Source of the DNA: an uncultured Chloroflexia bacterium
GTDB lineage: Bacteria > Chloroflexota > Limnocylindria > Limnocylindrales > CSP1-4
DNA: 64,000 bases
Direction: 5' to 3'
NCBI GenBank assembly: GCA_963706695.1
Contig: CAVPNC010000013.1
Location: forward strand, 16,348-80,347
Shown: piece after piece, positions 1 through 64,000 of the stretch
Layout: every line of letters begins with the position of its first letter
How positions within the stretch are numbered: position 1 is the first letter of the stretch
Made by a program: the position numbers and the translations under genes
Notes under the pieces: generated by a model
The model's database searches: none
What the model was told of the DNA's origin: nothing
The model's input: only the letters and a program-made list of their open reading frames with translations

Positions 1-2
1 CC

Positions 3-1988
<1,986 letters not shown>

Positions 1989-2003
1989 GCCACACGGAGA
2001 CGG

Positions 2004-3062
2004 ATGGAGTATCGCGATTACTACGCCACGCTCGGCGTAAGCAAGGACGCCACGCAGGCCGACATCAAGAAGGCCTTTCGTCGCCTTGCCCGCGAGAACC
2101 ATCCCGACGTCAACAAGGGTGATGCCGCCGCCGAGAAGCGCTTCAAGGAGATCAGCGAGGCCAACGAGGTCCTCTCGGATGCCGAGAAGCGCACGGCCTA
2201 CGACCAGCTCGGGGCCAACTGGCAGGCCTACCAGCAGGCCGGGAGCACCGGCGGCGGCAACCCCTTCGCGGGCTACGGCGGCATGGGTGGCTCGGCCGCC
2301 GGCCCAGGGACTCGCTTCGAGTTCCGCGGCACGGCTGAGGACCTGTCCGGCTTCAGCGACTTCTTCCGTACCTTCTTCAGCGGCGGTGGGGCAGGCGGAG
2401 CGAGCGGTGGCGGCCGCAGCCACATCGACATCGACCCGCTCTTCGGCGGCCTCGGCGGGGATAGCGGTGCCGGCTACGCCTCCTCGGGCTTCGGCACCGG
2501 CTCCGCTCGCGGCCGTCGGCCAGCCCCACCGCGAGCGCCCGACGCCAGCGCCGACGCCACCATCAGCCTGGAAGAGGTCGCGCGTGGCACCGAGCGGCAC
2601 CTTGAGGTCGGCGGCAAGACGCTGGAGGTCAGGATCCCCCCGGGCGTACGCGACGGCCAGCGGATCCGCCTCACGGGCAAGGCCGAGGGCGGCGGCAACG
2701 TCTACATCACGGTGCGTGTCAGCAAGCACCCGGTGTTCACGCGTGATGGCGCCGACCTCACCACGGATCTCTCGCTGACCCTGGGTGAGGCGCTGCTGGG
2801 AGCGCAGATCAGCATCCCCACGCTCGCCGGCAAGAAGCTGTTGCTGACCATCCCCGCAGGCACCCAGAACGGCCGCGTCTTCCGGCTCAGCGGCCAGGGA
2901 TTGCCGCGCTTCGGAGCAGAGGGTCGCGGCGACCTGCGCGTGCGCACCAAGGTCGTGCTGCCCACCTTCCTCGACGACGAGGGACGGGAGAAGGCGCAGG
3001 CCTTCATCGACCACATCGAACAGTCCGATCCGCGGCACGAGCCCGGAACCGCAACCCGCTAG
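2004..3062 (+). CDS. cbpA: J-domain co-chaperone, CbpA/class II DnaJ type
   Basis: J domain DYYATLGV...RENHPDVN (HPD), a G/F-rich linker and C-terminal substrate-binding repeats. No CxxCxGxG zinc-finger repeats are present. A GGAG Shine-Dalgarno (SD) sequence lies upstream of the ATG. Confidence 0.88.
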
Positions 3063-3084
3063 CACGACAGGACGTGTACCCGAC

Positions 3085-5826
<2,742 letters not shown>

Positions 5827-5901
5827 GGCGCCGCGCCACGAGGGCTGCTTCGATGGCACGACCGCGCACGCCAGCCGCTCACCGCAGCCGCTCCGGCCGG
5901 C

Positions 5902-6981
5902 GTGGCTGACGATCCTCGCTGGGCCGGCAGTGAGCCGCGCCTGGTGGAGGTCCTGCGCGAGGAGATCCTGGCCGCGCCGGGGCAGCGCATCACCTTCGCG
6001 CGCTTCATGGAGCGTGCCCTGACCGAGCCTGGGCTGGGCTACTACGCCACGAGCGCGCTGCGGCCCACGCGCTCGGGCGACTTCCTCACCGCGCCGGAGC
6101 TGCACCCGTTCTTCGGTCGCTGCCTGGGCCGGCTGCTGCGGGCAGCCTGGGCAGCATCCGCCTCCTCGCCCTTCCGGGTGCTCGAGTACGGGGGCGGGCG
6201 TGGCACCCTGCGTGACGATGCCACGGACGACCTCGGCTTCCCGGTGGTCTGGACGCGCGCCGACCTGCCCGATCGCAGCGACGACGACGGTGCCCCGGTC
6301 GACCTCGTCGTCGCCAACGAGTACCTCGATGCGCTGCCGGTACATCGCCTGCGCTACGACGGCGAGCTGCAGGAGCTGTGGGTCGGCTGGGAGGCGGGCT
6401 GGTTCCGCGAGGTCCCGGCCGCACCCTCCACGCCCGCCCTGGCCGATCACCTCGAGGCCGACGGCATCGAGCTGCGACAGGGCCAGCGCGCGGAGGTCTG
6501 CCTGGCGACGCCCCGCTGGCTGACCACGGCGGCAGCACGTCTCGTGCCGGGCGGGGCCATCCTGGTCATCGACTATGGGCACGATGCCGCCGAGCTCTAC
6601 GGACCCCGGCGCATGGCCGGCACGCTGCTGACCTATCGCGGCCACGCGGTCGGCGACGACCCCTTCGACGCGGTCGGTCGCGCGGACCTCACCGCCCACG
6701 TCGACATCACCGCCCTCGAGCGTGCGGCCGAGGAGGCCGGGCTGGTGCTCATCGGCACGACCACGCAGGGGCCGTTCCTGGCACGGCTGGGCCTGGGCGA
6801 GCTGCTCGCCGAGCTGGGCCGACGACCCGGCACCGACCCACGGGCCTACCTGGAAGCGCGAGCATCGGTCGCGCGCCTGCTCGATCCACGGCAGCTGGGT
6901 GGCTTCCGCGTGCTGGCCTGGGGCCGACCTGCGGACGACGGCTCGGTGGCCACGCTCCCCGGATTCAGCGATAGCCCCTAG
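5902..6981 (+). CDS. SAM-dependent methyltransferase, MidA/NDUFAF7 (DUF185) family
   Basis: ITFARFME..GYYA, GDFLTAPELHPFFG, LEYGGGRGTL, ANEYLDALPVH, VIDYGH, DLTAHVDI. This pattern is typical of the MidA family. GTG start. Confidence 0.8.
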   Translation: MADDPRWAGSEPRLVEVLREEILAAPGQRITFARFMERALTEPGLGYYATSALRPTRSGDFLTAPELHPFFGRCLGRLLRAAWAASASSPFRVLEYGGGRGTLRDDATDDLGFPVVWTRADLPDRSDDDGAPVDLVVANEYLDALPVHRLRYDGELQELWVGWEAGWFREVPAAPSTPALADHLEADGIELRQGQRAEVCLATPRWLTTAAARLVPGGAILVIDYGHDAAELYGPRRMAGTLLTYRGHAVGDDPFDAVGRADLTAHVDITALERAAEEAGLVLIGTTTQGPFLARLGLGELLAELGRRPGTDPRAYLEARASVARLLDPRQLGGFRVLAWGRPADDGSVATLPGFSDSP

Positions 6982-6990
6982 GCTCTGCGA

Positions 6991-7644
6991 GTGCAAATCG
7001 AGACCGTCCGCCGGCGCCTGACCGAGCTGCCCTCCCCCCTGCCTCCGCCTCGACCGGAGATCGACGCGCACATCCTGCGCGAGGGACCGCTGCCACGCGG
7101 TGCGCGACGAGCACTCGACGGTCCTGTGCGTGACGCGGCAGCGCTGGCCCTGCTCTACCCGGACGCCGCTGGCGAGGCCCACATCGTGCTGCAGGTCCGG
7201 CCCTCCGGCGACCACGTCCACGCCGGCCAGGTGGCCCTGCCCGGCGGCAAGCGCGAACCCGGCGACCAGTTCCCCGAGGGCACGGCCCTGCGCGAAGCGG
7301 CCGAGGAGGTCGGGCTCGACGTCGCCGCGGCCGGCGTCACGACCATGGGCGTGCTCGAGACGGTGGATGTGCGCGTCTCCGGCTTCTGGCTGGTGCCCGT
7401 GCTGGCGGTGGCCGAGCGAACACCGGTCTTCACCGCCGATGCGGCCGAGACAGCGGACATCCTGACCGTTCCCGTGCGCCTCTTCCTGCCTGATGCGCCG
7501 GTCGAGATCGTGGAGGAGGACCGTGACGGCTGGGTCTTGCGCTACGGCTGCTACCCGGTCGCCGGCCACCGCGTGTGGGGCGCCACGGGCCGCGCGATCG
7601 CCCAGCTGGGCGCCGTGCTCGGTCCGGACCCCGACCGCCGCTAG
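6991..7644 (+). CDS. Nudix hydrolase, CoA pyrophosphatase-like
   Basis: Nudix box GGKREPGDQFPEGTALREAAEEVGL, preceded by the NuCoA-like stretch VLQVRPSGDHVHAGQVALPGG. Confidence 0.8.
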   Translation: MQIETVRRRLTELPSPLPPPRPEIDAHILREGPLPRGARRALDGPVRDAAALALLYPDAAGEAHIVLQVRPSGDHVHAGQVALPGGKREPGDQFPEGTALREAAEEVGLDVAAAGVTTMGVLETVDVRVSGFWLVPVLAVAERTPVFTADAAETADILTVPVRLFLPDAPVEIVEEDRDGWVLRYGCYPVAGHRVWGATGRAIAQLGAVLGPDPDRR

Positions 7645-7654
7645 AGCTTGCCGG

Positions 7655-8110
7655 TCACCAGGGCTCGCCTTCGGAGGGGTCGTGCTCCTCGGGCCGGATA
7701 TCGCGATCGGCCAGGCGGCCGCGGGCAGGCGTCAGGTCGGTGACCGCGGGCGGGTCCAGTCGCCGGGCGGCCTCGCCCACGATGGCCGTATCGGGCACCT
7801 CCACGAGGATCGCTCGCATGGTCGACCCGTCGGTCCAGGCCCCGTGAAGCACGCCCGGAGGCCACTCCACGGCTTCGCCGTGGTCGATGGTCGCGCGCTC
7901 GTCTCCGATCTGCACCCAGCCGCCGCCCGCGACCACGATGAAGAGGCCCAGGTCGGGACTGGTCTGGGGCGCGATCAGGGCGCGGTCGGAGAAGGCCAGC
8001 TCGGTGATGCGGGCTCGAGGGTCGGACCAGATGGTCTGGTCGGCAACCCCCTGGGTGCCCTCGCGGGGGCGGGGGCGGCGGAAGCCGGGACCGAAGCGCA
8101 GGACGTCCAC
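7655..8110 (-). CDS. cupin domain protein
   Basis: 151-aa ORF with a cupin-like beta-barrel core (FIVVAGGGWVQIGDE...HGEAVEWPPGVLHGAW). No specific family recognised. Confidence 0.6.
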   Translation of the reverse strand: MDVLRFGPGFRRPRPREGTQGVADQTIWSDPRARITELAFSDRALIAPQTSPDLGLFIVVAGGGWVQIGDERATIDHGEAVEWPPGVLHGAWTDGSTMRAILVEVPDTAIVGEAARRLDPPAVTDLTPARGRLADRDIRPEEHDPSEGEPW

Positions 8111-8127
8111 GTCACTTCAGTGGCGAG

Positions 8128-8592
8128 TCAGCGCCGCTTCTTCTTCTTGGGCTTGGGCTTGGTCTTGGCACGACCCTTGGTCTTGCTGCGGATGGTCGCG
8201 TCAGCAGAGGCGTACTTCTTCTGGGCCAGGTACTGCTCCCGTCGGAGGATGCTGTTGTAGGCCACGATCAGGGGCGGGAAGCGGACCCAGCGGATCCAGA
8301 TCATGGTGCCCACACCCACGACGATCGTGCCCAGCACGAAGACGAAGTAGAAGGAGAAGATGGAGTACACCAGCAGCAGCCCGAAGACCGACAGGCCCGT
8401 CCAGAAGAGCCACTCGTTGAGGTTGAGCAGCGGCGGGTGGGGCTTCAGCCGACGCGTCTGGACGTTGTAGAGCACGATCGTGCCCACGAGGAAGACGAGG
8501 GCCGCGATGGTGAGCGGGTAGAACAGGTCAGGAAAGCTGTCGGGGTTGAACCCGCCCTCGAGGAAGAGCGAGTCAAGGAAGCTCTGGTTCAC
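8128..8592 (-). CDS. small integral membrane protein with a poly-basic C-terminal tail
   Basis: Three to four hydrophobic helices, then KTKGRAKTKPKPKKKKRR. The GTG at 8592 (VNQSFLD...) is preferred; the ORF is open up to 8670, but that part is Arg/Pro-rich and would crowd the purH promoter. Confidence 0.6.
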   Translation of the reverse strand: MNQSFLDSLFLEGGFNPDSFPDLFYPLTIAALVFLVGTIVLYNVQTRRLKPHPPLLNLNEWLFWTGLSVFGLLLVYSIFSFYFVFVLGTIVVGVGTMIWIRWVRFPPLIVAYNSILRREQYLAQKKYASADATIRSKTKGRAKTKPKPKKKKRR

Positions 8593-8711
8593 ATCCGCGA
8601 GAGTAGCAAGGCGGGGCCCGGCTCGCACAGCCGAGGGGCACGTCGTGGATATACTCGGTCTCCCGCGCACGGCCTCTTGGCTCGCGCGGCAACGAGGGAG
8701 GAGAAGGCCGA

Positions 8712-10259
8712 GTGCGAGCCCTGCTCTCGGTCGCAGATCGTGCCGGCATCGCCGATCTGGCGCGCGAGCTGCTTGACCAGGGGATCGAGGTCTATGCCAC
8801 CGAGGGCACGCGCACAGCGCTGTCCGAGGCCGGTGTGGCGGTTTCGCCTGTCACCGAGCTGACCGACATGCCGGCGCTCATCGGCGACCAGGTCAAGACC
8901 TATCACCCCCAGATCTACGCCGGCATCCTGGCCCGCCGGCACCTGCCGGAAGACCTCGAAAGCCTGGCCCAGCACGGCATCGGTGCCATCGACATCGTGG
9001 TCGTGAGCATCCGCCCGTTCGCGCCCCAGGTGGGCCGGCGCGTCGTGGGCATCGACGAGGCGGTGGAGATGATCGACGCGGGCGGTCTCTCGCTGCTCGG
9101 TGCCGCGTCCCGCAACTTCGGGGGAGTGGCCGCGGTCTGCGATCCCGACGACTACCCCCTGCTGCTCGACGAGATCCGTCAGCATGGAGCGGTCTCGGCA
9201 GAGGTCCGCCAGCGCTTCGCGGCCAAGGCCTTCGGCGCGATCGCTGCGTACCAGGGTGAGGTCGCGGCCTACCTCGACCACATCTGCGGGACGCGCTTCC
9301 CGGAGCAGCTGAGCATCGTCCTGCGCAAGGAGCGGGACCTGCCCTACGGTGAGAACCCCCAGCAACGTGGGGCCTTCTACCACGAGACCACGCACCGCTC
9401 GCGCTCCCTCGCCGACGCCGAGCAGGTGCAGGGCCCGGAGCCGACCTTCAACGACCTCGTCGACCTCGACGCCGCCTACCGCATGGCCTCGGACTTCGCC
9501 TCCCCCACCTGTGCCATCGTCAAGCAGCGCACGCCCGTGGGCCTGGCCTCGCACGATGAGACGCTGACGGCCTACCGGCGAGCCCTCGCAGGCGACCCGG
9601 TGACGGCCTACGGCGCGGTCATCGCCTTCAATCGCGAGATCGACGAGGCCATCGCCCGCGAGATCGTGCTCAACCCGTACGAGGGCGTGGCGGCGCCGGC
9701 CTACTCCCAGGGCGCCGTGGCCCTGCTCGCGGGCCGGCCACAGCTGGCCGCCCTCAAGGTGCCGGCCCCACCGACGGATGGCCTCACCGACTACGGCATC
9801 GCGGAGCTCGACTTCCACCGGATCGAGGGTGGCCTGCTGGTCGAGACCAAGGACTCGCTGGACATCGACCACGCGCAGCTCAACGTGGTCACGCGCCGGC
9901 GGCCCACGCTCGAGGAGCTGACCGACCTGATGTTCGCCTGGCGCGCCGTGCGCCACGTGACCAGCCTGGCGGTGGTGGTGGTGAAGGGCGCCCAGCTGGT
10001 GGGCGTCGGGGCCGGACAGCCCAGCCGCCTGACGGCGACGGAGATCGCCCTGCACCGGGCGTCCGACCGAGCGGCGCGCGCCGTCCTGGCGTCTGATGCC
10101 TACTTCCCCTTCGGTGACGCCATCGCGCTGGCGGCCGAACGAGGGGTGACCGCCATCATCCAGCCGGGCGGTTCGATCCGCGATGAGATGGCCGTGGAGA
10201 TCGCCGATCGCCATCACCTGGCCATGGTCTTCACCGGGCGGCGTCACTTCCGCCACTGA
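8712..10259 (+). CDS. purH: bifunctional AICAR transformylase / IMP cyclohydrolase
   Basis: MGS-like N-domain (ALLSVADRAGI..L...GIEVYATEGT) and an AICARFT C-domain ending in IIQPGGSIRD...FTGRRHFRH. GGGAGGAG SD. Confidence 0.95.
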   Translation: MRALLSVADRAGIADLARELLDQGIEVYATEGTRTALSEAGVAVSPVTELTDMPALIGDQVKTYHPQIYAGILARRHLPEDLESLAQHGIGAIDIVVVSIRPFAPQVGRRVVGIDEAVEMIDAGGLSLLGAASRNFGGVAAVCDPDDYPLLLDEIRQHGAVSAEVRQRFAAKAFGAIAAYQGEVAAYLDHICGTRFPEQLSIVLRKERDLPYGENPQQRGAFYHETTHRSRSLADAEQVQGPEPTFNDLVDLDAAYRMASDFASPTCAIVKQRTPVGLASHDETLTAYRRALAGDPVTAYGAVIAFNREIDEAIAREIVLNPYEGVAAPAYSQGAVALLAGRPQLAALKVPAPPTDGLTDYGIAELDFHRIEGGLLVETKDSLDIDHAQLNVVTRRRPTLEELTDLMFAWRAVRHVTSLAVVVVKGAQLVGVGAGQPSRLTATEIALHRASDRAARAVLASDAYFPFGDAIALAAERGVTAIIQPGGSIRDEMAVEIADRHHLAMVFTGRRHFRH

Positions 10260-10307
10260 GCGCACGCTCACCGGCGCAAGTGCAGACGCTGGGCCATACT
10301 CGCCGCC

Positions 10308-11780
10308 GTGAGCCCCCGCCGACGCACCGCCCGCACCGCCCGCCTGGCCTCTTCCCTGATGCTGGCACTGGCGGTGCTGCTGGTCGTGACCATGTCGACC
10401 ACGGCCCAGAGCGAGCCTGCGCGCCAGCCTGACATCGTGGTCATCTACCTCGACGATGTCGACCCCCATGACGCACGCCTGTGGAAGAACCCCAGGCGCA
10501 CGCCCACGCTGGCGGCGATGTTCGCCAAGGCCGGCGTGCAGTTCACCAGCGCGGTCAGCGAGACCCCGCTGTGCAGCCCGGGCCGGGCGGCCACCCTCAC
10601 CGGCCGGCACACCGTCAACCACGGCGTGGCCGAGAACGTGGCCTCGCCTTTCGACCCGCGGGTGACCATCGCCAGCGAGCTCCAGGCCAGCGGCTACCAG
10701 ACGATCTTCGCGGGCAAGTACCTGAACCAGCTGCGTGACGAGGTCAAGCCCCACCAGCTCAAGCGGCACGCCAGGAGCTGGGACGCGTTCGACATCATCT
10801 ACGAGAACAACGGCAAGTTCTTCGACTACACCATGTGGTCACCCGATGGCGGACGTGAGAAGTTCGGTAGCGGCGCATCCGACCACAGCACGCTCGTGAC
10901 CAAGCGCAAGCTGCTGCAGCGGCTCAGGTCGGCGCCTGACGACCAGCCCCTCTTCGCCTTCGCCAGCATCTTCGACCTGCATCAGCCCAACCTGCCGGCG
11001 CAGAAGCACAAGAACGCCAAGAGCTGCCGCCGGATCAAGGCCTGGACCCCGCCCAGCTTCGACGGCAGCGTCAAGGGCAAGCCCAGGTTCGTACGACAGC
11101 GAAGCAAGCCCTCGACACGCTGGTGGGCCGCCAAGATGCAGACCTACTGCGAGGAGATGCTGGCGGTGGAGGAGCTGACGAAGGCCCTGGTGCGTGAGCA
11201 GAAGCGACGCGGTCGGCACGACGAAACGCTGTACATCCTCACGGCCGACAACGGCGTGGCCTGGGGCATCCACCGGCTCCCGCAGCGCAAGGGCGTGCCC
11301 TACGCCACACCCGTCCCGCTCGTCTTCAGCTGGCCTGCCCGCTGGGGCGACGAGGTCGTGGAGATCGATGAGGTCGTAAGCAACATCGACCTCGCACCCA
11401 CGCTCTGTGCCCTCGCCGGCTGTGAGATGGGCCCCTTCAAGGATGGCTCCGATGGGGCCGACGGACTGTCGCTGCTGCCGCTGCTCGAGGGCGAGTCAGA
11501 CAGCCTCGAGCGCACGCTCGTACGCGAGGAACGCAGCGGCCCCTACGCTGACGCACCGCCGTTCGAGGCCATCCGCACCACCGCCCGGCACCCGCTGGGC
11601 CGGTGGCACTACATCGAGTGGGGCACCGGCGAGCGCGAGCTGTACGACTCGAGCGAGGATCCCTGGGAGCTGACCAACCTGGCCGAGGACCAAGCCTACG
11701 CAGCTGTGCTCGAGCAGCTGGCGGCCGACTTGCAGGCTGAGTTCCGGGGCGTGGCGTCGGAGGAGGCCCCCACGACCTAG
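10308..11780 (+). CDS. secreted Cys-type sulfatase
   Basis: N-terminal signal/TM peptide, DIVVIYLDDV and the sulfatase signature CSPGRAATLTGRH (C-x-P-x-R). 490 aa. Confidence 0.85.
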   Translation: MSPRRRTARTARLASSLMLALAVLLVVTMSTTAQSEPARQPDIVVIYLDDVDPHDARLWKNPRRTPTLAAMFAKAGVQFTSAVSETPLCSPGRAATLTGRHTVNHGVAENVASPFDPRVTIASELQASGYQTIFAGKYLNQLRDEVKPHQLKRHARSWDAFDIIYENNGKFFDYTMWSPDGGREKFGSGASDHSTLVTKRKLLQRLRSAPDDQPLFAFASIFDLHQPNLPAQKHKNAKSCRRIKAWTPPSFDGSVKGKPRFVRQRSKPSTRWWAAKMQTYCEEMLAVEELTKALVREQKRRGRHDETLYILTADNGVAWGIHRLPQRKGVPYATPVPLVFSWPARWGDEVVEIDEVVSNIDLAPTLCALAGCEMGPFKDGSDGADGLSLLPLLEGESDSLERTLVREERSGPYADAPPFEAIRTTARHPLGRWHYIEWGTGERELYDSSEDPWELTNLAEDQAYAAVLEQLAADLQAEFRGVASEEAPTT

Positions 11781-11865
11781 CTCGCCGGCGGTGCCTCGGG
11801 CATCAGCGGTGATGGCCTCGGCTGCCTCCTGCTCTCGCGTGCGGTACGCCTCCTGAGGCTGGCCC

Positions 11866-12474
11866 TCAGCCGAGGTCGCGCCAGCGTGCCTGTCGGTCGT
11901 CCCACTCGGCCAGCGGCTCGACGGCGTCCGGGCCCTCGGCGGCCTCGGCCCGCGCACGCATCGCCTCCACGCTCGCGGTCCAGCCCGGCGGCACCAGCTC
12001 CGGGGCCAGGTCAGCCAGTGGCGCCAGCACGAACGAGCGCTCAGCGGCGGAGGCATGCGGCACATCGAGCCACTGGACCCCGCCCCTGCCCGGGTCGTCG
12101 CTGCGCGTCGCCTGCTCGCGCTCCACGTGGATGCGGGCGTCGCCGAAGAGCACCAGGTCCAGGTCGATCTCGCGTGGGCCCCAGCGTTCGCGTGGGACGC
12201 GACCCATCGCGCGCTCCAGGGCCTTGAGCTCTGCCAGCAGGGCCATGGCGCCGTCCGCGGGCGTGACCCCGGCGGGAGCTCGGAGGGCCACGGCCGCGTT
12301 GAGGAAGTCGCCCTGCTCGACCGGCCCCACGGGCCTCGTGCGATACAGCCGTGACACTCCGGCGAGGGCACACCCGGGCAGGGCGGCGAGCGCCGAGATG
12401 GCCCGTTCGAGCGCCTCACGGGGCTCGCCCACGTTGGCGCCGAGCCCGATATAGGCAAGGACGTGCTGCTGCAT
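11866..12474 (-). CDS. folK: 2-amino-4-hydroxy-6-hydroxymethyldihydropteridine pyrophosphokinase
   Basis: AYIGLGANVGEP...LYRTRPVGPVEQGDFLNA...RWGPREIDLDLVLFGD. The ATG at 12474 (MQQHVLAY) is preferred over the ORF-track start at 12516. Confidence 0.88.
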   Translation of the reverse strand: MQQHVLAYIGLGANVGEPREALERAISALAALPGCALAGVSRLYRTRPVGPVEQGDFLNAAVALRAPAGVTPADGAMALLAELKALERAMGRVPRERWGPREIDLDLVLFGDARIHVEREQATRSDDPGRGGVQWLDVPHASAAERSFVLAPLADLAPELVPPGWTASVEAMRARAEAAEGPDAVEPLAEWDDRQARWRDLG

Positions 12475-12597
12475 CGCCGCAGTGTCACATGAAGAACCGC
12501 GGGGCTGCGGTAACATCCACCCGCGCTCGTTGCCTTTCCCGAAGCGCGACTTCGGGCTACGAGCCTTGTCTGAACGAACGGCTCATGAGGAACCGGA

Positions 12598-12957
12598 TTG
12601 ACCGCACCGCTCTGGTACGTGCTCGGCTTCGTCTTCGCGGGGTTCAGCTTCGTGTTCCTCACGATCGGTCTGGCCTGGTTCATCTCGCACCGGCATCGCG
12701 GTGACGAACACAAGGGCCTGCCGTATGAGTCTGGTATCGACACCTACGGCGATACGCGCGGGCGCTTCGGCCTCTCGTTCTACCTCTACGCCCTGCTCTT
12801 CGTGGCCTTCGACATCGAGGTCCTCTTCATCGCCCTCTGGGCGCTCGTCTTCGACGACGTCCTCACCGGAGGCTTCATGGGCATGCTCGTCTTCGTGGGC
12901 ATCATGGAGCTGTCGGTGCTGTACGCCGCCAGGAAAGGCCTGCTGACATGGAAGTGA
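12598..12957 (+). CDS. nuoA: NADH-quinone oxidoreductase subunit A
   Basis: Three TM helices, PYESGIDTYGDTR and FDIEVLFI. TTG start with a GAGGAA SD. First gene of the nuo cluster. Confidence 0.92.
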   Translation: MTAPLWYVLGFVFAGFSFVFLTIGLAWFISHRHRGDEHKGLPYESGIDTYGDTRGRFGLSFYLYALLFVAFDIEVLFIALWALVFDDVLTGGFMGMLVFVGIMELSVLYAARKGLLTWK

Positions 12958-13631
12958 AGCGACCCGGCGGCAAGGATGGCCTGACCACGACGAAGCACAA
13001 GCGCGGCGCCATCGTCCTGCCCAACACCACCTGGACGCCGGCGGACCCAGAGGCCTACAGCGGCGGCCAGCCCGCCACCATCGATCACCTCAAGGAGCTG
13101 GAGTTCGCGGACAAGGGTGACAACGGCCGCTGGGGTGCGCTCGACGTGGTGCCTGCCAATGCGGACCTGCTGCTCGATTACCTCCGCGCCAACAGCCTCT
13201 GGCCGCTGCTCTCGGGGCTCGCCTGCTGCGCCATGGAGATGATGTCGGCCGCGACCGTGGTCAACGACATGGACCGCTTCAACATGTTCCCCTTCCGTGC
13301 CAGCCCACGGCAGGCTGACGTGCTCATCGTGGCGGGCACGCTCACGACCAAGATGGCCGGGCCGCTCATCCGCCTGTGGGAGCAGATGCCGGAGCCCAAG
13401 TGGGTCGTGGCCATGGGTGACTGCACCTGTTCGGGTGGCCGCTACAAGCGCTCCTACGCCACCGTCGAGGGCATCGACCGCATCATGCCCGTCGACGTCT
13501 ACGTGCCTGGCTGTCCTCCCCGCCCGGAAGGACTCATCTACGGGATGATGAAGCTGCAGCAGCTCGTGCTCGAGCGACGCGGCCAGTGGAAGGACCGCAA
13601 GGTCGGCCCCACCGTCCCCGAGGGCGTCTGA
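12948..13631 (+). CDS. nuoB: NADH-quinone oxidoreductase subunit B (N2 cluster subunit), N-terminally extended
   Basis: [10 protein letters not shown] ... MGDCTCSGG ... VPGCPPRPE cluster N2 ligands. Carries a roughly 60-aa N-terminal extension. Confidence 0.95.
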
Positions 13632-13660
13632 TCAGAAGGAGTCGAACCACGGACACGCGC

Positions 13661-14290
13661 ATGCTGGCCCAGCTCGATGATCGCCTTGGTGAGCGTCTGG
13701 TCGTGCCTGCCGAAGGGATGGGTGACACCATCGAGCTGGTCGTCCGTCCAGCCGACCTGACGTTCGTCATGCGCACGCTGCGCGAGGATGGCGACCTGCG
13801 CTTCGAGCTGCTGGCTGACCTCTGCGGCGTGGACACCGGTGTGACCATGCAGGTCGTGTACCACCTCTGGTCCCCGCTCTCGGCCGACTGGGTGCGGGTC
13901 ATCGCCGACGGCCTGTCCCGTGATGACCCGCGCGTGCCCTCGGTCACGCAGCTGTGGCCGGGCGCGGAGTGGGCCGAGCGTGAGGCCTACGACATGTTCG
14001 GCATCGAGTTCGAGGGCAACCGCGACCTGCGCCGCATCTACATGCCGCCCGACTACCTGGCCTTCCCGCTGCGCAAGGACTTCGCCATGCCCGATGACGC
14101 CTCGCGCGGTCCGGGTGAAGGCATCCGCCACATGGAGACGCCGGTGACTCCGGCCGACATCCGGGAGCAGCCGGTCATCCGCACCAGCGCCGGTGCTGGT
14201 GCCCTCCTGGGGGCTGACGGGGAGCTGCTGGCTGTCGGCGCCGGAACGCTCGCGGATGAGGCGCTCGAGCGTGGCGAGGAGCCGGCATGA
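13661..14290 (+). CDS. nuoC: NADH-quinone oxidoreductase subunit C (30 kDa)
   Basis: DLCGVD, WPGAEWAEREAYDMFGIEFEGN. The ATG at 13661 is preferred; the track start at 13586 would overlap nuoB by 46 nt. Has a C-terminal Ala/Gly-rich tail. Confidence 0.9.
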   Translation: MLAQLDDRLGERLVVPAEGMGDTIELVVRPADLTFVMRTLREDGDLRFELLADLCGVDTGVTMQVVYHLWSPLSADWVRVIADGLSRDDPRVPSVTQLWPGAEWAEREAYDMFGIEFEGNRDLRRIYMPPDYLAFPLRKDFAMPDDASRGPGEGIRHMETPVTPADIREQPVIRTSAGAGALLGADGELLAVGAGTLADEALERGEEPA

Positions 14291-15510
14291 GCAACGATCG
14301 CGAGCAGGTCCGCTCCCTGGACGATCCCCACATCATGGTGCAGACGCCGGGCACCATCTACGACGCCATCCCGCCCCTGACCCCCCGCACCGAGCGTGAA
14401 GCCGAGTTCTACCAGCTCGAGGACGGGGAGATGTTCCTCAACCTCGGGCCGCAGCACCCCTCGACCCACGGCGTGCTGCGGGTGGTCATGAAGATCGACG
14501 GCGAGCGCATCGTCGACATCGACCCCGTCCTGGGCTACCTCCATCGCGGCGTCGAGAAGATCTGCGAGCACGGCGATTGGCACCACGCCATCAGCAACAC
14601 CGACCCGCTCGAGTACGCGGCCTCGATGTTCAGCGAATCGCTGCCGGTGCTGGCCGCCGAGCACCTGCTCGAGCTGGAGGTACCGCGCCGAGCCGACTAC
14701 ATCCGGGTGCTGGCCTGGGAGCTCAATCGCATCAGCAGCCACGCCCTCTTCATCGGCTGGCTGGCCCTGGACCTGGGTGGCATCACGCCCATCCTCTACG
14801 GCTTCGGCGAACGCGATGAGATCGTGGAGATGCTGGCCGCCCTCACGGGCCAGAAGCTGCTCTTCAACTACATGCGCATCGGCGGCGTCAACGGCGACCT
14901 CAACCACGAGTTCCTGAGCCGCCTCGGCGACTGGATGGGGCGCGCCGGTGCCCGCATCAACGACCAGGCCACGCTCATGAACGAGAACGAGATCTTCGTC
15001 AACCGCACCAAGGGCCTGGGCGTGATCGACCGCGAGATGGCGCTGCGCCTGGGCATGTCCGGGCCCCCCTTGCGAGCCACGGGTGTGCCCTATGACGTTC
15101 GTCGGGCACATCCCTACAGCGTCTACTCCGAGCTCGAGTTCGACATCCCCACGCGCACCGATGGCGACTCCTACGCCCGCTACCTGCTGCACATCGACGA
15201 GATCAAGCAGTCGATCCGCATCATCGACCAGGTGCTGCACGAGATGCCTGACGGCCCGGTCATGGCCAAGCTGCCACGCCTGCTGCGCATCCCGCCGGCC
15301 CGCGCCTTCGCGGCACTCGAGTCGCCGCGTGGCCAGTACGCGGCCTACGCCGTGAGCGACGGCTCGGACCAGCCCTTCCGCTTCCGCATCCACGACCCCT
15401 CGTTCTTCAACCTGCAGGCCGTGGGCCCGCTGTCGAAGGGCCAGGTGCTGGCTGACATCATGGCCATCATGGCCAGCCTCGACCCCATCATGGGCGGGAT
15501 CGACAAGTGA
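14287..15510 (+). CDS. nuoD: NADH-quinone oxidoreductase subunit D (49 kDa)
   Basis: NLGPQHPSTHGVLR, LGYLHRGVEK, SHALFIGW and C-terminal DPIMGGIDK. ATGA overlap with nuoC. Confidence 0.95.
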   Translation: MSNDREQVRSLDDPHIMVQTPGTIYDAIPPLTPRTEREAEFYQLEDGEMFLNLGPQHPSTHGVLRVVMKIDGERIVDIDPVLGYLHRGVEKICEHGDWHHAISNTDPLEYAASMFSESLPVLAAEHLLELEVPRRADYIRVLAWELNRISSHALFIGWLALDLGGITPILYGFGERDEIVEMLAALTGQKLLFNYMRIGGVNGDLNHEFLSRLGDWMGRAGARINDQATLMNENEIFVNRTKGLGVIDREMALRLGMSGPPLRATGVPYDVRRAHPYSVYSELEFDIPTRTDGDSYARYLLHIDEIKQSIRIIDQVLHEMPDGPVMAKLPRLLRIPPARAFAALESPRGQYAAYAVSDGSDQPFRFRIHDPSFFNLQAVGPLSKGQVLADIMAIMASLDPIMGGIDK

Positions 15511-16904
15511 GCGCCGCGACGGGCCCGGCACCCGCAGGCGTGTCGGCCCTGGGCAAGGTCGTGCTCGGGCTGATCGCCCTCATCGTGGTGGCCAGCGTCG
15601 GCTTCGCCCTGCTCTGGATCACCGGGCTCGGCCCCGACCTGACCGAGTGGGTCCTCGACACCGGCTCGGCCAATATCGAGATCCTGCGCTTCCTCGCGGC
15701 CGCCACGGGGGTGCTCCTGTTCACGGTGCCGGCGGCCTTCGTGATCATCTACATGGAGCTCAAGATCATCGCCCAGATGAACCTGCGCGTCGGTCCTGAC
15801 CGCACCGGGCCCTGGGGCTCGCTGGCCTCGCTGATGGCCGGCCTGAAGGTGCTCTCCAAGGAGGACTACACGCCCCGCGGTGTGGACGTGCCGGTCTACA
15901 CCCTGGCCCCGGCGGTCACGTTCCTGGCCTCGGTCCTGACGCTGCTGGTCATCCCCTTCGCGCCGGGCATGATCGGCTACGAGATGGAGCTGGGGCTGAT
16001 CTACTTCTTCGCAGCCTCGGGCATCGGCGTGGTAGGCCTGATGATGGCCGGCTGGTCCAGCTTCAACAAGTACTCGCTGCTGGGCGGCATCCGCGCCGCA
16101 GCCGCCGTCATCAGCTACGAGCTGCCGCTCATCCTGGGCACCTTCGGCGTGGTCCTGCTGGCGGGCACGCTGAACCTGGGCACGATCGTGGAGAACCAGG
16201 CGGGCTGGGTCTGGAACTGGTACGCCTTCCAGCAGCCGCTGGCCCTGATCATCTTCTTCATCGCCGCCACGGCCGAAGCCGGCCGCACGCCCTTCGACTA
16301 CACCGAGGCGGACTCGGAGCTGGTGGCCGGCTTCGCCACCGAGTACAGCGGCATGCGCTTCGGCTTCTTCTTCTTCGCCGAGTACGTCAACGTCTTCATC
16401 CTCAGCGCCCTCACGGTCACGCTCTTCCTGGGCGGGTACCACCTGGGCGTGGACATCGATCCGGTCCTCTCGTGGGTCGGCATCGAGACGCCGGTGCAGC
16501 TGTCGAACATCGACCCCGGCTCGCTGGGCGCGTGGCTGCTGGCCATCCCGCTGCTGGTGCCGCCCGTGCTCACGCTGGTGCTCGCCGGCCTGCTGTGGAT
16601 GCTCAAGTCGTCGTGGGGCTTCCTGAAGTCCCTGCTCGTGGGCTTCGTCCTGGCCAACCTGCTGGTCGGCGGCCTCATCAGCCTGTGGGCCATCTTCAGC
16701 TTCGAGGCCCTGCTGGGCGTGCTCGTCTTCTTCGGCAAGTCGTTCCTGCTGGTGGCCTTGTTCGTGATGATGCGGGCGACCTACCCCCGCGTGCGCATCG
16801 ACCAGATGATGAACTTCGCCTGGAAGTGGCTGATGCCCGCAGCCCTGCTCAACATCTTCGTCACCGCCGGCGCCATCATCATCATCACGGAGTACTTCTC
16901 GTGA
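15507..16904 (+). CDS. nuoH: NADH-quinone oxidoreductase subunit H (ND1), enlarged
   Basis: MELKIIAQMNLRVGPDRTGPWG, GFATEYSGMRF, FFAEYVN, RATYPRVRIDQ. At 465 aa it has an extra N-terminal TM and a roughly 70-aa hydrophobic insert before the last helices. Confidence 0.93.
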   Translation: MSAATGPAPAGVSALGKVVLGLIALIVVASVGFALLWITGLGPDLTEWVLDTGSANIEILRFLAAATGVLLFTVPAAFVIIYMELKIIAQMNLRVGPDRTGPWGSLASLMAGLKVLSKEDYTPRGVDVPVYTLAPAVTFLASVLTLLVIPFAPGMIGYEMELGLIYFFAASGIGVVGLMMAGWSSFNKYSLLGGIRAAAAVISYELPLILGTFGVVLLAGTLNLGTIVENQAGWVWNWYAFQQPLALIIFFIAATAEAGRTPFDYTEADSELVAGFATEYSGMRFGFFFFAEYVNVFILSALTVTLFLGGYHLGVDIDPVLSWVGIETPVQLSNIDPGSLGAWLLAIPLLVPPVLTLVLAGLLWMLKSSWGFLKSLLVGFVLANLLVGGLISLWAIFSFEALLGVLVFFGKSFLLVALFVMMRATYPRVRIDQMMNFAWKWLMPAALLNIFVTAGAIIIITEYFS

Positions 16905-17740
16905 GGACCGACCGCATCCCCGGCCTGGCCATCGTGAAGGGCATGCTCTTCGCCGTGCGCCAGGTCTTCCGTCCTGGGCTCACGGTGCGCTATCCGGAAG
17001 AGCAGAACCCCATCAGCCCGCGCCACCGCGGCCGGCTCCTCCTGGTCTACGACGAAGCGGGCACGCTCAAGTGCGAGACCTGCTTCCAGTGCGCGCAGGC
17101 CTGTCCCATCGAGTGTATCGACATGGGCGGCGTGGATACGCGCAACCGCTATCACGTGCACTGGGGCGCAGCCGAGCAGTACGCCGAGCGCCGCGAGGAG
17201 TCAGCCCTGCGCCGCTCCGGCCGACCCGTGCCCGATCGCACCTTCGATCCCTTCGAGACCATCGACCTGCGGCCGGTCGACGAGATCCTTGCTGCCGGCA
17301 AGTACAAGCCCAGCCGCTCGCTGGCCATGCTCGAAGCGGTGCAGGGCGCCTACGGCCACCTGCCCGTGGCGGCCCTGCAGCACATCGCCCACCAGACCGG
17401 TGCCAACTACGCCGAGCTCTATGGCATGGCCACCTCCTACCCGCACCTGCACTTCGAGCCGCCGGTCGGCCACGTCGTGCGCGTCTGCCGCTGTGCGCAG
17501 TGCACCCTGCTCGGCGGCGGCCGCGTGCTGGCAGCCTTCCGCGAGCATCTGAGCACCGACGTCGGCGGCGTGAGCCCCGATGGTGCGGTCCGCCTCGCGG
17601 TCACCGAGTGCGGCGGGTCCTCCCACGGCAGCGCGTACGTCGAGGTGGACGGGGAGCCGCTGCCCAAGTCCAGCCCCGAGGACGCGGCCACCATCGCCGC
17701 TGCGCTGCGTGCCACCGTGCCGCAGGGGGAGGCCGCATGA
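16901..17740 (+). CDS. fusion protein: NuoI N-terminal half (single 4Fe-4S motif) + NuoE-like thioredoxin-fold domain
   Basis: The GTG at 16901 overlaps the nuoH stop (GTGA). TVRYPEE..PRHRGR..KCETCFQCAQACPIECI is NuoI-like; SLAMLEAVQGAYGHLP...VCRCAQC...TECGGSSHG is NuoE-like. The 5' part of track ORF 16472.. is an out-of-frame read-through of nuoH. Confidence 0.8.
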   Translation: MRTDRIPGLAIVKGMLFAVRQVFRPGLTVRYPEEQNPISPRHRGRLLLVYDEAGTLKCETCFQCAQACPIECIDMGGVDTRNRYHVHWGAAEQYAERREESALRRSGRPVPDRTFDPFETIDLRPVDEILAAGKYKPSRSLAMLEAVQGAYGHLPVAALQHIAHQTGANYAELYGMATSYPHLHFEPPVGHVVRVCRCAQCTLLGGGRVLAAFREHLSTDVGGVSPDGAVRLAVTECGGSSHGSAYVEVDGEPLPKSSPEDAATIAAALRATVPQGEAA

Positions 17741-19059
17741 GCCTGCCCGTGCTGGCCGGGGCCAAGGACTGGCCGCAGGTGCTGCTGGCCCGAGCCGCGG
17801 ACGCGGCCGTCGCCGACATCGCCGAGGCGGAGGCCGGCGGGGCCTGGACGGCCTTCAGGCGCGCCACCGCTGAGCTGTCGCCTGAAGCGGTCATCCACAC
17901 CGTCACCGAGTCGGGCCTGCGCGGGCTCGGCGGAGCCGGCTATGCCACCGGCGCCAAGTGGCGCGACTGCGTCTCCCAGGCCGATCCGGTCCACTACGTC
18001 GTGGCCAACGGCTTCGAGGCCGATCCAGGCGCCCAGCTCGACCGCTCGCTCATGGAACGGGATCCGCACCTGGTGGTCGAGGGCGTGGCCATCACCGCCT
18101 GGGCGGTCGGAGCCGAGACCGCCATCATCGCCGTCTCCTCCGCTGCCCCCGTGGCCGCGGAGCGCCTGCGCACCGCGATCGACGAAGCCGTCGAGGCCGG
18201 CTACATCGGCCGCTCCGCCGACGGCCGCAGCCTCCAGCTCGAGGTCCGCGAGGTCACCGGCTCCTTCGTGGTCGGCGAGGAGACGGTGCTGCTGCGAGCC
18301 CTCGAGGGCAAGCGCGCCCAACCGGACCAGCGCCCGCCGTTCCCCAGCCGCGAAGGCCTGTGGGGCAAGCCCACGGTGGTCAACAACGTCAAGACGCTCG
18401 CAGCCGTGCCCTGGATCGTGGCTCACGGCGCCGGCGCCTATGCCTCGCTGGGCCTGCCCGAAGCCCCCGGCACCACGCTCGTCCAGCTGGGTGGCGCGGT
18501 CAAGAAGCCCGGTGTCGTGGAGGTGCCCTTCGGGACCACGCTGCGGCAGATCCTCGACGGCCCCGGCGGCAAGACCACGGGCTCGCTCAAGGCCGTGCTG
18601 GTGGGTGGCCCGAGCGGCGGCTTCCTGCCGCCCGACGCACTCGATACGCCCCTGACCTACGAGGCCCTGCGGGAGGCGGGGGCGCTGGCCGGCTCGGGTA
18701 CGCTGCTGGCCCTCGACGAGAGCGCCTGCATCGTGGACGTGGCCACGCTCATGACGCGCTATCTCAATGACAACGCCTGCGGCAAGACCATCCCCTGTCG
18801 CATCGGAACCCGGCGCATGGCCGAGCTGGGCAGCGCCATCTGCTCGGGGCACGTGCGGCCCACTGACGCGGCGCTGCTGGGTGACCTCGCCGCGGACGTG
18901 CGAGCAGCGGCCCTCTGCGGCCTGGAAGCTGACGCTGCCAACCCTCTCCTGAGCGGGATGCGATACTTCGCGCCTGAGTTCGAAGCCCACACCGAGCGTG
19001 GTGAATGCCCGGCCGGTGTGTGCCAACCCATTCGTCTAGCCGGTGCCGTGCTGTCATGA
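17737..19059 (+). CDS. nuoF: NuoF-like (51 kDa) subunit, divergent cofactor motifs
   Basis: ATGA overlap at 17737. GLRGLGGAGYATGAKW, GEETVLLRALEGKRAQP, PPFPSREGLWGKPTVVNNV and the cluster region NACGKTIPCRIG...ALCGLE. Confidence 0.8.
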   Translation: MSLPVLAGAKDWPQVLLARAADAAVADIAEAEAGGAWTAFRRATAELSPEAVIHTVTESGLRGLGGAGYATGAKWRDCVSQADPVHYVVANGFEADPGAQLDRSLMERDPHLVVEGVAITAWAVGAETAIIAVSSAAPVAAERLRTAIDEAVEAGYIGRSADGRSLQLEVREVTGSFVVGEETVLLRALEGKRAQPDQRPPFPSREGLWGKPTVVNNVKTLAAVPWIVAHGAGAYASLGLPEAPGTTLVQLGGAVKKPGVVEVPFGTTLRQILDGPGGKTTGSLKAVLVGGPSGGFLPPDALDTPLTYEALREAGALAGSGTLLALDESACIVDVATLMTRYLNDNACGKTIPCRIGTRRMAELGSAICSGHVRPTDAALLGDLAADVRAAALCGLEADAANPLLSGMRYFAPEFEAHTERGECPAGVCQPIRLAGAVLS

Positions 19060-21668
19060 CCGACACGCTCCCTGAGATCATCCAGCAGCAGCCGGGCCCG
19101 TCACCCGACGAGGCCACCGAGCGGCTGCTCACGACCCAGTCGCCGCAGCGGCCGCAGACATCCGCGGCCTTCGAGATCGAGATCGACGGCCGCACCCTGA
19201 CCGCCCGCGAGGGCCAGACCATCCTCGAGGTCTGCCGCGACGCCGGCATCGAGGTGCCCACGCTCTGCTACGAGCCCAAGCTGCCCGGCTTCGGTGCCTG
19301 CCGCATGTGCGTGGTCGAGGTCGAGGGTGAGGACACTCCGCCCATCTCGTGCTCGCGCGAGGCTGAAGCGGGCATGGTCGTGCAGACGCAGACCCAGCGG
19401 CTGCGGGAGATCCGCAAGACCAACCTGGAGCTGATCTTCAGCGACCACAACGCCTACTGCCTGCCGCCCTGCCAGAACAAGTGCCCCAGCCACATCGACA
19501 TCCCCGGCTTCCTCAAGGCCAACACCGAGGGTGACTTCGTCGAGTCCACGCGCATCTTCAAGCGCACCATCCCCTTCCCCTCGACGCTCGGGCGGGTGTG
19601 CCCAGCGCCGTGCGAGGAGCACTGTCGCCGCGACGAGGTCGAGGAAGCCATCGCCATCCGCGACAGCCACCGCTACGCCGGCGACCAGGTGCTCAAGGCC
19701 CAGGCTGAGGGCGTCAAGCCGCCCCTGCCCTTCGACCAGCAGCCGTCCACGGGCAAGCGCGTGGCCGTCATCGGCTCCGGGCCTACGGGCATGTCAGCTG
19801 CCTACTACCTCTCGCTCAGCGGCCACGAGGTCACCGTCTACGAACGCGACCCGGAGGCCGGCGGCATGCTGCGCTACGGCATCCCCGAGTACCGCCTGCC
19901 CAAGGAACGTGTCCTCGAGCCCGAGTACGAGGCCGTGTGGGAGCTCGGCGCCAGGCTCGTGACGGGCGCGGAGCTGGGCGTGGACTTCACCATCGACGAC
20001 CTCCAGAACCAGGGCTTCGATGCGGTGCTGGTGGCCATCGGCTGCTACGACACCAACAAGCTGGGCATCCCGGGCGAGGACGCGGACGGGGTCATCGACG
20101 GCCTCGAATACCTCCGCGTCGCCACGCTCGGACTGCCCTACCCCGAGCACAAGGGCAAGCGCGTCGTGGTCATCGGCGGCGGCTTCACCTCCATGGACTG
20201 CTCGCGCACCTCGGTGCGCCAGGGCTGCACGGAGACGACCCTGGTCTACCGCCGCGACATGAAGGACATGCCCGCTGCGGACGAGGTGCACGAGATGCTC
20301 GAAGAGGGCGCGCGCGCCATCTTCCAGGCCTCGCCCACGCGCGTCGTCACGGACAAGGACGACAAGGTCACCGGGGTCGAGTTCCAGCGCATGGCACTGG
20401 GCGAGCCGGACGCCTCCGGCCGGCGCCGACCACAGCCGGTCGAGGGCACCGAGTTCATCATCGACTGCGACCGCGTGCTCCTGGCCATCGGCCAGGGTCC
20501 CAAGCTGGACTGGCTTGAGCACGGCGCCGAGGGCATCGAGAAGACCAAGCGCTGGCGACTGGATGCGGACGCGGTCACCTTCGGTACCGGGCGCGCAGGC
20601 GTCTTCGGGGCCGGGGACGTGCGCACGGGCGCTGCCACGGTGGTGGAGGCCATCGCCGAGGGGCGACGCGCGAGCTACGCCATCGATGCCTATCTGCAGG
20701 GCCAGGACCTCGACGAGATCCGCACGCGCCAGACGCTCGCGGAGCCGCAGCCCGAGTTCCTCTCCATCGTGCCCTACACCAGCGAGGTCAAGGAGCCGCG
20801 CATCCGCCTGAAGGCCATGCCGGCCGAGGAGCGCAACAGCTCGTATGTCGAGTACGAGATCCCTTACACCGCCGAAGAGGCCATGTCCGAGTCAGCACGC
20901 TGCCTCCAGTGCACCTGCGAGGCCATCGGCTATTGCGACCTCCGTCGGCAGGGCATCGAGTACGGCACCACGCTGCAGACGCTTGAGCCCAAGCGCACCG
21001 GCCTCTCCTTCCGCAGCGTGAGCGAGAACCGCTTCACCGGCACCAACCACGACTACATCCGCGACGACAGCCACTCCTTCATCCTGCGCGAACCCTCGCG
21101 CTGCATCGACTGCGGCCGCTGCGCCAACGTCTGCCGCGAGGTCGTGGGTGCGGCCTGCTACGACTTCATGCGCACCGGCTTCGACACGCTCGTGACGACG
21201 CCGCTGGACATGAGCCTCAACACCACGCCCTGCGTCTCCTGTGGCCGCTGTGCCGAGACCTGTCCCACGGGCGCGCTCATGCCCAAGCCACGCGTGCTCG
21301 AGAAGTACGAGGTGGACGAGTCTCGCTGCATCCTCTGCGGCATCTGCGTCGATGCCTGCCCCTACGACGCGCTCCGCTGCGGACCGGACTTCGAGCTCGC
21401 ACACGAGTCGCGCGCGGAGCCGCAGATCGACCTCATCGCCCTCGCTGCGATGGACCGTGACTCGGAGATGAGCTACGTCCGCCGCGAACGCGACTGGCTC
21501 AGCCGCGCCCAGGCTGATGGTCGCGACATCCCGCACGAGCGGCTGCTGCCCATGCTGCCGCCGGGACTGGCCGGGAGCAGCGGCAACGGGAACGGTAGAA
21601 CCAGCACCGTCGCTGACTCCACCACCGGCGCAGCCGGGGGTGGCGCAGCGTCGGTCCACCACAAGTAG
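19056..21668 (+). CDS. chimeric Fe-S flavoprotein: NuoG-type [2Fe-2S] + inserted GltD-like NAD(P)H/FAD module + NuoG-type 4Fe-4S motifs + NuoI-like C-terminus; no molybdopterin-like domain
   Basis: ATGA overlap at 19056. LCYEPKLPGFGACRMCVVEV..ISCS; CLPPCQNKCPSHIDIP..GRVCPAPCEEHC; VIGSGPTGMSAAYYL; VVIGGGFTSMDCSRT; GVFGAGDV; CIDCGRCANVC; CVSCGRCAETCP; CILCGICVDACPYDALRCGPDFELAHE. Confidence 0.8.
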   Translation: MTDTLPEIIQQQPGPSPDEATERLLTTQSPQRPQTSAAFEIEIDGRTLTAREGQTILEVCRDAGIEVPTLCYEPKLPGFGACRMCVVEVEGEDTPPISCSREAEAGMVVQTQTQRLREIRKTNLELIFSDHNAYCLPPCQNKCPSHIDIPGFLKANTEGDFVESTRIFKRTIPFPSTLGRVCPAPCEEHCRRDEVEEAIAIRDSHRYAGDQVLKAQAEGVKPPLPFDQQPSTGKRVAVIGSGPTGMSAAYYLSLSGHEVTVYERDPEAGGMLRYGIPEYRLPKERVLEPEYEAVWELGARLVTGAELGVDFTIDDLQNQGFDAVLVAIGCYDTNKLGIPGEDADGVIDGLEYLRVATLGLPYPEHKGKRVVVIGGGFTSMDCSRTSVRQGCTETTLVYRRDMKDMPAADEVHEMLEEGARAIFQASPTRVVTDKDDKVTGVEFQRMALGEPDASGRRRPQPVEGTEFIIDCDRVLLAIGQGPKLDWLEHGAEGIEKTKRWRLDADAVTFGTGRAGVFGAGDVRTGAATVVEAIAEGRRASYAIDAYLQGQDLDEIRTRQTLAEPQPEFLSIVPYTSEVKEPRIRLKAMPAEERNSSYVEYEIPYTAEEAMSESARCLQCTCEAIGYCDLRRQGIEYGTTLQTLEPKRTGLSFRSVSENRFTGTNHDYIRDDSHSFILREPSRCIDCGRCANVCREVVGAACYDFMRTGFDTLVTTPLDMSLNTTPCVSCGRCAETCPTGALMPKPRVLEKYEVDESRCILCGICVDACPYDALRCGPDFELAHESRAEPQIDLIALAAMDRDSEMSYVRRERDWLSRAQADGRDIPHERLLPMLPPGLAGSSGNGNGRTSTVADSTTGAAGGGAASVHHK

Positions 21669-21692
21669 TCGACAGGGGGTTCGGAAGAGGGA

Positions 21693-22274
21693 GTGGAGCT
21701 ACCGGGGACGGTCCCGTATCTCGACTGGCGCTGGGATGACCTGATCTTCCTGCTGCTGGCCGGCGTGATGCTGGGCTCCGCGCTGCTCGTCGTGCTCGGC
21801 CGGGACATCATCCGGTCCGCGCTCTGGCTCATCCTGTCCTTCGCCGCCCTCGCGGGCGTGTACGGCCTGCTCGGCAGCGCCTTCCTGGCCATCAGCCAGG
21901 TGCTCACCTACGTGGGTGCCATCGCGGTGCTCATCCTCTTCGCGGTCATGATCACGCAGTCCAAGCGCGGTCCCAGCGAGCTCGTCTTCAACCGCCAGTG
22001 GTGGGCCGGCGCCATCGCCGCCATCGTGCTGGTCGGGCTCATGATCATCAGCATCCTGCTCACGGAGTGGGACGTGACCAGCGAGGTGCAGGTGGCCGAG
22101 GCGCGCGAGATCGCGCTGACCATCTACCAGGAGTACATGTTCGCCTTCCTCGCCCTGGGCGTGCTGCTGCTGGCCGGCGTCATCGGCGGGCTCTACCTGG
22201 CCAAGCGTGACGACGACATGCCCGAGACCAACATCCAGGCCCGCACCATGCCTGACGAGGAGGAGGGCGCGTGA
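21693..22274 (+). CDS. nuoJ: NADH-quinone oxidoreductase subunit J (ND6)
   Basis: Five TM helices, AISQVLTYVGAIAVLILFAVM. Position between the input genes and nuoK. GTG start. Confidence 0.88.
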   Translation: MELPGTVPYLDWRWDDLIFLLLAGVMLGSALLVVLGRDIIRSALWLILSFAALAGVYGLLGSAFLAISQVLTYVGAIAVLILFAVMITQSKRGPSELVFNRQWWAGAIAAIVLVGLMIISILLTEWDVTSEVQVAEAREIALTIYQEYMFAFLALGVLLLAGVIGGLYLAKRDDDMPETNIQARTMPDEEEGA

Positions 22275-22582
22275 GCCAGTCGCTCGAGGCCTACCTCATC
22301 CTCGCGGTCCTGCTCTTCGGCATCGGCGCCTTCGGCTTCCTCGCCAAGCGCAACGCCATCGCCATGCTCATGTCCATCGAGCTCATGCTCAACTCGGTCA
22401 ACCTGGCCATCATCGCCTTCGGGGCCTTCACGCCGGAGTTCGCGGCGCAGGCGTCGACCATCGCCCTCTTCGTCATCGCGGTGGCTGCCGGTGAGGCCAC
22501 CGTGGGCCTGGCCATCGTCATCGCCATCTACCGCAACCGCAGGACGCCGCTCGTCGACGAGTACGCGTCGATGAAGGAGTAG
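22271..22582 (+). CDS. nuoK: NADH-quinone oxidoreductase subunit K (ND4L)
   Basis: 103 aa, three TM helices, SIELMLNSVNLAIIAF and AAGEATVGLAIVIAIYR. GTGA overlap with nuoJ. Confidence 0.93.
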   Translation: MSQSLEAYLILAVLLFGIGAFGFLAKRNAIAMLMSIELMLNSVNLAIIAFGAFTPEFAAQASTIALFVIAVAAGEATVGLAIVIAIYRNRRTPLVDEYASMKE

Positions 22583-22588
22583 GCGGCG

Positions 22589-24646
22589 ATGGACCTGGTC
22601 TTCAACGCGGAGGAGGGCGGCCTGCTCTTCATCCCGCCCGAGCCCGCGGGCGAGCTCGAGACGTTCCTCATCCTGCTCGTGCTGGCCCTGCCCCTCGCCG
22701 GCTTCCTGCTCACCGGTCTGGTCGGCCGTCGCTTGTCACGGCCGTGGGTCATCTCGGTCGCAGCCATCGTGGCCGCCACGCTGGTGGCTACCTACCTCGC
22801 CTTCGGGCAGCTGTCGGGCGCCTACGGCGAACATGGCATCCAGCACATGTTCTACACCTGGATCGGCGTCGCCGACCTGCAGGTGGAGTTCGGCTTCGTG
22901 CTCGACAACCTCTCGGCGCTGATGCTCATCGTGGTCACCTGGATCGGGGCCCTGGTGCACATCTACAGCATCGGCTACATGGAGCACGACCCGTCGAAGT
23001 GGCGCTTCTTCGCGTACCTCAACCTGTTCATGTTCTCGATGCTGCTGCTGGTGCTCGCGAGCAGCTACCTGGTGGTCTTCGGCGCGTGGGAGCTGGTGGG
23101 CCTGTCCTCCTACCTGCTCATCGGCTTCTGGTACACCAAGCGAGCGCCGGCGCTGGCCTCCAAGAAGGCCTTCCTCGTCAACCGCGTCGCCGACCACGGC
23201 TTCCTCGTCGGCATCATCGGCGTCTTCCTGATCACCGGAACGATGGACATCTTCACGTCCTTCGGCGCCTGGAACACGGCCACGGTGGACCCGCTCGTAC
23301 GCAACACCGTGGCCTTGCTGCTGTTCGTGGGTGCGGCCGGCAAGAGCGCCCAGTTCCCCTTCCACGTCTGGCTGCCGGACGCGATGGAGGGCCCCACGCC
23401 GGTTTCCGCGCTCATCCATGCCGCGACCATGGTCAACGCCGGTGTCTACTTCATCGCCCGCACCACGCCCATCTTCGCCTCCGCGCCGGAGGCGCTGCTG
23501 GTGGTGGCGCTGCTGGGCACGTTCACGGCAGTCCTGGCCGCGACCATCGCGCTGACCCAGAAGGACATCAAGCGCGTCCTGGCCTACTCCACCCTGAGCC
23601 AGCTGGGCTACATGTTCATGGCCCTGGGTGTGGGTGCCTGGCTGGCGGCCATCTTCCACCTCATGGCCCACGGCTTCACCAAGGGCCTGCTCTTCCTCGG
23701 CTCCGGCTCGGTCATCCACGCGATGCACGAGGAGCAGGACATGACCAAGATGGGCGGGCTCTGGCGCAAGATCCCGTGGACCCACGCGACCTTCCTCATC
23801 GGCGCCCTGTCGCTCGCGGGGATCCCGCTCTTCGCCGGCTTCTTCTCGAAGGACCTGATCCTCGACGAGGCCTTCGTCCTCGGCTGGTGGCCGGTGTTCA
23901 TCGTGGGCATCATCGTGGCCGCGCTGACCGGCTTCTACATGTTCCGGCTCATGGGCCTGACCTTCTACGGCAAGAGCCGCGTGGACCCGGAGGTCGAGCC
24001 CAAGATCCATGAATCACCGCCCTCGATGGTGGCCCCGCTGGTCCTGCTCTCCATCCCGACCATGTTCCTGGGCCTGGTCATCGGGACCGGACTCTTCGTC
24101 AACGACAGTGGCAAGGTCGCCTTCGACCCGGGCGGACCGGTGCTCGGGATCTCGCCCATCAAGAAGTGGCTGGAACCGGTCTTCCATCCGGGCGAGGTCA
24201 TCCTCGGCATCACCTTCCCCGAGTACGAGTTCTTCGGCCTCAACGGCACGTTGCTGGTCATCTCGGTGGCGATGGCAGCCCTGGGCATCGGCGCGGCCAT
24301 CTGGCTCTTCGGTGTCTTCAACTCGCGCGCTCGCCTCGAGACCGTGGACAGCCTGACCCAGCGCAACCGGGTCAGCCGCTTCCTCTACACCGCGTCGCTC
24401 AACAAGTGGTACTTCGATGACCTCAACCACTACCTCTTCTACGTCATCGGCGGGCGCGTGGCCAACGGCGTGATGTGGTTCGACGTCAGGATCATCGACG
24501 GAGTGGTCAACGGCGTCGGCGCCGTGACCCAGCGCATCGGTGACGACGTTCGCCAGATCCAGACGGGCCGCGTGCAGAACTACGCTCTCGGCATCGCCAT
24601 CGGCCTCATCGTCATCGCCACGCTCTTCATGCTGATGGCCCGCTGA
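22589..24646 (+). CDS. nuoL: NADH-quinone oxidoreductase subunit L (ND5)
   Basis: WELVGLSSYLLIGFWY, GKSAQFPFHVWLPDAMEGPTPVSALIHAATMV and a long C-terminal lateral-helix region. 685 aa. Confidence 0.95.
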   Translation: MDLVFNAEEGGLLFIPPEPAGELETFLILLVLALPLAGFLLTGLVGRRLSRPWVISVAAIVAATLVATYLAFGQLSGAYGEHGIQHMFYTWIGVADLQVEFGFVLDNLSALMLIVVTWIGALVHIYSIGYMEHDPSKWRFFAYLNLFMFSMLLLVLASSYLVVFGAWELVGLSSYLLIGFWYTKRAPALASKKAFLVNRVADHGFLVGIIGVFLITGTMDIFTSFGAWNTATVDPLVRNTVALLLFVGAAGKSAQFPFHVWLPDAMEGPTPVSALIHAATMVNAGVYFIARTTPIFASAPEALLVVALLGTFTAVLAATIALTQKDIKRVLAYSTLSQLGYMFMALGVGAWLAAIFHLMAHGFTKGLLFLGSGSVIHAMHEEQDMTKMGGLWRKIPWTHATFLIGALSLAGIPLFAGFFSKDLILDEAFVLGWWPVFIVGIIVAALTGFYMFRLMGLTFYGKSRVDPEVEPKIHESPPSMVAPLVLLSIPTMFLGLVIGTGLFVNDSGKVAFDPGGPVLGISPIKKWLEPVFHPGEVILGITFPEYEFFGLNGTLLVISVAMAALGIGAAIWLFGVFNSRARLETVDSLTQRNRVSRFLYTASLNKWYFDDLNHYLFYVIGGRVANGVMWFDVRIIDGVVNGVGAVTQRIGDDVRQIQTGRVQNYALGIAIGLIVIATLFMLMAR

Positions 24647-26199
24647 TGACCGACTTCCTCGAACGTCCCGACCTGCTCACGCTGCTGATCCTCACGCCGC
24701 TCATCGGCGCGCTGATCCTGCTCTTCGTGCCCGGAAGGCGTGAGGACATCCATCGCTGGGGCGCCTTCGCCATCTCGCTGGTGGCCGTGGGCATCTCGCT
24801 GCTCATCGCGCTCAGCTTCGACAACGAGCGCGAGGGCTTCCAGCTCGTGCAGGAGGTCGACTGGATCGGCTTCTTCGGCATCCAGTACAAGGTCGGCGTG
24901 GACGGCATCAGCCTGGTCCTGGTGCTGCTCACGACGCTCCTGACGTCGATCAGCATCCTGGCCTCGTTCGGTCCCATCAAGACGCGCGTGAAGGAATACA
25001 TGATCGCCTTCCTCGTGCTGGAGGTGGGCATGCTGGGCGTGTTCCTGAGCCTTGACCTCTTCCTCTTCTACGTCTTCTGGGAAGTGGTGCTCGTGCCCAT
25101 GTACCTGATCATCGGTATCTGGGGCGGGGCCAACCGCATCTACGCCACCATCAAGTTCGTCATCTACACGCTGGTGGGCTCGCTCCTGATGCTGGTCGCC
25201 ATCCTGGCCATCGCGTGGACGTACGCACAGGAGACCGGCTCGTGGGTGGGTGCCTTCGACTACACCACGCTGGTCGAGTTCGGCTTCGACCCGACCCTGC
25301 AGTTCTGGGCCTTCCTGGGCTTCTTCCTGGCCTTCGCCATCAAGATCCCGATGTGGCCCCTGCACACGTGGCTGCCCGATGCCCACACCGAAGCCCCCAC
25401 GGCCGGTTCGGTCATCCTCGCGGGTGTCCTGCTCAAGCTCGGCGGGTATGGGCTCATCCGCATGAACCTGCCGCTCTTCCCCGACGCCACGCAGGACCTG
25501 GCCCCGTTCGTCATCGCGCTCTCGATCGTGGGCATGCTCTACGGCGCCATCGTGGCCATCCGTCAGACCGACCTCAAACGCCTCATCGCCTACTCGTCGG
25601 TCAGCCACATGGGCTTCGTCACGCTGGGCATCTTCGTGCTCAACGAACAGGGCGTGCAGGGCGCCATCTTCCAGATGGTCGGCCACGGCGTCATCACGGG
25701 TGCGCTCTTCCTCCTCGTGGGCGTCATCTACGAGCGCACCCACGACCGCACCATCGCCAAGATGGGTGGCCTGGGCCAGCGCGTGCCGGTCTTCGCCACG
25801 CTGATGGTCTTCTTCAGCCTGGCCTCGGCGGGCCTGCCTGGCCTGGCCGGCTTCGTGGGGGAGTTCCTGGTCATCCTGGGCGCCGTGACGTGGGAGCCCT
25901 GGGTCGGCTACGTGGCCGCCTTCACCATCATCTTCGCGGCGGTCTACCTGCTCTACATGGTCCAGAACATCATCATGGGCGACGTCACCGACTTCCTCAA
26001 GGGCCTGGGTGACAAGCTCACCGACGTCAGCCGCGTCGAGGTCGCCACGCTGGCGCCGCTGGTGCTGCTAACGGTGGTGCTGGGCCTCTTCCCGGCGCTC
26101 GTGCTGGACATCACGGCCATGCCGGTCGACCTCATCCTCGAGGTCGTGGCCAACGCCGCTGATGCCGCTGCCGAGTCGACCGCGGGGCTGCTGCCATGA
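24646..26199 (+). CDS. nuoM: NADH-quinone oxidoreductase subunit M (ND4)
   Basis: FYVFWEVVLVPMYLIIGIWGG, KIPMWPLHTWLPDAHTEAPTAGSVILAGVLLKLGGYG. Confidence 0.95.
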   Translation: MTDFLERPDLLTLLILTPLIGALILLFVPGRREDIHRWGAFAISLVAVGISLLIALSFDNEREGFQLVQEVDWIGFFGIQYKVGVDGISLVLVLLTTLLTSISILASFGPIKTRVKEYMIAFLVLEVGMLGVFLSLDLFLFYVFWEVVLVPMYLIIGIWGGANRIYATIKFVIYTLVGSLLMLVAILAIAWTYAQETGSWVGAFDYTTLVEFGFDPTLQFWAFLGFFLAFAIKIPMWPLHTWLPDAHTEAPTAGSVILAGVLLKLGGYGLIRMNLPLFPDATQDLAPFVIALSIVGMLYGAIVAIRQTDLKRLIAYSSVSHMGFVTLGIFVLNEQGVQGAIFQMVGHGVITGALFLLVGVIYERTHDRTIAKMGGLGQRVPVFATLMVFFSLASAGLPGLAGFVGEFLVILGAVTWEPWVGYVAAFTIIFAAVYLLYMVQNIIMGDVTDFLKGLGDKLTDVSRVEVATLAPLVLLTVVLGLFPALVLDITAMPVDLILEVVANAADAAAESTAGLLP

Positions 26200-27725
26200 G
26201 CGACGACGTGCTGACCCTGCTGCCGTTCGTGCTCGTGGTGGCCACGGCCCTGCTGGTCATCCTGGTGGATCTCTTCTGGCCCCGGCGCAACGAGCTGGTC
26301 ATGGCGGTCGGGCTGGGCGGTCTCAGCGCGGCCCTCGTGGCCACGCTGCTCATCGGGCCCATGCCCTGGGACTTCGCCAGCCTGAGCGAGGCTTCGTCCT
26401 TCGGTGACCCCGCGCTCTACACGCGAGACCTGCTGACGTCGCTGCTCGACTTCACCCTCATCGCCATCGGCATCCTGACGCTGCTCTTCGCCCCCGACTA
26501 CCTCACCCCGCGCAAGCTGCCCCTGGCCGAGTTCACCGCCACACTCATCTTCGCCGTCAGCGGCGGCATGCTCATCGCCGGCGGCCAGGACATGCTGGTG
26601 CTCTTCATCGGGCTCGAGCTGCTGGTGCTGCCGGGCTACCTGCTGGCGGGCTTCGCCAAGCGTGACGGGCTCTCCACCGAGGGCGCCATCAAGTACTTCC
26701 TGCTGGGCTCCTTCTCCAGCGCCATCCTGCTGTTCGGCCTGGCCTTCGTCATCGGCTACACCGGCAACACCCAGCTCGCCGGCATCGCCGAGGCGCTCTC
26801 GGGCGTGCTCGACGGGAACGCGGCCCTGCCGTTGGCGCTGGCCATGGGCCTGGCCCTGCTGGCGGTGGGCGTGCTGTTCAAGATCGCCGCGGTGCCCTTC
26901 CACTACTGGACGCCGGACGCCTACCAGGGCTCGCCCACGCCTGTCACCGGCTACCTCTCGGTCGGTCCCAAGATCGCCGCCTTCGCGCTCATCCTGCGCA
27001 TCTTCGTGGAGGCCCTGGGGCCACTCCGCGGCGAGTGGGCCCTCATCGTGGGCGTGCTCGCCGGCCTGACCATGACCGTGGGCAACCTGGCGGCCCTGGG
27101 CCAGGACAACATCAAGCGCATGTTGGCCTACTCGTCCATCGCCCACACCGGCTACATCATGGTCGGTCTCGTGGTCTTCGCCACGGCTGAGAACCGTGAC
27201 GCAGCCGCGGCTGGCGTGCAAGCCGTGCTCTTCTACGCGGTGGCCTACGCCTTCATGAACCTCGGTGCCTTCGCGGTCGTGGCCGCGCTGCAGCGGCGCC
27301 CCGGCATCACCAGCCAGATCTCCACCTTCGCTGGCCTCGGCTATCGCGCCCCGGTGCTGGCCCTGGCCATGACCGTCTTCCTGCTCTCCCTGGTGGGCAT
27401 CCCGCCGCTGGCCGGCTTCTTCGCCAAGATGACCGTGGTGCTGTCGGCCCTCGAGGTCGGCGGGCCCATGACCCTGCTGGCGGTGCTGATGATGCTGAAC
27501 GCAGCCATGGCCGCCTTCTACTACCTGCGCGTGGTCGTCTACATGTACATGCGCAAGCCGGAGGGCGCCGCCGCCGAGGTGAGCGTGGGCACGGTCACCC
27601 GCGTCGGGCTCATCGTGGCCGCGGCTGCAGTCATCGTGATCGGCCTCGTGCCACCGGTGACCGGCGCCATCCTGGACTGGACGGAGGCGGCCGCGCAGAG
27701 CCTCGTGCTCCTCATCGACTTCTAG
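26196..27725 (+). CDS. nuoN: NADH-quinone oxidoreductase subunit N (ND2)
   Basis: GLELLVLPGYLL, KIAAVPFHYWTPDAYQGSPTPVTGYLS. Last gene of the operon; ATGA overlap with nuoM. Confidence 0.95.
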   Translation: MSDDVLTLLPFVLVVATALLVILVDLFWPRRNELVMAVGLGGLSAALVATLLIGPMPWDFASLSEASSFGDPALYTRDLLTSLLDFTLIAIGILTLLFAPDYLTPRKLPLAEFTATLIFAVSGGMLIAGGQDMLVLFIGLELLVLPGYLLAGFAKRDGLSTEGAIKYFLLGSFSSAILLFGLAFVIGYTGNTQLAGIAEALSGVLDGNAALPLALAMGLALLAVGVLFKIAAVPFHYWTPDAYQGSPTPVTGYLSVGPKIAAFALILRIFVEALGPLRGEWALIVGVLAGLTMTVGNLAALGQDNIKRMLAYSSIAHTGYIMVGLVVFATAENRDAAAAGVQAVLFYAVAYAFMNLGAFAVVAALQRRPGITSQISTFAGLGYRAPVLALAMTVFLLSLVGIPPLAGFFAKMTVVLSALEVGGPMTLLAVLMMLNAAMAAFYYLRVVVYMYMRKPEGAAAEVSVGTVTRVGLIVAAAAVIVIGLVPPVTGAILDWTEAAAQSLVLLIDF

Positions 27726-28689
27726 CGCCTCGGCGGCGAGCACCCCGCAGCGCCTCCGGGCGGCGCTCTTCGCCCCGGGATCCCCGTTCACGCGCCAGGC
27801 GGGAGAGGAAGCGGGCACTCTCGTCGGCCTCGCCGAACACGAGGTCGGCCCGCCGCGCCATCTCCCGGGTGTCCGCGGCCGGGCTGGCCACGGCGATAGC
27901 CAAGCCCTCGATCCGGCCCTGCTGGCGCAAGCTGCGGAGCGCATCGAAGGCCTCGGCGTCGTGCTTGTCGTCACCCATCATCACCACCGTCTCCGGCTGG
28001 TGCTGCTCGATGAGTCGCGCCAGGGTGCGGGCCTTGGTCGTGGCGCCACGCGGTCGCAGCTCCCACGCTCGCCGGCCGCCGGGCTGGTCGAGGAGGCCTT
28101 CACGATCGACCGCGTCGACAGCCTCGCGCACCCGGGCCCGAGCCGCTGCGATGTCCGGTGCACGCCGGAAGTGGAAGGTCACGGCCGGGCCCTTGTCCTC
28201 GACCACGAGCCACTCGCGATCGACGCGGCGCGGGACCTCCGCCTTGAGTCGCTCAGCCATGGCCACGGTCGCGGGGGGCACTGGCTCGTGCTCGATGACC
28301 AGGCGCTCCGGCCTCGATCCGCGGCGGGCGAGGGCCCACTCCGCGCCGTGGTCGCCGTGGTAGCTGGCGCCGCCCACCCGCACCCGTGGCGCGAGGTCGG
28401 CCACGGTCCGCCCGGAGATGAAGGCCACGTTGGTGTCAGGCGCGGCGGCCATCCGGCGCAGCGCACGCTGTGCCGCAGGGATGACGAGCACGGCCCACAT
28501 GTCCATCGAGAGGCGCGAGATGGTGCCATCGAAGTCGGTCGCCACCAACAGCCTGCCTGCCAGGTTCGGGCGGAGACGCGCGAGGGCCTCACCCGCGGAC
28601 GTCAGCACCACGTCGGAGTCGGCCGAGCCTTCAGAAACCAGCGAGGACCTCCTCGTCAGAGCCGACCGAGGCACCCGCGCGCCGCTCAC
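27712..28689 (-). CDS. otsB: trehalose-6-phosphate phosphatase (HAD family)
   Basis: HAD motif I LLVATDFDGTIS, ISGRTVADL and motif III VMMGDDKHDAEAFDAL. The 5' end is uncertain: the listed start overlaps the upstream MFS gene by 59 nt. The 3' end overlaps nuoN convergently by 14 nt. Confidence 0.8.
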   Translation of the reverse strand: MSGARVPRSALTRRSSLVSEGSADSDVVLTSAGEALARLRPNLAGRLLVATDFDGTISRLSMDMWAVLVIPAAQRALRRMAAAPDTNVAFISGRTVADLAPRVRVGGASYHGDHGAEWALARRGSRPERLVIEHEPVPPATVAMAERLKAEVPRRVDREWLVVEDKGPAVTFHFRRAPDIAAARARVREAVDAVDREGLLDQPGGRRAWELRPRGATTKARTLARLIEQHQPETVVMMGDDKHDAEAFDALRSLRQQGRIEGLAIAVASPAADTREMARRADLVFGEADESARFLSRLARERGSRGEERRPEALRGARRRGARSR

Positions 28690-30217
28690 GCATGAACCAG
28701 GCCGGCACCGCCGCGATGACGAGCACGATGGCCGCCACCACGAAGAGCGAGCCCAGCACCTCCGCCGCCTCGGCCGAGGCCCAGCGCTCGATGGCGTCGA
28801 GGACCAAGGGATCCGCCAGCGGCTGTCCCACCAGGTCCGGCGGCAGGATGGCGTCGCGATAGGCCTGGTCGTCGAGGGCCTTGGTGGTCTGGTCGATGCG
28901 GGTCGTTCCGAAGGCCGTGAGCACGGCCATGCCGATGGCCATGCCCGCCATGCGCGCCACCGTCACGGCGGCGCTGGCCGCCCCGAACGCGTCGCGTCCG
29001 GCCGCCTCCACCGCCGCCATCGAGCGCGGCGTCACGGTCAAGCCGAAGCCGAGGCCGAAGAGCGAGAGCGACACCACCGGGATCCACAGCGGGGTGTCGA
29101 TGCGCGTGGTCGAGAGCCAAAGCAGGCCGGCCACGCTGGCCGCGAGGCCCACGAGGGTCACGGCCGTGGCGTCGAAGCGCCGCATGAGGAACCCGGAGAC
29201 GAAGGCGCCGACGGCCATGAACAGGGCCATGGATCCCAGCACCACGGCCTGCTCGTCGGGACCAGCGAAACGGACGCGGTCGATGAAGGCGGCCATGCCC
29301 ACGATGGCGGTGGCCAGGGCATAGCCGGTGAGCAGGCTCACCAGCACCGCGCCGCTGAAGATCCTGTCGGCGAACAGGCGCAGATCCAGGAAGGGCTCGG
29401 GAACGCGCAGCATGCGTCGGATGGCGAGGCTGCCCGTGATCATCGCCACCACGCTGGCGATGGGGATGACCGGCAGGTCACCGGGCTCGTCTCCGATGAG
29501 CGTGACCGCCAGCAGCGCGCTGGTGAGGGCCACGCTGAAGAGCACGGCGCCGACCGCGTCCATGCGTGAGCTGCCCGGCTTCACATCCCAGCCAGGCGCG
29601 GCCGCCCAGACGTAGATGGCGGCCAGGCCGGCCAGGGGCACCGTCACGTAGAAGACCCAGCGCCAGGCCGGGGTGAGCAGGTCGACCGCCGTGCCGGCCC
29701 AGACGTCGATCGAGGCGAGCGCGTCGCGCAGGTCGAGGTACTCGAGGATGAGCGCGCCCAGCACCGGACCGATGGCCATGCCCAGGAAGGTCGCGGCGCC
29801 GATGAGGCCGAGGGCCCGCGAGCGGCTGTGCCCGCCGTAGAGATGGCTGGCACCGGCCGTGGCCACGGGCAGGATGGCACCGGCGCCGGCGCCCTGGATG
29901 ACCCGCCCAAGCACGAGCACCTCCAGCGTGCCCGCGGCCCCGCACACGAGCGAGCCGGCGGCGAACACGAGCAGGGCCAGGATCATCAGGTTGGGCAGGC
30001 CGAAGCGATCGGCCGCTCGCCCGGCCAGGGGCATGGCCGCGATGTAGGCCACGAGGTAGGCCGTGACGATCCACGAGGCACGTCGCAGCTCGGTCCAGCC
30101 GGACAGGTCAAGGAAGATCTCGGGCAGCGCCACGGCGGTGATGAAGAGCTCGATGCCGACGAGCAGGACACCCAGGCACAGGGCGGCCAGCATCACCGCG
30201 CGCGACGCGCGACTCAC
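28631..30217 (-). CDS. MFS transporter, DHA2-like (14 TM)
   Basis: About 14 hydrophobic helices and MFS motif A PLAGRAADRFG. GTG start at 30217. Confidence 0.88.
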   Translation of the reverse strand: MSRASRAVMLAALCLGVLLVGIELFITAVALPEIFLDLSGWTELRRASWIVTAYLVAYIAAMPLAGRAADRFGLPNLMILALLVFAAGSLVCGAAGTLEVLVLGRVIQGAGAGAILPVATAGASHLYGGHSRSRALGLIGAATFLGMAIGPVLGALILEYLDLRDALASIDVWAGTAVDLLTPAWRWVFYVTVPLAGLAAIYVWAAAPGWDVKPGSSRMDAVGAVLFSVALTSALLAVTLIGDEPGDLPVIPIASVVAMITGSLAIRRMLRVPEPFLDLRLFADRIFSGAVLVSLLTGYALATAIVGMAAFIDRVRFAGPDEQAVVLGSMALFMAVGAFVSGFLMRRFDATAVTLVGLAASVAGLLWLSTTRIDTPLWIPVVSLSLFGLGFGLTVTPRSMAAVEAAGRDAFGAASAAVTVARMAGMAIGMAVLTAFGTTRIDQTTKALDDQAYRDAILPPDLVGQPLADPLVLDAIERWASAEAAEVLGSLFVVAAIVLVIAAVPAWFMRERRAGASVGSDEEVLAGF

Positions 30218-30358
30218 ACGCGGACCCCGTGGCGGGCGGCGATCGCACCCTCACAGCCGAGGGCGGTACGGGACGAGGCGACCATGGCGGCATCATGGGC
30301 CAGCGGTCAAGAGTGCGCACGTGCTACGCGCCCCTTCGCGTCTGCCTGCCGGCCGCGC

Positions 30359-30419
30359 TTGACAAGGTGCAGTCGCGCGCTCTAGCATCAACAACGCCTT
30401 ATATAAAGGCTAGTTGTTG
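30359..30419 (+). promoter_or_regulatory. candidate sigma-70-type promoter (TTGACA-18-TAGCAT) with an abutting nested inverted repeat, a putative ArsR-family operator
   Basis: TTGACA at 30359-64 and TAGCAT at 30383-88. The palindrome is CAACAAC-GCCTT-atata-AAGGC-ta-GTTGTTG (30389-30419), in the only AT-rich patch of the MFS/arsR divergent spacer. Confidence 0.45.
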
Positions 30420-30448
30420 TTTCGAGCCGAGCGCCTGGAGGAGGGAGC

Positions 30449-30781
30449 TTGCCCAGTCCGGCACGCGTCCGCTCGACCATCGCCGCGGTCACCGATCCGC
30501 CCCCGGATCTGAAGGACGTGGCGCTGGTCCACAAGGCCCTTGCCGACCCCACCCGGCTGCGCATCCTCCAGCGCCTCGCGGAAGGGGACGGCACCGTCAC
30601 CGACCTCATGCGCCACGTCGACCTGAGCCAGCCGCTCGTGTCGTGGCATCTGCGCCGACTGCGCACTGCCGGTCTCGTCGAGACCCGTCGCCAGGGTCGA
30701 GAAACCATCTGCAGCCTCGGTCGCGAGGCCCTGCTGCAGTTCCACGCACAGGAGCTCGCGCTCCTGGGGATCGAGGGGTAG
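30449..30781 (+). CDS. ArsR/SmtB-family transcriptional regulator
   Basis: Winged HTH LADPTRLRILQRLAEGDGTVTDLMRHVDLSQPLVSWHLRRLRTAGLV. No ELCVCDL-type metal site. TTG start with a GGAGGAGGGA SD. Confidence 0.88.
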   Translation: MPSPARVRSTIAAVTDPPPDLKDVALVHKALADPTRLRILQRLAEGDGTVTDLMRHVDLSQPLVSWHLRRLRTAGLVETRRQGRETICSLGREALLQFHAQELALLGIEG

Positions 30782-30783
30782 TC

Positions 30784-31449
30784 GTGGGCAAGGGATCGTT
30801 CATCTCACCGGAGCAGCGCTCCGGCATCCGCGCCAAGGTCGAGCCCATCGCCTTGGCCATGTCTCGAGCAGGGCTCACGCCCAATATGCTCACGCTCATC
30901 GGCTTCGGCATCGCCTCGCTGGGTGGCGTGCTGGCCGCTGTCGAATGGTGGTTGCTCGCCGGCATCGTGGCCACGGCCGGTGCGGGCTTCGACATGTTCG
31001 ATGGGGCGGTCGCGCGCGCCACTGGGCAGGTAAGCAAGCTCGGCGCCTTCATGGACAGCACCTTCGACCGTTGGGGAGAGGGGATCGTCTATCTGGGCAT
31101 CGTCATCGGCTCCACGCGAGCAGGCTTCGATCTCGGAGCCTGGCTGGCGTCCGCAGCGCTGGTCTCGGCCTTCATGGTCAGCTACACCCGCGCCAAGAGC
31201 GAGTCGCTCGGCTTCTCCAGTGGTACCGGCATGGCCGCGATCGGATTCGCTCCGCGCGAGGTCCGCACGGTCATCCTCGGCATCGCTGTCGTCGTCGCCG
31301 GCATCTTCGGCGTCACGCCGGAGCTGTCGGACCCCGGCAGCCTCAGCCTCGCGATCGGCCTCGGCCTCATCGCCCTGCTGGCCACCATCACGGTGATCCA
31401 GCGCATCCGCTTCGTGACCTCGCAACCACCCAACCCGGGCAACGACTGA
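30784..31449 (+). CDS. pgsA1: CDP-alcohol phosphatidyltransferase, phosphatidylinositol-phosphate synthase-like (PgsA1-like)
   Basis: Signature D-x2-DG-x2-AR-x8-G-x3-D-x3-D, read as FDMFDGAVARATGQVSKLGAFMDSTFDRWGE. About 6 TM helices. The GTG at 30784 lies 3 nt after the arsR stop. Neighbours are ino1, acyltransferases and pimA. Confidence 0.8.
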   Translation: MGKGSFISPEQRSGIRAKVEPIALAMSRAGLTPNMLTLIGFGIASLGGVLAAVEWWLLAGIVATAGAGFDMFDGAVARATGQVSKLGAFMDSTFDRWGEGIVYLGIVIGSTRAGFDLGAWLASAALVSAFMVSYTRAKSESLGFSSGTGMAAIGFAPREVRTVILGIAVVVAGIFGVTPELSDPGSLSLAIGLGLIALLATITVIQRIRFVTSQPPNPGND

Positions 31450-31476
31450 TACCGGACAAGGCAGGAGACATCCCCC

Positions 31477-32646
31477 ATGAGCAACCAGGTTCGCGTCGCC
31501 ATCGTCGGCGTCGGCAACTGCGCCAGCAGCCTCATCCAGGGCCGCTACTACTACGAGAACGCCAATGAGGACGAGTTCGTCCCCGGCCTGATGCACGTCA
31601 AGCTCGGCGACTACCACGTGCGCGACATCGAGTTCGTGGCCGCCTTCGACGTCAACGCCAACAAGGTGGGCAAGGACCTGGGCGAAGCCATCTACGCCAA
31701 GCCCAACAACACCATCAGGTTCATGGACGTGCCACAGGTCGGCGTGACCGTGCAGCGCGGCCCCACGATGGATGGCATCGGCCGGTACGTCGCCGCCGTG
31801 GTGCCCGAGTCCCCCGCTGAGCCAGTCGATGTCGTGGCCGCCCTCAAGGCCGCTGACGTGGACGTGCTCGTCTCCTACCTGCCCGTGGGCAGCGAGGACG
31901 CCACCCGCTGGTACGCCGAGCAGGCCATCGAGGCCGGCGTCGCGTTCGTCAACGCCATTCCCGTCTTCATCGGCCGCGAGCCCGAGTGGCAGGCCAAGTT
32001 CGCCGCGGCCGGGCTGCCCATCATCGGCGACGACATCAAGAGCCAGGTGGGCGCCACCATCACCCATCGCGTGCTGACCCGCCTCTTCGACGATCGAGGC
32101 GTACAGGTCGACCGGACCTACCAGCTGAACTTCGGCGGCAACACGGACTTCCAGAACATGCTCGAGCGTGATCGTCTCGAGTCCAAGAAGATCAGCAAGA
32201 CCAACGCGGTCACCTCGCAGCTCGACTACGAGCTCGAGGAGGGTGCCGTGCACGTCGGGCCCTCGGACCACGTGCCGTGGCTGGAGGACCGGAAGTTCTG
32301 CCACATCCGCATCGAGGGCACGACCTACGGTGACGTGCCCCTCCTGGCCGAGCTCAAGCTCGAGGTCTGGGACAGCCCCAACAGCGCCGGTGTCATCACC
32401 GATGCCATCCGCTGCGCCAAGATCGGGCTTGACCGAGGTCTGGCGGGCACGCTCGTGGCTCCCTCGGCATACTTCATGAAGAGCCCGCCCGAGCAGCTGC
32501 ACGATGACGTCGCCCGCAAGCGCGTCGAGGCCTTCATCAGTGGCGAGGACAACGCGACCCTGACCGGCGCTGAGCCGGACGCGGTCGAAGAGGCCGAGGC
32601 GGTCCTGGCGGCCGCGTCGGAGCAGGAGGCGGTCACGATCGCCTGA
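31477..32646 (+). CDS. ino1: myo-inositol-1-phosphate synthase
   Basis: [19 protein letters not shown]-binding N-terminus, [28 protein letters not shown]. 389-aa short bacterial/archaeal type. Confidence 0.92.
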
Positions 32647-32656
32647 CAGGAGGGAC

Positions 32657-33670
32657 GTGTCCGGCGTCGACTACGCACCCCACCGCCGCACTGACCGGGG
32701 ACGGCTCCTGCGAGCCGTTTCGCGGGCCTGGGAGCGGATGGTGGTCACCGTCTTCCGCGCCGCGTCCTTCGTGCTGGTGCGCGTGCCGCTGCGCATCAGC
32801 GAGCCGATCGCGAAGATCGGTTTCATGGCCGGCTACTACCTCTGGCCGGCCAAGCGCGACATCGTCAAGCGCAACGCTGCCCACGTGCTGGGCCTGCCCG
32901 TCTCACACAAGGACGTGGCCGGCCTGGCACGCGGCGTCTTCGGCACCTACGCCCGCTTCGCCATCGAAGTCATGCGCATGCCTGGTCTGCCGGCCGACGA
33001 ACCGGTGCGCCTGATGCGCCGGGAAGGTGAGCAGCACGACCGCTTCCTGGCCCTGTGCCGCCAGTGCCAAGCGGATGGCCGCGGCATCATCGCGGTCTCC
33101 GGCCACATCGGCAGCATCGAGGTCTTTGCCGGGGCCTATGCGCGAGAGGGGCTGCCGACCTACGGCCTGGCCGACGACTCGGCCTTTCCAGAGCTCTTCG
33201 AGCTGCTCAACCGCAGCCGTGCACGCTGGGGCGTGACCATCATCCCCTGGAAGCGGCTGCGCGAGATCTTCAGGGTCATGCGCACGCCAGCCATCCTGGG
33301 CATGGTCGTGGACTGGGGCTACCGCGCGGATGACCTGCCCGTGCAGCTCTTCGGCTCGTGGACCACCCTGCCGGCCGGACCGGCCACGCTCGCAGCGCGG
33401 ACCGGCGCGGTGGTGCTGCCGGTCGTGGCACGCCGCCTCGACGACGGGGGCTACAGGCCCATCATGTTCGACCCGATCGAGGTCGCCGACTCCTCCCCTG
33501 CCACCCTTGCCGCAGCCACGCAGTCGATCGCCCACGCGCTCGAGGCCATGATCGCCGAGGCGCCCGAGCAGTGGTATACCTTCAAGCCCATGTGGCCCGC
33601 GAGCCAGGCCGAGCAGGCCGAGCTCGCGCGTCGCGCCGCCGCCACCGAGGGGGATGGTGCCCATGTCTGA
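32657..33670 (+). CDS. HtrB/LpxL-type lipid acyltransferase (PatA-like) 1
   Basis: N-terminal TM, catalytic H-x4-E (SGHIGSIEV) and downstream GPATLAARTGAVVLP. AGGAGGGA SD. Confidence 0.8.
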   Translation: MSGVDYAPHRRTDRGRLLRAVSRAWERMVVTVFRAASFVLVRVPLRISEPIAKIGFMAGYYLWPAKRDIVKRNAAHVLGLPVSHKDVAGLARGVFGTYARFAIEVMRMPGLPADEPVRLMRREGEQHDRFLALCRQCQADGRGIIAVSGHIGSIEVFAGAYAREGLPTYGLADDSAFPELFELLNRSRARWGVTIIPWKRLREIFRVMRTPAILGMVVDWGYRADDLPVQLFGSWTTLPAGPATLAARTGAVVLPVVARRLDDGGYRPIMFDPIEVADSSPATLAAATQSIAHALEAMIAEAPEQWYTFKPMWPASQAEQAELARRAAATEGDGAHV

Positions 33671-34643
33671 GACCGAGCGAACGCCGCCAGGGACCCCGCT
33701 GGGCGCCGCGGGGAGGGTCGTCTTCGCGACGCTGATGTTCGGACTGTGGCTGGCGCGCCGGCTGCCCGATCGTCCGCTCTACCGCGCCGCGTACGCCATC
33801 GGCGCCGGCCTCTACGTGCTCTTGCCTGGGCGACGAGCCCTCGTGCGCTCCAACCTCAAGCGTGTCGTGGACTGGCTGGTCGAACACGATCAAGCCAGCC
33901 CGAGGGTGCGTCGCGCCGCGGCCGACCCGCGCTCGCTCGACAGGCTGGTTCGAGAGTGCTTCGGCCACTGGGTCGTGACCTACGTGGAAGCGGCCCTGGC
34001 GCCGCGCTACAGCGCAGCCGAGCTCGAGCGCCGCTTCGCGCGAGCCGACCCTGAGGCCTCGGCGGAAGCGCTGACCGTGCCGCCACCGGGTCAGCCCGGA
34101 CCCATCCACATGGCCATGCACTTCGGCTCGGTCGATCTCTCCGCGCTCTATGGGGCACGCGTCGGCCGGCTACCGCTGACCGGGCCCATGGAGTTCCTGG
34201 AGACGCCCCTTGCTCGAGCCTACTTCGAGCGTGTGCGCACCGACCTCGACGTAACCATCGTGCCGCTCGGGAACGCCGCCAGCGCGCTCACCGAGGCGCT
34301 CGTGCGCGGGGAGGCCGTGGGCATCGTGGCCGACCGCAACATCGTCGGCCGCGGCACGCTGGTGGAGCTCTTCGGCGCTCCCATGCGGCTGCCCATCGGG
34401 CCGGCCATGCTCTCGCTACAGACGGGCGCACCGCTCTACCTGGAGGCCATCGAACGGCGCGAGCCGGGCTGCTGGCTGGGGCACACGATCCCCCTGCGCC
34501 CGGAGCCCGGTGCGCCTCGGCGGGAAGCCATGCGCCAGCTCATCGAGCAGGAGGTCCGGGCCATGGAGCGCGTCATCGCACGCGCTCCGGAGCAATGGAC
34601 CACACTGTTCTTTCCGATCTGGGAAGACGAGAGGGAAGTGTGA
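33654..34643 (+). CDS. HtrB/LpxL-type lipid acyltransferase (PatA-like) 2
   Basis: Paralogue of the preceding gene: H-x4-D (AMHFGSVDL) and GPAMLSLQTGAPLYL. Overlaps the upstream gene; ATG at 33654 or 33663. Confidence 0.8.
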   Translation: MVPMSETERTPPGTPLGAAGRVVFATLMFGLWLARRLPDRPLYRAAYAIGAGLYVLLPGRRALVRSNLKRVVDWLVEHDQASPRVRRAAADPRSLDRLVRECFGHWVVTYVEAALAPRYSAAELERRFARADPEASAEALTVPPPGQPGPIHMAMHFGSVDLSALYGARVGRLPLTGPMEFLETPLARAYFERVRTDLDVTIVPLGNAASALTEALVRGEAVGIVADRNIVGRGTLVELFGAPMRLPIGPAMLSLQTGAPLYLEAIERREPGCWLGHTIPLRPEPGAPRREAMRQLIEQEVRAMERVIARAPEQWTTLFFPIWEDEREV

Positions 34644-35515
34644 CCGACGAGGCTCCCGAGCAGCTCCCGGCCGACGCGGCAGGACAGCTCCTGCGGATCG
34701 ATCCGCACGTGCACACCCTGGCCTCCGATGGCATCCACGATGTGGAGACGGTGATCCACGCGGCCATGGCCGTGGGCCTGGACGCGGTCGCCATCGCCGA
34801 CCACGAACGCATGGACGCCGCCGTCGCCGGTCGAGCCATGGCCCAGCACCGTGGCTGGCCCATCGAGGTCATCGTGGCCGAAGAGATCTCGACCCGTGGC
34901 GGCCACCTCCTCGGTCTCTACCTGAAGCAGCGCATCCGGCCCTGGTACTCGCTCAAGGACTCGATCGCGCGGATCCACGAGCAGGGTGGCCTGGCCATCA
35001 TCGCCCACCCCCTGCCGCCCTACCCGCTCTGTGCGAGCGAGCGCACCATCCGCAAGCTCATGGACGAGGCCGACCCCATCTACCACCCCGACGGCATGGA
35101 GGGCTTCAACCCCACGACCGCCGGGCCTGCCCTGCGCCGCTGGAGCCGTCGTGCGCCGGCCTTGGCGGAGGAGCTGGGCATCGCCGCCACGGGCGGGTCG
35201 GACGCGCACAAGGCGGAGAACGTGGGCACGACCCACACGCTCGTGCGGCGGCGAGGCACGCTCGAAGCGAGCCTGCGCCAGGCCCTCGAGGAACGGGACA
35301 CGCGCTGGCAGGGCGAGGGCTACAGCTGGCGCGGGCAGGTGGGCATGTTCAGCCAGCAGACTCGCAAGAACCTCGCCGCCCTCGCGGCCGAGATCAACGG
35401 CAAGGTGCGCCGCAATGGCACCGGACGAGACCTCGGCTATCCTGGCGGACGCCAGCGACCGGTGGCCTTCGACCGCGAGGCCGCAGGGTTGCCGCCTGAC
35501 GGTCACCGGCGATGA
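34640..35515 (+). CDS. PHP-domain metal-dependent phosphoesterase
   Basis: PHP motifs RIDPHVHTLASDG, AIADHE, IIAHP, GGSDAH. The GTG at 34640 overlaps the upstream stop (GTGTGA), and the stop overlaps the pimA ATG (ATGA). Confidence 0.82.
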   Translation: MTDEAPEQLPADAAGQLLRIDPHVHTLASDGIHDVETVIHAAMAVGLDAVAIADHERMDAAVAGRAMAQHRGWPIEVIVAEEISTRGGHLLGLYLKQRIRPWYSLKDSIARIHEQGGLAIIAHPLPPYPLCASERTIRKLMDEADPIYHPDGMEGFNPTTAGPALRRWSRRAPALAEELGIAATGGSDAHKAENVGTTHTLVRRRGTLEASLRQALEERDTRWQGEGYSWRGQVGMFSQQTRKNLAALAAEINGKVRRNGTGRDLGYPGGRQRPVAFDREAAGLPPDGHRR

Positions 35516-36771
35516 AGATCGGCCTCGTCACGCCCTACATCTACCCGCTCCCGGGCGGCGTCAACGCCCACGTGGGCTACCTCTACGAGAACCTCGTCAA
35601 GCGCGGTCATGACGTGCGCATCATCAGCGCCACGCACGGGCCCCAGCGCTCGAGCGAGGGCGACATCATCCGCCTCGGCTACGGCTGGTCCGTGCCCACC
35701 AACGGCTCCGTGGGCACGCTCACCGTCTCACATCGCTACCCGCATCTGGTGCAGGAGATGCTCGAGCGTGAGCGCTTCGATGTGATCCACTTCCACGAGC
35801 CGTTCGTGCCCTTCCTCTCGCTGGTGATCCTGCGCTACTCCAAGGCGGTCAACATCGCCACCTTCCACGCCTACTCCGGCTTCAGCCCCTCGTACGAGTT
35901 CGGCAGACGCTTCATGAGCACACCCGCACGCCGGCTCCATGGCCGTATCGCGGTCAGCGCCGCGGCCATGCACTTCATCAAGCGCTACTTCCCGGGCGAC
36001 TACAAGGTCATCCCCAACGGCGTGGACATCTCGCAGTTCGACGACGTGCCGCCGTTCGCACGCTGGAACGACGGCGTGCCCAACATCCTCTTCGTCGGTC
36101 GCTTCGAGCAGCGCAAGGGGCTGATGTATCTGCTGCGCGCGTACTACCAGCTGCGCCTCGAAGGGCTCGGCTGCCGCTTGCTGGTGGTGGGTAACGGTCC
36201 CCAAGCGGCGGAGGCGCGCCGCTACATCCAGTCACGCCGCCTCGGAGGCGTGGAGATGCTGGGGCGCCTCTCGGACCACGACAAGGCCCGGGCCTTCGCC
36301 ACCGCCGACATCTACGCCGGGCCCGCCACGGGGCAGGAGTCCTTCGGGATCGTCCTGCTCGAAGCCATGGCTTCCGGCACGCCCATCGTGTGCAGCGACA
36401 TCCACGGCTACAAGGGAGTCGTCCGGCGCAACGAGCAGGCCGTGCTGGTGCCGCCACGTGACGTGGAGGCGCTGGCGGCAGCACTGGGGACCCTGCTGCG
36501 CGATCCGCTCCTGCGCCAGCGCATGGGCGAGTCCGGTCGCGAGCGCGTGGTGCAGTACGGCTGGGAGAACATCACGGCCAAGGTCGAGGACTACTACGGC
36601 TTCGTCATCCGACGCCTGGAGGCGAGAGGTGGCCTGCCCGCGGGCTTCGACGCGGAGATCCCGCCAGCTCCCAGTCGGGCGCCGGGCCTGTGGAGCCAGG
36701 CGGATGGCCTCGAGGACGAGGCGGGCGAGGAGTCACTGGCCACGATCGAGGCTTCTGAAGCCGGGGTCTAG
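35512..36771 (+). CDS. pimA: GT4 glycosyltransferase, phosphatidylinositol alpha-mannosyltransferase-like
   Basis: N-terminus MKIGLVTPYIYPLPGGVNAHV (compare the PimA N-terminus) and E-x7-E ESFGIVLLEAMASGTPIV. Synteny with the PIP synthase and acyltransferases. Confidence 0.82.
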   Translation: MKIGLVTPYIYPLPGGVNAHVGYLYENLVKRGHDVRIISATHGPQRSSEGDIIRLGYGWSVPTNGSVGTLTVSHRYPHLVQEMLERERFDVIHFHEPFVPFLSLVILRYSKAVNIATFHAYSGFSPSYEFGRRFMSTPARRLHGRIAVSAAAMHFIKRYFPGDYKVIPNGVDISQFDDVPPFARWNDGVPNILFVGRFEQRKGLMYLLRAYYQLRLEGLGCRLLVVGNGPQAAEARRYIQSRRLGGVEMLGRLSDHDKARAFATADIYAGPATGQESFGIVLLEAMASGTPIVCSDIHGYKGVVRRNEQAVLVPPRDVEALAAALGTLLRDPLLRQRMGESGRERVVQYGWENITAKVEDYYGFVIRRLEARGGLPAGFDAEIPPAPSRAPGLWSQADGLEDEAGEESLATIEASEAGV

Positions 36772-39700
36772 CCTCGCGGATCGGGGGTGTGCCCGGCGTC
36801 AGCGCCCCAGCGCCGGGCGGCGACGGCCACCGCCAGCACGAACAGCACCGTGACCCCGCCGAGCACGAGCATGGCCGGCTCGAAGATGCCGTCGTCGCTG
36901 GCCGGGTCGGTGTTGACCGAGAACTGGAAGTCCCAGTTCCAGGTCGGCAGCAGCCCCTGATAGAGGTGGGCCAGGTCCGCTGGCAGCGGCAGGCCGGCGA
37001 TGTTGGGGTACCACAGCAGCAGCCAGATCCCCGCCGCAGCGAGGATGCCCACCACCAGGCGCCGTGGATCACGGGCCCGCAGCACGGCGGCTGCCGGCAG
37101 GGCCAGCACGATCAGGCCCAGCAGGGCCAGCACGTCCGAGCTCAAGGTCACCCCCGCCGTGGAGGCGGTGTCGAGCGCAAGCAGCGCCCCGACCACGCCC
37201 GTGAGCGTGGCCAGGGCCACGGCCACGAGCGCCACCACCCACCGGCCCTGCCTGCCGGGATCCGCACGGGAGGCACGCCAGCCGATGAGCCCGGCCATGG
37301 CCGCTCCGGCGCCGACCACGAAGAGGGCCGCGACACCACCTTCGCTGAGCTGGGCGGTGCGCGTGACCTGACTGGCGCAGGCCACCCCGTCGGGATGGGC
37401 CACGGCCGTCCCGGAGATGATGCACAGGGGGGTGCGCAGCAACCACAGCAAGGGGATGGCGACGATGGCCGATGCCGCCGAGGCCCGCGCCAGGAACCAG
37501 ACCCGCCACGACGGCCCGTGCCAGAGCTCGCCCAGGAAGTAGGCCAGGGCCAGGAGCATGAAGGGCAGGCTGGCATAGACGTGATACTGGAAAGCGGCAC
37601 GGTCCACGCGAGCCCAGGGCAACCACATCGCCGCCCACATCAGCACCACCATGGTGAGCGCCAGGCTGCGCCGTCGCCACGCCGCCCAGGCGCTGAAGCC
37701 GATGCCGGCGATACCCAGCCAGAAGATGACGAGGTTGCCGGTGTCGTAGATGAGCCCGGTGGTGCCGTCGCTGTAGCGTCCCTGGAAGAACCACACCGGC
37801 TTGAGGTCGAGCGGCCAGGCCCACCAGGGTGAAGAGGCCGCGTGCTCGGCGCGCAGGTTGTCGTGATACTGGTACATGGACTCCGTGAGGGCCGCGATCG
37901 TGCGGCCGCCCTCGGTGCCCTCTGCCAGGAAGGGCAGGCTGCCCAGCAGGGGCACGCCCCAGTCGTTGCCCAGCTCGACCCAGGGCGAATAGGTCACCAG
38001 GTAGACGATCACGGGCAGCACCGTGAGGGCGGCCATGGTCAGCAGCCAGGGCAGCACGTGCACCGGTCCGGGCCGCAACCACGCGCTCGTGCCGGGGGCC
38101 GGACCGCGCGCGCCGACAGCCCACGGTCCATGGCCGGCCATGGCCGCGATCAGGGCCACGACCGCGACGGCCACGCCGATCACCATGGAGAGGCCGCCGA
38201 GGACAGCTAGCTGCAGCAGCCACAGGGCCACGCCGGCGGCCAGGGGCAGGGCCACGGCCAGGATCACCTCCACCTTGGTCCAGGGGATGGGTCGACGGAT
38301 GATCCCGGCCGTCAGCAGGCCGGTGAGCACGAGCATGAGCACGAGGAAGACCCAGTTGCGTACGACCTCCGACCCGGCCTCGGGTCGGATGGCCATCGTG
38401 CCCAGGACGGCGGTCATGCCCACCATCACCAGCAACGCCAGGGCACGACCCAGGGCTGAGCGCAGGAGCACCAGCAGGCCCAGCCCCCCGATGGCGTAGA
38501 GCGCGACCCACTTCGAGGCCAGAGCGAGCCCCAGGGCCACGCCCGCCCCGGCCACCAGCCCGGCCGCGGTCCAGGGTCGACGCGGTGCCAGGTAGAGCGG
38601 CGCCAGCAGCAGCACCGCCAGCAGCACGAAGGCGGTGACGTAGACGTCGTTCATGGCGATGCGGGCGTTGGCGAAGAGCATGCCCTCGCCAAGCACCAGT
38701 CCCGCTGTGATGAGCCCGATGCTTCGCCTGGCGAAGAGCACTCGGGCAAGCAGGTATGCGAGCGCGGCCGTGAGCGCCCCCAGCAGGACGCCTGGCACTC
38801 GCCAGCCGAAGGCGTTGCCGCCGATATCGATGCCGGCCACGCGTCCATCGCCGGCGATCGCCAGCAGCTCGCTGCGGTCGGCGTCAGGCCGCTCGGAGAG
38901 CGAATCCGCGAGCAGGATCCGGGGCTGGTGCGGGAGGGGCACATCGATGAAGACGGAGCGGCCCTTGGGCTCGACCACGTAGACGGTGGGGCCGCCGCTC
39001 GGGGCCACCCCGAGGGCGTGCATCAGCTCGGCGGATCCGTTCCAGACGAGGCCTTCCACCGCGCCGGGCATCCAGACCGACTCGGGCAGGGCCAGGCCGT
39101 CGTCGCTGACCGAGATGGTCTCGAGCGCGGGGCCTGCGGCCACGTAGAGCGTGGGCTCGTCGCTGTCGGGCTCGGCCAGCGCGAGCGCCCGCGCCGGCTC
39201 GTCCGTGGGGATGGTGTCGAGCGGATCCAGGCTCCACACATCGAGGATGTCGACGCCTGCCGCGTCGGCCACCGCCAGTAGCGGCGCCGACTCCAGCTCT
39301 GCGCCGGGCAGCCGACCGTCTTCGATGAACGCCGACAGGCCCTCGACGGTGTCGGCGTCAGGCCAGGCCAGGATGGTCACGAAGCCGTCGCGCGCGAGCA
39401 GCTCGGTGAGTCGACCGGGGTCGTCGTCGAGCACGCTCGCGAGCAGGTCCGCGGTCGCCTTGCGGTCGGGCAGCGCTCTGGTGTCGACGATGAGCCGTTC
39501 GGCCCAGGGCAGCTCGACCACGTCCTCGACGCCCACGGCCAGTCGCTCCGAGAGCAGCTCACCGGTGTCGGTGTCGAAGCTGGCGATGGATCCCAGGGTG
39601 ACCGCCACGAGGGCCGTGTCAGTGACCAGCAGTCGCTGCACCGGTGCGCCTGGCCCGAACGAGAACGGGATGGCGGCATCGACGATGGCGGCAGGGTCGG

Positions 39701-41870
39701 CGTCCGCGCCGAACCGCTGCGCATCGAACCACGTGGTATCGAAGCGGTAGAGGCGACCGGCAGGATCGGCCGCGTAGAGGAGGTGATCGTCGCCGTCCAC
39801 GGCCACGGCAGAAGCAGCCAGGGGCAGCTCCTCGAGCAGCTCGCGTGTGGCCAGGTCGTAGACGCCCAGGCGGTCGCCAGCGGCCACGTAGAGGCGATCG
39901 CCGTTGCGGCGACCTTCGTCGTCGTCAGGGGCCCAGCGCGCCTCGATGGCGGCGTCCTCGGCGTTCATGCCCAGATCGGCCGTACCGGTGACCTCGTTGC
40001 CACCGGCAAGGCGGATGCCCCAGGCCATGGCGTACTTGGCCAGGTGTGGATGGGTGAACTCGTAGATATCGTGCGGCTGGCCGTACTCCCACTGCTGCAG
40101 GAACTCGGCGGCGGTGCGCGCGTGGTAGACCTCGTCGAAGTACATGCGCGTCGGCTGGTCCAGCCGGAAGCCACGCAGCGTCAGCGTCAGCACCACCAGC
40201 ACCACCAGCACCAGCAGGTCCAGCCGGTCGATACGCCCACCGGGCTCGAAGCGCAGGAGCTCGCTGCGATCTCGGCGCAGCGAGCCCCATGAGAGACGGG
40301 CCACGAGATGGTCGAGCAGGCTGAGCTGCGCCGGTGTCGGCGGTGCCGGGGCGGGAGCCGCAGGATAGGCCGACGGCGGGACCGGGGCGGTGGCCCCCGC
40401 GGGGCCGGGCGGGACCGGGGCAGGAGCCTGAACCGGGCGTCCTGCGGCGTCCGGTGCGGCGCGAGCATGGAAGGCATCGGGGCTGGTGCGCAGTCCGGGA
40501 CGCAGCTGCAGGGCCACCCACAGGCCCACACCCGTCTGCAGCAGGGCTGAGAGCGTGATCAGCGGCTGCGTCCGGAACCACTCACCGAGGGGCAGGGTCT
40601 CGACGTTGGCGGTGCCGTAGAGCGGGAGCGTGAGGATGGCGTGGAGGTTGATGAAGGCCCCCACGCTCAGCAACAGCAGCGCCACCGCCCAGCGGCCGCT
40701 GACGACGGCCAGGAGGGGCATCAGGGCCACGGCCGGGAAGATGTAGCGCTCGTGGACGCGCGTGGGCAGGATGAAGAAGGCGATGGCCAGGAAGGTCACC
40801 GCCACGATGAGCGTCCAGCGGTCGTCGCGAACCGCGCCGCGGAACACGCCCCAGGCGAAGCCGACCGCCAGCAGCGCGGCCCCGATGGCCACTCCCGGGA
40901 TGGGGCCCAGGAGACCAACGGTGTCGTCGCTCCAGCGCAGGGCGGCGGCCAGCGAGGGCTCGCCACCAGCGCCCACCAGGGCCCAGCCGTTGAAGGCGTT
41001 GACGCTGAGGTAGCCGTAGCCGCCGGCCGTGCCGAACATGCGCTCGAGGTACTCGAGCGGCCCCATGCCGAAGGGCAGGGCGATGACGAAGAACGCGGCC
41101 CAGGCCGCAACCAGCGCCGTCAGCAGGCGGATCGGCCCCTGATGCGTGGAAAGCCAGGCCGCCAGTCGTCGCGGCGCCCAGGGCTCGTGCCGCGGGCCCG
41201 ACCCCGATCGCAGGAGGTGGCGCTTGATGAGCACCGCCGCCACGATGGGGATGAGCACGACCCCGAACTGGGGCTTGACCAGCGCGGCCGTGGCGGCGAA
41301 GGCGGCCGCGCCCTCGCTGTTGCCACGGATGAGGGCAGCCAGGCCCAGCAGGATCACCAGCGCGCCGGCGGCATCGGTCTGGCCCCACAGGGCCGAGTCG
41401 TAGAAGGAGACGGGGTTGAAGACGTAGAGCGCGGCTGCCGCCAGGGCCAGCGCTTCGCTGCGGGAGCCCGGCCAGGTCCAGCCCCGGACGAGACGGTAGA
41501 GCACGTAGCCGACGGCGACATCGAGCAGGATGGGTGGAAGCTTGATCAGCTCGGTGGCGCTGACCGCTGCGCCCGAGAGCGTGCCCACCAGCCACAGCGC
41601 GTAGAGGTAGGCCGGCGGATAGTCGGCGAAGCCGGCGTTGGCGTAGAAGCCGGCCGGCCCGTGCTCCGCCATCGAGCCGGCCCACGAGGCGTACGACGAG
41701 AGGTCCGACTCGAAGCCAGAACCGGGGAACAGCACATAGGCGATGACCAGCCGCAGCGCCAGGCCTGCGAGCAGCAGGACCACGATGGCGGGGCTCAGGG
41801 CGAGCGCGGACAGGGGGCGGACCGGCTCTCCGGGGCTACGGCCGACCCCACCCACCGGGGTAGAAGTCAC
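36768..41870 (-). CDS. 1700-aa polytopic membrane protein with two GT-C-type glycosyltransferase modules (N-terminal DUF2029/PIG-V-like; C-terminal PMT/GT39-like with a large repeat-rich insert)
   Basis: N-module: FESDLSSYASWAG...FADYPPAYLYALW plus about 10 TM helices. A Pro-rich linker follows. C-module: MYFDEVYHARTA..THPHLAKY, an insert of about 430 aa, then GNAFGWRVPG and a PMT C-terminal signature HAASSPWWAWPLDLKPVWF. Confidence 0.75.
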   Translation of the reverse strand: MTSTPVGGVGRSPGEPVRPLSALALSPAIVVLLLAGLALRLVIAYVLFPGSGFESDLSSYASWAGSMAEHGPAGFYANAGFADYPPAYLYALWLVGTLSGAAVSATELIKLPPILLDVAVGYVLYRLVRGWTWPGSRSEALALAAAALYVFNPVSFYDSALWGQTDAAGALVILLGLAALIRGNSEGAAAFAATAALVKPQFGVVLIPIVAAVLIKRHLLRSGSGPRHEPWAPRRLAAWLSTHQGPIRLLTALVAAWAAFFVIALPFGMGPLEYLERMFGTAGGYGYLSVNAFNGWALVGAGGEPSLAAALRWSDDTVGLLGPIPGVAIGAALLAVGFAWGVFRGAVRDDRWTLIVAVTFLAIAFFILPTRVHERYIFPAVALMPLLAVVSGRWAVALLLLSVGAFINLHAILTLPLYGTANVETLPLGEWFRTQPLITLSALLQTGVGLWVALQLRPGLRTSPDAFHARAAPDAAGRPVQAPAPVPPGPAGATAPVPPSAYPAAPAPAPPTPAQLSLLDHLVARLSWGSLRRDRSELLRFEPGGRIDRLDLLVLVVLVVLTLTLRGFRLDQPTRMYFDEVYHARTAAEFLQQWEYGQPHDIYEFTHPHLAKYAMAWGIRLAGGNEVTGTADLGMNAEDAAIEARWAPDDDEGRRNGDRLYVAAGDRLGVYDLATRELLEELPLAASAVAVDGDDHLLYAADPAGRLYRFDTTWFDAQRFGADADPAAIVDAAIPFSFGPGAPVQRLLVTDTALVAVTLGSIASFDTDTGELLSERLAVGVEDVVELPWAERLIVDTRALPDRKATADLLASVLDDDPGRLTELLARDGFVTILAWPDADTVEGLSAFIEDGRLPGAELESAPLLAVADAAGVDILDVWSLDPLDTIPTDEPARALALAEPDSDEPTLYVAAGPALETISVSDDGLALPESVWMPGAVEGLVWNGSAELMHALGVAPSGGPTVYVVEPKGRSVFIDVPLPHQPRILLADSLSERPDADRSELLAIAGDGRVAGIDIGGNAFGWRVPGVLLGALTAALAYLLARVLFARRSIGLITAGLVLGEGMLFANARIAMNDVYVTAFVLLAVLLLAPLYLAPRRPWTAAGLVAGAGVALGLALASKWVALYAIGGLGLLVLLRSALGRALALLVMVGMTAVLGTMAIRPEAGSEVVRNWVFLVLMLVLTGLLTAGIIRRPIPWTKVEVILAVALPLAAGVALWLLQLAVLGGLSMVIGVAVAVVALIAAMAGHGPWAVGARGPAPGTSAWLRPGPVHVLPWLLTMAALTVLPVIVYLVTYSPWVELGNDWGVPLLGSLPFLAEGTEGGRTIAALTESMYQYHDNLRAEHAASSPWWAWPLDLKPVWFFQGRYSDGTTGLIYDTGNLVIFWLGIAGIGFSAWAAWRRRSLALTMVVLMWAAMWLPWARVDRAAFQYHVYASLPFMLLALAYFLGELWHGPSWRVWFLARASAASAIVAIPLLWLLRTPLCIISGTAVAHPDGVACASQVTRTAQLSEGGVAALFVVGAGAAMAGLIGWRASRADPGRQGRWVVALVAVALATLTGVVGALLALDTASTAGVTLSSDVLALLGLIVLALPAAAVLRARDPRRLVVGILAAAGIWLLLWYPNIAGLPLPADLAHLYQGLLPTWNWDFQFSVNTDPASDDGIFEPAMLVLGGVTVLFVLAVAVAARRWGADAGHTPDPRG

Positions 41871-41973
41871 CGACGACGTCCTGCCTCCTGGGAAAGCGTG
41901 GAAGTGGCGCCGAGTATATCAACGGACCTCGGGAGCACCCTCGTTGCGCCCGGTACGGTAGTTTGGCGCGAGC

Positions 41974-43347
41974 ATGCTCACCGACGCCGCGCCTGAAGCA
42001 CCGCCCCTCGAGACCGGTCCCGGTGCTCGGCTGGAGTCGCTCTTGTGGCGGGTCGACCCGGTGTGGGTCTCGGTGGCACTCTTCGGTCTCGCGCTCGTCG
42101 TCTATCTCGGCTCCAACCCGGTCCGCAACGACTTCTACGACCACTTCGTGTGGCAGGCCGACGCCTTCCTCCAGGGCCGCGCGGAGATCGAGTACCCGGT
42201 CGTCGAGGGCCCCTTCCAGAACGGCCACTTCCAGGATGTGCTGCCGGTGGCCCCCGACCGCGCCCAGATCCCGTTCCCGCCCCTGCCAGCGGTGGTGCTC
42301 ATGCCCTTCGTGGCCGTGTGGGGCCTGGGCACCAATGGCGCGGCGGTGGCGGCCGTGCTCGGGGCGCTCAACGTGGTCCTCTGCTGGGTCATGCTCCTGG
42401 GCGTGACGCCGCGCCGGTCGGCGGCGCTGCTGGGCACGCTCTTCTACGCCTTCGGCACGGTGGCCTGGTACGCGGCCATGCTGGGCACGACCTGGTTCCT
42501 GGCGCATGTGGTGGCCTCGACCTTCCTCTTCATCGCCATCGCCACAGCCGTACGCGCCGACACCGCCGCGATGCGCGCCCAGGCCGTCGGTGGTGGACAT
42601 GCGGCCGGCCGTCAGCTGGCGGCCGGCCTTGCCTTCGGGGCGGCCGTGACCGCGCGCCTGACCACCATCGTGGCCGCGCCCTTCTTCGTCTTCGTCGGTG
42701 GTGGACGTGGCTGGTTCGGGCGCGCCCTTGCGGCCGGGGTCGGCGCGCTCATGCCCGTGCTGCTGCTGCTGGGCTACAACCTCGTCACGACCGGCGAGCT
42801 CTTCCATCCGGCCTACGACTACCTCTACGAGGTCGAGTACCGCCCCAGACCAGAGCTGGTGAACCCGGATTGGGCAGCGGAGGACCCCCGCTACATCCCC
42901 CAGAACATCGGCATCATGCTGGGCGCGCTGCCGGTCTCACCCTTGCTTGACGATCCCGCCTGCGCTCTCCAGCCGTTGACGCTGGGCTCGCTCTTCGACC
43001 GCGCTTGTCCGATCCTGCAGCCGGACCCGCTGGGCATGAGCCTCCTGCTGACGAGCCCGGCCTACCTCCTGGCCCTGCCGGTCCTGCTCTCCGACTGGCG
43101 GCGACGACTGGTGGCCGGGGCGGCGCTGGCGGTGCTGGCCGTGGCCCTCGCGGACCTCATGCACTTCAGCCAGGGCTGGGTCCAGTTCGGCTATCGCTTC
43201 AGCAACGACTTCGCGCCCTTCGCGACGGTGCTGGTGGCGCTCGGCATCGCCCGCCTGCGTTCGGGCTGGCTCCCGATCGCGCTCGTGGTCGCCTCCATCG
43301 TGGTCAACGCCTGGGGTGTCACCTGGGGCGTCACGCTGGGGTGGTAG
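41974..43347 (+). CDS. GT-C-fold membrane glycosyltransferase (ArnT/PMT-like, family uncertain)
   Basis: 457 aa, about 11 TM helices. The first periplasmic loop carries acidic/aromatic residues (NDFYDHFVWQADAFLQG). Divergent from the giant GT-C gene. Confidence 0.6.
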   Translation: MLTDAAPEAPPLETGPGARLESLLWRVDPVWVSVALFGLALVVYLGSNPVRNDFYDHFVWQADAFLQGRAEIEYPVVEGPFQNGHFQDVLPVAPDRAQIPFPPLPAVVLMPFVAVWGLGTNGAAVAAVLGALNVVLCWVMLLGVTPRRSAALLGTLFYAFGTVAWYAAMLGTTWFLAHVVASTFLFIAIATAVRADTAAMRAQAVGGGHAAGRQLAAGLAFGAAVTARLTTIVAAPFFVFVGGGRGWFGRALAAGVGALMPVLLLLGYNLVTTGELFHPAYDYLYEVEYRPRPELVNPDWAAEDPRYIPQNIGIMLGALPVSPLLDDPACALQPLTLGSLFDRACPILQPDPLGMSLLLTSPAYLLALPVLLSDWRRRLVAGAALAVLAVALADLMHFSQGWVQFGYRFSNDFAPFATVLVALGIARLRSGWLPIALVVASIVVNAWGVTWGVTLGW

Positions 43348-44882
43348 CCACCGAGGCTCCGGGCGCACGCGCGTCCGACTACGCACTCGCGGCCCTGCCG
43401 GTGATGATGGGTGCCCTCGCGCTCTACATGTCGACCCTGTTGCCCGACGTGGGCGTGTGGGACACGGCCGAGTTCCAGGCCTTGGGTCCGGTGCTGGGCA
43501 CCGCGCACCCCACCGGCTACCCCACCTACACCCTGCTCCTGTGGCTGGCCTCGGTGGTGCTGCAGCCCCTGGGCAACGAGGCCTACCGGGCTGACCTGCT
43601 CTCGGCCCTGCTCATGGCCGGTGCGTCCGCCCTGCTGGCGGTGCGCGTCGTCATGGCCACGAGGCGCTGGGCCCTGGGCCTCGCCACGGGCGCGATCTTC
43701 GCCCTCACACCGGTGGCCTGGACGTGGGGGCTACGGGCCGATCCGCACGCCCTCCACGTCTTCGTGGCCGCGTTGCTGCTGGTCCTGCTCGGTGTGTGGC
43801 AGGCACGGGAGGGCCGCGCCCCGGGCGACGGCGCTCGCTGGCTGCTGGCGGCGGCCGTGGTCTATGGACTGGCCCTGGGCAACCACGCCCTGACCCTGCT
43901 GCTGGCGCCCGGCATCGCGGTCTACGTCCTGCTGGTGTCGCCGCGCATCCTGCGGCGTCAGTGGCGGCTCGTGCTCGCCTGCGCGGCCGCGCTGCTGCTG
44001 GCGGCGGCATCGGTCTACCTCTACCTGCCCCTGCGCTCGGCCATGGACCCGGCACTCGACTACGCCGACCCCCAGACCTGGGAGCGCTTCTGGTACGTGG
44101 TCCTGGGCGAGCAGTTCCAGGGCTCCTACGGACCGCTACCGGCGCTGGCGGAGCTGCTCGGCGGTGTCTGGGACGAGCTCGTGCGTAACGTCGGCCTGCT
44201 GGCCAGCCTGGCGCTGGCCGGAGCCCTGCTGGGCCTGTTGCGCCACCCGCGCCTGACGGTGTTGGCGCTGCTCTGGTTCGGGGGCACCTGGCTCTTCGCC
44301 GTGGGCTACCCCAACGCCGCCATCGAGCGCTACTACCTGGTGCCCCTCCTGACCGCTGCGCTGGCGGTGGGGCTGGCGGCCGACGCGGTCTGGGACGCCC
44401 TGCGCGACCTGCTGGCGCGAAGCGGTCACGCGCTCGGCTACCGCCTGGCCACGAGCGCCCTCGTGCTGCTGCTGCTGGGCCTGGCCGTCGCGCCCGCCCT
44501 CGAGCGCCGTGAGGCCATCGACGCGAGCGGCGACAGCTGGGGCCGGCAGATCCTCGAGTCCACCTTCGAGGTGGTCGAGCCGAAAGCCGTGATCATCTCG
44601 TGGTGGTCGTACTCGACACCGCTGTGGTACGGCCAGCACGTGGAGGGGCGCCGTCCTGACGTGACCGTCATCGATGACCGCGACATCCTCGATGACGGAT
44701 ACGGCGATGTGACCGCTGCCATCGAGGCCCACCTCGGTGAGCGCCCGGTCTATGTCATCCGCCTCGACCGTGACCTGCAGGCCCTGCGCGAGTCCTACAG
44801 GCTGGAGCCAGTGATGGGCGTGCCCTTGGAGATGTACAGGGTGGAGGCGGGGCGCACGGACGCCGGAGGTCCGGCCGACTAG
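43341..44882 (+). CDS. DUF2723/TMEM260-like GT-C glycosyltransferase
   Basis: DVGVWDTAEFQALGPVLGTAHPTGYPTYTLLLW matches the DUF2723 signature (D..E......G.aHPpGYP). Multi-TM N-half and soluble C-half. The GTG at 43341 overlaps the upstream stop; the 5' part of the track ORF (43005..) is a shadow frame. Confidence 0.72.
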   Translation: MVATEAPGARASDYALAALPVMMGALALYMSTLLPDVGVWDTAEFQALGPVLGTAHPTGYPTYTLLLWLASVVLQPLGNEAYRADLLSALLMAGASALLAVRVVMATRRWALGLATGAIFALTPVAWTWGLRADPHALHVFVAALLLVLLGVWQAREGRAPGDGARWLLAAAVVYGLALGNHALTLLLAPGIAVYVLLVSPRILRRQWRLVLACAAALLLAAASVYLYLPLRSAMDPALDYADPQTWERFWYVVLGEQFQGSYGPLPALAELLGGVWDELVRNVGLLASLALAGALLGLLRHPRLTVLALLWFGGTWLFAVGYPNAAIERYYLVPLLTAALAVGLAADAVWDALRDLLARSGHALGYRLATSALVLLLLGLAVAPALERREAIDASGDSWGRQILESTFEVVEPKAVIISWWSYSTPLWYGQHVEGRRPDVTVIDDRDILDDGYGDVTAAIEAHLGERPVYVIRLDRDLQALRESYRLEPVMGVPLEMYRVEAGRTDAGGPAD

Positions 44883-44891
44883 GATTGGAAC

Positions 44892-45708
44892 GTGGCCGAC
44901 CCCAACACCGCCCCCGACCCAGCGCCGAACGCGCACGTCGAGGCCCTGAGCTACTTCTTCCCCGCGCACGACGAGGCCGAGAACATCGAAGCCCTGGTGG
45001 AGGAGGCCCTGGTGGACCTCGGGCCCATCGCGGAGCGGTTCGAGATCATCGCCGTGGACGACGGCAGCACCGACGGCACCGACCGAGATCGCCGATCGGC
45101 TCGCCGCGCTGCACCCCGATGTCGTACGTGTCGTGCACCATCCCCGCAACCAGGGCTACGGGGCGGCCGTACGATCCGGCCTGGCCGCTGCTCGCTATCC
45201 GCTGGTCTGCTTCACCGACGGCGATCGCCAGTTCCGCGTCGCTGACCTGGCCCGGCTGACCGCACGTCTCGACGAGACGGACCGGGATGGACGCACCCCC
45301 GACGTCGTGGCCGGCTACCGCATCAAGCGCGCCGACCCTGCCGTCCGCCTGGCCTACGCCCGCACCTACCGGGCCATGCTGCGCCTCTTCTTCGGCCTGC
45401 GCGTGCGCGACCCCGACTGCGCCTGCAAGCTCTTTCGACGAGACGCGCTCGAAGGCGTGGCCGTCGAGTCTGGTGGCGCCTTCCTGTCGGCGGAGCTGCT
45501 CATCAAGATCGGCGCCCGCGGCCAGATCATCGTGGAGCAGGGCGTGCCCCACTACCCGCGCACAGCGGGGCGCGCGTCAGGCGCGGACCCGCGCGTGGTC
45601 TTGCGAGCGGTCCGCGACTTCTGGTCTCTGCGCCTGCGCCTGTGGGCCGACAAGGACAAGGCGCTCGAGCGCGGCGAGCCCGTCATCGGAGAGGCCGGCG
45701 AAGGCTAG
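44892..45708 (+). pseudogene. GT2 polyprenol-phosphate glycosyl(mannosyl)transferase (Ppm1/DPM1-like) interrupted by a +1 frameshift near 45081
   Basis: Frame 0 gives SYFFPAHDEAENI...IIAVDDGSTDGT and then nonsense. Frame +1, from 45082, gives TEIADRLAALHPDVVRVVHHPRNQGYGAAVRSGL...FTDGDRQF...CACKLFRR. A single extra base lies in ggcacc-g-accgag. Confidence 0.7.
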
Positions 45709-45768
45709 CGCGTGTCTTCGGGCCCCTCACCGAGTCGATCGTCGAGCGGGCGGTCATCGTCAGCGACC

Positions 45769-46308
45769 TCAGGCTCCGACTCGTCGGGCAGGGAGCGTGT
45801 CGGAGGGGCTGGGCGGACGTGAGCCACCCTCGGGCGGATCGCTCTCGAGCGAGTTCACGAACTCGCGGAAGACGCTCAGCTTCTCGTCCTCGTCAGCCTC
45901 GGGCATGACCCCGGCGCGATCCAGCACCGCCTCGGTGGCGAAGATGGGCGCCGCCGTGCGCACGGCGAGCGCGATGGCATCGCTGGGCCGAGAGTCGATC
46001 TCGAAGTCGTCGCCACCCTGAACCAGCACGATGCGGGCACGGAAGGTCTCGTCGGCCAGGTCGGAGACGATGATGTGGCGCACGCTCACGCCCAGGTCGT
46101 CAAGCATGGTCGCGAGCAGGTCGTGGGTGAGCGGTCGCTCGGCCTCCACGCCCTGCAGGCGCATGGCGATGGACTGCGCCTCCCACGAGCCGATCCAGAT
46201 CGGCAGGTAGCGCTGGGCGTCAGCCTCGCGCAGGATGACTACGTGCTGCGAGGAGAGCATGTGGACCCTGACGCTCTCGACGACCATCTCTCGTGCTGCC
46301 TGCGGCAT
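45769..46308 (-). CDS. bifunctional nuclease family protein (DUF151/BFN)
   Basis: VVILRE...RYLPIWIGSWEAQSIA...RPLTHDLL...IDSRPSDAIALAVR, typical of the BFN domain. Confidence 0.8.
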   Translation of the reverse strand: MPQAAREMVVESVRVHMLSSQHVVILREADAQRYLPIWIGSWEAQSIAMRLQGVEAERPLTHDLLATMLDDLGVSVRHIIVSDLADETFRARIVLVQGGDDFEIDSRPSDAIALAVRTAAPIFATEAVLDRAGVMPEADEDEKLSVFREFVNSLESDPPEGGSRPPSPSDTLPARRVGA

Positions 46309-46350
46309 GGGCTGATTCTAGCGGCGGCGGCCGGGTACGGCGGCTCCGAC

Positions 46351-48471
46351 CTACCCCCCGACCGCGAGGGTCGTCTTGTAGATACCCTCAGGCGTGATCC
46401 ACACCAGCTGATCGTTCTTGCGCTTCGTCTGCTTCTTGTTGAGGCCGCCTTCGATGACGTACATGCCGCGCACGTCCTCCATCTGCGTCCCGCCGTTGGC
46501 AGGCCGCCACTGCCCGATGTAGCTGCCGTCGGACTTGTCGAAGGCGACGATGCGGCCGTGCTTGGCGTCGTAGAGGTAGGCCCGCCCGAGCGTGCCCTCG
46601 GAGCCGGATCCGTCGACCATGCGGTACTCGTGGCCCGGACGCAGGTCGCCGTCGTCGGGCAGCTCGTCGAGCGAGAAGTTGCCGTCCCACTTGCCGAACT
46701 CGTAGCGGCGCAGGGTGTCGTTGAAGAGCGTGTACACGTCGAAGTCGATATAGATCTGGTCGATGTCGGCGACCTCGGAGCTGGGCGAGGAGAGCCACGG
46801 GCCGGGTGCCGCGAAGGAGCTGCCATCGAAGTCCTGGGTGTACTTCATGATCTGGTTGAGCGAGGGCTCGGCCACGTAGATGCGGTAGTTGCCGACCGGC
46901 GGGTCGTAGGCCTCGATGTCGCCGTGGCCCTCCTCGAAGCCGGTGCGACCGCGCAGGTTGATCTTGGCGAGGGTGCCGGCGCCGGCCGAGTTGGAGGGGC
47001 TCCAGCGGAAGGGGCGGCCCTTGTCGTCCACGACGATGACGTAGTCGGCCACGGCCAGCTGGGTGGGCGTGTCGATGGTCTTGCCACCACTGGCCTTGTC
47101 CCCGGCCTTGACGATGCTGGCCACGTTGCCCGTCTTGGTGTTGGCGCGGTAGACCGTGCCGTCGTTGCGGTCAAGGTAGACGGCACCGCCTCGGTCGTCA
47201 TCGACGAGATAGGCGGGATCGGGGTTCTTGGGCAGCCTGGCCAGGCGCTCGACGGCCACCTCGTGCGCGTCGTAGAGCCCGTCGAGGCCGCTGGTCACCC
47301 GTGCTTCGAGATCGTCGAGCGCGGCGGCGCTGAGGCCGGTCGCGCGGGCGCGCTCGATCTCCGACCAGGCGTCACGGTAATACTGCAGGGCCGTGCCAGG
47401 CTCCGTGCCCACGAGGTTGTCAGCGCGGTTGGCAGCATCGAGAGCAGCGCCCAGGGCCGTGTCGCTGCCGGCGACCTGGCCGACCTCGCGCACGTCAGCG
47501 CCGCGGGGCACGAGGGCGAGCACCACGCCCACCACCAGGATCACGGCCACCAGGGCCAGCAGGCCCATGGCCGCTCGTCGGCGCGTCTCGGCACGAGAGT
47601 GCACGGCCGTGACCTCGTGGGCGCGAGCGTGTCGATGGGGCATGGCTTCCCAGAAGCGGTCCCGCAGCCCATCGAGGCCGTCGCGCATGCCCAGCATGGC
47701 TGAGCCGACAGCGCCGCCCACCGGCTCCGGCAAGGCTCCCGGCAGATCGCCGTAGGCGTCGCCCACCGCGGCCGTGGCGCGAGCCTGGACGCGAGAGGTC
47801 TGTTCCTTGGCTTCCACCGCGAGGAGGCCGTCCGAGCCGGCCCCACCGGCGGCCACGAAGAGATGGTGCAGGTGCTCGACGGCAGCCTGCGGGTGCAGCG
47901 TGAGGACAGCGCTCTTGAGCTCTTCGGTGCCGACCGTCTCGGTCATGTTGCGCGCCACCAGCAGGAGGGCGTCGCCCACGCTCAGCTCACCGCGCCAGAC
48001 GTCGATCGACAGGCTGTCGTTGCCGGGCAGGCCGGCCGCGGCATTGCGGTCGGGCATGAGCAGGCGCGCCGCGCGTACGAGGTAGGCCTCCGTGCCGCCG
48101 AGGGTGGCGAGGTAGAGCTCGTTGTTGCGGATCACAGCAGCAGCCACACCGAGCGACCCTGGAGGAAGCCCGGCACCCTCGCGGCTGCTGCGCAACCGGC
48201 GATCGGCGGCCTTGATGGCCTTCTCCAGGCAGACCGGCACGCCGGCCGACTCGTCGTAGTAGTACTCGTGGCGGATGGTCTCGGCCACGAGCTTGGTAGC
48301 CTCCCGGGCCCGAGGTCCGGGAATGGCCGAGCCGACGACGATGAAGAGCACGCCCTTGGAGCGTGTCTTCGATCCCGTCGACGGCCGAGTAACGCTGACG
48401 GTGTCGGCTGAGGTCGATAGCCGGTCCCGCTCGCTGATCAATCCATGCTGGATCTCGAGTCGGGTAGCCAT
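46351..48471 (-). CDS. single-pass membrane protein: degenerate PP2C-like cytoplasmic domain + extracytoplasmic repeat domain
   Basis: N-terminal PPM-like fold (VLFIVVGSA...ELYLATLGGTEAYLV...GDALLLVARN...) without the DGMGG metal motif. TM helix AMGLLALVAVILVVGVVLALV. The C-terminal domain is about 390 aa. Confidence 0.55.
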   Translation of the reverse strand: MATRLEIQHGLISERDRLSTSADTVSVTRPSTGSKTRSKGVLFIVVGSAIPGPRAREATKLVAETIRHEYYYDESAGVPVCLEKAIKAADRRLRSSREGAGLPPGSLGVAAAVIRNNELYLATLGGTEAYLVRAARLLMPDRNAAAGLPGNDSLSIDVWRGELSVGDALLLVARNMTETVGTEELKSAVLTLHPQAAVEHLHHLFVAAGGAGSDGLLAVEAKEQTSRVQARATAAVGDAYGDLPGALPEPVGGAVGSAMLGMRDGLDGLRDRFWEAMPHRHARAHEVTAVHSRAETRRRAAMGLLALVAVILVVGVVLALVPRGADVREVGQVAGSDTALGAALDAANRADNLVGTEPGTALQYYRDAWSEIERARATGLSAAALDDLEARVTSGLDGLYDAHEVAVERLARLPKNPDPAYLVDDDRGGAVYLDRNDGTVYRANTKTGNVASIVKAGDKASGGKTIDTPTQLAVADYVIVVDDKGRPFRWSPSNSAGAGTLAKINLRGRTGFEEGHGDIEAYDPPVGNYRIYVAEPSLNQIMKYTQDFDGSSFAAPGPWLSSPSSEVADIDQIYIDFDVYTLFNDTLRRYEFGKWDGNFSLDELPDDGDLRPGHEYRMVDGSGSEGTLGRAYLYDAKHGRIVAFDKSDGSYIGQWRPANGGTQMEDVRGMYVIEGGLNKKQTKRKNDQLVWITPEGIYKTTLAVGG

Positions 48472-48483
48472 GGGCGGCCTAGT

Positions 48484-48828
48484 CTAGCGCGGCTCGGCAG
48501 AATCCCCGGCCGGCGGCCTTCGCACCACCACCTGTAGCTCTCGCAGGCGCTGTCCGCCGGGCGCGGAGGCGAAGGCCTCGAGGAGCTCGCTGGAGTGAAG
48601 GCGAAGCTCCTGCGCGGTCGGAGCGTCGTCGGCCGAGACGATGAGCAGTGGCGGTCGCACCTCCAACAGGCGTGAGGCACCCGCAGCGGCCGGTACCAGC
48701 TCCTCCACCATTCGCGTCCACGAGGCAAGGCCCCGAGCCGCCTCCAGCTCGTCGTCGAGGCCGAGCTGGGTGGCCAAGCCCGGCAGGAGGTCGCCGAGGC
48801 GGTGGACAGGACGCTTGCGGCTGCTCAC
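48484..48828 (-). CDS. DUF721 (DciA-like) protein
   Basis: RPVHRLGDLLPGLATQLGLDDELEAARGLASW...LLIVSADDAPTAQELRL. The GTG at 48828 overlaps the recF stop (GTGA). Conserved position after recF. Confidence 0.75.
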   Translation of the reverse strand: MSSRKRPVHRLGDLLPGLATQLGLDDELEAARGLASWTRMVEELVPAAAGASRLLEVRPPLLIVSADDAPTAQELRLHSSELLEAFASAPGGQRLRELQVVVRRPPAGDSAEPR

Positions 48829-49955
48829 GAGGCGGGCTCGTCGAGGTCGACGCTGCCCGGTTCCACGTGCCACAGGGTGGAGGCGGAGACGAGCGCCGGG
48901 TCGAGGTCATGGGGTGTGGTCGTGGTCACGATGGTCTGCGGCAGGTCTCCGATGCGACGGACGAGGTGGGCCCGCCGCTCGGGGTCCAGCTCACTGAAGA
49001 CATCGTCGAGCAGCAACAGCGGCGGCTGGCCATCGAGCAACGTGAGCACGTCCAGCTCGGCCAGCTTGAGGGCGAGGATGGCTGTGCGCTGCTGCCCGCG
49101 GGAGGCGAACTCGGTCAGCTGGCGCTCCCCGGAGACGAAGAGGAGATCATCCCGGTGGGGGCCGACGAGCGTGGCGCCGTTCCAGACCTCCTTGTCGACC
49201 GTCTCACGCAGCCGGCGGCGGAGCGCGGCCTCGTTGCCCTCGCCTGGTCCGGGCTCGACGTTGGAACTGTAGCGCAAGCGCAGGTCGGACTCGTCGGGCG
49301 CGATCTCGCGGTGGGCCTCGGCCAGCGGCTGCGCCATGGCCTGCAGCGTCTCGTGGCGCCAGTCGAGGATGCGGGCGCCGTTCTCGATGATGGCCTCCGT
49401 CCAGTACGAGAGCTCGGCGCGATCGGCCTCCTCTTCACGGATCCGACGCAAGAGGGAGTTGCGCTGGGTGAGCGTGCGCTGATAGGTCGACATGACCGCC
49501 GCCGCGGTCGGCTCGCGCTGTGCCACGAGAGCATCGAGCAGGTTCCGCCGCAGCGCGGGCGAGCCCACGATGAGAAGCATGTCCTCGGGCGCAAAGAGCA
49601 CCGTGCGCAGGACGGGCCGGAGGGCGCTGGCGCGCCGGTTCACGCCGTTGACGCGGACACGCTTGCGGGCGCCAGGGCCGGCGCCCCTGGCATGGACCAC
49701 GACCTCCAGCTCCTCGCTGCGTCCACCGCTCTCGACCGTGGCCGCTGAGCGGGCGAAGGCGGCGCCCCAACGCACCATCTCAGGGTCCGCGCTGCTGCGA
49801 TGCGAGCGGCCGGTCGAGAGCAGGACCACGGCTTCGACGAGGTTGGTCTTGCCCGCAGCGTTGCGCCCCACGACCACGTGCGGTCCGTCGCCGAAGACGA
49901 TCTCGAGATGCTCGTAGCTCCGGAACCCATCGAGCCTGAGCGTGCGGACGGGCAT
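48825..49955 (-). CDS. recF: DNA replication and repair protein RecF
   Basis: Walker A GRNAAGKTNLVEA, ASRGQQRT signature and Walker B LLLLDDVFSELD. Confidence 0.95.
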   Translation of the reverse strand: MPVRTLRLDGFRSYEHLEIVFGDGPHVVVGRNAAGKTNLVEAVVLLSTGRSHRSSADPEMVRWGAAFARSAATVESGGRSEELEVVVHARGAGPGARKRVRVNGVNRRASALRPVLRTVLFAPEDMLLIVGSPALRRNLLDALVAQREPTAAAVMSTYQRTLTQRNSLLRRIREEEADRAELSYWTEAIIENGARILDWRHETLQAMAQPLAEAHREIAPDESDLRLRYSSNVEPGPGEGNEAALRRRLRETVDKEVWNGATLVGPHRDDLLFVSGERQLTEFASRGQQRTAILALKLAELDVLTLLDGQPPLLLLDDVFSELDPERRAHLVRRIGDLPQTIVTTTTPHDLDPALVSASTLWHVEPGSVDLDEPAS

Positions 49956-49981
49956 CTAGCGGGCCCTGCCGCGCGGCGCGA

Positions 49982-51103
49982 TCAGGAGGGCGTTCGCACC
50001 GGCATGATCACATGCACGTAGGCGGGGTCGTCCACGGGCTTGAGCACACCGGGGGCCAGCGGGCCACTGAGCTCGACCGCCAGCTGCTCCGCCTCCATGT
50101 TCTGGAGCGCCTCCACCATGTAGCGGGCGTTGAAGGCGATGGTCACGGGGTCACCCTCGAGCTGTGCTTCGACCTGCCCTTCGGCATCGCCGATGTCCGC
50201 CTTGGCGTTGACAGAGATCGACCCGGGATGCTCCTCCTCCCCGAAGCCCAGGCGCACGACGTTGGCCGAGGACGAAGCGATGAGCGCGGTCAGGCGCACG
50301 GCCTTGAGCAGCTCGTCGCGATCGACGAGGGCGCGCGTGCTGTGGGACGTGGGCAGGACGGACTGGTAGTTGGGGAACTGTCCGTCGATGAGCCGGCTCA
50401 CGACCTCCGTGGTGTCGACCTTGAAGATGACCTGACTCTTGGCCTGGGCCAGGATGATGTCGACCGGGTCCTCCGTGTCACCGAGCACGCGCATGAGCTC
50501 GGTATACGAGCGGGCGGGGATGACCACGCTGGTCTCCTCCACCGACTGCATCAGCTCGAGGGTCTTGACCGCGATGCGGTAGTTGTCCGCGGCGGCCAGC
50601 GTCAGGACCTCGCCGGCGAACTGCGTCAGGACGCCGGTCAGGATGGGTCGGGTCTCATCTGCGGCGGCGGCGAAGGTGACCTCCGAGAGGGCGCGCTTGA
50701 GCGCCTTCTGGCTGACCTGCGTGGTGGGCCGGTCGCCGGCACCGGGGATGACCGGGAACTCCTCGGCGTCGATACCGCGGAGGTGGGTCCGGTAGCTGCC
50801 GGCCCGGATGAGGAGCGTGTCTTCGCTCTCCATCTCCAGGTCGACGCGTTCGCCCCCGGGCAGGCCGCTCACGACATCGGTGATGAGGCGAGCGGGCACG
50901 GTCATGGTGCCGTCATTCTCGATCTTGCCCGGGACCCACACGGAGATGCCGATCTCGAGGTTGGTGGCAGTCAGGCGGAGTCCGCCATCCTGCGTCTTCA
51001 GCAGGACGTTGGCGAGAACCGGCAGCGTCGCACGACTGCTGACGGCGCGACTGACGAGGGACAGGCCCCGTGCCAGGTTCTCCTGCATCAAGGACAGCTT
51101 CAC
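49982..51103 (-). CDS. dnaN: DNA polymerase III beta sliding clamp
   Basis: 373 aa with the three-domain clamp pattern (MKLSLMQENL..., LPVLANVLL..., RLIDGQFPNYQSVLP). GTG start. Downstream of dnaA. Confidence 0.95.
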   Translation of the reverse strand: MKLSLMQENLARGLSLVSRAVSSRATLPVLANVLLKTQDGGLRLTATNLEIGISVWVPGKIENDGTMTVPARLITDVVSGLPGGERVDLEMESEDTLLIRAGSYRTHLRGIDAEEFPVIPGAGDRPTTQVSQKALKRALSEVTFAAAADETRPILTGVLTQFAGEVLTLAAADNYRIAVKTLELMQSVEETSVVIPARSYTELMRVLGDTEDPVDIILAQAKSQVIFKVDTTEVVSRLIDGQFPNYQSVLPTSHSTRALVDRDELLKAVRLTALIASSSANVVRLGFGEEEHPGSISVNAKADIGDAEGQVEAQLEGDPVTIAFNARYMVEALQNMEAEQLAVELSGPLAPGVLKPVDDPAYVHVIMPVRTPS

Positions 51104-51518
51104 GAGCGGTCGAGCTCCCTACGAGATGTACATGGGTCGTTCTAATCTTCTCATCTCACAGTCATCTTCATGCTGTGGATTCTGATGATGACCCATGGGC
51201 GCCACGGTGCGCTCACGCTGCACTCGGGCGCTCCGGGCCGGTGGACAACCTGCGCGCGAGACGTGTACGCCCCTCGGGGGTCTGTGGATGACTGCCGCAG
51301 ATACCCACGCACCGCCCCGGTCTACCCACGACCGCCACCCACGGTACCGCGCCCGGCACCACGCTCGGCGGACGGGTTCTCCACAAGGGTTCCCACAGAC
51401 ACCGCTGGCCTCGTGGGCGAGGCGCAAGGTCCGGTACGGGCGCAGTCGCGACCATCACGTGGCCATGGACGGCCACCGCGAGCACCCGGAGTCGGACGGG
51501 GCCCCAGGAGGACGGGGC
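51104..51518. other. candidate oriC (dnaA-dnaN spacer): DnaA-box-like 9-mers plus an AT-rich unwinding patch
   Basis: Boxes: 51240-48 (rc TTGTCCACC), 51283-91 (rc TCATCCACA), 51377-85 (TTCTCCACA), 51174-82 (rc GAATCCACA). AT-rich stretch at 51121-51200. Three ACCCACG repeats at 51303-51343. Gene orientation switches around this locus. Confidence 0.6.
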
Positions 51519-52898
51519 CTAGGAGTCGCTAAAGATGGACTCGCGGACCGCGGCCAGCTCCCGGCGAAGCTCCTCGTTGCGCGCGGCCTCCCGGTCGATC
51601 TTCTTGCAGGCATGCAGCACGGTGGAGTGGTCACGGCCGCCCAGCTCGGCCCCGATGCGCAGCAGCGAGACGTCGGTCTCCTCGCGCATGAGGTACATGG
51701 CGATCTGGCGTGGCACGACCACGGCGCGGTCGCGCTTCTTGCCGCGCAGGGCCTCCATGTCCACGTCGTAGTACTCGGACACCGCGATGGCGATGCGCTC
51801 GGGCGTGACCGCGCGCTTGCGCGGGCTGTAGAGCACGTTGCTGAGCACGGCCTGCGCCATGTCGACGTTGATGGGCATGCCCTGCATGGAGGCGTAGGCC
51901 ACGATGCGGTTGAGCGCACCCTCGAGCTCGCGGATGTTGGAGACGACCTTGCGCGCGATGAACTCCAGGGCCTCGTGGTCGACGCGTACGCCCTGCTCCT
52001 CCGACTTGGTCCGCAGGATGGCGATGCGGGTCTCGAGGTCGGGCGCGGTGAGGTCGGCGATGAGACCCCATTCGAAGCGGCTGCGGAGGCGCTCCTCGAG
52101 CGTCACGATCTGCTTGGGTGGTCGGTCGCTGGAGAGGACGAGCTGCTTGCCGTCCTCGTGGATCGCATTGAAGGTGTGGAAGAACTCCTCCTGCGTGCGC
52201 TCCTTGTCGGCGATGAACTGGATGTCGTCGATGAGCAGGACGTCGATCTGGCGGTAGCGGGCACGGAAGTCGTCGATGCGGCCCTGCTGGATGGAGGTGA
52301 TGAAGTCGTTGGTGAACTTCTCGCTGGTGGCGTAGACGACCTTCTTGCGCGGGAAGCGCTGCACCACGGCATTGCCCACCGCGTGCATCAGGTGTGTCTT
52401 GCCCAGGCCGACGCCCCCGTACAGGAAGAGCGGGTTGTAGGCCTCGCCGGGTCGCTCCGCCACTGACAGGCTGGCCGCATGCGCGAGGCGGTTCGCGCTC
52501 CCGACGATGAAGGTGCGGAAGGTGTAGCGGGAGTTGAGGTTGACACCGCCTCCCCCGGTCGCGCCGACGCGTCCGGGCTCCAGGCGGACCTTGGGGCTGT
52601 CCGCTCGAGCCGCCTCCTCCTGCGACTCCACCTCGAGCGGCGCCTCCTGGTCAAGCTCGCGAACCACGAACTCCACGTTCACGCTGTAGCCGACCACGCG
52701 CGCCAGGGTCTGGGCGATCAACGAGCGGTAGCGGTTCTCCAGCCAATCCTTCGCGAACCCGTTCGGTGCGGCGACGCGAAAGCGGTCCTCGTCCACATCG
52801 ACGAGCTGCGTGTCCTTCAGCCAGGTCTCGTAGTTGGCCGGGGACAGCGATACCTGAAGCTCACCGAGGGCGGCTCTCCAGACCTGTTTCGCGTCCAT
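51519..52898 (-). CDS. dnaA: chromosomal replication initiator DnaA
   Basis: Walker [19 protein letters not shown] and the C-terminal DNA-binding domain ...[16 protein letters not shown]. The ATG at 52898 (MDAKQVW) is preferred; the track start at 52907 is a TTG three codons upstream. Confidence 0.95.
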
Positions 52899-53303
52899 CG
52901 ATGGCAACGTGACCCGTACTACAGCGACCTATCCGCGCGTCCTCTCGGAGTGACGTCCCGACACCCAGGGCAGAGGCGCGATCGACATCCCATCGGAGGA
53001 ACCGGGCCGACCCCCCTCGGGCCGTCACGACGGTGGCTCCAGCTTGGGTTTCCGGCACCTGCTCTCGGGGGCCGGGGCGCCAAACCTTAGCACCGGGTTT
53101 CGGGACTGCGCAACGTCTGTCTGATATACCCCCAGGGAGTATTCCCTCCCCCGCGTGCCTCGCCACGCCGCAGGGTGCCGAGCGGCCGTCCGGGACGCGC
53201 TGTTGCGGGCCCACGCGGGCCGGCGAGTGGTGGCCGAACGCACCACCTGAGGGTACTGGGGACACCAGCCGGACCGCTCCGAACCGCACCCCACCACCCC
53301 GCA

Positions 53304-53684
53304 CTACCCGATCCGCTGCCCGGGCTCGGCACGCTCGTCCACGCTGAGCAGGGGGACCTCGCCCTCGGGCGCAAGCGCACCCAGCACCAGCACCTCGCTA
53401 CGAACGCTGCCCACCTGTCGAGGGGGCAGGTTGACCACCGCCACCACGAGGCGGCCGACCAGGGCCTCGGGGTTGGGGTACGTGCGCGTGAGCTGGGCCG
53501 AGGACCGCTTGCGGCCACCGGGGCCGAAGTCGATCTCGAGCCGGTAGGCAGGTCGGCGGGCACCCTCGAGCGTCCGCGCCGAGACGATGCGGCCGACGCG
53601 CAGGTCCAGGGCCTCGAAGTCCGCGAGGGTGGCACTTCCCGGCTCGAGCAGGCGCGGCACCGCGGCCGGCAGATCTGGTGACAT
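53304..53684 (-). CDS. tRNA-binding domain protein (CsaA/YgjH-like)
   Basis: FEALDLRVGRIVSA...RPAYRLEIDFG...QLT.....LVGRLVVAVVNLPPRQV OB-fold tRNA-binding pattern. ATG at 53684 with a GGAGGA SD. The upstream part of the 244-aa track ORF overlaps rpmH and is rejected. Confidence 0.78.
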   Translation of the reverse strand: MSPDLPAAVPRLLEPGSATLADFEALDLRVGRIVSARTLEGARRPAYRLEIDFGPGGRKRSSAQLTRTYPNPEALVGRLVVAVVNLPPRQVGSVRSEVLVLGALAPEGEVPLLSVDERAEPGQRIG

Positions 53685-53717
53685 CTCGATTCCTCCCGGT
53701 ATCGGGTGAGGCTCGCG

Positions 53718-53723
53718 TATAAT
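53718..53723 (+). promoter_or_regulatory. perfect TATAAT -10 hexamer upstream of rpmH (candidate promoter)
   Basis: cgcgTATAATccg sits about 145 nt upstream of the rpmH GTG. There is no good -35. A DnaA-box-like ACATCCACA lies at 53797-53805. Confidence 0.3.
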
Positions 53724-53865
53724 CCGCTCGACATCGATGCGCATCGGTGCCGGGACGGCCACAAGTGGTCTACCGCATCGCGGGGACGTATCGCTCACAT
53801 CCACATCGGCAGGCCGGTCCACGAATGATGGTCCTGACCGTCTGCCCGAAGGAGCCCAGACCCCA

Positions 53866-54003
53866 GTGACGAAGCAAACGTACCAGCCCAAGAAGCGCCA
53901 TCGCGCCAAGGAACACGGCTTCCGCAAGCGCATGAAGACCCGCAGTGGCCGCAAGGTGCTCGCCACCCGGCGGGCGCGTGGCCGCAAGAAGCTCACCGCC
54001 TGA
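53866..54003 (+). CDS. rpmH: 50S ribosomal protein L34
   Basis: (V)[47 protein letters not shown] start with a GAAGGAG SD. Confidence 0.95.
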
Positions 54004-54028
54004 GCGCCGGCTGACCCGGAAGGGGGCC

Positions 54029-54367
54029 GTGCCGACACTCCGTGCTCGCGAGGACTTCGCGCTCATCAGCGAGAAGGGCCGCACGCGCTCGGACCGACTC
54101 ATGGTCGTCCGCTTCGTACCCAATGGCCGCGATCACGACCGCTATGGCATCTCGACTGGACGCCACCTTGGAGGGGCCGTCCAGCGTAATCGTGTGCGCC
54201 GGCGCGTCCGCGAGATCCTGCGCCGCGTCCCCAACGAGACCGGCCACGGCTGGGACATCCTCGTGATCGTGCGCCCGCCGGCCGTCGGTGCCTCGTTCGA
54301 CGATCTCCGCTCCGCGCTCGAGCGGCTCCTCGGCCTGGTCCGTCGTTCGGTGAAGGCCACTTCGTGA
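54029..54367 (+). CDS. rnpA: RNase P protein component
   Basis: LRAREDFALI..., basic RNR motif AVQRNRVRRRVREILR. Follows rpmH. GTG at 54029. Confidence 0.9.
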   Translation: MPTLRAREDFALISEKGRTRSDRLMVVRFVPNGRDHDRYGISTGRHLGGAVQRNRVRRRVREILRRVPNETGHGWDILVIVRPPAVGASFDDLRSALERLLGLVRRSVKATS

Positions 54368-54594
54368 ACTCCCTCAGCCGTGCCGGCCGACGTATCGGCA
54401 TCGGCTTCATCCACGCCTACCGCAAGGTGCTTTCCCCGCTCTTCGCCGGTTCGTGTCGATATGAACCCTCCTGTTCGATGTACACCGAGCAGGCCATCAA
54501 CAAGTACGGGCTGCTGAAGGGCAGCTGGATGGGTGCCAAGCGCATCGCCAGCTGCGGCCCCTGGCGTCCCGGCGGCTATGACCCGGTGAAGTGA
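54364..54594 (+). CDS. yidD: membrane protein insertion efficiency factor YidD
   Basis: YRKVLSPL..GSCRYEPSCSMYTEQAI...GAKRIASCGPWRPGGYDPV. Confidence 0.93.
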   Translation: MNSLSRAGRRIGIGFIHAYRKVLSPLFAGSCRYEPSCSMYTEQAINKYGLLKGSWMGAKRIASCGPWRPGGYDPVK

Positions 54595-56075
54595 TGAACA
54601 TCCGCTCCGCGCTCGCAGCGCCCTTCCGCCTGTCCTTCCTTGACCTCATGGCCGCGGTGGCCATCGCCATCCTCGCGTTCGGCATGGCCATCGGCCCGGT
54701 CATGGGGCAGGACGCCAGCCCTTCGACGCAGCCCTCGGCCAGCATCGAGGCCAGCGCCGAGACCACGCCCGACGCCGAGACCACGCCCGACGCGGAGACC
54801 ACGCCCGACGCGGAGACCACGCCCGACGCGGAGACCACGCCCGACGCGCAGGCCAGCGTCGAGCCGTCGGCCTCGCTCGACCCGGAGGGATCCGCGGCAC
54901 CGGATGCGGAGGCGGAGACGGACCCGTGCGCGCCCGCGGCCACGCAGGACCCCAACGTCTCGCCTGACCCGGACGCTACCGATGCCCCACCGGAGAACCT
55001 CTGCCCGGCGCAGCCCAGCAGCAATCCCCTGGACCTGCTGGCCTGGCTCTTCACGCCCATCTTCCAGATCATCTTCATCGGCCTCGCCGAGATCTACGAC
55101 ATCACCGGTGACATCGGCATCAGCATCATCCTGCTGACGATCATCATCCGCATCCTGCTCATCCCGGTGTTCCGCGCGCAGATCGTGTCGCAGCGGCGGA
55201 TGCAGATGCTGCAGCCGGAGCTGCGGGCCATCCAGGCCAAGTACAAGGGCGACCGCCAGAAGATCTCCGAAGAGCAGATGAAGCTGTACAAGGACCGTGG
55301 CGTGAACCCGGCCTCCGGCTGCCTGCCTGCGGTGCTGCAGCTCTTCCTGCTGCTGCCCATGTACCAGGTCTTCATGCGCGGCCTGAACGCCCCGGACATC
55401 ACCTCGATGCTGAGCGTCAAGATCCCCTTCACCGACACCGAGGTCCAGGTCGTGGACGTCGCCTGCTACAACCCGACGGACCCGTACGCGCCCTGCATCA
55501 ACCCTGATATCCCCTGGCTGGCCTGGCTGCCCAAGATCGACAACGGCCTCGTGTTCCCCGGCTATCCCGGCGGCCTGCCCGCGAACGAGCCGGAGATCTT
55601 CATCATGGTCTTCGGCGGCCTTGGCCTCGGCCTCTCGCTGCTGGCCCTGGTGTCGGCCGCGGTGCAGCTCGTCCAGTCGCGGATGATGATGAACCGCAAC
55701 ATCGCCCCGGGCGACACCACCGCCAGCACCACCAACCGCATGATGCTGCTGCTGCCGCTGTTCTCGATCGTCTACGGCGCGATCCTGCCGGCGGGTCTGT
55801 TCATCTACTGGATCACGACCTCGGTCTTCAGCGTCGTGCAGCAGTTCCTGATCAACGGCTTCGGCGGCCTCTTCCCGCTCTTTGGCTGGACCCCGCGTTT
55901 CGCAAGGGACTTCGAGGCGCCGTTCCCGGTGAGCATGCCGCAGCCCAAGCCCGCTGATCCTGCCAAGGACAGTGGCCAGTCCACCACGACCACCAAGCGC
56001 TCCGCCAAGGAGAGCGCCGCGGGAACCATCAAGCCGGCACGGCGTCGCAGCCGTCGCCGAGGGAGACGACGATGA
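54591..56075 (+). CDS. yidC: membrane protein insertase YidC with an acidic repeat-containing N-terminal region
   Basis: Insertase core QIVSQRRMQMLQPELRAIQAKYKGD...NPASGCLPAVLQLFLLLPMY. The N-terminal TM is followed by an (ETTPDA)x5 repeat. Basic C-tail RRRSRRRGRRR. Confidence 0.92.
   Translation: MMNIRSALAAPFRLSFLDLMAAVAIAILAFGMAIGPVMGQDASPSTQPSASIEASAETTPDAETTPDAETTPDAETTPDAETTPDAQASVEPSASLDPEGSAAPDAEAETDPCAPAATQDPNVSPDPDATDAPPENLCPAQPSSNPLDLLAWLFTPIFQIIFIGLAEIYDITGDIGISIILLTIIIRILLIPVFRAQIVSQRRMQMLQPELRAIQAKYKGDRQKISEEQMKLYKDRGVNPASGCLPAVLQLFLLLPMYQVFMRGLNAPDITSMLSVKIPFTDTEVQVVDVACYNPTDPYAPCINPDIPWLAWLPKIDNGLVFPGYPGGLPANEPEIFIMVFGGLGLGLSLLALVSAAVQLVQSRMMMNRNIAPGDTTASTTNRMMLLLPLFSIVYGAILPAGLFIYWITTSVFSVVQQFLINGFGGLFPLFGWTPRFARDFEAPFPVSMPQPKPADPAKDSGQSTTTTKRSAKESAAGTIKPARRRSRRRGRRR
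54759..54848 (+). repeat. tandem 18-bp repeat x5 (gagaccacgcccgacgcS) inside yidC, encoding (ETTPDA)5
   Basis: Five head-to-tail copies. Copies 2-5 are identical and copy 1 differs at its last base. Confidence 0.95.
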
Positions 56076-57022
56076 GCGAATACCAGGAGTTCACGGGCAA
56101 GACCGTCGAGGAGGCGCTGAAGAACGCGCGTGAGGAGTTCGGGGTCAGCGGGCTCTCGGACCTCGACTTCGAGATCTTGACCCAGGGCAGCCGAGGCGTG
56201 CTGGGCATGGGCGCAGAGCCCGCCCGCATCATCGCGGCTCCCAAGTCGGCGCTCGGTGGCGCCACGCCCAGGAAGGAAGTGGCCCAGAAGGCCGCACCGC
56301 CGGTCGAGGCCGCACCCGCGGTCGAGGCCGCACCACCGGTCGAGCCTGCCCCGCGCCCGGACGACGGCCCCTCCGAGCCCAGGCCACGTCGGCGCCGCGA
56401 GCGCGACGGCGAGGGCGGCGAGCGCAAGCGTGGTCGCAGCAGCAGCCGGGGCAAGGAGACCTCCAAGGTCGGCGATGCTGCCACGGCGGAGGTCGCGGCC
56501 GCGGTCGCGGCCGGCTCGTCGGCCAAGGCCAAGCCTGAGCCCAGTGACGACGAGATCACTCCGGAGGCCCTGGAGGCAGGCAAGGAGATCCTCGAGCAGC
56601 TGGTCGAGATGATGGGCTACGACGCCGCCGTGGAGGTGACCACCGGCGCCACCGCCAAGCTGACCGTCTATGGCGCTGACGAGGAGGAGAAGGAAGCCCT
56701 GGGCGCGCTGATCGGCCGCAAGGGCGAGCGCCTCTCCGCGCTGCAGCACCTCGTGAACCTCATGCTCAGCCGCAAGATGGGCACCTGGACACGCGTGCTC
56801 GTGGACGTCGAGGACTACCGCGGTCGCCGGGAGCAGCAGCTGGTGGAGGTGGCCACCCGTGCTGCCGAGCGCGTCTCCGAGACCGGTCAGATGCTGCAGC
56901 TCGAGCCCATGTCCGCGCTCGAGCGCCGCTGGGTCCACATCGCCCTGCGTGATGTGGACGGCGTTACCACGCAGTCCATCGGCGAGGAGCCGATGCGGCG
57001 GGTGGTGGTCATCAAGGCCTAG
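56072..57022 (+). CDS. jag: Jag/KhpB-like RNA-binding protein (Jag_N + KH + R3H)
   Basis: N-terminus EFTGKTVEEALKNAREEFG, a low-complexity PVEAAP linker, KH-like GRKGERLSALQHLVN and R3H LEPMSALERRWVHIAL. Follows yidC. Confidence 0.88.
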   Translation: MSEYQEFTGKTVEEALKNAREEFGVSGLSDLDFEILTQGSRGVLGMGAEPARIIAAPKSALGGATPRKEVAQKAAPPVEAAPAVEAAPPVEPAPRPDDGPSEPRPRRRRERDGEGGERKRGRSSSRGKETSKVGDAATAEVAAAVAAGSSAKAKPEPSDDEITPEALEAGKEILEQLVEMMGYDAAVEVTTGATAKLTVYGADEEEKEALGALIGRKGERLSALQHLVNLMLSRKMGTWTRVLVDVEDYRGRREQQLVEVATRAAERVSETGQMLQLEPMSALERRWVHIALRDVDGVTTQSIGEEPMRRVVVIKA

Positions 57023-57060
57023 CGCGCAGCCCCAGGGGCCCCGGCGCCCGCATCCAAGAC

Positions 57061-57084
57061 GACCCCGTCAGTGCTGACGGGGTC
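57061..57084. terminator. perfect 10-bp stem hairpin between convergent jag and ssrA (bidirectional terminator candidate)
   Basis: GACCCCGTCA-gtgc-TGACGGGGTC. It lies 39 nt after the jag stop and 18 nt beyond the tmRNA 3' CCA. Confidence 0.6.
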
Positions 57085-57101
57085 GTGCTGTGTCTGCGAG
57101 T

Positions 57102-57477
57102 TGGTGGAGATGGGGGAGAGTCGAACTCCCCGTCCAGAACCTTCTGCCGAAGACCACTACGAGCGTATCCGATGATTTGTCGTCGACCTGCCGTCCCGGC
57201 ATCGGCACCGTGGCGTCAGGTCCAGTCACGTCCCCTTTCGGGCTTGACTCCGGGCTACGTGACGCTTACCTGGAGCGCATCCCCGCTGAATGATGCTTCC
57301 ACAGCCCGCGGGGACGAGACTGCTTCCACACTCACCTTACGGCCTAGGCCGCGAGGGCGAGAGTCGGCTGGCGGTTGTTGCCAGTTACTTCGTTTTTGCC
57401 ACCTGATTAACGAGGCCCGATGGCAACCTCGACTCGCGTTCTTCGGGGTTCGGGCCCTGTCGAGACCACGCATCCCC
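57102..57477 (-). ncRNA. ssrA: tmRNA (SsrA)
   Basis: The minus strand reads 5' GGGGAUGCGUGGUCUCGAC... and 3' ...GGGAGUUCGACUCUCCCCCAUCUCCACCA. The acceptor stem carries G3:U. The internal tag frame GGC AAA AAC GAA GUA ACU GGC AAC AAC CGC CAG CCG ACU CUC GCC CUC GCG GCC UAG encodes (G)KNEVTGNNRQPTLALAA*. Confidence 0.95.
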
Positions 57478-57610
57478 ATGGACCACATAGTGTAATCCGG
57501 CGGAGGGAGCCGCGCCAGTGGCATTCCCGTGCGACAAGCCAGTCCGACGCGCCTCGTCCGGCTCGAGCGTCGGGTCTGCCTGGGCCTCGGGCCATCCGGC
57601 CGCCGGTCGG

Positions 57611-58072
57611 CTAGCGGCCGCGCATGGCGTCCGCCACCTCGCGCTCCATGTCGCGCCTGGACTGGCGGTCGGCGATGTCGCGTCGGTGGTCATAGTGCTT
57701 CTTGCCCTTGGCCAACCCGACCTCGATCTTGGCTTTGCCGCGGTCGTTGAAGTACATCGAGAGCGGCACCAGGGTCAGGCCCTTGGCCTTGGTGCGGCCG
57801 ACCAGCTGATCGATCTGCGTGCGATGCAGGAGCAGCTTGCGGTCGCGCATGGGCTCATGGTTGTAGCGGTTGCCGCCGGCCCACGGCGCGATGCGGGCGC
57901 CGACCAGCCAGGCCTCGCCGCCCTCGATACGGGCGTACGCGTCCTGCAGGTTCACCGAACCATCACGCACTGACTTGATCTCCGTGCCGGTAAGGACGAT
58001 ACCGGCCTCGAACGAGTCCTCGATGGAGTAGAGGTGGCGGGCTTTGCGGTTGGTCGCGACGGTCTTGCCCAT
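57611..58072 (-). CDS. smpB: SsrA-binding protein SmpB
   Basis: NRKARHLYSIEDSFEAGIVLTGTEIKSVR...LLLHR.QI and a basic C-tail. Immediately upstream of ssrA. Confidence 0.95.
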   Translation of the reverse strand: MGKTVATNRKARHLYSIEDSFEAGIVLTGTEIKSVRDGSVNLQDAYARIEGGEAWLVGARIAPWAGGNRYNHEPMRDRKLLLHRTQIDQLVGRTKAKGLTLVPLSMYFNDRGKAKIEVGLAKGKKHYDHRRDIADRQSRRDMEREVADAMRGR

Positions 58073-58139
58073 CTGCGGGGCTCCTTGAGTGTCGATCGGC
58101 GTTGGCGGCGGCCCCTAAGGGTCGCACAGGCACACGAAC

Positions 58140-58159
58140 GCCGGCCCAGCTGGGCCGGC
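58140..58159. terminator. 20-nt perfect palindrome GCCGGCCCAGCTGGGCCGGC downstream of the S41 protease gene
   Basis: Sits in the 233-nt spacer between the protease stop (58306) and the smpB start (58072). No U-tract, so its function is uncertain. Confidence 0.35.
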
Positions 58160-58305
58160 GTCCCTGCGGCTTGCACCACTCGTCGGAACGACTAGCGTCG
58201 AACCTCCGAGGCGGTGCTGCTACTTAAACGACTATGCATTACACACCACCTCCTTTCGTTCGAGGGAACGGTACCTGACCTGTCAAGCCCGTGCCACGAG
58301 GGACG

Positions 58306-59643
58306 CTAGGGCGAGGCGCCAGGTGTCGCCGCAGGCGCTGGCCATGGCTCGTCAAGCAGCAGGGCCACGGCTGCTGCGACCTGTTCGTCGAGGCTGGGGT
58401 CAGCAGCGCTGTCGCCGGCCCAGTAGCGCTCGCGCTCGAGGCCCACGGTCACATCCGGGGTCAGGCCCTCGCCGTGGATCCAGGTCTTGTCCCGGGTCAG
58501 CCACTTGGCGATCGAGAGCCGATAGCCACCGTTCTCGCCCGGCAGCTCGCTCCACTCCTGCACGGTGCCCTTGCCGAAGGTGGGTTCGCCTACTAGCTGA
58601 GCCCGTCCGGCATCCTGCAGGGCCCCAGCGAGGATCTCGCTGGCCGAGGCCGAGCCGCCGTTGACCAGCAGCACAAGCTCGATGCGGGGGTCGGTAGCGA
58701 TCCCCTCACCGGTGACGCTGATGGCCACCTGCGTGCCGTCGGCGTCTTCCTCCCAGAACACCGCACCCTCCTCGATGAACTGGCTGCTGATCTCGACGGT
58801 CGCGTCGACGAAGCCGCCGGGGTCGTCGCGCACGTCGATGATGAGCTTGTCCAGGCCGGCATCAAGGTGTGCCTGCAGGTCTGCCTCGAAGTCATCCGCG
58901 GCGTTGCTGCTGAAGTTGTCGATGGAGATGTAGCCGATGCGACCATCGGCCAGGGTGGCGCTGCGGACGTCGTCGGCGACGACGGTGTCACGGGTGATGG
59001 GGATCTCCAGCTCCTGGCCCACCCGGTCCACGGTCAGGGCGACCTCGCTCCCGCGCGGGCCGCGGATGAGCCACACCGACTCGTCGATGGTGCTGCCCTC
59101 CAGCAGCTCACCGTCGACACCCGTGACCACGTCGCCGGCCAGCAGCCCCGCTCCCTCCGCGGGGGCACCACGCAGCACCTGCACGACCCGCAGGCGGCAC
59201 TGGTCGTCGATGACCTCGCAGCGCGCACCGGTGTCGTCGGTCGTGTCCATCACCGCGCCGATGCCCTCGAACTCACCCATGGCATCGTCGAGCGCGGCAT
59301 CGTACGCATCCGGCGGCATGTAGGCCGAGTAGGGGTCTTCGAGCACGTCGAACATGCCCTCGAGCGCGCCTCCGAGCACCTCCTCCGGCACGGGCGTGCC
59401 GATGTAGCGATCAGCGATGTCCTGGTAGGTGCGGGTGAAGGCTTCGATGGCGGCACGCTCATCGGCGTTGCGGCCCGTCGTGGCCCCGCCCAGGGTCATG
59501 CCGGCCCAGAAGATGGCGGCAGCGCCCATGGCCAGCAGCACGACGGCCGTGAGCGTGACCGAGGGTCCGTCCCCGCCGGGCGTCGGGGCGTCCGGTCCCG
59601 TGGCGGGCGGAGGGGCTGAAGGGCTGCCGTGGGGCGCGCTCAT
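58306..59643 (-). CDS. S41 family C-terminal processing peptidase
   Basis: N-terminal TM, PDZ (GAPAEGAGLLAGDVVTGVDG), catalytic region LVNGGSASASEILAGAL and TFGKGTVQ. Confidence 0.9.
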   Translation of the reverse strand: MSAPHGSPSAPPPATGPDAPTPGGDGPSVTLTAVVLLAMGAAAIFWAGMTLGGATTGRNADERAAIEAFTRTYQDIADRYIGTPVPEEVLGGALEGMFDVLEDPYSAYMPPDAYDAALDDAMGEFEGIGAVMDTTDDTGARCEVIDDQCRLRVVQVLRGAPAEGAGLLAGDVVTGVDGELLEGSTIDESVWLIRGPRGSEVALTVDRVGQELEIPITRDTVVADDVRSATLADGRIGYISIDNFSSNAADDFEADLQAHLDAGLDKLIIDVRDDPGGFVDATVEISSQFIEEGAVFWEEDADGTQVAISVTGEGIATDPRIELVLLVNGGSASASEILAGALQDAGRAQLVGEPTFGKGTVQEWSELPGENGGYRLSIAKWLTRDKTWIHGEGLTPDVTVGLERERYWAGDSAADPSLDEQVAAAVALLLDEPWPAPAATPGASP

Positions 59644-59659
59644 GGGCGTGGTCCGGAAC

Positions 59660-60547
59660 CTAGCGCAGGTACGTGCGCACGCTGATCCAGGCGCCCACGC
59701 CGCCGAGGCCCAACCCGGCCACGAGCGTGATGAGCGAGATCTGGTAGGTCAGTGACTGGTCGAAGCCCAGGGGTACGGAGCCCGCGATGTCGCTGGCGAT
59801 GTCGCTGATGGCGGGTGATGCCAGCAGCAACAACAGCAGGGTGATGAACGCTCCCGCCAGACCGATGAAGACACCCTCGAGGATGAAGGGCCAGCGCACG
59901 TAGCGATCCGATGCTCCCACCAGGCGCATGATCTCGATCTCCTGGGCCCTGGCCATGAGCGCCATGCGGATGCTGTTGACGACGATGAGCAGCACGGTCA
60001 GGGCCACGAAGCTGAGCACGATGAAACCCAGGTTGCGCAACTGCGCGGTGAGCTCGACGAGGCGGTCGATGCCGGTCTGTTGTCCCAGCACGCGCTGGAC
60101 GATGCTCGTCTGGTCCTCCAGCATGACCACCACGGCGCGCGACTGACGGGGGTCGCTCAGCTCGATGGAGTAGTAGGCGTTGAAGGGGTTGAAGCCGGCG
60201 TAGGCCGCGGTGATGTCGGTGTCGCCCTGTTCGGCCCGGTCGGCCGTGAAGCGCTCGAGGGCCTCCTCCTTGCTCACGTACGTGACGGTGGCCACGTCGG
60301 GGCGCTCCTGCAGGGCCTGCTGGAAGGCCAGCACCTGGTCGGCCGTGAGCCCCGCGTGCACCTCGGCTCGAACCTCCACGCGCGACTCCACGTAGGCCAG
60401 GCCGGCCTCGACCCCGTTGACGACGATGACCAACGCGCTCAAGAGGATGAGCATCAGGATCATGGTGAAGGTGGCCGCGAAGGTCATCACGCTATTGCGC
60501 CACAGGCCCTGCAGCGCCTGCCGGACGGAGAAGCGGAGGAAGTGCAT
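59660..60547 (-). CDS. ftsX: cell division permease-like protein FtsX
   Basis: Four TM helices with a large first extracytoplasmic loop. C-terminus EIEIMRLVGASDRYVRWPF. Follows ftsE. Confidence 0.9.
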   Translation of the reverse strand: MHFLRFSVRQALQGLWRNSVMTFAATFTMILMLILLSALVIVVNGVEAGLAYVESRVEVRAEVHAGLTADQVLAFQQALQERPDVATVTYVSKEEALERFTADRAEQGDTDITAAYAGFNPFNAYYSIELSDPRQSRAVVVMLEDQTSIVQRVLGQQTGIDRLVELTAQLRNLGFIVLSFVALTVLLIVVNSIRMALMARAQEIEIMRLVGASDRYVRWPFILEGVFIGLAGAFITLLLLLLASPAISDIASDIAGSVPLGFDQSLTYQISLITLVAGLGLGGVGAWISVRTYLR

Positions 60548-60559
60548 CAGCAGACCGCC

Positions 60560-61390
60560 CTAGTACTCACGGTGATAGCCGCCGACCTCGTCCCGCACCA
60601 CGCGGCCGTCTTCAAGCGCGACCACGCGCCGGCGCAAGGCGGTCACGACCTCCGCGTCGTGGGTGGCCATGAGCACGGTCGTGCCCATCTCGTTGATGCG
60701 CAGCAGCAGCTGGATGATCTCCCAGCTGATGAGGGGGTCCAGGTTGCCGGTGGGCTCGTCGGCGATGATGAGGCGCGGGTCATGGACCATGGCCCGGGCG
60801 ATGGCCGTGCGTTGCTGCTCGCCACCGGAGAGCTGGTCCGGACGCTGCTTGGCCTGCTCGGTGAGCCCGACGAGGGCGAGCGCGCGCTTCACAGCCGGCT
60901 CCATCAGCCGCTTGGGCGTGCCCGTGACGTCGAGCGCGAAGGCCACGTTCTCGTAGACGGTCTTGCGCGGCAGCAGGCGGAAGTCCTGGAAGACGATGCC
61001 GATCTTGCGCCGCAACAGCGGCACTTCCTTCCTCTTCATGCGACCGAGGTCGTGGCCGGCGACCTCCACGCTGCCCTCGCTGGCCTTCTCGTCACGCACG
61101 AGCAGCTTGATGAGGGTGGACTTGCCCGCACCCGAGGGGCCCACGAGGAAGATGAAGTCACCCTCGGGGATGACCAGGTCGACGTCGATGAGCGCTTCCT
61201 TGCCCGTGCCGTAGGTCTTGCTCACGCCCGCCAGGCGCACCGAATCGGGCCGTTCTGCCGGAGGCAGCGGCTGACCGGGCATGGCGGGTCCGGGCTGTCC
61301 ATATCCGGGCGCCACTGGGGTAGGCACCTGATCGGACCGGGGTACTCCTGGCGGTGGCCCGGCGACAGCCCGGGAAACGGCGTCGCTCAT
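60560..61390 (-). CDS. ftsE: cell division ATP-binding protein FtsE (Pro-rich N-terminal extension)
   Basis: Walker A GPSGAGKSTL, signature LSGGEQQR and Walker B LIIADEPTGNLD. The ATG at 61390 is preferred; the track ORF start (61483) would overlap the upstream gene. Confidence 0.9.
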   Translation of the reverse strand: MSDAVSRAVAGPPPGVPRSDQVPTPVAPGYGQPGPAMPGQPLPPAERPDSVRLAGVSKTYGTGKEALIDVDLVIPEGDFIFLVGPSGAGKSTLIKLLVRDEKASEGSVEVAGHDLGRMKRKEVPLLRRKIGIVFQDFRLLPRKTVYENVAFALDVTGTPKRLMEPAVKRALALVGLTEQAKQRPDQLSGGEQQRTAIARAMVHDPRLIIADEPTGNLDPLISWEIIQLLLRINEMGTTVLMATHDAEVVTALRRRVVALEDGRVVRDEVGGYHREY

Positions 61391-61427
61391 CGGCCGGGAG
61401 CGTAGCACAGGGTTCGGCGTCGACCCG

Positions 61428-62267
61428 TCAGCGGGGCTCCGCGCGAGCCAGGCGTGCGAGCACACGATCGTGGAGCAGGCCATTGGTCGCGAGCACGCCC
61501 TGAGCGGGCATGTCGGAGCCGCCCCGGATGTCCGTCACGCGCGCGCCCGCGTGCTCCAACACCGCTCGAGGACCGGCCAGGTCCCAGAGCTTCAGCTCGG
61601 ACTCGACCATGACCTCGGCCGCGCCTTCGGCGACGAGCATGTAGCCGTAGAAGTCGCCCAGCCCGCGGTCGCGCCAGACCTCGCCCAGCATGGGTCCGAA
61701 CCCGGGCGCCCAGCCGGACGCTGCGATGCTGGGGTAGGACGAGTAGACCACGGAGGCCTCCTCGAGGCGGTCGACCGTGGAGACCGAGAGGCGCGCGGCT
61801 GAGTCCCGATCCCACCCGCCGGGGGTCGTCTCGACGGCCCAAGCGCCACCGGCCTGCCAGCTGAACCAGCGTCGGTGCAGGGCAGGGGCGCTGACCGCGC
61901 CGACAGCCAGGACTCCGTCGATCTCGAACCCGATGAGGGTGGCGTAGATGGGCACGCCACGCATGTAGTTGTGGGTGCCGTCGATGGGGTCGATGATCCA
62001 GCGCCGCCCGCCCGCCGCGTCGGCCACGCCGTACTCCTCGCCCACCAGGCCGTGATCGGGGAAGCGATCCGCGATGCGCTCGCGGATCGCTCGCTCCACG
62101 GCCGTATCGGCCTCGGTCACGAAGGAGGCGTCGGGCTTGGCCTCGATGCGGATGGCGCGACGGAACGAGGCCAGGGAGAGGGCGTCGGCCTCATCGCAGG
62201 CTGCCAGCGCCACCTCCACGGCGGCGCCGATCTCGGTGTTGGGGTCAGGCAGGGTGAATCGTGTCAT
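61428..62267 (-). CDS. inositol monophosphatase family protein (HisN/ImpA-like)
   Basis: IEAKPDASFVTEADTAVE, GEEYG, WIIDPIDGTHNYMRG, WDLAGPRAVLEHAG. I cannot tell histidinol-phosphatase from IMPase by eye. Confidence 0.85.
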   Translation of the reverse strand: MTRFTLPDPNTEIGAAVEVALAACDEADALSLASFRRAIRIEAKPDASFVTEADTAVERAIRERIADRFPDHGLVGEEYGVADAAGGRRWIIDPIDGTHNYMRGVPIYATLIGFEIDGVLAVGAVSAPALHRRWFSWQAGGAWAVETTPGGWDRDSAARLSVSTVDRLEEASVVYSSYPSIAASGWAPGFGPMLGEVWRDRGLGDFYGYMLVAEGAAEVMVESELKLWDLAGPRAVLEHAGARVTDIRGGSDMPAQGVLATNGLLHDRVLARLARAEPR

Positions 62268-62284
62268 CGGTCCTCCAGCTGCGC

Positions 62285-63157
62285 CTACAGGAGCGCGAAG
62301 CTCATGGGCATGTAGCGGTCGAAGCGGGGCCCCGGGCCCTGTGCGCAGTGGACGGCAGGAGTGCCGTCGATGCGCAGGCCCGCGGCCAGCAACGGGACCA
62401 GTGCGGTCGCGGCCGGTCCCGGCACGACCAGCTGCCGACCCTCGAGCACGTCGGTCAGTCGCACGAGATAGCCGATGAACCCGGGCAGGTACTCGGGCTC
62501 CACCGCCGCCACCGGCCCGATGCGTCCGCTGGGATGAGCGTAGCCGTAGCCCAGCACGGCCCCGGCAGCGTCGGTGAAGAGGGCGCCGGTCCGCTCGCGG
62601 GCCCAGAAGGTGTGGTCGGCAGGGCGCTCGTAGCCCAGCAGCGCACGATCGAGCGCCGCCACCGCCTCAGCCTGCAGTGGCCGTCGCTGCACGTCCAGGG
62701 GCACCGAGGGCAGGGCTTCATCGGGGAGGGTCCCCCGGATGAGATAGAGCGGCGTTCGAGGGGCCATGCCCATCCTGGCGTAGAGACCCGTGGAGACCGG
62801 CTGGTTGGCCTCGGCACAGGTGGACAACCGCTCCACGCCCTCCCCTGCCCCCGCCACGCAGGCGTCGAGCACGGCCCGCCCGATGCGCCGGCCCTGCCAC
62901 GCGGGCTCCACGAAGAGGAACGAGAGAAAGGCTTCCACGCCACGGCGCATGACGATCCCGAAGGCCATCACCCGGCCGTGGTCGTCGGCCACGTAGCAGG
63001 ACTGCGGGTCGGTCCCGAGCAGGTGCCCGAAGTGCATCTCCAGCGGCGCCGCATTGCGCGGCGGGAGCGGCTGGCCCCGCTGCCGGTCGAGGTCCTCGAT
63101 CGCGTGGAAGAAGACCTCCAGCATGGCCGGGATGTCGGCGGCCGTGGCGACCCGCAA
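62285..63157 (-). CDS. GNAT family N-acetyltransferase (two-domain)
   Basis: LRVATAADIPAMLEVF...FLFVEPAWQGRRIGRAVLD acetyl-CoA site. A TTG start at 63157, 1 nt after the prfB stop, is proposed; the alternative is the ATG at 63124. The upstream part of the track ORF overlaps prfB. Confidence 0.75.
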   Translation of the reverse strand: MRVATAADIPAMLEVFFHAIEDLDRQRGQPLPPRNAAPLEMHFGHLLGTDPQSCYVADDHGRVMAFGIVMRRGVEAFLSFLFVEPAWQGRRIGRAVLDACVAGAGEGVERLSTCAEANQPVSTGLYARMGMAPRTPLYLIRGTLPDEALPSVPLDVQRRPLQAEAVAALDRALLGYERPADHTFWARERTGALFTDAAGAVLGYGYAHPSGRIGPVAAVEPEYLPGFIGYLVRLTDVLEGRQLVVPGPAATALVPLLAAGLRIDGTPAVHCAQGPGPRFDRYMPMSFALL

Positions 63158-63158
63158 C

Positions 63159-64000
63159 TCAGGCAGTGCCGCCCTCCCGCTCGGTGGCGACTCGCTCCAG
63201 CTCGGCCACCATGAAGGCGTCGAGATCGCCGTCGAGCACGGCCGTGGTGTTGCCCGTCTCGTGCTCGGTGCGGTGGTCCTTGACCATCTGGTATGGGTGC
63301 AGCACATAGGAACGGATCTGGTTGCCCCAGCCCGCGTCGACGTGCTCGCCCTTCAGCTCGCGGATCTCCGCCTCACGCTCCTCGAGACGTCGCTCCAGCA
63401 GCCGCGCCCGCAGGATCTTCATGGCGGCCTCGCGGTTCTGGTGCTGCGAGCGCTCGTTCTGGCTTTGGGCCACGATGCCGGTGGGGATGTGGGTCAGGCG
63501 CACGGCCGAGTCGGTCTTGTTGACGTGCTGCCCGCCGGCGCCCTGGGCGCGGTAGGTGTCGACCTTCAGCTCGTCGTCGGGGATCTCCTCGACCTCCGCG
63601 GCCTCCGCCACCTCCGGCAGGATCTCCACCTGCACGAAGGTCGTGTGCCGCCGCGACTGGGAGTCGTACGGGCTGATGCGGACCAGACGGTGGACACCAG
63701 CCTCCGCTCGCAGCCAGCCGTAGGCGCGTCGACCCTGGACCGAGACGGTCGCGCTCTTGATGCCGGTCTCCTCGCCCTCGAGGCGATCCACGATCTCGGT
63801 GCCGAAGCCGCGTCGTTCACACCAGCGCAAGTACATGCGCAGCAGCATCTCGGCCCAGTCGGTGGCCTCCGTGCCGCCAGCCCCGGCGCTGATGCTGATG
63901 AAGGCGTCGGAGTCGTCGTACTCGCCCGAGAAGAGCAGGCTCGTGCGCATCCGCTGGTAGTCGGCCTCGATGCCCTTGAACTCGGCCTCCAGCTCAGCCT
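63159..64000 (-). CDS. prfB: peptide chain release factor 2 (5' end beyond window)
   Basis: AGAGGTEATDWAEML, RISPYDSQSRRHTTF (SPF-type motif), GAGGQHVNKTDSAVRLTHIPTG (GGQ). The frame stays open to the window end. Confidence 0.93.
   Translation of the reverse strand, partial: AELEAEFKGIEADYQRMRTSLLFSGEYDDSDAFISISAGAGGTEATDWAEMLLRMYLRWCERRGFGTEIVDRLEGEETGIKSATVSVQGRRAYGWLRAEAGVHRLVRISPYDSQSRRHTTFVQVEILPEVAEAAEVEEIPDDELKVDTYRAQGAGGQHVNKTDSAVRLTHIPTGIVAQSQNERSQHQNREAAMKILRARLLERRLEEREAEIRELKGEHVDAGWGNQIRSYVLHPYQMVKDHRTEHETGNTTAVLDGDLDAFMVAELERVATEREGGTA

Follow-up and report, generated by a model that had tools for sequence, protein, structure and literature searches.

We found that the complex I subunit NuoI is split over two polypeptides in a 13-gene nuo operon of the window (the whole 64,000-nucleotide stretch analysed, from a soil/freshwater Chloroflexota bacterium), with each half fused in frame to a gene of a three-gene redox cassette. 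From its sequence, we believe with a probability of roughly 0.6 that the product of this operon is a proton-pumping NAD(P)H:quinone oxidoreductase of the complex I type, in which a reassembled NuoI would clamp the cassette onto the complex and wire it to cluster N2.

Operon layout and distribution

The operon is tightly coupled and reads nuoA-B-C-D-H-[NuoI N-half+NuoE-like]-[NuoF-like]-[2Fe2S+GltD+2x4Fe4S+NuoI C-half]-J-K-L-M-N, with gene identities called by Pfam and NCBIfam:

12598..12957, + strand: nuoA, 119 aa (Pfam Oxidored_q4, E 2.2e-26)
12948..13631, + strand: nuoB, 227 aa (Pfam Oxidored_q6)
13586..14290, + strand: nuoC (Pfam Complex1_30kDa, E 2.6e-38)
14287..15510, + strand: nuoD, 407 aa (NCBIfam NuoD, 435 bits)
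15507..16904, + strand: nuoH, 465 aa (Pfam NADHdh, E 2.9e-96, in two stretches)
16901..17740, + strand: fusion of the NuoI N-half and a NuoE-like domain (the I'-E protein), 279 aa (Pfam, NuoI profile)
17737..19059, + strand: NuoF/NfnB-like flavoprotein, 440 aa (FMN, SLBB and 4Fe-4S domains)
19056..21668, + strand: large subunit of NfnA/StnC type, joined to the NuoI C-half, 870 aa (phmmer against 9bov_A)
21693..22274, + strand: nuoJ (Pfam Oxidored_q3)
22271..22582, + strand: nuoK (Pfam Oxidored_q2)
22589..24646, + strand: nuoL (Pfam Proton_antipo_N, _M and _C)
24646..26199, + strand: nuoM (Pfam Proton_antipo_M)
26196..27725, + strand: nuoN (Pfam Proton_antipo_M)

The start of nuoC is ambiguous between a GTG at 13586 and an ATG at 13661. 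As the earlier note had observed, nuoH directly follows nuoD with a GTGA overlap at 15507-15510, and the cassette genes overlap start to stop at GTGA 16901-16904, ATGA 17737-17740 and ATGA 19056-19059, by which cassette and core form one translationally coupled unit. The machinery downstream of the cassette in electron flow appears intact: nuoB has the cysteine motifs for the ligands of N2, nuoD contains GPQHPSTHG and GYLHRG, which we take to be the motifs holding the quinone-site His and Tyr of known NuoD, and every membrane subunit is present. In NuoH, some 90 residues (aa ~313-403, nt 16443-16715) form a lineage-specific insertion that is missing in a second Chloroflexota lineage. The neighbours of the operon in the window are housekeeping and envelope genes.

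The earlier note had allowed that the architecture might prove common and already characterised in related genomes. Common it is, with matches in at least 515 GTDB species genomes, but we found no description of a complex I with a split NuoI and an NADPH module in the searchable literature. All 80 of the matched species genomes that were fetched, every one a Limnocylindria-type Chloroflexota, have the same gene order, and both order and reading frames are identical across these independent species-level genomes, which come from many projects. A cassette with these split NuoI halves is also found in the second Chloroflexota lineage. In another Chloroflexota genome, the same split NuoI-like pair joins an Nfn-like cassette with the beta subunit of a pyruvate oxidoreductase, a context that fits a role of the pair as an electron-conduit adapter.

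The two halves of NuoI

The halves lie at the start of the first cassette gene and near the end of the third:

16901..17146, + strand: NuoI N-terminal half, aa 1-82 of the 279-aa protein, with the first CxxCxxCxxxCP motif
21291..21560, + strand: NuoI C-terminal half, aa 746-835 of the 870-aa protein

Profile searches agree with what had been read from the letters alone, namely that the first cassette gene opens with one half of NuoI and the third closes with the other. Residues 10-82 of the N-half correspond to positions 12-84 of 180 in the NuoI profile (E 5.5e-16) and include the four cysteines C58, C61, C64 and C68 (nt 17072-17107), while residues ~746-800 of the C-half correspond to positions 71-114 of 121 in TIGR01971 (E 3.5e-13), the C-half also carrying the second CxxCxxCxxxCP (C758-C768), a GPDFELA signature and a conserved tail. 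Against PDB NuoI chains the two are complementary, with residues 9-77 matched in 8e9g_I (of 180 positions) and 93-143 of 163 in 8qby_I. When the halves were spliced in silico, the product matched TIGR01971 as one stretch (positions 1-114 of 121) at 103.7 bits, slightly under the curated 113-bit cut-off, compared with 51.8 and 46.0 bits for the halves scored singly. The nine top-scoring families for the spliced sequence were all NuoI/NdhI models; its structure prediction from the single sequence had a mean pLDDT of 33.

In a 2x[4Fe-4S] ferredoxin, each [4Fe-4S] cluster takes cysteines from both motifs, so the NuoI halves would have to reassociate to bind N6a and N6b. The cysteine count points the same way: of the three CxxCxxCxxxC motifs in the large subunit, two (C683-C693 and C726-C736) align with those of clusters A2 and A4 of the Bfu-family NfnA (9bov_A), leaving the third unpaired except with the single motif of the I'-E protein.

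It is extremely improbable that the locus arose by misassembly or from a frameshift in nuoI, or that it encodes a soluble Nfn-like enzyme stranded inside a dead nuoI. Every fetched relative whose sequence spans enough of the locus shares the gene order, which argues against misassembly, and the frames are kept with it; the 4-nt overlaps occur at all three cassette junctions, and the operon holds no other nuoI. The four N-half cysteines are invariant (81/81 sequences), as are those of the C-half (61/61), and both halves are found in each of the 61 loci with enough sequence to show them; the remaining 20 stop at a contig edge. We found no support for such an artefact, though the large gene is split by frameshifts in some long-read relatives (L001).

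Domains and ancestry of the cassette

Four further domains were delimited in the first and third cassette genes:

17267..17707, + strand: NuoE/NfnC-like thioredoxin-like 2Fe-2S domain, aa 123-269 (PF01257, E 4.5e-23)
19167..19394, + strand: N-terminal [2Fe-2S] domain of the large subunit, aa 38-113 (Pfam Fer2_4, E 1.4e-20)
19458..20705, + strand: GltD/NfnB-type FAD/NADPH domain, aa 135-550 (Pfam Fer4_20 and Pyr_redox_2; NCBIfam PRK12814, 552 bits)
21081..21290, + strand: HydA/NuoG-type 2x[4Fe-4S] ferredoxin domain, aa 676-745 (Pfam Fer4_Nqo3 and Fer4_7)

The Pfam and NCBIfam parse upheld the NuoI, NuoE-like and NuoF-like calls, and the domain calls, in-frame fusions and coupling together sustain the earlier picture of an ABCDHIJKLMN-type core with a three-gene pyridine-nucleotide-oxidising cassette inside nuoI. 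What did not survive is the idea that nuoE, nuoF and nuoG had been relocated, as the cassette is by sequence an NfnABC/Stn-type (Bfu-family) module and not the N-module of complex I itself. Residues 40-767 of the large subunit match residues 5-698 of Caldicellulosiruptor NfnA (9bov_A; phmmer, E 3.7e-169), with further matches to StnC (8oh5_C, E 6e-146) and 9n5u_A, and the NuoF-like subunit is closer to NfnB/HydB (376 bits) than to genuine NuoF (about 273 bits). By these sequence comparisons, the closest solved relatives of the cassette are the NfnABC/Stn (Bfu-family) NADPH transhydrogenases. We suggest that such a three-gene cassette entered the nuoI of an 11-subunit-type core.

The third gene had been called NuoG-like, which holds only for its N-terminal [2Fe-2S] domain (the equivalent of NuoG N1b and Bfu A1) and for the 2x[4Fe-4S] domain. 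Most of the protein between them is a GltD/NfnB-type FAD/NADPH domain, the largest of its parts, which the earlier note does not mention, and Pfam, NCBIfam and PDB-chain comparison revealed no molybdopterin-like NuoG body in the large subunit. The GltD domain has two [4Fe-4S] sites, an FAD motif (GSGPxG) and an NADPH motif (GGGFT[SA]MD...VYRR), both motifs being invariant across relatives. It is flanked by HxxxCxxxCxxxCP (H131-P144) and CxxCxCxxxxxC (C616-C627), the signature motifs of Nso/Stn enzymes (PMC7483475). Alignment of the nucleotide motif with NfnA suggests that NADPH is the likely nucleotide of this domain.

The I'-E protein is nearly always 279 aa long among the 120 cluster representatives listed (72-100% identity). 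The 2Fe-2S ligands of its NuoE-like domain are non-canonical: across 81 sequences, C196, C198 and C201 are invariant, position 237 is Cys in 68 and none has Cys at the fourth canonical position.

Electron input and comparison with known systems

In the solved NfnABC, the path runs FAD-A7-A6-A3-A2-A1-B1, with A4 and A5 forming a dead-end branch off A2 in a formate-dehydrogenase-like domain (PMC11829005). By homology, NADPH would reduce the FAD of the GltD domain and electrons would pass through A7, A6 and A3 to A2. From there the A4 branch, a dead end in soluble NfnA, could extend through the reassembled NuoI, clamped onto NuoB/C/D/H, to N2 and the quinone, which is probably menaquinone, assuming likeness to other Chloroflexota; alternatively, the junction to NuoI may be via A3/N5 as in canonical complex I. 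Electron flow to quinone would then drive proton pumping by NuoH/J/K/L/M/N. Electrons from the NuoF-like FMN site would enter this chain at A2 by way of B1 and A1, and the site may bring in NADH as a further donor or permit exchange between NADPH and NADH. Both the electron input and the pumping are predicted here from homology.

An ordinary NADH:quinone complex I, with the FMN site as main input and the GltD domain as an accessory (NADPH-to-NAD+ transhydrogenase, redox sensor or overflow valve), is unlikely in our view. The NuoF-like subunit does keep the FMN/NADH-fold motifs GGAG[FY]P, GEET and NNV[EK]T, its C348, C354 and C394 are almost invariant, and by homology to NfnABC an FMN-B1-A1-A2 chain is present. 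However, it is among the two least conserved operon proteins (64% mean identity, with 68% for the I'-E protein), whereas the GltD-bearing large subunit (82%) ties with NuoK as the best conserved. Furthermore, the second Cys of its N3/B1 motif is replaced by Thr, as in 61 of 77 relatives, and the second lineage has lost a different Cys of this motif. The NADE motif reads NGFEAD; its Asp, presumably an FMN-contacting residue, is replaced in both lineages, with Phe or Tyr at this position in relatives. With these non-canonical features, the site may accept NADH weakly, in an altered way or no longer at all.

Complex I is reversible and the wiring proposed here is symmetric, so the enzyme could in principle draw on proton-motive force and quinol to supply biosynthesis or CO2 fixation with NADPH and/or NADH. 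Such mainly reverse operation seems rather improbable, since among the housekeeping and envelope genes around the operon there is no sign of lithoautotrophy in the window, and the operon is kept across many soil and freshwater MAGs.

Descent from the bifurcating Bfu family also raises an electron-bifurcating or confurcating enzyme of Nuo-Bfu type, passing electrons from NADPH to quinone and ferredoxin or confurcating NADH with reduced ferredoxin. The cassette retains at least part of the FMN, B1 and C1 elements, along with a conserved CPxGxC motif (C424, C429) of vestigial B2 type. Even so, we regard this as very unlikely: the C1 and B1 sites lack some canonical ligands, the operon contains no ferredoxin gene, and the NuoF-like subunit covers only residues 116-526 of the 584-residue NfnB, without the N-terminal and C-terminal cluster domains of BfuB. 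The domains for B3, B4 and B5 are thus absent, by which the enzyme is probably not ferredoxin-dependent; B3/B4 were reported as necessary for bifurcation (PMC11829005), and loss of the B2-B5 sites marks non-bifurcating homologues (PMC11829005; PMC9304861).

We therefore retain the NAD(P)H-oxidising proton pump as the preferred reading, in which the split-NuoI design probably allows NADPH to feed a proton pump directly. One difference from the solved transhydrogenases lies at the end of the large subunit, where NfnA normally has a vestigial formate-dehydrogenase-like domain and this protein has the C-terminal half of NuoI in its place.

Operon layout and flanking genes

In this stretch of about 69% G+C, we found 13 same-strand genes with very high third-position G+C across 12598-27725, which Pfam and NCBIfam models identify as nuoA, B, C, D, H, J, K, L, M and N, with three unusual genes between nuoH and nuoJ. 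All 10 of the conventional products (NuoA, B, C, D, H, J, K, L, M and N) score above the Pfam gathering score, and they lie in one operon. The four start-stop overlaps quoted in the earlier note are all exact in the sequence, and the remaining junctions are mostly overlapping or separated by gaps of 6 to 24 nt.

The three unusual genes and the four quoted overlaps (all on the operon strand)
15507-15510, nuoD/nuoH junction, GTGA overlap
16901-16904, nuoH/gene 2 junction, GTGA overlap
16901-17740, gene 2, NuoI N-half plus NuoE-like domain
17737-17740, gene 2/gene 3 junction, ATGA overlap
17737-19059, gene 3, NuoF/NfnB-like subunit
19056-19059, gene 3/gene 4 junction, ATGA overlap
19056-21668, gene 4, NfnA/StnC-like subunit plus NuoI C-half

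The sole coordinate uncertainty in the operon is the start of nuoC, either GTG at 13586 (46-nt overlap with nuoB) or ATG at 13661 (29-nt gap); the codon overlapping the nuoB stop at 13628 is CTG, a non-standard start. A promoter scan of 11800-28800 returned 0 promoters, with nothing above shuffled expectation, and a terminator scan of the same interval gave 4 terminator-like sites versus 3.2 expected from shuffled sequence.

NuoB carries ligand motifs including PGCPP, and NuoD carries GPQHPSTHG and GYLHRG; from established complex I knowledge, we take these to be the ligands of cluster N2 and the quinone-site His/Tyr motifs, respectively. The downstream machinery appears intact, with every membrane subunit present along with the N2 and NuoD quinone-site motifs. 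NuoH reaches 465 aa because of a hydrophobic insertion of ~90 aa (aa ~313-403, window 16443-16715) that falls between positions 248 and 249 of the Pfam profile. Limnocylindria loci keep this insertion, a second, divergent Chloroflexota lineage whose NuoH is 355-372 aa has none, and it could supply extra transmembrane helices near the usual location of the NuoI N-terminus.

In the whole 64 kb, 46 ORFs were predicted, and the scan of the 49 kb flanking the operon took in 33; no second nuoI or nuoEFG, and no nuo gene at all, was found among these 33 flanking ORFs, with 13 predicted ORFs in 49982-63950 lying outside the scan. The flanking ORFs encode Lon, DnaJ, PurH, a sulfatase, HPPK, a trehalose phosphatase, an MFS transporter, inositol-phosphate synthase, glycosyltransferases and similar proteins. 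A 1521-aa ORF at 3004-7569 (- strand) has no Pfam match at E<=1e-5 and a third-position G+C of 0.77, versus 0.87-0.94 in its neighbours; the ORFs at 7655-8110, 8128-8670, 41974-43347 and 46351-48471 also lack a Pfam match. At 36768-41870 (- strand) lies a 1700-aa protein with PMT-type protein O-mannosyltransferase domains in its C-terminal third only, near a TMEM260-like O-mannosyltransferase gene at 43005-44882 (+ strand), and both lie amid genes for glycosyltransferases and inositol-phosphate synthase, a setting that suggests a locus for envelope glycosylation.

The two NuoI pieces

Pieces of NuoI are found on two different proteins of the operon. Residues 10-82 of the 279-aa gene 2 product match positions 12-84 of 180 in the NuoI model (E 5.5e-16), and this N-terminal part aligns to residues 9-77 of 180 in solved NuoI chains and holds one CxxCxxCxxxCP motif, CETCFQCAQACP. 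The end of the 870-aa gene 4 product matches the second half of NuoI, at positions 71-114 of 121 in TIGR01971 and residues 93-143 of 163 in solved NuoI. The two CxxCxxCxxxCP motifs are therefore on separate proteins, ~4.2 kb apart in the window, and neither protein is a canonical single-polypeptide NuoI, which has ~160-180 aa and both motifs. The N-terminal piece stops, and the C-terminal piece starts, in the loop that separates the two cysteine motifs in canonical NuoI.

When gene 2 residues 1-82 were spliced in silico to gene 4 from residue 744 onward, the product covered positions 1-114 of 121 in TIGR01971 uninterrupted and scored 103.7 bits (just below the curated cut-off of 113.05), compared with 51.8 and 46.0 bits for the separate halves, and its nine top-scoring families were all NuoI/NdhI models. 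The cysteine motifs can also be counted: gene 2 has exactly one orphan CxxCxxCxxxC motif, and gene 4 has three, the first two of which match the A2 and A4 iron-sulfur motifs of NfnA one-to-one, leaving the third partnerless in its own chain. For the same reason, a self-contained ferredoxin formed by the third motif of gene 4 and the one preceding it was rejected. In 2x[4Fe-4S] ferredoxins, each cluster is bound by three cysteines from one motif and one from the other, so neither NuoI half would bind a cluster alone.

All eight NuoI cysteines are invariant among relatives (81/81 for the N-half and 61/61 for the C-half), and both halves occur, ~4.1 to 4.4 kb apart, in every related locus reaching far enough; the C-half is missing in 20 loci, all of which end at a contig edge. 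Four lines of sequence evidence, namely coverage, additive score, cysteine count and selection, together identify the two pieces as predicted halves of one subunit. An AlphaFold2 run on the spliced NuoI as a single sequence gave no usable fold (mean pLDDT 33, pTM 0.20).

Ancestry and distribution of the inserted cassette

Beyond its NuoI part and a conserved linker, gene 2 encodes a NuoE-type thioredoxin-like 2Fe-2S domain (residues 123-269). At the 2Fe-2S site (VCRCAQC; aa 196-241, window 17486-17623), C196, C198 and C201 are invariant and the lone downstream cysteine, C237, is Cys in 68/81; the second pair, CxxxC, is never complete and the fourth canonical position is never Cys. C198 may act as a substitute fourth ligand.

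Gene 3 (440 aa) has the NuoF FMN, SLBB and 4Fe-4S domains, and the earlier note had read the three genes as E/F/G-type genes relocated into the nuoI slot. The scores of gene 3 point elsewhere, with 376 bits against NfnB/HydB-type subunits versus ~273 bits against true NuoF, and 357 bits against TIGR01959, the NuoF equivalog model, whose cut-off is 558.65. The alignment to NfnB is confined to residues 116-526 of 584, and gene 3 has neither the thioredoxin-like domain at the N-terminus (site B5) nor the 2x[4Fe-4S] domain at the C-terminus (sites B3 and B4). The N3/B1 motif is CGKTIPC, in which the second Cys is replaced by Thr (T351); Thr is found at this position in 61/77 relatives and Cys in 13, while the second lineage has lost the third Cys instead (CGRCIPG). 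The NADE motif (F93) takes the form NG[F/Y]EAD in all relatives, and a B2-like remnant, CPAGVC (C424 and C429; CPxGxC), is conserved. Sites B2-B5 separate bifurcating Bfu enzymes from their non-bifurcating relatives, and deletion of B3/B4 abolished bifurcation in a HydABC enzyme (PMC11829005; PMC9304861). The full B2-B5 set of BfuB, by which these papers recognize bifurcation, is not present in gene 3.

Gene 4 encodes, in order, a 2Fe-2S domain, a GltD/NfnB-type module with two 4Fe-4S sites and FAD and NADPH motifs, a HydA/NuoG-type 2x[4Fe-4S] ferredoxin domain and the NuoI C-half. We compared it against all solved structures, and three NfnA- or StnC-type subunits aligned over the same residues.

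Solved structures aligned to gene 4
9bov_A, Caldicellulosiruptor NfnA, E 3.7e-169, gene 4 residues 40-767 to 5-698
8oh5_C, Sporomusa StnC, E 6e-146, gene 4 residues 40-767
9n5u_A, archaeal NfnA, E 2e-143, gene 4 residues 40-767

Gene 4 also carries HxxxCxxxCxxxCP (H131-P144) and CxxCxCxxxxxC (C616-C627), two motifs described as the scar of GltD integration into a NuoG-like protein in Nso/Stn enzymes (PMC7483475). Its FAD motif GSGPxG and NADPH motif GGGFT[S/A]MD...VYRR are invariant among relatives, and across 28 loci spanning all 13 genes it is the most conserved operon protein, tied with NuoK (mean identity 82%, versus 64% for gene 3 and 68% for gene 2). The label NuoG-like applied to it earlier does not hold for most of its length: no molybdopterin Pfam domain was found in gene 4, the TIGR01973 NuoG model covers only residues 41-139 with 94 bits versus a cut-off of 470, and the protein is mostly a GltD flavoprotein domain. 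Its tail (aa 836-870, 21561-21665) is of low complexity, rich in Gly, Ser, Ala and Thr, and tblastn alignments to more distant relatives usually end before it.

Because of the structural matches of gene 4, its Nso/Stn motifs and the scores of gene 3, we assign the cassette (genes 2-4 without the NuoI halves) on sequence grounds to the Bfu/NfnABC lineage, in the order C-B-A, rather than to a complex I N-module moved downstream. The proposal that a cassette was inserted into nuoI agrees with the layout, since removing it and rejoining the halves gives A-B-C-D-H-I-J-K-L-M-N, as in operons for 11-subunit complex I.

Database relatives of the gene 2 fusion run into the thousands, and nearly all of the best 120 listed have a length of exactly 279 aa. 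When one genome per GTDB species was scanned, at least 515 genomes had a relative; almost all of the best 80 carry the label Limnocylindrales, Limnocylindria or unclassified Chloroflexota/Chloroflexia MAG, with CSP1-4 among them, and a few are labelled otherwise (Anaerolineaceae and two Acidobacteriota-type names). The same gene order was sought in relatives, and A-B-C-D-H-[I'E]-F-[G'I'']-J-K-L-M-N is kept in every locus long enough, which rules out a misassembled locus and indicates that the design is ancestral to a large clade. Judged by these sequences, the feature is evidently real, lineage-wide and under strong selection.

More distant gene 2 fusions (25-30% identity) occur in two other settings. 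One is the second lineage, comprising rare and deeply divergent Chloroflexota, with nuoA-B-C-D-H-[I'E]-F-[G'GltD-I''] and no adjacent nuoJ-N. Compared with the window, gene 2 is ~25% and gene 4 ~48% identical, and the spliced halves score 106.9 bits against NuoI. The other is a Por-Bfu type locus, in which an Nfn-like cassette lies between the same half-motifs and the beta subunit of pyruvate oxidoreductase (POR) carries the C-half as a fusion.

Loci of the two other settings
L086, 8303-12917, second lineage; a hairpin and T-run directly follow the large gene
L087, 6481-14281, second lineage; the next genes are flavin reductase, GYD protein, ferredoxin and POR subunits
L083, second lineage
L085, 7819-15933, Por-Bfu type; POR gamma, delta and alpha, [half-ferredoxin + BfuC], full-length BfuB of 637 aa, Nfn-like GltD large subunit (frameshifted in a long-read assembly), [A2/A4 ferredoxin + third Cys motif + POR beta]

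The spliced halves of L085 match NuoI best, with 76 bits, but lack the NuoI N-terminal segment (~21 profile positions). These loci suggest that the cassette and a split NuoI-derived adapter have moved between enzyme systems, and the NuoI "clasp" may be a portable adapter that docks the same cassette onto other enzymes such as pyruvate oxidoreductase.

Proposed function and comparison with known systems

In the solved NfnABC, electrons from NADPH pass along FAD-A7-A6-A3-A2-A1 to the B1/FMN site, and a side branch from A2 to A4 and A5 comes to a dead end within the Fdh-like domain (PMC11829005). In gene 4, the NuoI C-half stands in for the Fdh-like domain directly after the A4 motif, and we therefore propose that the dead-end branch is extended into NuoI. 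Electrons would enter from NADPH at the GltD FAD and run from A2 through A4 to the reassembled NuoI (N6a and N6b), then to N2 in NuoB and to quinone; NADH may enter at the NuoF-like FMN and reach A2 via B1 and A1. As an alternative link, the route could pass through A3/N5, as in canonical complex I, rather than through A4. Under either route, the split NuoI would serve as both clasp and wire, with the E-like subunit tethered by the N-half and the large subunit by the C-half. The E-like subunit of NfnABC has its N-terminus against the Fdh-like domain (PMC11829005), the place taken here by the C-half.

From homology to solved structures, we infer an NADPH-capable, non-bifurcating, proton-pumping quinone reductase assembled via a trans-split NuoI, with a likely net function as a ferredoxin-independent, proton-pumping NAD(P)H:quinone oxidoreductase. 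The fuller reading, to which we give slightly less than even odds (about 0.45), is that Limnocylindria, a Chloroflexota class abundant in soil and fresh water, respire NADPH directly via a proton-pumping complex I, whose input is a domesticated non-bifurcating NfnABC-type flavoprotein held by a split NuoI that reassembles from two polypeptides.

The inputs usually given for complex I are NADH via NuoEFG, ferredoxin in NDH-1 and F420H2 in Fpo. If true, a complex I fed throughout a lineage by a GltD-type NADPH/FAD site would be a fourth input type, and it would bear on the long-standing question whether NADPH serves as donor to any complex I. If the NADPH-respiring reading is true, a natural complex I linked to NADPH would have its first example here, and so would a core Fe-S subunit of complex I that is built in trans. 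Cutting a 2x[4Fe-4S] core subunit at its pseudo-twofold axis and placing the two halves on different partners would be a natural form of modular docking, of interest for complex I assembly, evolution and engineering. The design occurs in at least 515 species-level genomes of a group that is common in soil and lake habitats, so its redox physiology is relevant to modelling those organisms, and automatic names such as "NADH:ubiquinone oxidoreductase subunit E" and "glutamate synthase small subunit" hide it. NADPH input might also help to explain how sufficient driving force is reached with low-potential menaquinone, an argument that parallels the one made for Nuo-Bfu (PMC9304861).

We found no description of the arrangement in the searchable full-text literature, the coverage of which excludes some subscription journals, so an earlier description is possible; a split-NuoI complex I appears to be previously undescribed. 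Like the canonical 14-subunit complex I of T. thermophilus and E. coli, the window has NuoA, B, C, D, H, J, K, L, M and N with the N2/quinone motifs, a NuoE-like 2Fe-2S domain, a NuoF-like FMN/4Fe-4S subunit and a NuoG-like N-terminal 2Fe-2S/4Fe-4S domain. It differs in gene order (A-B-C-D-H-...-J instead of A-B-C-D-E-F-G-H-I-J), in having NuoI on two polypeptides, in lacking the molybdopterin-like NuoG body, in its extra GltD FAD/NADPH domain and in an F-like subunit nearer to NfnB/HydB. The 11-subunit complex I-like enzymes (cyanobacterial NDH-1; Dehalococcoides and Desulfitobacterium Nuo), a class described in PMC3144371 and PMC11238625, share the A-B-C-D-H-I-J-K-L-M-N core once the cassette is removed, but their NuoI is intact and they have no dedicated pyridine-nucleotide module.

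NfnABC/Stn/Nso enzymes (9BOV, 8OH5 and 9N5U), which are electron-bifurcating NADPH transhydrogenases of the Bfu family, have the same three-gene order of E-like, F-like and large GltD-containing subunit, and the large subunit resembles theirs over gene 4 residues 40-767, with both signature motifs and the FAD and NADPH motifs. In contrast to them, the window has a NuoI C-half in place of the Fdh-like domain and A5, an F-like subunit without the B5, B3 and B4 domains, an E-like subunit carrying the NuoI N-half, and a module placed inside a membrane-complex operon.

Nuo-Bfu, a prediction of Schut et al. (2022, PMC9304861), has a 14-subunit gene cluster, A-N, with BfuABC replacing NuoEFG; it is reported in Deferribacteres, Proteobacteria, Planctomycetes and Nitrospirae and not in Limnocylindria, and that paper mentions no GltD-bearing Nuo or split NuoI. 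A Bfu-type module feeding a complex I core is common to both, but the gene order differs, and the F-like subunit here has no B3-B5 domains, whereas true Bfu members keep B2-B5, which places this operon outside Nuo-Bfu as defined. Por-Bfu and Mbh-Bfu, which the same authors predicted in Chloroflexi (PMC9304861), likewise have Bfu genes sandwiched in another enzyme's operon, and L085 has the same split halves; their partner is instead pyruvate:ferredoxin oxidoreductase or a [NiFe] hydrogenase, and the BfuB of L085 is full length. In the Mbx-like operons of Thermotoga, a gltD-related flavoprotein substitutes for NuoI (Degli Esposti 2015, PMC4758237), which likewise puts a GltD-type NAD(P)H flavoprotein at the NuoI position of a complex-I-related membrane module; there, however, NuoI is substituted rather than split, NuoE/F-like subunits are absent, and the membrane module is of the Mrp/Mbx type, whereas the window has a full Nuo.

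Follow-up and report, generated by a model that had tools for sequence, protein, structure and literature searches.

The window, by which we mean the whole 64-kb stretch of DNA analysed here, carries a nuo (complex I) operon in which three genes, referred to below as IE, F and G, stand between nuoH and nuoJ:

12598 to 12957, forward strand: nuoA (open reading frame; relatives with Pfam Oxidored_q4 at this place; syntenic in 80 loci)
12948 to 13631, forward strand: nuoB, which carries cluster N2 and is extended by a long N-terminal stretch (Oxidored_q6 at aa 93-203; PGCPP motif)
13586 to 14290, forward strand: nuoC (Pfam Complex1_30kDa)
14287 to 15510, forward strand: nuoD, the quinone-site subunit (Pfam Complex1_49kDa, E 7.9e-84)
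15507 to 16904, forward strand: nuoH, unusually long at 465 aa (Pfam NADHdh, in two stretches)
16901 to 17740, forward strand: IE, 279 aa, a NuoI N-terminal half and a NuoE/BfuC-like domain in one chain
17737 to 19059, forward strand: F, 440 aa, a NuoF/BfuB-like FMN subunit (Pfam Complex1_51K, SLBB and NADH_4Fe-4S only)
19056 to 21668, forward strand: G, 870 aa, with 2Fe-2S, GltD-type FAD/NADPH and 4Fe-4S domains followed by a NuoI C-terminal half (PDB, Pfam, NCBIfam)
21693 to 22274, forward strand: nuoJ (Pfam Oxidored_q3)
22271 to 22582, forward strand: nuoK (open reading frame and synteny; Oxidored_q2 in relatives)
22589 to 24646, forward strand: nuoL (paralogy with nuoM and nuoN; Proton_antipo_N and Proton_antipo_M in relatives)
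24646 to 26199, forward strand: nuoM (open reading frame, paralogy, Pfam of relatives)
26196 to 27725, forward strand: nuoN (paralogy, Pfam of relatives)

The membrane and Q-module genes A, B, C, D, H, J, K, L, M and N are thus present together, as in a complex I, and a canonical N-module of NuoE, NuoF and a NuoG with a molybdopterin-like domain is absent. No other NuoI-like or NuoE/F/G-like sequence was found within the 64-kb window. Overlaps of four nucleotides (GTGA, ATGA and ATGA) tie nuoH, IE, F and G together, with the GTG start of IE overlapping the stop of nuoH and its stop overlapping the ATG of F. An earlier sequence-only reading had described IE as an open reading frame of 280 aa; the frame is genuine, but its product has 279 aa, followed by a stop codon. 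In the databases, more than 120 proteins of this same length of 279 aa are 72-100% identical to it, and IE is therefore not a frameshift artefact. The features within the three genes are as follows:

16901 to 17170, forward strand: NuoI N-terminal half of IE, aa 1-90, with the N-terminal helix, the YPEE/RHRGR region and the first 4Fe-4S motif (NF004536, TIGR01971)
17072 to 17107, forward strand: first ferredoxin motif, CETCFQCAQACP, with C58, C61, C64, C68 and P69, invariant in 79 orthologues
17126 to 17236, forward strand: nearly invariant linker, GGVDTRNRYHVHWGAAEQYAERREESALRRSGRPVPD, aa 76-112 (column conservation 0.81-0.96)
17258 to 17725, forward strand: NuoE/BfuC-type thioredoxin-like ferredoxin domain, aa 120-275 (PF01257, AlphaFold2, Foldseek)
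17486 to 17503, forward strand: CRCAQC, with the canonical C196 and C201 and an extra invariant C198 (each in 79/79 orthologues)
17609 to 17623, forward strand: CGGSS, with C237 as third canonical ligand and S241 where the fourth Cys is missing (column counts)
18778 to 18798, forward strand: cluster N3/B1 motif of F, CGKTIPC, in which Thr takes the place of the second Cys (family counts)
19446 to 20735, forward strand: GltD/NfnB-like domain of G with clusters A6 and A7, the FAD site and the NADPH site, GGG...YRR (Fer4_20, Pyr_redox_2)
21102 to 21266, forward strand: two-cluster ferredoxin domain of G, A2 and A4, C683...C693 and C726...C736-P (Fer4_Nqo3, Fer4_7; family-invariant)
21291 to 21455, forward strand: NuoI C-terminal half in G, aa 746-800, with the second motif and GPDFELA (TIGR01971)
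21327 to 21362, forward strand: second CxxCxxCxxxCP motif, C758-P769 of G, invariant in 57 orthologues

Profile HMMs supported both parts of the fusion of half a NuoI to a NuoE-like domain that had been proposed for IE, and neither they nor the translation nor the homologues revealed a second complete Cys motif in IE, a full set of four NuoE ligands or a hidden frameshift. Residues 10-82 correspond to positions 12-84 of the 180 in NF004536 (E 5.5e-16), and the same half covers positions 1-66 of the 121 in TIGR01971 (E 3.6e-13); aa 746-789 of G correspond to TIGR01971 positions 71-114. IE has, as predicted, a single CxxCxxCxxxCP motif (C58, C61, C64 and C68-P69), and the C-terminus of the 19056-21668 product, which had been suggested as its partner, carries the complementary half, such that the two motifs of NuoI are divided between two polypeptides. 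Each fragment alone falls below every NCBIfam NuoI cut-off (58.4 bits vs 212 for IE with NF004536; 49.2 vs 113.05 with TIGR01971 for IE and likewise for the C-terminus of G). On solved TYKY, however, the family profile places the halves back to back at 22-87 and 98-143, leaving about 10 loop residues uncovered between them, and when stitched in silico they match NuoI/TYKY end to end and collinearly over 23-143 (E 9e-19). Both halves are among the best-conserved parts, with median identities of 88.9% and 88.3% compared to 54% for the NuoE domain, 60-63% for F and 81% for G, and all eight motif Cys are invariant. Judged by its sequence, then, IE is one of the two fragments of a split NuoI, separated from the other by about 4.1 kb comprising the NuoE-like domain, the NuoF-like gene and most of the NuoG/GltD-like gene.

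When IE was modelled alone with AlphaFold2, residues 24-119 remained below a pLDDT of 50 and the NuoE domain reached block means of about 70-93, in line with the expectation that this chain could not form the 2x[4Fe-4S] fold by itself. Within the linker a helix is predicted at aa 95-105, at low pLDDT. The NuoI N-terminal half and NuoE lie far apart in canonical complex I, yet they form one chain in IE, a geometry that counts against the assembly proposed below.

The NuoE-like domain (residues 127-269) matches positions 2-144 of the 145 in Pfam PF01257, 2Fe-2S_thioredx, with E 4.5e-23 and about 82 (82.1) bits against a gathering score of 24.8, and its top Foldseek matches are NfnC (9bp5_C best), HydC and NuoE; the NCBIfam NuoE equivalog cut-off is missed (best 63.3 vs 141 bits, NF005722). 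Its metal site departs from the canonical C-x4-C ... C-x3-C pattern of four Cys. The first pair is present, as had been noted (C196-x4-C201), and the fourth canonical Cys is indeed absent, but the idea that Ser replaces it as a [2Fe-2S] ligand finds no support, given that position 241 varies among the 79 orthologues (S57, N11, A4, P3; Cys never). C196, C198, C201 and C237 are invariant in 79/79, and across 378 fusion proteins the extra C198 (CxCxxC), whose importance the earlier reading had passed over, tracks the loss of the canonical ligand exactly. Because these four invariant Cys form a non-canonical C-x-C-x2-C...C set, the site, described earlier as incomplete, is better viewed as rearranged.

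In the PDB, F best matches residues ~116-526 of NfnB, HydB and StnB. Like IE and G, it resembles Bfu enzymes more closely than complex I chains (for F, E 2e-111 vs 8.6e-81), but it lacks the N- and C-terminal cluster domains (B2-B5) of bifurcating BfuB. The second Cys of N3/B1 is replaced in most of its family (T58, C9 and S4; n=71), the remaining three Cys are kept in 69/71 sequences, and NGFEADPG stands where CNADEGDPG is expected. Together with the absence of the fourth C1 Cys, the CGKTIPC motif means that an intact flavobicluster B1-FMN-C1 with canonical ligands is not present. F retains the residues described as contacting NADH in Csac NfnB (Y69, K74, E181/182, PPFP and the Gly-rich loops); the FMN loop of the window's F has the rare variants L64 and A70.

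G aligns with Csac NfnA (PDB 9bov_A, residues 5-698) over aa 40-767 with E 3.7e-169, and with 8oh5_C with E 6e-146. It has the 2Fe-2S and 4Fe-4S domains and the inserted NADP(H)/FAD domain by which BfuA is defined in the Bfu survey (PMC9304861), the insertion being of the GltD type, and it has no molybdopterin-like domain. All of its cluster, FAD and NADPH (GGG...YRR) residues are invariant in 57 orthologues, a conservation that suggests NADPH specificity. At cluster A7, the Lys170 ligand of Csac NfnA (PMC11829005) corresponds to H205 in G, and the other ligands are kept. Cluster A4 precedes the NuoI C-terminal half by 21 residues.

Every sufficiently long Limnocylindria locus fetched (80 loci) shows the order nuoA-B-C-D-H-[I'-E]-F-[G-'I]-J-K-L-M, and at least 508 candidate stretches are present in species-representative genomes. 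The carriers are known from MAGs only; Limnocylindria are described as repeatedly recovered in soil and freshwater studies. The same split point of NuoI occurs in three further lineages, and the layout is found in at least two bacterial phyla. One of the three lineages, the Thermoleophilia-type L087, has a complete A-N operon around the split NuoI, a canonical CGKCVPC in F and a BfuB that retains its N- and C-terminal (B2-B5) domains. In L086 (clade 2), nuoJ-N are not adjacent and the second N3/B1 Cys of F is Ala; in L082 the third is Gly, and both lineages miss the acidic pair of the NADE motif. A closely related cassette with both half-motifs, L084, lies in a soluble context beside pyruvate:ferredoxin oxidoreductase genes, and its NuoI-specific N-region is truncated, with the match beginning at model position 37.

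We consider it likely that the operon encodes a proton-pumping NAD(P)H:quinone oxidoreductase with a split NuoI and an Nfn/Stn-type module. An ancestral operon of the 11-subunit type, A-B-C-D-H-I-J-K-L-M-N, would have gained a three-gene NfnABC/Stn-type cassette of the Bfu family inside nuoI, in the loop between its two 4Fe-4S motifs. The N-terminal half would have become fused to the NuoE/BfuC-like subunit, giving IE, and the C-terminal half to the tail of the NfnA/StnC-like subunit, giving G, in which it takes the place of the formate-dehydrogenase-like domain. As a general rule of the 2x[4Fe-4S] fold, each cluster takes three Cys from one motif and one from the other. We infer that the halves of IE and G pair to rebuild this fold in the assembled enzyme, with N6a and N6b each bound by two polypeptides, three Cys from one and one from the other, and that the rebuilt NuoI would serve both as a wire and as a clamp docking the dehydrogenase module on NuoB/C/D/H.

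In such an enzyme, electrons from NADPH would enter the FAD of the GltD-like domain and pass through A7-A6-A3-A2 to A4, and from there through N6a/N6b and N2 to quinone, powering the NuoL/M/N proton pumps. NADH would probably deliver its electrons to the FMN in the NuoF-like subunit, from which they would follow B1(N3)-A1-A2. The path published for NfnABC runs FAD-A7-A6-A3-A2-A1-B1/FMN with a side branch A2-A4-A5 (PMC11829005). In the soluble enzyme A4 lies on a dead-end branch, and for Bfu enzymes of Types 1 and 2 it has been put forward as the port for electrons (PMC9304861). The NuoE-like domain would lie off the main path, and its C196, C198, C201 and C237 would bind either a [2Fe-2S] cluster with swapped ligands or a structural Zn. 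Electron bifurcation to ferredoxin is not expected, because the cluster domains that reduce ferredoxin are missing from F; the Bfu survey treats the absence of B2-B5 as a mark of non-bifurcating homologues (PMC9304861). The NADH branch is perhaps weak or lost, given the much faster evolution of F and the NuoE domain than of G, the three-Cys N3/B1 site and the NGFEADPG sequence.

Taken further, those same features would describe a split-NuoI complex in which the NuoE/NuoF-like parts are mainly scaffold, the FMN, B1 and C1 are degenerate or lost, and NADPH at the GltD-type FAD is the sole significant input. The identity gradient from the NuoI halves and G down to F and the NuoE domain, the broken canonical NuoE ligand set, the loss of the second N3/B1 Cys, the rare L64 and A70, and the trimmed F of L086 and L082, each without one N3/B1 Cys and without the NADE acidic pair, all favour such a scaffold. 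It is nonetheless rather unlikely, as the Gly-rich FMN/NADH loops, K74, W75, GEET, the PPFP Phe and an aromatic residue at 69 are conserved and match the NADH contacts of Csac NfnB, the three conserved N3 Cys are compatible with a [3Fe-4S] cluster or one non-Cys ligand, and the NuoE domain keeps four invariant Cys. Complex I is reversible, and a complex run mainly in reverse, with proton-motive force driving quinol electrons via N2/N6/A4 to FAD/FMN and making NADPH (and NADH) for biosynthesis, has a small probability in our view. The perfect conservation of the NADPH site would suit it, and the GltD/NfnA domain serves NADP+ reduction in Nfn/Stn (PMC7483475, PMC10482914). However, nothing in the 64-kb window points to a lithotrophic lifestyle with a need for reverse electron flow, and this is apparently its only complex I operon and therefore expected to act in respiration.

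We regard it as very unlikely that the half-motifs stay unpaired, with IE, F and G forming a soluble Nfn-like enzyme inside the nuo operon, for instance with half-ferredoxins that dimerise or are cluster-free, and a membrane complex that lacks NuoI or uses one encoded elsewhere. The soluble L084 cassette indicates that a split ferredoxin by itself needs no membrane partner, and the separation of nuoJ-N in L086 also speaks for this arrangement. However, IE retains the non-ferredoxin N-terminal stretch specific to NuoI (model positions 12-56), which is truncated in the soluble version, G keeps the NuoI-specific GPDFELA tail, and neither the operon nor the window contains an intact nuoI. The module also sits exactly at the nuoI place of 11-subunit-type operons, with translational-coupling overlaps to nuoH, and N2 has no wire in a complex I core that lacks N6a/N6b. 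The idea of a frameshifted, mis-assembled or pseudogenised nuoI/nuoE region, to which we assign next to no probability, has little in its favour other than the unusual architecture, although a few of the database relatives are visibly frameshifted fragments (P0124, P0159, P0204 and P0205). Such artefact or decay is refuted by the conservation data: the 79 orthologues, which come from independent MAGs, do not vary in their motif residues, the many homologues are full-length, the same architecture recurs in several deep lineages of two phyla, and the gene junctions have clean 4-nt overlaps.

Beyond the likely split-NuoI oxidoreductase of the window, we tentatively suggest, at somewhat less than even confidence, that [half-ferredoxin-BfuC] [BfuB] [NfnA-half-ferredoxin] is a portable cassette that could dock on different enzymes through a two-cluster ferredoxin assembled from two subunits, and that, inserted in nuoI, it would constitute an independently evolved complex I N-module. 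The Limnocylindria pump might then oxidise NADPH, either in addition to NADH or in its place, and the Thermoleophilia-type pump, whose BfuB is still of the full bifurcating type, may link NAD(P)H with ferredoxin and quinone.

Complex I is among the most studied bioenergetic enzymes; NuoI counts as one undivided, invariant subunit of its core, and NADH as its substrate in bacteria. A split of NuoI throughout a class and in more than one phylum would alter the account of its modular evolution by adding an N-module independently recruited onto an 11-subunit-type core, and a cassette inside nuoI would, if true, be a second solution for joining a dehydrogenase to the complex I core. Such a variant, with its conserved NADPH/FAD site, would also change views of how NADPH electrons reach the quinone pool and of the re-use of Bfu-type modules. 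No paper or structure describing the split-NuoI layout was found in the searchable literature. Because annotation pipelines call IE-type proteins "NAD(P)H-dependent oxidoreductase subunit E", we infer that NuoI may well be recorded as missing in automated pathway reconstructions.

Compared to NuoI/Nqo9/TYKY (NDUFS8), the two halves have the same N-region, both CxxCxxCxxxCP motifs and the GP(D/N)FE(L/F)A tail when aligned to solved chains, the same operon place between nuoH and nuoJ, and the same presumed role as wire from the dehydrogenase module to N2; unlike NuoI, the fold is divided between two polypeptides, and each cluster would have two-subunit ligation. For the altered metal site of the NuoE-like domain, ligand swapping and Cys-to-Ser variants are known in the [2Fe-2S] ferredoxin of Clostridium pasteurianum. 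In Csac NfnB, Zn bound by 3 Cys and 1 Glu stands in place of the B5 cluster (PMC11829005). These thioredoxin-like ferredoxin domains share with that of IE the loss of one canonical Cys, whose role falls, or in IE would fall, to a residue close by or to another metal, whereas the change in IE is natural, fixed class-wide, and marked by an added Cys two residues past the first ligand.

The best solved relatives of IE, F and G are the three chains of NfnABC/StnABC (Csac NfnABC, 9BOV/9BP5; Stn, 8OH5/8OH9; Tsib NfnABC, 9N5U), described as electron-bifurcating transhydrogenases of the Bfu family (PMC11829005, PMC10482914, PMC12018979). The earlier reading had not recognised this kinship or the NADPH/FAD domain that comes with it, which set the module apart from a canonical NuoEFG. 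Common to G and these enzymes are the 2Fe-2S domain, the GltD-type FAD/NADPH insertion and clusters A2, A3, A4, A6 and A7, but G has a NuoI half instead of the formate-dehydrogenase-like C-terminal domain and A5, and differs from Csac NfnA by His205 in place of the Lys170 ligand at A7. F is without the terminal domains needed for ferredoxin reduction, the ligand sets of B1 and C1 are altered, and the module is encoded inside the operon of a membrane complex. Membrane-bound Bfu enzymes have been predicted by Schut et al. 2022 (PMC9304861) as Nuo-Bfu in Geobacter and others and as Mbh-Bfu in Dehalococcoides, one Mbh-Bfu subunit having an extra flavin site. Their text description mentions no split of NuoI or its homologue, Nuo-Bfu is presented as a 14-subunit (A-N) enzyme in which BfuABC with a bifurcating-type BfuB replaces NuoEFG, and the lineages named differ from ours in phylum or class (Deferribacteres, Proteobacteria, Planctomycetes, Nitrospirae and Dehalococcoides). 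As in the present operon, however, a Bfu module replaces or joins the input module of a complex-I-like proton pump, and the module genes lie in the middle of the cluster for the membrane complex (PMC9304861).

The gene at positions 16901-17740 of the window (+ strand), here called IE, comprises 279 codons plus a stop, one residue short of the 280 aa given in the sequence-only reading, and encodes an N-terminal half of NuoI fused to a NuoE-like domain, as that reading had proposed. Profile-HMM alignment supported both halves: residues 10-82 matched positions 12-84 of 180 in the NuoI model NF004536 (E 5.5e-16), the N-terminal half also matched positions 1-66 of 121 in TIGR01971 (NuoI), and residues 127-269 matched PF01257 (thioredoxin-like [2Fe-2S] ferredoxin; E 4.5e-23), well over the gathering score. 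The CxxCxxCxxxCP motif does occur in a single copy (C58-P69), and the first canonical Cys pair of the NuoE part is present as had been read (C196-x4-C201), followed by a second site of sequence C237-G-G-S-S241. The interpretation in the sequence-only reading is thus essentially right; the fusion exposes one part of something larger, a split NuoI that encloses an NfnABC-type module.

IE sits within a complex I operon on the + strand:

12598-12957, +, nuoA
12948-13631, +, nuoB
13586-14290, +, nuoC
14287-15510, +, nuoD
15507-16904, +, nuoH
16901-17740, +, IE
17737-19059, +, F, NuoF-like gene
19056-21668, +, G, gene for an 870-aa protein
21693-22274, +, nuoJ
22271-22582, +, nuoK
22589-24646, +, nuoL
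24646-26199, +, nuoM
26196-27725, +, nuoN

Four-base overlaps join nuoH to IE, IE to F, and F to G; the GTG start of IE shares bases with the stop of nuoH (GTGA), and its 3' end overlaps F as ATGA. No intact nuoI, second nuoE, nuoF or nuoG was found anywhere in the 64-kb window. The translation of NuoB keeps the N2 cysteine motifs and carries about 90 residues ahead of its Oxidored_q6 domain. NuoH has 465 aa and matches Pfam NADHdh in two stretches, a pattern that implies an N-terminal extension and an insertion after approximately aa 320. These extra segments of NuoH and NuoB might contact the unusual peripheral module.

The complementary half of NuoI was found where the sequence-only reading had placed a partner, at the C-terminus of G, in which aa 746-789 matched TIGR01971 positions 71-114. 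When IE 1-92 and G 739-870 were joined, the product was collinear with solved NuoI/TYKY chains (best E 9.3e-19, 7ar7_I residues 23-143), and a profile of 20 stitched orthologues mapped the halves to TYKY 22-87 and 98-143; the break therefore falls in the loop of about 10 residues between the ferredoxin-fold halves. At the sequence level, the halves in IE and G are complementary. In 2x[4Fe-4S] ferredoxins each cluster is held by three Cys of one motif and a fourth, the Cys before Pro, of the other, and with the halves paired, both polypeptides would supply ligands to N6a and to N6b alike. AlphaFold2 modelling of IE alone (55-sequence alignment) gave pLDDT below 50 for residues 24-119 and approximately 70-93 for the NuoE domain; the low values are consistent with a half-fold in need of a partner, short of proof. 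Few stretches of IE are conserved as well as the segment joining its NuoI half to its NuoE domain (aa 76-112, window 17126-17236; GGVDTRNRYHVHWGAAEQYAERREESALRRSGRPVPD); the RYHVHW in this linker looks like KYEVDE, the strand ahead of the second motif of G, as though the strand at the junction had been doubled.

The best solved relatives of the NuoE part of IE, of F and of G are the three chains of the same enzymes, namely Caldicellulosiruptor NfnABC (9BOV/9BP5), Sporomusa Stn (8OH5/8OH9) and Thermococcus NfnABC (9N5U). G matched NfnA across aa 40-767 (E 3.7e-169), F matched NfnB at E 2e-111 compared to 8.6e-81 for the best complex I NuoF, and NfnC was the top Foldseek match of the IE model; the PDB search gave no relative closer than these chains and NuoI/TYKY. 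The domain order of G is a 2Fe-2S domain, a GltD-type insertion with FAD and NADPH sites, and then the cluster motifs A3, A2 and A4; next in NfnA/StnC comes a formate-dehydrogenase-like domain, whereas G has the NuoI C-half at that place. F covers the NfnB core alone (residues 116-526), without the N- and C-terminal domains that carry B2-B5; according to Schut et al., B2-B5 are missing from non-bifurcating homologues (PMC9304861). We reject a canonical NuoEFG moved into nuoI, since NfnABC/Stn/HydABC chains are the closer relatives of all three proteins and G contains the GltD insertion.

Searching proteins with IE gave more than 120 matches identical to it in length, with 72-100% identity and from Chloroflexota where named, and at least 508 stretches coding for a relative turned up in species-representative genomes. 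All of the best 80 loci belonged to Candidatus Limnocylindria/Limnocylindrales-type Chloroflexota MAGs, with CSP1-4 and a closed chromosome among them, and every one long enough had the order nuoA-B-C-D-H-IE-F-G-J-K-L-M. Across 57-79 orthologues the eight NuoI-motif cysteines are invariant; the pace of evolution is much higher in F and the NuoE domain than in G.

Median identity of orthologues to the window copy
IE aa 41-112 (NuoI N-half and linker): 88.9%
NuoI C-half in G: 88.3%
NuoB: 82%
G (whole): 81%
NuoD: 80%
F: 60-63%
NuoE-like domain of IE: 54%

Source annotations name IE-type proteins "NADH:ubiquinone oxidoreductase subunit E" or "NAD(P)H-dependent oxidoreductase subunit E", and the NuoI half therefore goes unannotated. 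One NCBI record, MEZ5126045.1, has 237 aa compared to 253 aa in its cluster mates, which suggests that its start was called too far downstream.

More distant lineages share the split at the same model positions (loci L086, L082 and L087); the lineage of L087 is a large family of more than 1192 proteins at E <= 1e-20, two of them named Thermoleophilia. In a second clade with members labelled Limnocylindria, IE is 36-39% identical. Its locus L086 (5024-13637) has nuoA-B-C-D-H-IE-F-G followed by unrelated genes, nuoJ-N not being adjacent, and L082, of the P0214 protein lineage, has the same NuoI split point. The Thermoleophilia-type operon L087 (1-20762; GCA_040769125.1, JAXGLO010000001.1) runs nuoA-B-C-D-H-IE-F-G-J-K-L-M-N; its F, 636 aa long, is a complete BfuB with extra cluster domains, its NuoE ligands are canonical, and its G-type protein is GltD-NuoG plus the NuoI C-half. 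L087 combines the split NuoI with a bifurcating-type module and could form a complex I able to handle ferredoxin as well. Locus L084 (97-7726), like L085, has a soluble version of the cassette in a 2-oxoacid:ferredoxin oxidoreductase (POR) cluster, in the order PorD-like, PorA, a truncated NuoI-like half plus NuoE, a 634-aa BfuB, a 1060-aa protein, and PorB. The 1060-aa protein is an NfnA-like part followed by a NuoI C-half match (...FRVDESRCIMCRECVGVCPVDAL). This cassette suggests that the split ferredoxin may be a portable docking device.

In G, 57 orthologues show no change at any cluster cysteine, in the FAD motif GxGxxG or in the NADPH motif GGG...YRR. His205 (window 19668-19670) is likewise invariant and takes the place of Lys170 in Csac NfnA; that Lys is the fourth, unusual ligand of A7, the cluster beside FAD, and has been called conserved across all members studied so far of the Bfu family, to which NfnABC and Stn belong (PMC11829005). 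The [4Fe-4S] N3/B1 motif of F (window 18778-18798, aa 348-354) reads CGKTIPC instead of CGKCxxC; among 71 orthologues the second position is Thr in 58, Cys in 9 and Ser in 4, and the other three Cys are kept in 69. Relatives have CGKAVPC (L086), CGRCIPG (L082) or the canonical motif (L087). A CxxCxxC that lacks its middle Cys is the classic [3Fe-4S] signature, so F may carry a 3Fe cluster at B1, or one with a non-Cys ligand. F has a family-wide ANGFEADPG in place of CNADEGDPG. The FMN/NADH loop of the window copy (17914-17961 and 18007-18030; aa 60-75 and 91-98) carries rare substitutions; L64 is Arg in 68 and A70 is Pro in 61 of the 71 orthologues.

The metal site of the NuoE domain is rearranged. 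C196, C198, C201 and C237 are each present in 79 of 79 orthologues, and position 241 varies (S57, N11, A4, P3). The sequence-only reading was correct that Ser stands at this position, but we reject Ser241 as the cluster ligand it was taken for, the position being S/N/A/P while Cys198 is invariant. We tallied the ligand patterns over 378 full-length fusion proteins.

Residues at 196/198/201/237/241, fusion proteins out of 378
CGCCC (canonical): 130
CCCC[S/A/T]: 119
CCC[D/E/N/T/S]G: 118
CCCCC: 1

Every fusion protein lacking one of the canonical ligands has Cys198, and all canonical ones have Gly there; the single intermediate has Cys198 with the full canonical set. This correlation is suggestive rather than statistical, since there are few independent events. 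In the clade of L086, CxCxxC is kept, the third Cys is replaced by Asp/Glu/Asn/Thr/Ser and the fourth by Gly. Cys198 may have taken over as a [2Fe-2S] ligand, or the site may now bind Zn; Zn binding by three Cys and one Glu has been shown at the thioredoxin-like B5 site of Csac NfnB.

Building on the domain identities, complementary halves, synteny and conservation observed here, we propose that IE and G rebuild NuoI upon the Q-module, and that the rebuilt NuoI would both wire and dock the dehydrogenase module. In doing so it would stand in for the C-terminal domain of NuoG, the interface in canonical complex I, which is absent here. The soluble NfnABC path is FAD-A7-A6-A3-A2-A1-[B1-FMN-C1], with A2-A4-A5 as a dead-end branch. 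Because A4 is the proposed electron port of Type 1 and Type 2 Bfu enzymes and the A4 motif of G ends 21 residues upstream of the NuoI C-half motif, the predicted route is NADPH -> FAD -> A7 -> A6 -> A3 -> A2 -> A4 -> N6a/N6b -> N2 -> quinone. NADH would join through FMN -> B1 -> A1 -> A2. With B3/B4 absent, ferredoxin reduction, and therefore bifurcation, would not be expected. Both the changed ligands and the faster divergence of F and the NuoE domain point to NADPH input as the branch under constraint.

Those same features raise the question of whether the NuoE and NuoF parts are scaffold only, which we regard as unlikely though the most credible of the alternatives. A dead F is kept only as a rival and is not our main view, because NADH/FMN contact residues of NfnB persist: the NADH contacts described for Csac NfnB (Phe159, Lys164, Glu274, Phe294 and Gly-rich loops) are retained in F as Y69, K74, E181/182 and the PPFP Phe. 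That the enzyme runs mainly in reverse, producing NADPH, appears less probable again. The existence of a related POR-linked cassette speaks for an independent soluble enzyme with unpaired halves, but IE keeps the NuoI-specific N-terminal region and is coupled to nuoH, and the 64-kb window has no other nuoI; we give this reading little credence. An artefact or pseudogene has a negligible chance given its exclusion by conservation, and for IE a frameshift is ruled out by the clean gene junctions as well.

On sequence evidence the split NuoI enclosing an NfnABC-type module is real, and its pairing, cluster content and substrates are predictions. In full-text literature searches, neither a split NuoI nor a NuoI-NuoE fusion nor a complex I containing GltD was found described; the split-NuoI arrangement was not found in the literature on Limnocylindria complex I or on Nuo-, Nfn- and Mbh-Bfu, and a 2026 genomics paper on Limnocylindria/CSP1-4 mentions neither complex I nor nuo. 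The text of Schut et al. 2022 describes no split NuoI homologue (PMC9304861). The nearest described systems are canonical NuoI, NfnABC/Stn, and the predicted Nuo-Bfu and Mbh-Bfu of the same study, in which the Bfu genes lie in the middle of the membrane-complex cluster and Nuo-Bfu is a 14-subunit A-N enzyme (PMC9304861).

Follow-up and report, generated by a model that had tools for sequence, protein, structure and literature searches.

The window, as we call the whole 64,000-nt stretch of DNA analyzed, carries a complex I operon in the order A-B-C-D-H-[I(N)+E]-F-[NfnA-like+I(C)]-J-K-L-M-N, with a three-gene cassette of the Nfn type lying inside nuoI (Table 1). Gene and domain content, motif conservation, homology and synteny are direct observations. 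The cassette is composed of a fusion gene (IE), a nuoF-like gene (F) and an 870-aa gene (X), and its junctions are 4-nt start/stop overlaps: the GTG start of IE overlaps the nuoH stop, and that of X, an ATG at 19056, overlaps the F stop (ATGA). The initial annotation had set X beside nuoH and nuoJ, of which nuoJ is indeed adjacent but nuoH is not, since X lies between F and nuoJ, with nuoH upstream of the cassette. The order A-B-C-D-H-[IE]-F-X-J-K-L-M-N, or as much of it as the contig holds, was found in 81 of 81 related loci of Ca. Limnocylindria, a few of which list nuoM and nuoN in swapped order, and the design recurs in Thermoleophilia. The X gene itself is represented by over 120 protein clusters (79-91% identity) and by these 81 independently assembled loci, which rules out the assembly artefact that had been considered initially. 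All eleven other core functions of canonical complex I are present in the window. The NuoB translation contains the N2 cluster motifs CCxxE, GDC and GCPP, and NuoD scored about 300 bits against Nqo4, NdhH and the 49-kDa subunit versus 144-218 bits against Mbh and MBS homologues; on these features NuoB and NuoD are assigned to the normal quinone-reducing type.

Table 1 Features of the operon and of the cassette (positions in the window).
Feature	Position	Strand	Basis
nuoA	12598..12957	+	Pfam Oxidored_q4, E 2e-26
nuoB	12948..13631	+	Pfam Oxidored_q6; translation
nuoC, start codon uncertain	13586..14290	+	Pfam Complex1_30kDa
nuoD, quinone-reducing type	14287..15510	+	Pfam Complex1_49kDa
nuoH, 465 aa, ~100 aa longer than in relatives	15507..16904	+	Pfam NADHdh
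IE fusion gene, 279 aa: NuoI N-half + NuoE/BfuC-like thioredoxin-fold [2Fe-2S] domain	16901..17740	+	
NuoI N-half of IE, aa 1-88	16901..17164	+	TIGR01971 model positions 1-66 of 121
NuoE/BfuC-like domain of IE, aa ~125-270	17273..17710	+	Pfam 2Fe-2S_thioredx
F, NuoF/BfuB-like FMN/NAD(H) subunit, 440 aa	17737..19059	+	Pfam, NCBIfam, PDB matches
X, NfnA/StnC-like subunit + NuoI C-half, 870 aa	19056..21668	+	ORF, Pfam, NCBIfam, PDB matches
[2Fe-2S] domain of X, cluster A1 (N1b equivalent), C71/C82/C85/C99	19167..19394	+	Fer2_4 E 1.4e-20; Cys invariant
GltD/NfnL-type unit of X: two [4Fe-4S] (A6, A7) + FAD + NADPH sites	19458..20705	+	Pfam, NCBIfam, PDB, conservation
C616-x2-C619-x-C621-x5-C627 of X, cluster A3 (positional N5 equivalent)	20901..20936	+	aligns with NfnA and StnC motif; invariant
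2x[4Fe-4S] ferredoxin domain of X (A2/A4): C683/686/689/693 + C726/729/732/736	21102..21266	+	Pfam, conservation
NuoI C-half of X: YEVDESRC758-x2-C761-x2-C764-x3-C768-P...PDFELAH	21291..21425	+	TIGR01971; invariant
C-terminal tail of X: moderately conserved to ~aa 835, Gly/Ser/Thr-rich end beyond it poorly conserved	21426..21665	+	conservation profile
nuoJ	21693..22274	+	Pfam
nuoK	22271..22582	+	Pfam
nuoL	22589..24646	+	ORF + translation; Proton_antipo_N/M in orthologous locus
nuoM	24646..26199	+	translation; orthologous locus
nuoN	26196..27725	+	translation; orthologous locus

The open reading frame of X is real, with its stop codon ending at 21668; from another in-frame ATG, at 19005, the product would have 887 aa, but the homologues are 850-875 aa long with a start equivalent to 19056. 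Parsing with Pfam and NCBIfam confirmed the domain order proposed initially, namely a [2Fe-2S] domain, a GltD-type unit, an Fe-S part and a NuoI-like end. Matches were obtained to Fer2_4 (aa 38-113, E 1.4e-20), Fer4_20 (aa 135-214, E 1.6e-17), Pyr_redox_2 (aa 235-536, E 9e-29) and Fer4_7 (aa 726-772), with a weak one to Fer4_Nqo3 (aa 676-741, 23.5 bits versus a cut-off of 27) and one to only the first 17 of 40 positions of NADH-G_4Fe-4S_3 (aa 120-136). Also as initially described, Pfam detected no molybdopterin domain in the 870 aa, and the NADPH/FAD flavoprotein unit within this complex I operon is apparently intact (GltD-family models, 240-550 bits, NCBIfam). Every motif quoted at that stage was found, and the Fe-S cysteines, the FAD motif GSGPxG (GSGPTG in the window) and the NADPH motif GGGFTSMDCSRTSxRQG...VYRR, with its Arg pair, vary little or not at all among 81 species-level relatives. 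Clusters A6 and A7 correspond to C135, C139, C143, C182, C186 and C190, plus His205, which replaces the non-cysteine A7 ligand Lys170 of NfnA. The A2/A4 stretch is the best-conserved part of X (mean column conservation 0.97, 81 aligned sequences). A single-chain AlphaFold model built on a shallow alignment had a mean pLDDT of 44, too low for structural use.

The view of X as a NuoG chimera did not hold. The NuoG model TIGR01973 gave 94 bits against a cut-off of 470, whereas NfnA (9bov_A) was matched with 568 bits over aa 40-767, StnC (8oh5_C) with 491 bits and archaeal NfnA (9n5u_A) with 482 bits; X as a modified NuoG was thus rejected. In canonical NuoG, moreover, the molybdopterin-like domain is present and the N5 motif is not interrupted by a GltD unit. 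Judged by these matches, X is a homologue of NfnA/StnC (BfuA; NfnA = StnC), the large subunit of the structurally solved NfnABC/Stn transhydrogenases (Nfn-Bfu; 9bov, 8oh5, 9n5u). It shares their order of [2Fe-2S] domain, inserted GltD/NfnL-type unit, CxxCxCx5C cluster and 2x[4Fe-4S] domain, with an alignment spanning aa 40-767, and likewise has Bfu-type NuoE-like and NuoF-like partner genes in the order C-B-A. The formate-dehydrogenase-like (Fdh-like) C-domain and A5 cluster of NfnA/StnC are missing, and their place is assigned by sequence to the C-terminal half of NuoI. The best NCBIfam match, NF009454 (PRK12814, 'putative NADPH-dependent glutamate synthase small subunit'; 552 bits, family cut-off 916, X aa 40-696 versus model positions 5-631 of 657), has the same N-terminal [2Fe-2S] and GltD architecture but stops at aa 696, before the second ferredoxin motif and the NuoI half.

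The tail of X had been noted to resemble NuoI, which is correct but falls short of what the tail appears to be. Residues 746-789 of X match positions 71-114 of 121 of the NuoI model TIGR01971 (NCBIfam), and the motif begins 22 residues past the A4 CP motif, where NfnA has A5 in the alignment. The first part of the model is found at the start of IE, which has an N-terminal helix, the sequence YPEE...RHRGR and a first cluster motif, C58-x2-C61-x2-C64-x3-C68-P, with its four cysteines invariant in 47 of 47 sequences. When rejoined in silico, the halves gave a single continuous match to positions 1-114 of 121 (99.6 bits, E 9e-29). No further nuoI was found within the window, and the operon lacks an intact nuoI. 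These matches identify the X tail as the C-terminal half of a split NuoI, with the N-terminal half fused to a NuoE-like protein. IE, which sits two genes upstream of X, has an orthologue also of 279 aa.

The top PDB matches of the NuoE/BfuC-like domain of IE were HydC, NfnC and StnA. F likewise scored higher against NfnB, HydB and StnB (376 bits) than against true NuoF (275 bits), but is devoid of the N-terminal thioredoxin-like (B5) and C-terminal 2x[4Fe-4S] (B3/B4) domains of BfuB. The Bfu-specific B2 zinc-site residues C331, H418, C424 and C429 are kept in 60 of 70 species and absent together in 9. The similarity scores place both neighbors in the Bfu/Nfn type, so that the entire N-module, not NuoG alone, is of that type. 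The initial annotation had missed the NuoI N-half on the NuoE-like protein, the trimmed Bfu-type NuoF-like protein and the absence of an intact nuoI.

We consider it rather probable that IE, F and X form a non-canonical complex I N-module derived from an NfnABC/Stn-type (Bfu) transhydrogenase, not from NuoEFG, and serving a two-site NAD(P)H:menaquinone pump. The location of these genes within a nuo operon predicts a membrane-bound product that uses quinone as its acceptor, unlike the soluble, ferredoxin-using NfnABC/StnABC. Its most likely function would be proton pumping as an NAD(P)H:menaquinone oxidoreductase whose two nucleotide sites meet at one Fe-S junction, dual NADH/NADPH input being the best reading. 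We infer NuoI reassembly, cluster-to-cluster routes, NADPH specificity and direction of flow as follows. The cassette would supply a NuoI N-half with a NuoE/BfuC-like domain, a trimmed BfuB/NuoF-like FMN protein, and an NfnA/StnC-like protein in which the NuoI C-half replaces the formate-dehydrogenase-like domain. The two halves would refold into one 2x[4Fe-4S] NuoI, each cluster ligated 3+1 across both chains, and bolt the N-module onto the Q-module (NuoB/C/D/H). From homology with the NfnABC and StnABC cryo-EM structures, electrons may run from NADPH through FAD, A7, A6 and A3 to A2, and reversibly between NAD(H), FMN, B1, A1 and A2, leaving this junction through A4, the NuoI clusters (N6a/N6b) and N2 to menaquinone. 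In NfnABC the published path is FAD-A7-A6-A3-A2-A1-B1-FMN, with A2-A4-A5 as a dead-end branch (PMC11829005, PMC10482914); the A2-A4 branch, a dead end in soluble NfnA/StnC, would here become the quinone exit. The step from A4 to NuoI is proposed from its position in X, whereas canonical NuoI receives electrons from N5, the A3 equivalent. Such an enzyme might in principle also let the NADH and NADPH pools equilibrate or exchange electrons. Without gating, a junction between the two sites would run down the NADPH/NADH disequilibrium, and some gating or another physiological direction may therefore apply. Confurcation, as suggested initially, is unlikely in its ferredoxin-type form in this clade because the BfuB homologue lost the N- and C-terminal domains carrying the ferredoxin branch.

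The B1/N3 motif of F reads C348-G-K-T351-I-P-C354...C394; among 70 species the second cysteine is replaced by Thr (47), Ser (16) or Ala (1) and kept in 6, and a second trimmed lineage lost a different B1 cysteine (CGRCIPG in L083). All 70 F sequences carry Phe, Tyr or another hydrophobic residue where the canonical N-[AG]-D-E motif (NGDEGDPG and NADEGDPG in L082 and L085) has its Asp. The NuoE-like site of IE is also non-canonical (C196, C198, C201, C237 and Ser241 for the fourth Cys), with C237 being Thr in 4 of 47 sequences, and F evolves faster than X (mean per-column fraction of clade sequences matching the window residue, 0.59 versus 0.79). The cysteine losses suggest that the FMN branch may be altered or partly disabled, and all these features would suit a complex I in which the GltD-type FAD site of X is the sole working entry and the NuoE/NuoF-like parts are mainly a scaffold or regulatory nucleotide site; the enzyme would then pump protons as an NADPH:menaquinone oxidoreductase or, run backwards, reduce NADP+ at the expense of the pmf. 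We regard this as unlikely. Across all 70 species the FMN/NADH motifs of F (G-x-R-G-R-G-G-A-G, K74-W75, G-E-E-T, N-N-V-x-T, G-G-P-x-G-G) show little or no variation. Three of the four B1 ligands are invariant, as is the CGK...PCRIG motif around them, which points to a flavin/cluster site that works, if in modified form. Iron might also be ligated by Thr or Ser at the lost position, or a [3Fe-4S] cluster might be accommodated there.

Descent from the bifurcating NfnABC/Stn enzymes opens another alternative, in which the Bfu-derived FMN would split NADH electron pairs between quinone (high-potential) and NADP+ (low-potential), as in FixABCX, or run the reverse confurcation, coupling NADPH formation to respiration and proton pumping. 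The same design occurs in Thermoleophilia with a complete bifurcating BfuB that keeps its N-terminal thioredoxin-like and C-terminal 2x[4Fe-4S] domains, a covalent link ties the NuoE-like gating domain to the NuoI N-half, and membrane-bound Nuo-Bfu and Mbh-Bfu complexes have been predicted (Schut et al. 2022, PMC9304861). Such quinone-linked bifurcation or energy-coupled transhydrogenation is nevertheless unlikely for the window, whose clade has a BfuB without the B3/B4 ferredoxin and B5 domains and with altered ligands at B1 and C1, both clusters of the published 'flavobicluster' site. A quinone exit at A2/A4 would, moreover, lie upstream of FMN, so that no bifurcation would be needed, electron transfer from NADPH or NADH to menaquinone being downhill. 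It is highly improbable that the cassette encodes a soluble Stn/Nfn-like enzyme merely located in a nuo operon, with generic ferredoxin motifs for NuoI-like pieces and the real NuoI elsewhere: a soluble relative with the same cassette does lie beside pyruvate:ferredoxin oxidoreductase (POR) genes (L085, L086), but the pieces cover complementary stretches of the NuoI model without overlap and score as one NuoI when rejoined, contain the NuoI-specific N-terminal helix with YPEE..RxRG and the C-terminal PDFELA, and flank the cassette at the nuoI place of the 11-subunit operon (nuoH/nuoJ) in 81/81 loci and a second phylum, the junctions have overlapping start/stop codons, and the Fdh-like domain on which StnC depends for its stability and for forming tetramers (PMC10482914) is missing from X.

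The proposed two-site NAD(P)H:menaquinone pump resembles canonical complex I in its FMN protein, thioredoxin-fold [2Fe-2S] protein, N1b-type [2Fe-2S] cluster and ferredoxin-like clusters predicted to feed NuoI, N2 and quinone; it departs from it in its second flavin (FAD) with an NADPH site, its NuoI split over two polypeptides, the position of nuoH before the cassette and E and F proteins nearer to Bfu proteins than to NuoE/NuoF. Compared with NfnABC/StnABC, its BfuC carries the NuoI N-half and its BfuB lacks the B5 and B3/B4 domains and one B1 cysteine. The predicted Nuo-Bfu (Geobacter, Nitrospirae, others) and Mbh-Bfu (Dehalococcoides) of Schut et al. 2022 (PMC9304861) likewise have a BfuABC-type module encoded midway through a complex-I-like or Mbh-like operon, where it is predicted to stand in for the usual input module, but BfuA of Nuo-Bfu is NuoG-like without a GltD/NADPH unit, BfuB is full and NuoI unsplit as far as described. 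The words 'fused' and 'fusion' are absent from that paper, and its selection required a 4Fe-4S ferredoxin-type domain, which the window BfuB lacks. Mbx-like complexes (Degli Esposti 2015, PMC4758237) similarly associate a GltD-type NAD(P)H flavoprotein with a complex-I-related membrane complex, but there GltD replaces the NuoI homologue in an Mrp/Mbx-type complex, while the window keeps NuoI in two pieces, a quinone-type NuoD and the GltD unit within an NfnA-like multi-cluster subunit. We found no description of a complex I with split NuoI and an NADPH module in the searchable literature. A large group of uncultured soil bacteria appears to equip complex I with an NADPH-binding, transhydrogenase-type input module, attached through a split of the core subunit NuoI into two parts, and the proton pump may thereby serve both the NADH and the NADPH pools.

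The 870-aa open reading frame at 19056-21668 (+), whose product we call X, exists as initially annotated: its ATG at 19056 overlaps the stop codon of the preceding gene (ATGA), and the reading frame closes with the stop codon that ends at 21668. All of the motifs quoted for it at that stage are present. An HMM domain parse identified the Fer2_4, Fer4_20 and Pyr_redox_2 domains, and Pfam returned no molybdopterin domain in X. When searched against solved structures, X aligned colinearly over residues 40-767 with NfnA of Caldicellulosiruptor NfnABC (9bov_A, 568 bits), with StnC of Sporomusa StnABC (8oh5_C, 491 bits) and with archaeal NfnA (9n5u_A, 482 bits). The proposed GltD-like unit was part of the colinear alignments with 9bov_A and 8oh5_C and scored 274 bits against NfnB (4ylf_B). 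NfnA and StnC are the large subunits of NADPH-dependent transhydrogenases of the Bfu family of electron-bifurcating enzymes, and are NuoG-like with an inserted GltD/NfnL-like NADPH/FAD domain (PMC10482914; PMC11829005). The reading of X as a NuoG chimera was thus correct as to the order of its domains, but this architecture is already known from solved structures, which X matches more strongly than it does NuoG. A simple NuoG variant is ruled out by this far stronger match together with the low score of the NuoG model TIGR01973 (94 bits, where the threshold is 470); moreover, the contiguous N5 motif HxxxCxxCx5C and the molybdopterin-like C-terminal domain of NuoG (Nqo3) are both missing from X.

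Genes and protein domains located in the window (nucleotide positions unless marked aa, which refer to residues of X)
Feature	Position	Strand	Length	Remark
Lon	3-1988			Upstream of the nuo operon
ClpB	3085-5826			Upstream of the nuo operon
PurH	8712-10259			Upstream of the nuo operon
NuoH	15507-16904		465 aa	
IE, fusion protein	16901-17740		279 aa	NuoI N-terminal half and NuoE-type domain
F, NuoF-like	17737-19059		440 aa	Complex1_51K, SLBB and NADH_4Fe-4S domains only
X	19056-21668	+	870 aa	
X: Fer2_4, HydA/NuoG-type [2Fe-2S] domain (A1)	aa 38-113			Pfam, E 1.4e-20
X: NuoG N5 motif (PF10588)	aa 120-136			Pfam, first 17 of 40 positions only
X: Fer4_20	aa 135-214			Pfam
X: Pyr_redox_2	aa 235-536			Pfam
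X: Nqo3-type ferredoxin-like match	aa 676-741			Pfam, weak
X: 4Fe-4S dicluster domain	aa 726-772			Pfam
ORF with PMT-family domains	36768-41870	-	1700 aa	Protein O-mannosyltransferase-like domains in C-terminal third only
TMEM260-like glycosyltransferase	43005-44882			
ORF	46351-48471		706 aa	No Pfam match
dnaA	51519-52907	-		

X shares with NfnA/StnC the N-terminal HydA/NuoG-type [2Fe-2S] domain carrying cluster A1, whose ligands in X (C71, C82, C85 and C99) are invariant or nearly so in 81 species, and the GltD/NfnL-like insert with two [4Fe-4S] clusters, FAD and an NADPH site, the motifs of which are invariant. Ligand motifs are kept for clusters A1, A2, A3, A4, A6 and A7. In NfnA/StnC, A7 is held by three cysteines and a lysine (K170) whose mutation impairs activity, whereas the aligned residue of X is His205 (window 19668-19670), invariant in the 81 species and also a histidine in the related loci L083, L085 and L088, described below. 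The split-NuoI family is marked by histidine as the non-cysteine ligand of A7. The alignment stops at residues 767-769 of 870, whereas NfnA/StnC extend to about 1175 residues; their C-terminal, pterin-less Fdh/NuoG-like domain (about 480 aa), which carries A5 and is needed for tetramer formation, is absent from X. At the A5 position X has instead a NuoI-type CxxCxxCxxxCP...PDFELAH segment, starting 22 residues past the CP motif of A4, and the NCBIfam NuoI model TIGR01971, 121 positions long, matches X residues 746-789 with its positions 71-114. The NuoI-like tail of the initial annotation is therefore real but was understated, since it is the C-terminal half of a split NuoI; overall, the first interpretation was partly right and fell short of what is there. 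Beyond this segment, residues 791-835 are moderately conserved and the C-terminal tail (aa 836-870, window 21561-21665) is Gly/Ser/Thr-rich and poorly conserved, with a mean column conservation of 0.45.

The genes of the operon are arranged in the order nuoA, B, C, D, H, three cassette genes (encoding IE, F and X), nuoJ, K, L, M and N, so that all Q-module and P-module subunits A, B, C, D, H, J, K, L, M and N are present, with a NuoD of the quinone type. The junctions H/IE, IE/F and F/X are 4-nt start/stop overlaps. Residues 14-80 of IE match positions 1-66 of the NuoI model, comprising the N-terminal helix, YPEE..RHRGR and the first CxxCxxCxxxCP motif, while residues ~125-270 form a NuoE-type thioredoxin-fold domain with HydC, NfnC and StnA as best structural relatives. 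NuoI (Nqo9) normally unites the two CxxCxxCxxxCP motifs, the YPEE..RxRG helix and the PDFE motif in one polypeptide, whereas in the window they are divided over IE and X. When IE 1-88 was joined in silico to X 742-803, a single continuous match to TIGR01971 was obtained from position 1 to 114 of 121 (E 9e-29), at 99.6 bits just below the model cut-off of 113 bits. No intact nuoI was found in the operon, and no second copy of nuoI, nuoE, nuoF, nuoD or nuoH was found within the 64-kb window. Because an intact nuoI is lacking and the rejoined halves match the NuoI model in one stretch, we conclude that nuoI is split and that the Nfn-type cassette lies inside it; judged by sequence, the two pieces jointly make up a complete NuoI. 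A mutual-information scan of the columns of the two halves in 46 paired species gave only phylogenetic signal in the variable termini, the halves being nearly invariant, and the semi-conserved IE Cys72 and X Cys775 showed no co-variation in the paired-species columns. The AlphaFold2 single-chain model of X, built on a shallow alignment of 31 sequences all at least 79% identical, had a mean pLDDT of 44 and a pTM of 0.34, too low for use.

Two other subunits of the operon are longer than in relatives or extended. NuoH has 465 residues, as against 363-375 in the Thermoleophilia and L083 relatives; some 100 additional hydrophobic residues precede its C-terminal RATYPRVRIDQ motif. NuoB is extended at its N-terminus by about 45 aa. 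Elsewhere in the window, Lon, ClpB and PurH are encoded upstream of the operon, and two large open reading frames, a TMEM260-like glycosyltransferase and dnaA were also located (see table); given dnaA, the window probably lies near the chromosomal replication origin.

F is closer to NfnB, HydB and StnB (376 bits) than to genuine NuoF (275 bits), and within NfnB (584 aa) only residues 116-526 aligned to it. It thus corresponds to the core of these proteins and lacks both the thioredoxin-like domain at the N-terminus and the 2x[4Fe-4S] domain (B3/B4) at the C-terminus, which form the ferredoxin branch of bifurcating BfuB. The FMN/NADH motifs of F are invariant or nearly so in 70 species. Its B1/N3 [4Fe-4S] motif reads CGK[T/S]IPC...C (window 18778-18798, aa 348-354; 18916-18918, C394), the second cysteine being replaced by Thr in 47, Ser in 16 and Ala in one of 70 species and kept in only six, which may indicate a [3Fe-4S] or O-ligated cluster beside the FMN. 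The NuoE-like [2Fe-2S] site of IE is also non-canonical (C-x-C-x2-C...C; window 17486-17503 and 17609-17623, aa 196-201 and 237-241): the C196-x-C198-x2-C201 stretch does not vary, Thr replaces C237 in 4 of 47 sequences and Ser241 takes the place of the canonical fourth cysteine. The altered sites of F and IE leave room for either an NADPH-only enzyme or a gated or bifurcating mechanism.

Relatives of X were found in more than 120 clusters with 79-91% identity from soil and freshwater metagenomes, and species-representative genomes contained at least 568 encoding stretches. From these at least 568, 80 loci were kept, with titles naming Chloroflexota, Chloroflexia, Anaerolineaceae or Ca. Limnocylindria/Limnocylindrales MAGs. 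The order A-B-C-D-H-[IE]-F-X-J-K-L-M-N occurred, in full or as far as a truncated contig shows it, in 81 of the 81 loci examined, nuoM and nuoN being listed in swapped order at a few of them. Across the species of these loci, the Fe-S cysteines of X are all invariant or nearly so, hardly any variation is seen in either NuoI half, in the FAD motif or in the NADPH motif, including its VYRR arginine pair, and conservation in X peaks (0.97; 81 species) in the 2x[4Fe-4S] domain that directly precedes the NuoI half. An assembly artefact, a pseudogene or a decaying gene is therefore excluded by the conserved order and strong conservation at 81 independent loci. The exception is the public long-read contig L087 (5508-20467), where the same operon is broken by frameshifts into many short ORFs; this is an assembly-quality problem of the public record and not a biological pseudogene.

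A full-library search with IE recovered full-length fusions of this type down to 27% identity. The same split-NuoI operon was found in a lineage with a member source-labelled Thermoleophilia (Actinomycetota), represented by MAGs (L088 6255-20762; L089 602-15092), in which the X-like protein has 824 aa with the same NuoI tail and the rejoined NuoI halves score 110.4 bits on TIGR01971. Unlike F, the BfuB of this lineage is complete (636-643 aa), with both the ferredoxin branch and the N-terminal thioredoxin-like domain, and this bifurcating-type subunit suggests that ferredoxin is a further partner of this version. A third Nuo-linked lineage (L083, L084) has a trimmed F of 468 aa, in which the third B1/N3 cysteine is lost instead (CGRCIPG). 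In a soluble relative (L085 97-7726; L086), the same cassette lies between pyruvate:ferredoxin oxidoreductase genes: porD and porA are accompanied by a fusion of a NuoI-N-like half, without the N-terminal helix, to BfuC, by a full BfuB and by a 1060-aa fusion in which an NfnA-like part is followed by a NuoI-C-like motif and a PorB TPP domain. NuoI was still the best match of the rejoined halves (74 bits), and, on the evidence of gene content, the same split-ferredoxin connector is reused here, coupling an Nfn module to a 2-oxoacid:ferredoxin oxidoreductase.

Schut et al. 2022 (PMC9304861) predicted Nuo-Bfu and Mbh-Bfu complexes bound to the membrane, the former with an invariant BfuBC core of six Fe-S sites; in contrast, the window lacks the B3, B4 and B5 domains, has three cysteines at B1 and a non-canonical C1 site. 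Degli Esposti 2015 described Mbx-like operons with a GltD-like protein in place of NuoI (PMC4758237). Neither study reports a split NuoI or places an Nfn-type NADPH subunit within a nuo operon, and in the searchable open-access literature, Limnocylindria papers included, we found neither a split NuoI nor a GltD/Nfn-type subunit encoded in a nuo operon described. The system can be classed equally well as a new complex I variant or as a new Bfu-family variant, and it occurs widely in two major soil phyla.

In NfnABC, electrons follow the path FAD-A7-A6-A3-A2-A1-B1-FMN, and the A2-A4-A5 side branch has been called a non-functional evolutionary remnant (PMC11829005; PMC10482914). With the motifs of A1-A4, A6 and A7 kept in X and a NuoI C-terminal half at the A5 position, we propose that this dead-end branch has become an exit, along which electrons would pass from A2 via A4 to N6a/N6b of the reassembled NuoI and on to N2 and menaquinone. 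NADPH would enter via the FAD, and NAD(H) would be linked to the same junction via FMN, B1 and A1. NuoB and NuoD resemble ordinary quinone-reducing subunits. The phyla of the Limnocylindria and Thermoleophilia use menaquinone, with which NADPH would provide a higher driving force. A comparable driving-force argument was made for Nuo-Bfu (PMC9304861). It is conceivable, if on balance unlikely, that the insertion of a whole NfnABC-type transhydrogenase operon into nuoI of an 11-subunit complex I represents a second, independent invention of the N-module, docked via a split ferredoxin subunit and not via NuoG, and that the enzyme couples the NADH, NADPH and, in Thermoleophilia, ferredoxin pools to menaquinone reduction and proton pumping in one membrane complex, acting either as a transhydrogenase coupled to respiration or as a bifurcating enzyme dependent on quinone; together with its NuoI halves, the cassette might also be a portable connector, reused in the POR-linked soluble enzyme.

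Complex I is considered to have acquired its NADH-oxidising N-module a single time, when NuoEFG was recruited onto an 11-subunit ancestor. The locus took another route, with a module of transhydrogenase type stitched in by splitting NuoI, and offers an independent test case for the assembly of modular respiratory enzymes. A natural two-chain NuoI, in which each cluster is proposed to be shared between polypeptides, would be a model for split Fe-S proteins and useful for engineering new inputs into complex I. If the proposed wiring is true, a proton-pumping complex I accepts or produces NADPH, and NADPH input would ease the known thermodynamic squeeze on menaquinone-dependent complex I because NADPH works at a more negative potential than NADH. 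Models of redox balance and energy yield would then change for the Limnocylindria and Thermoleophilia, very abundant and largely uncultured soil lineages.
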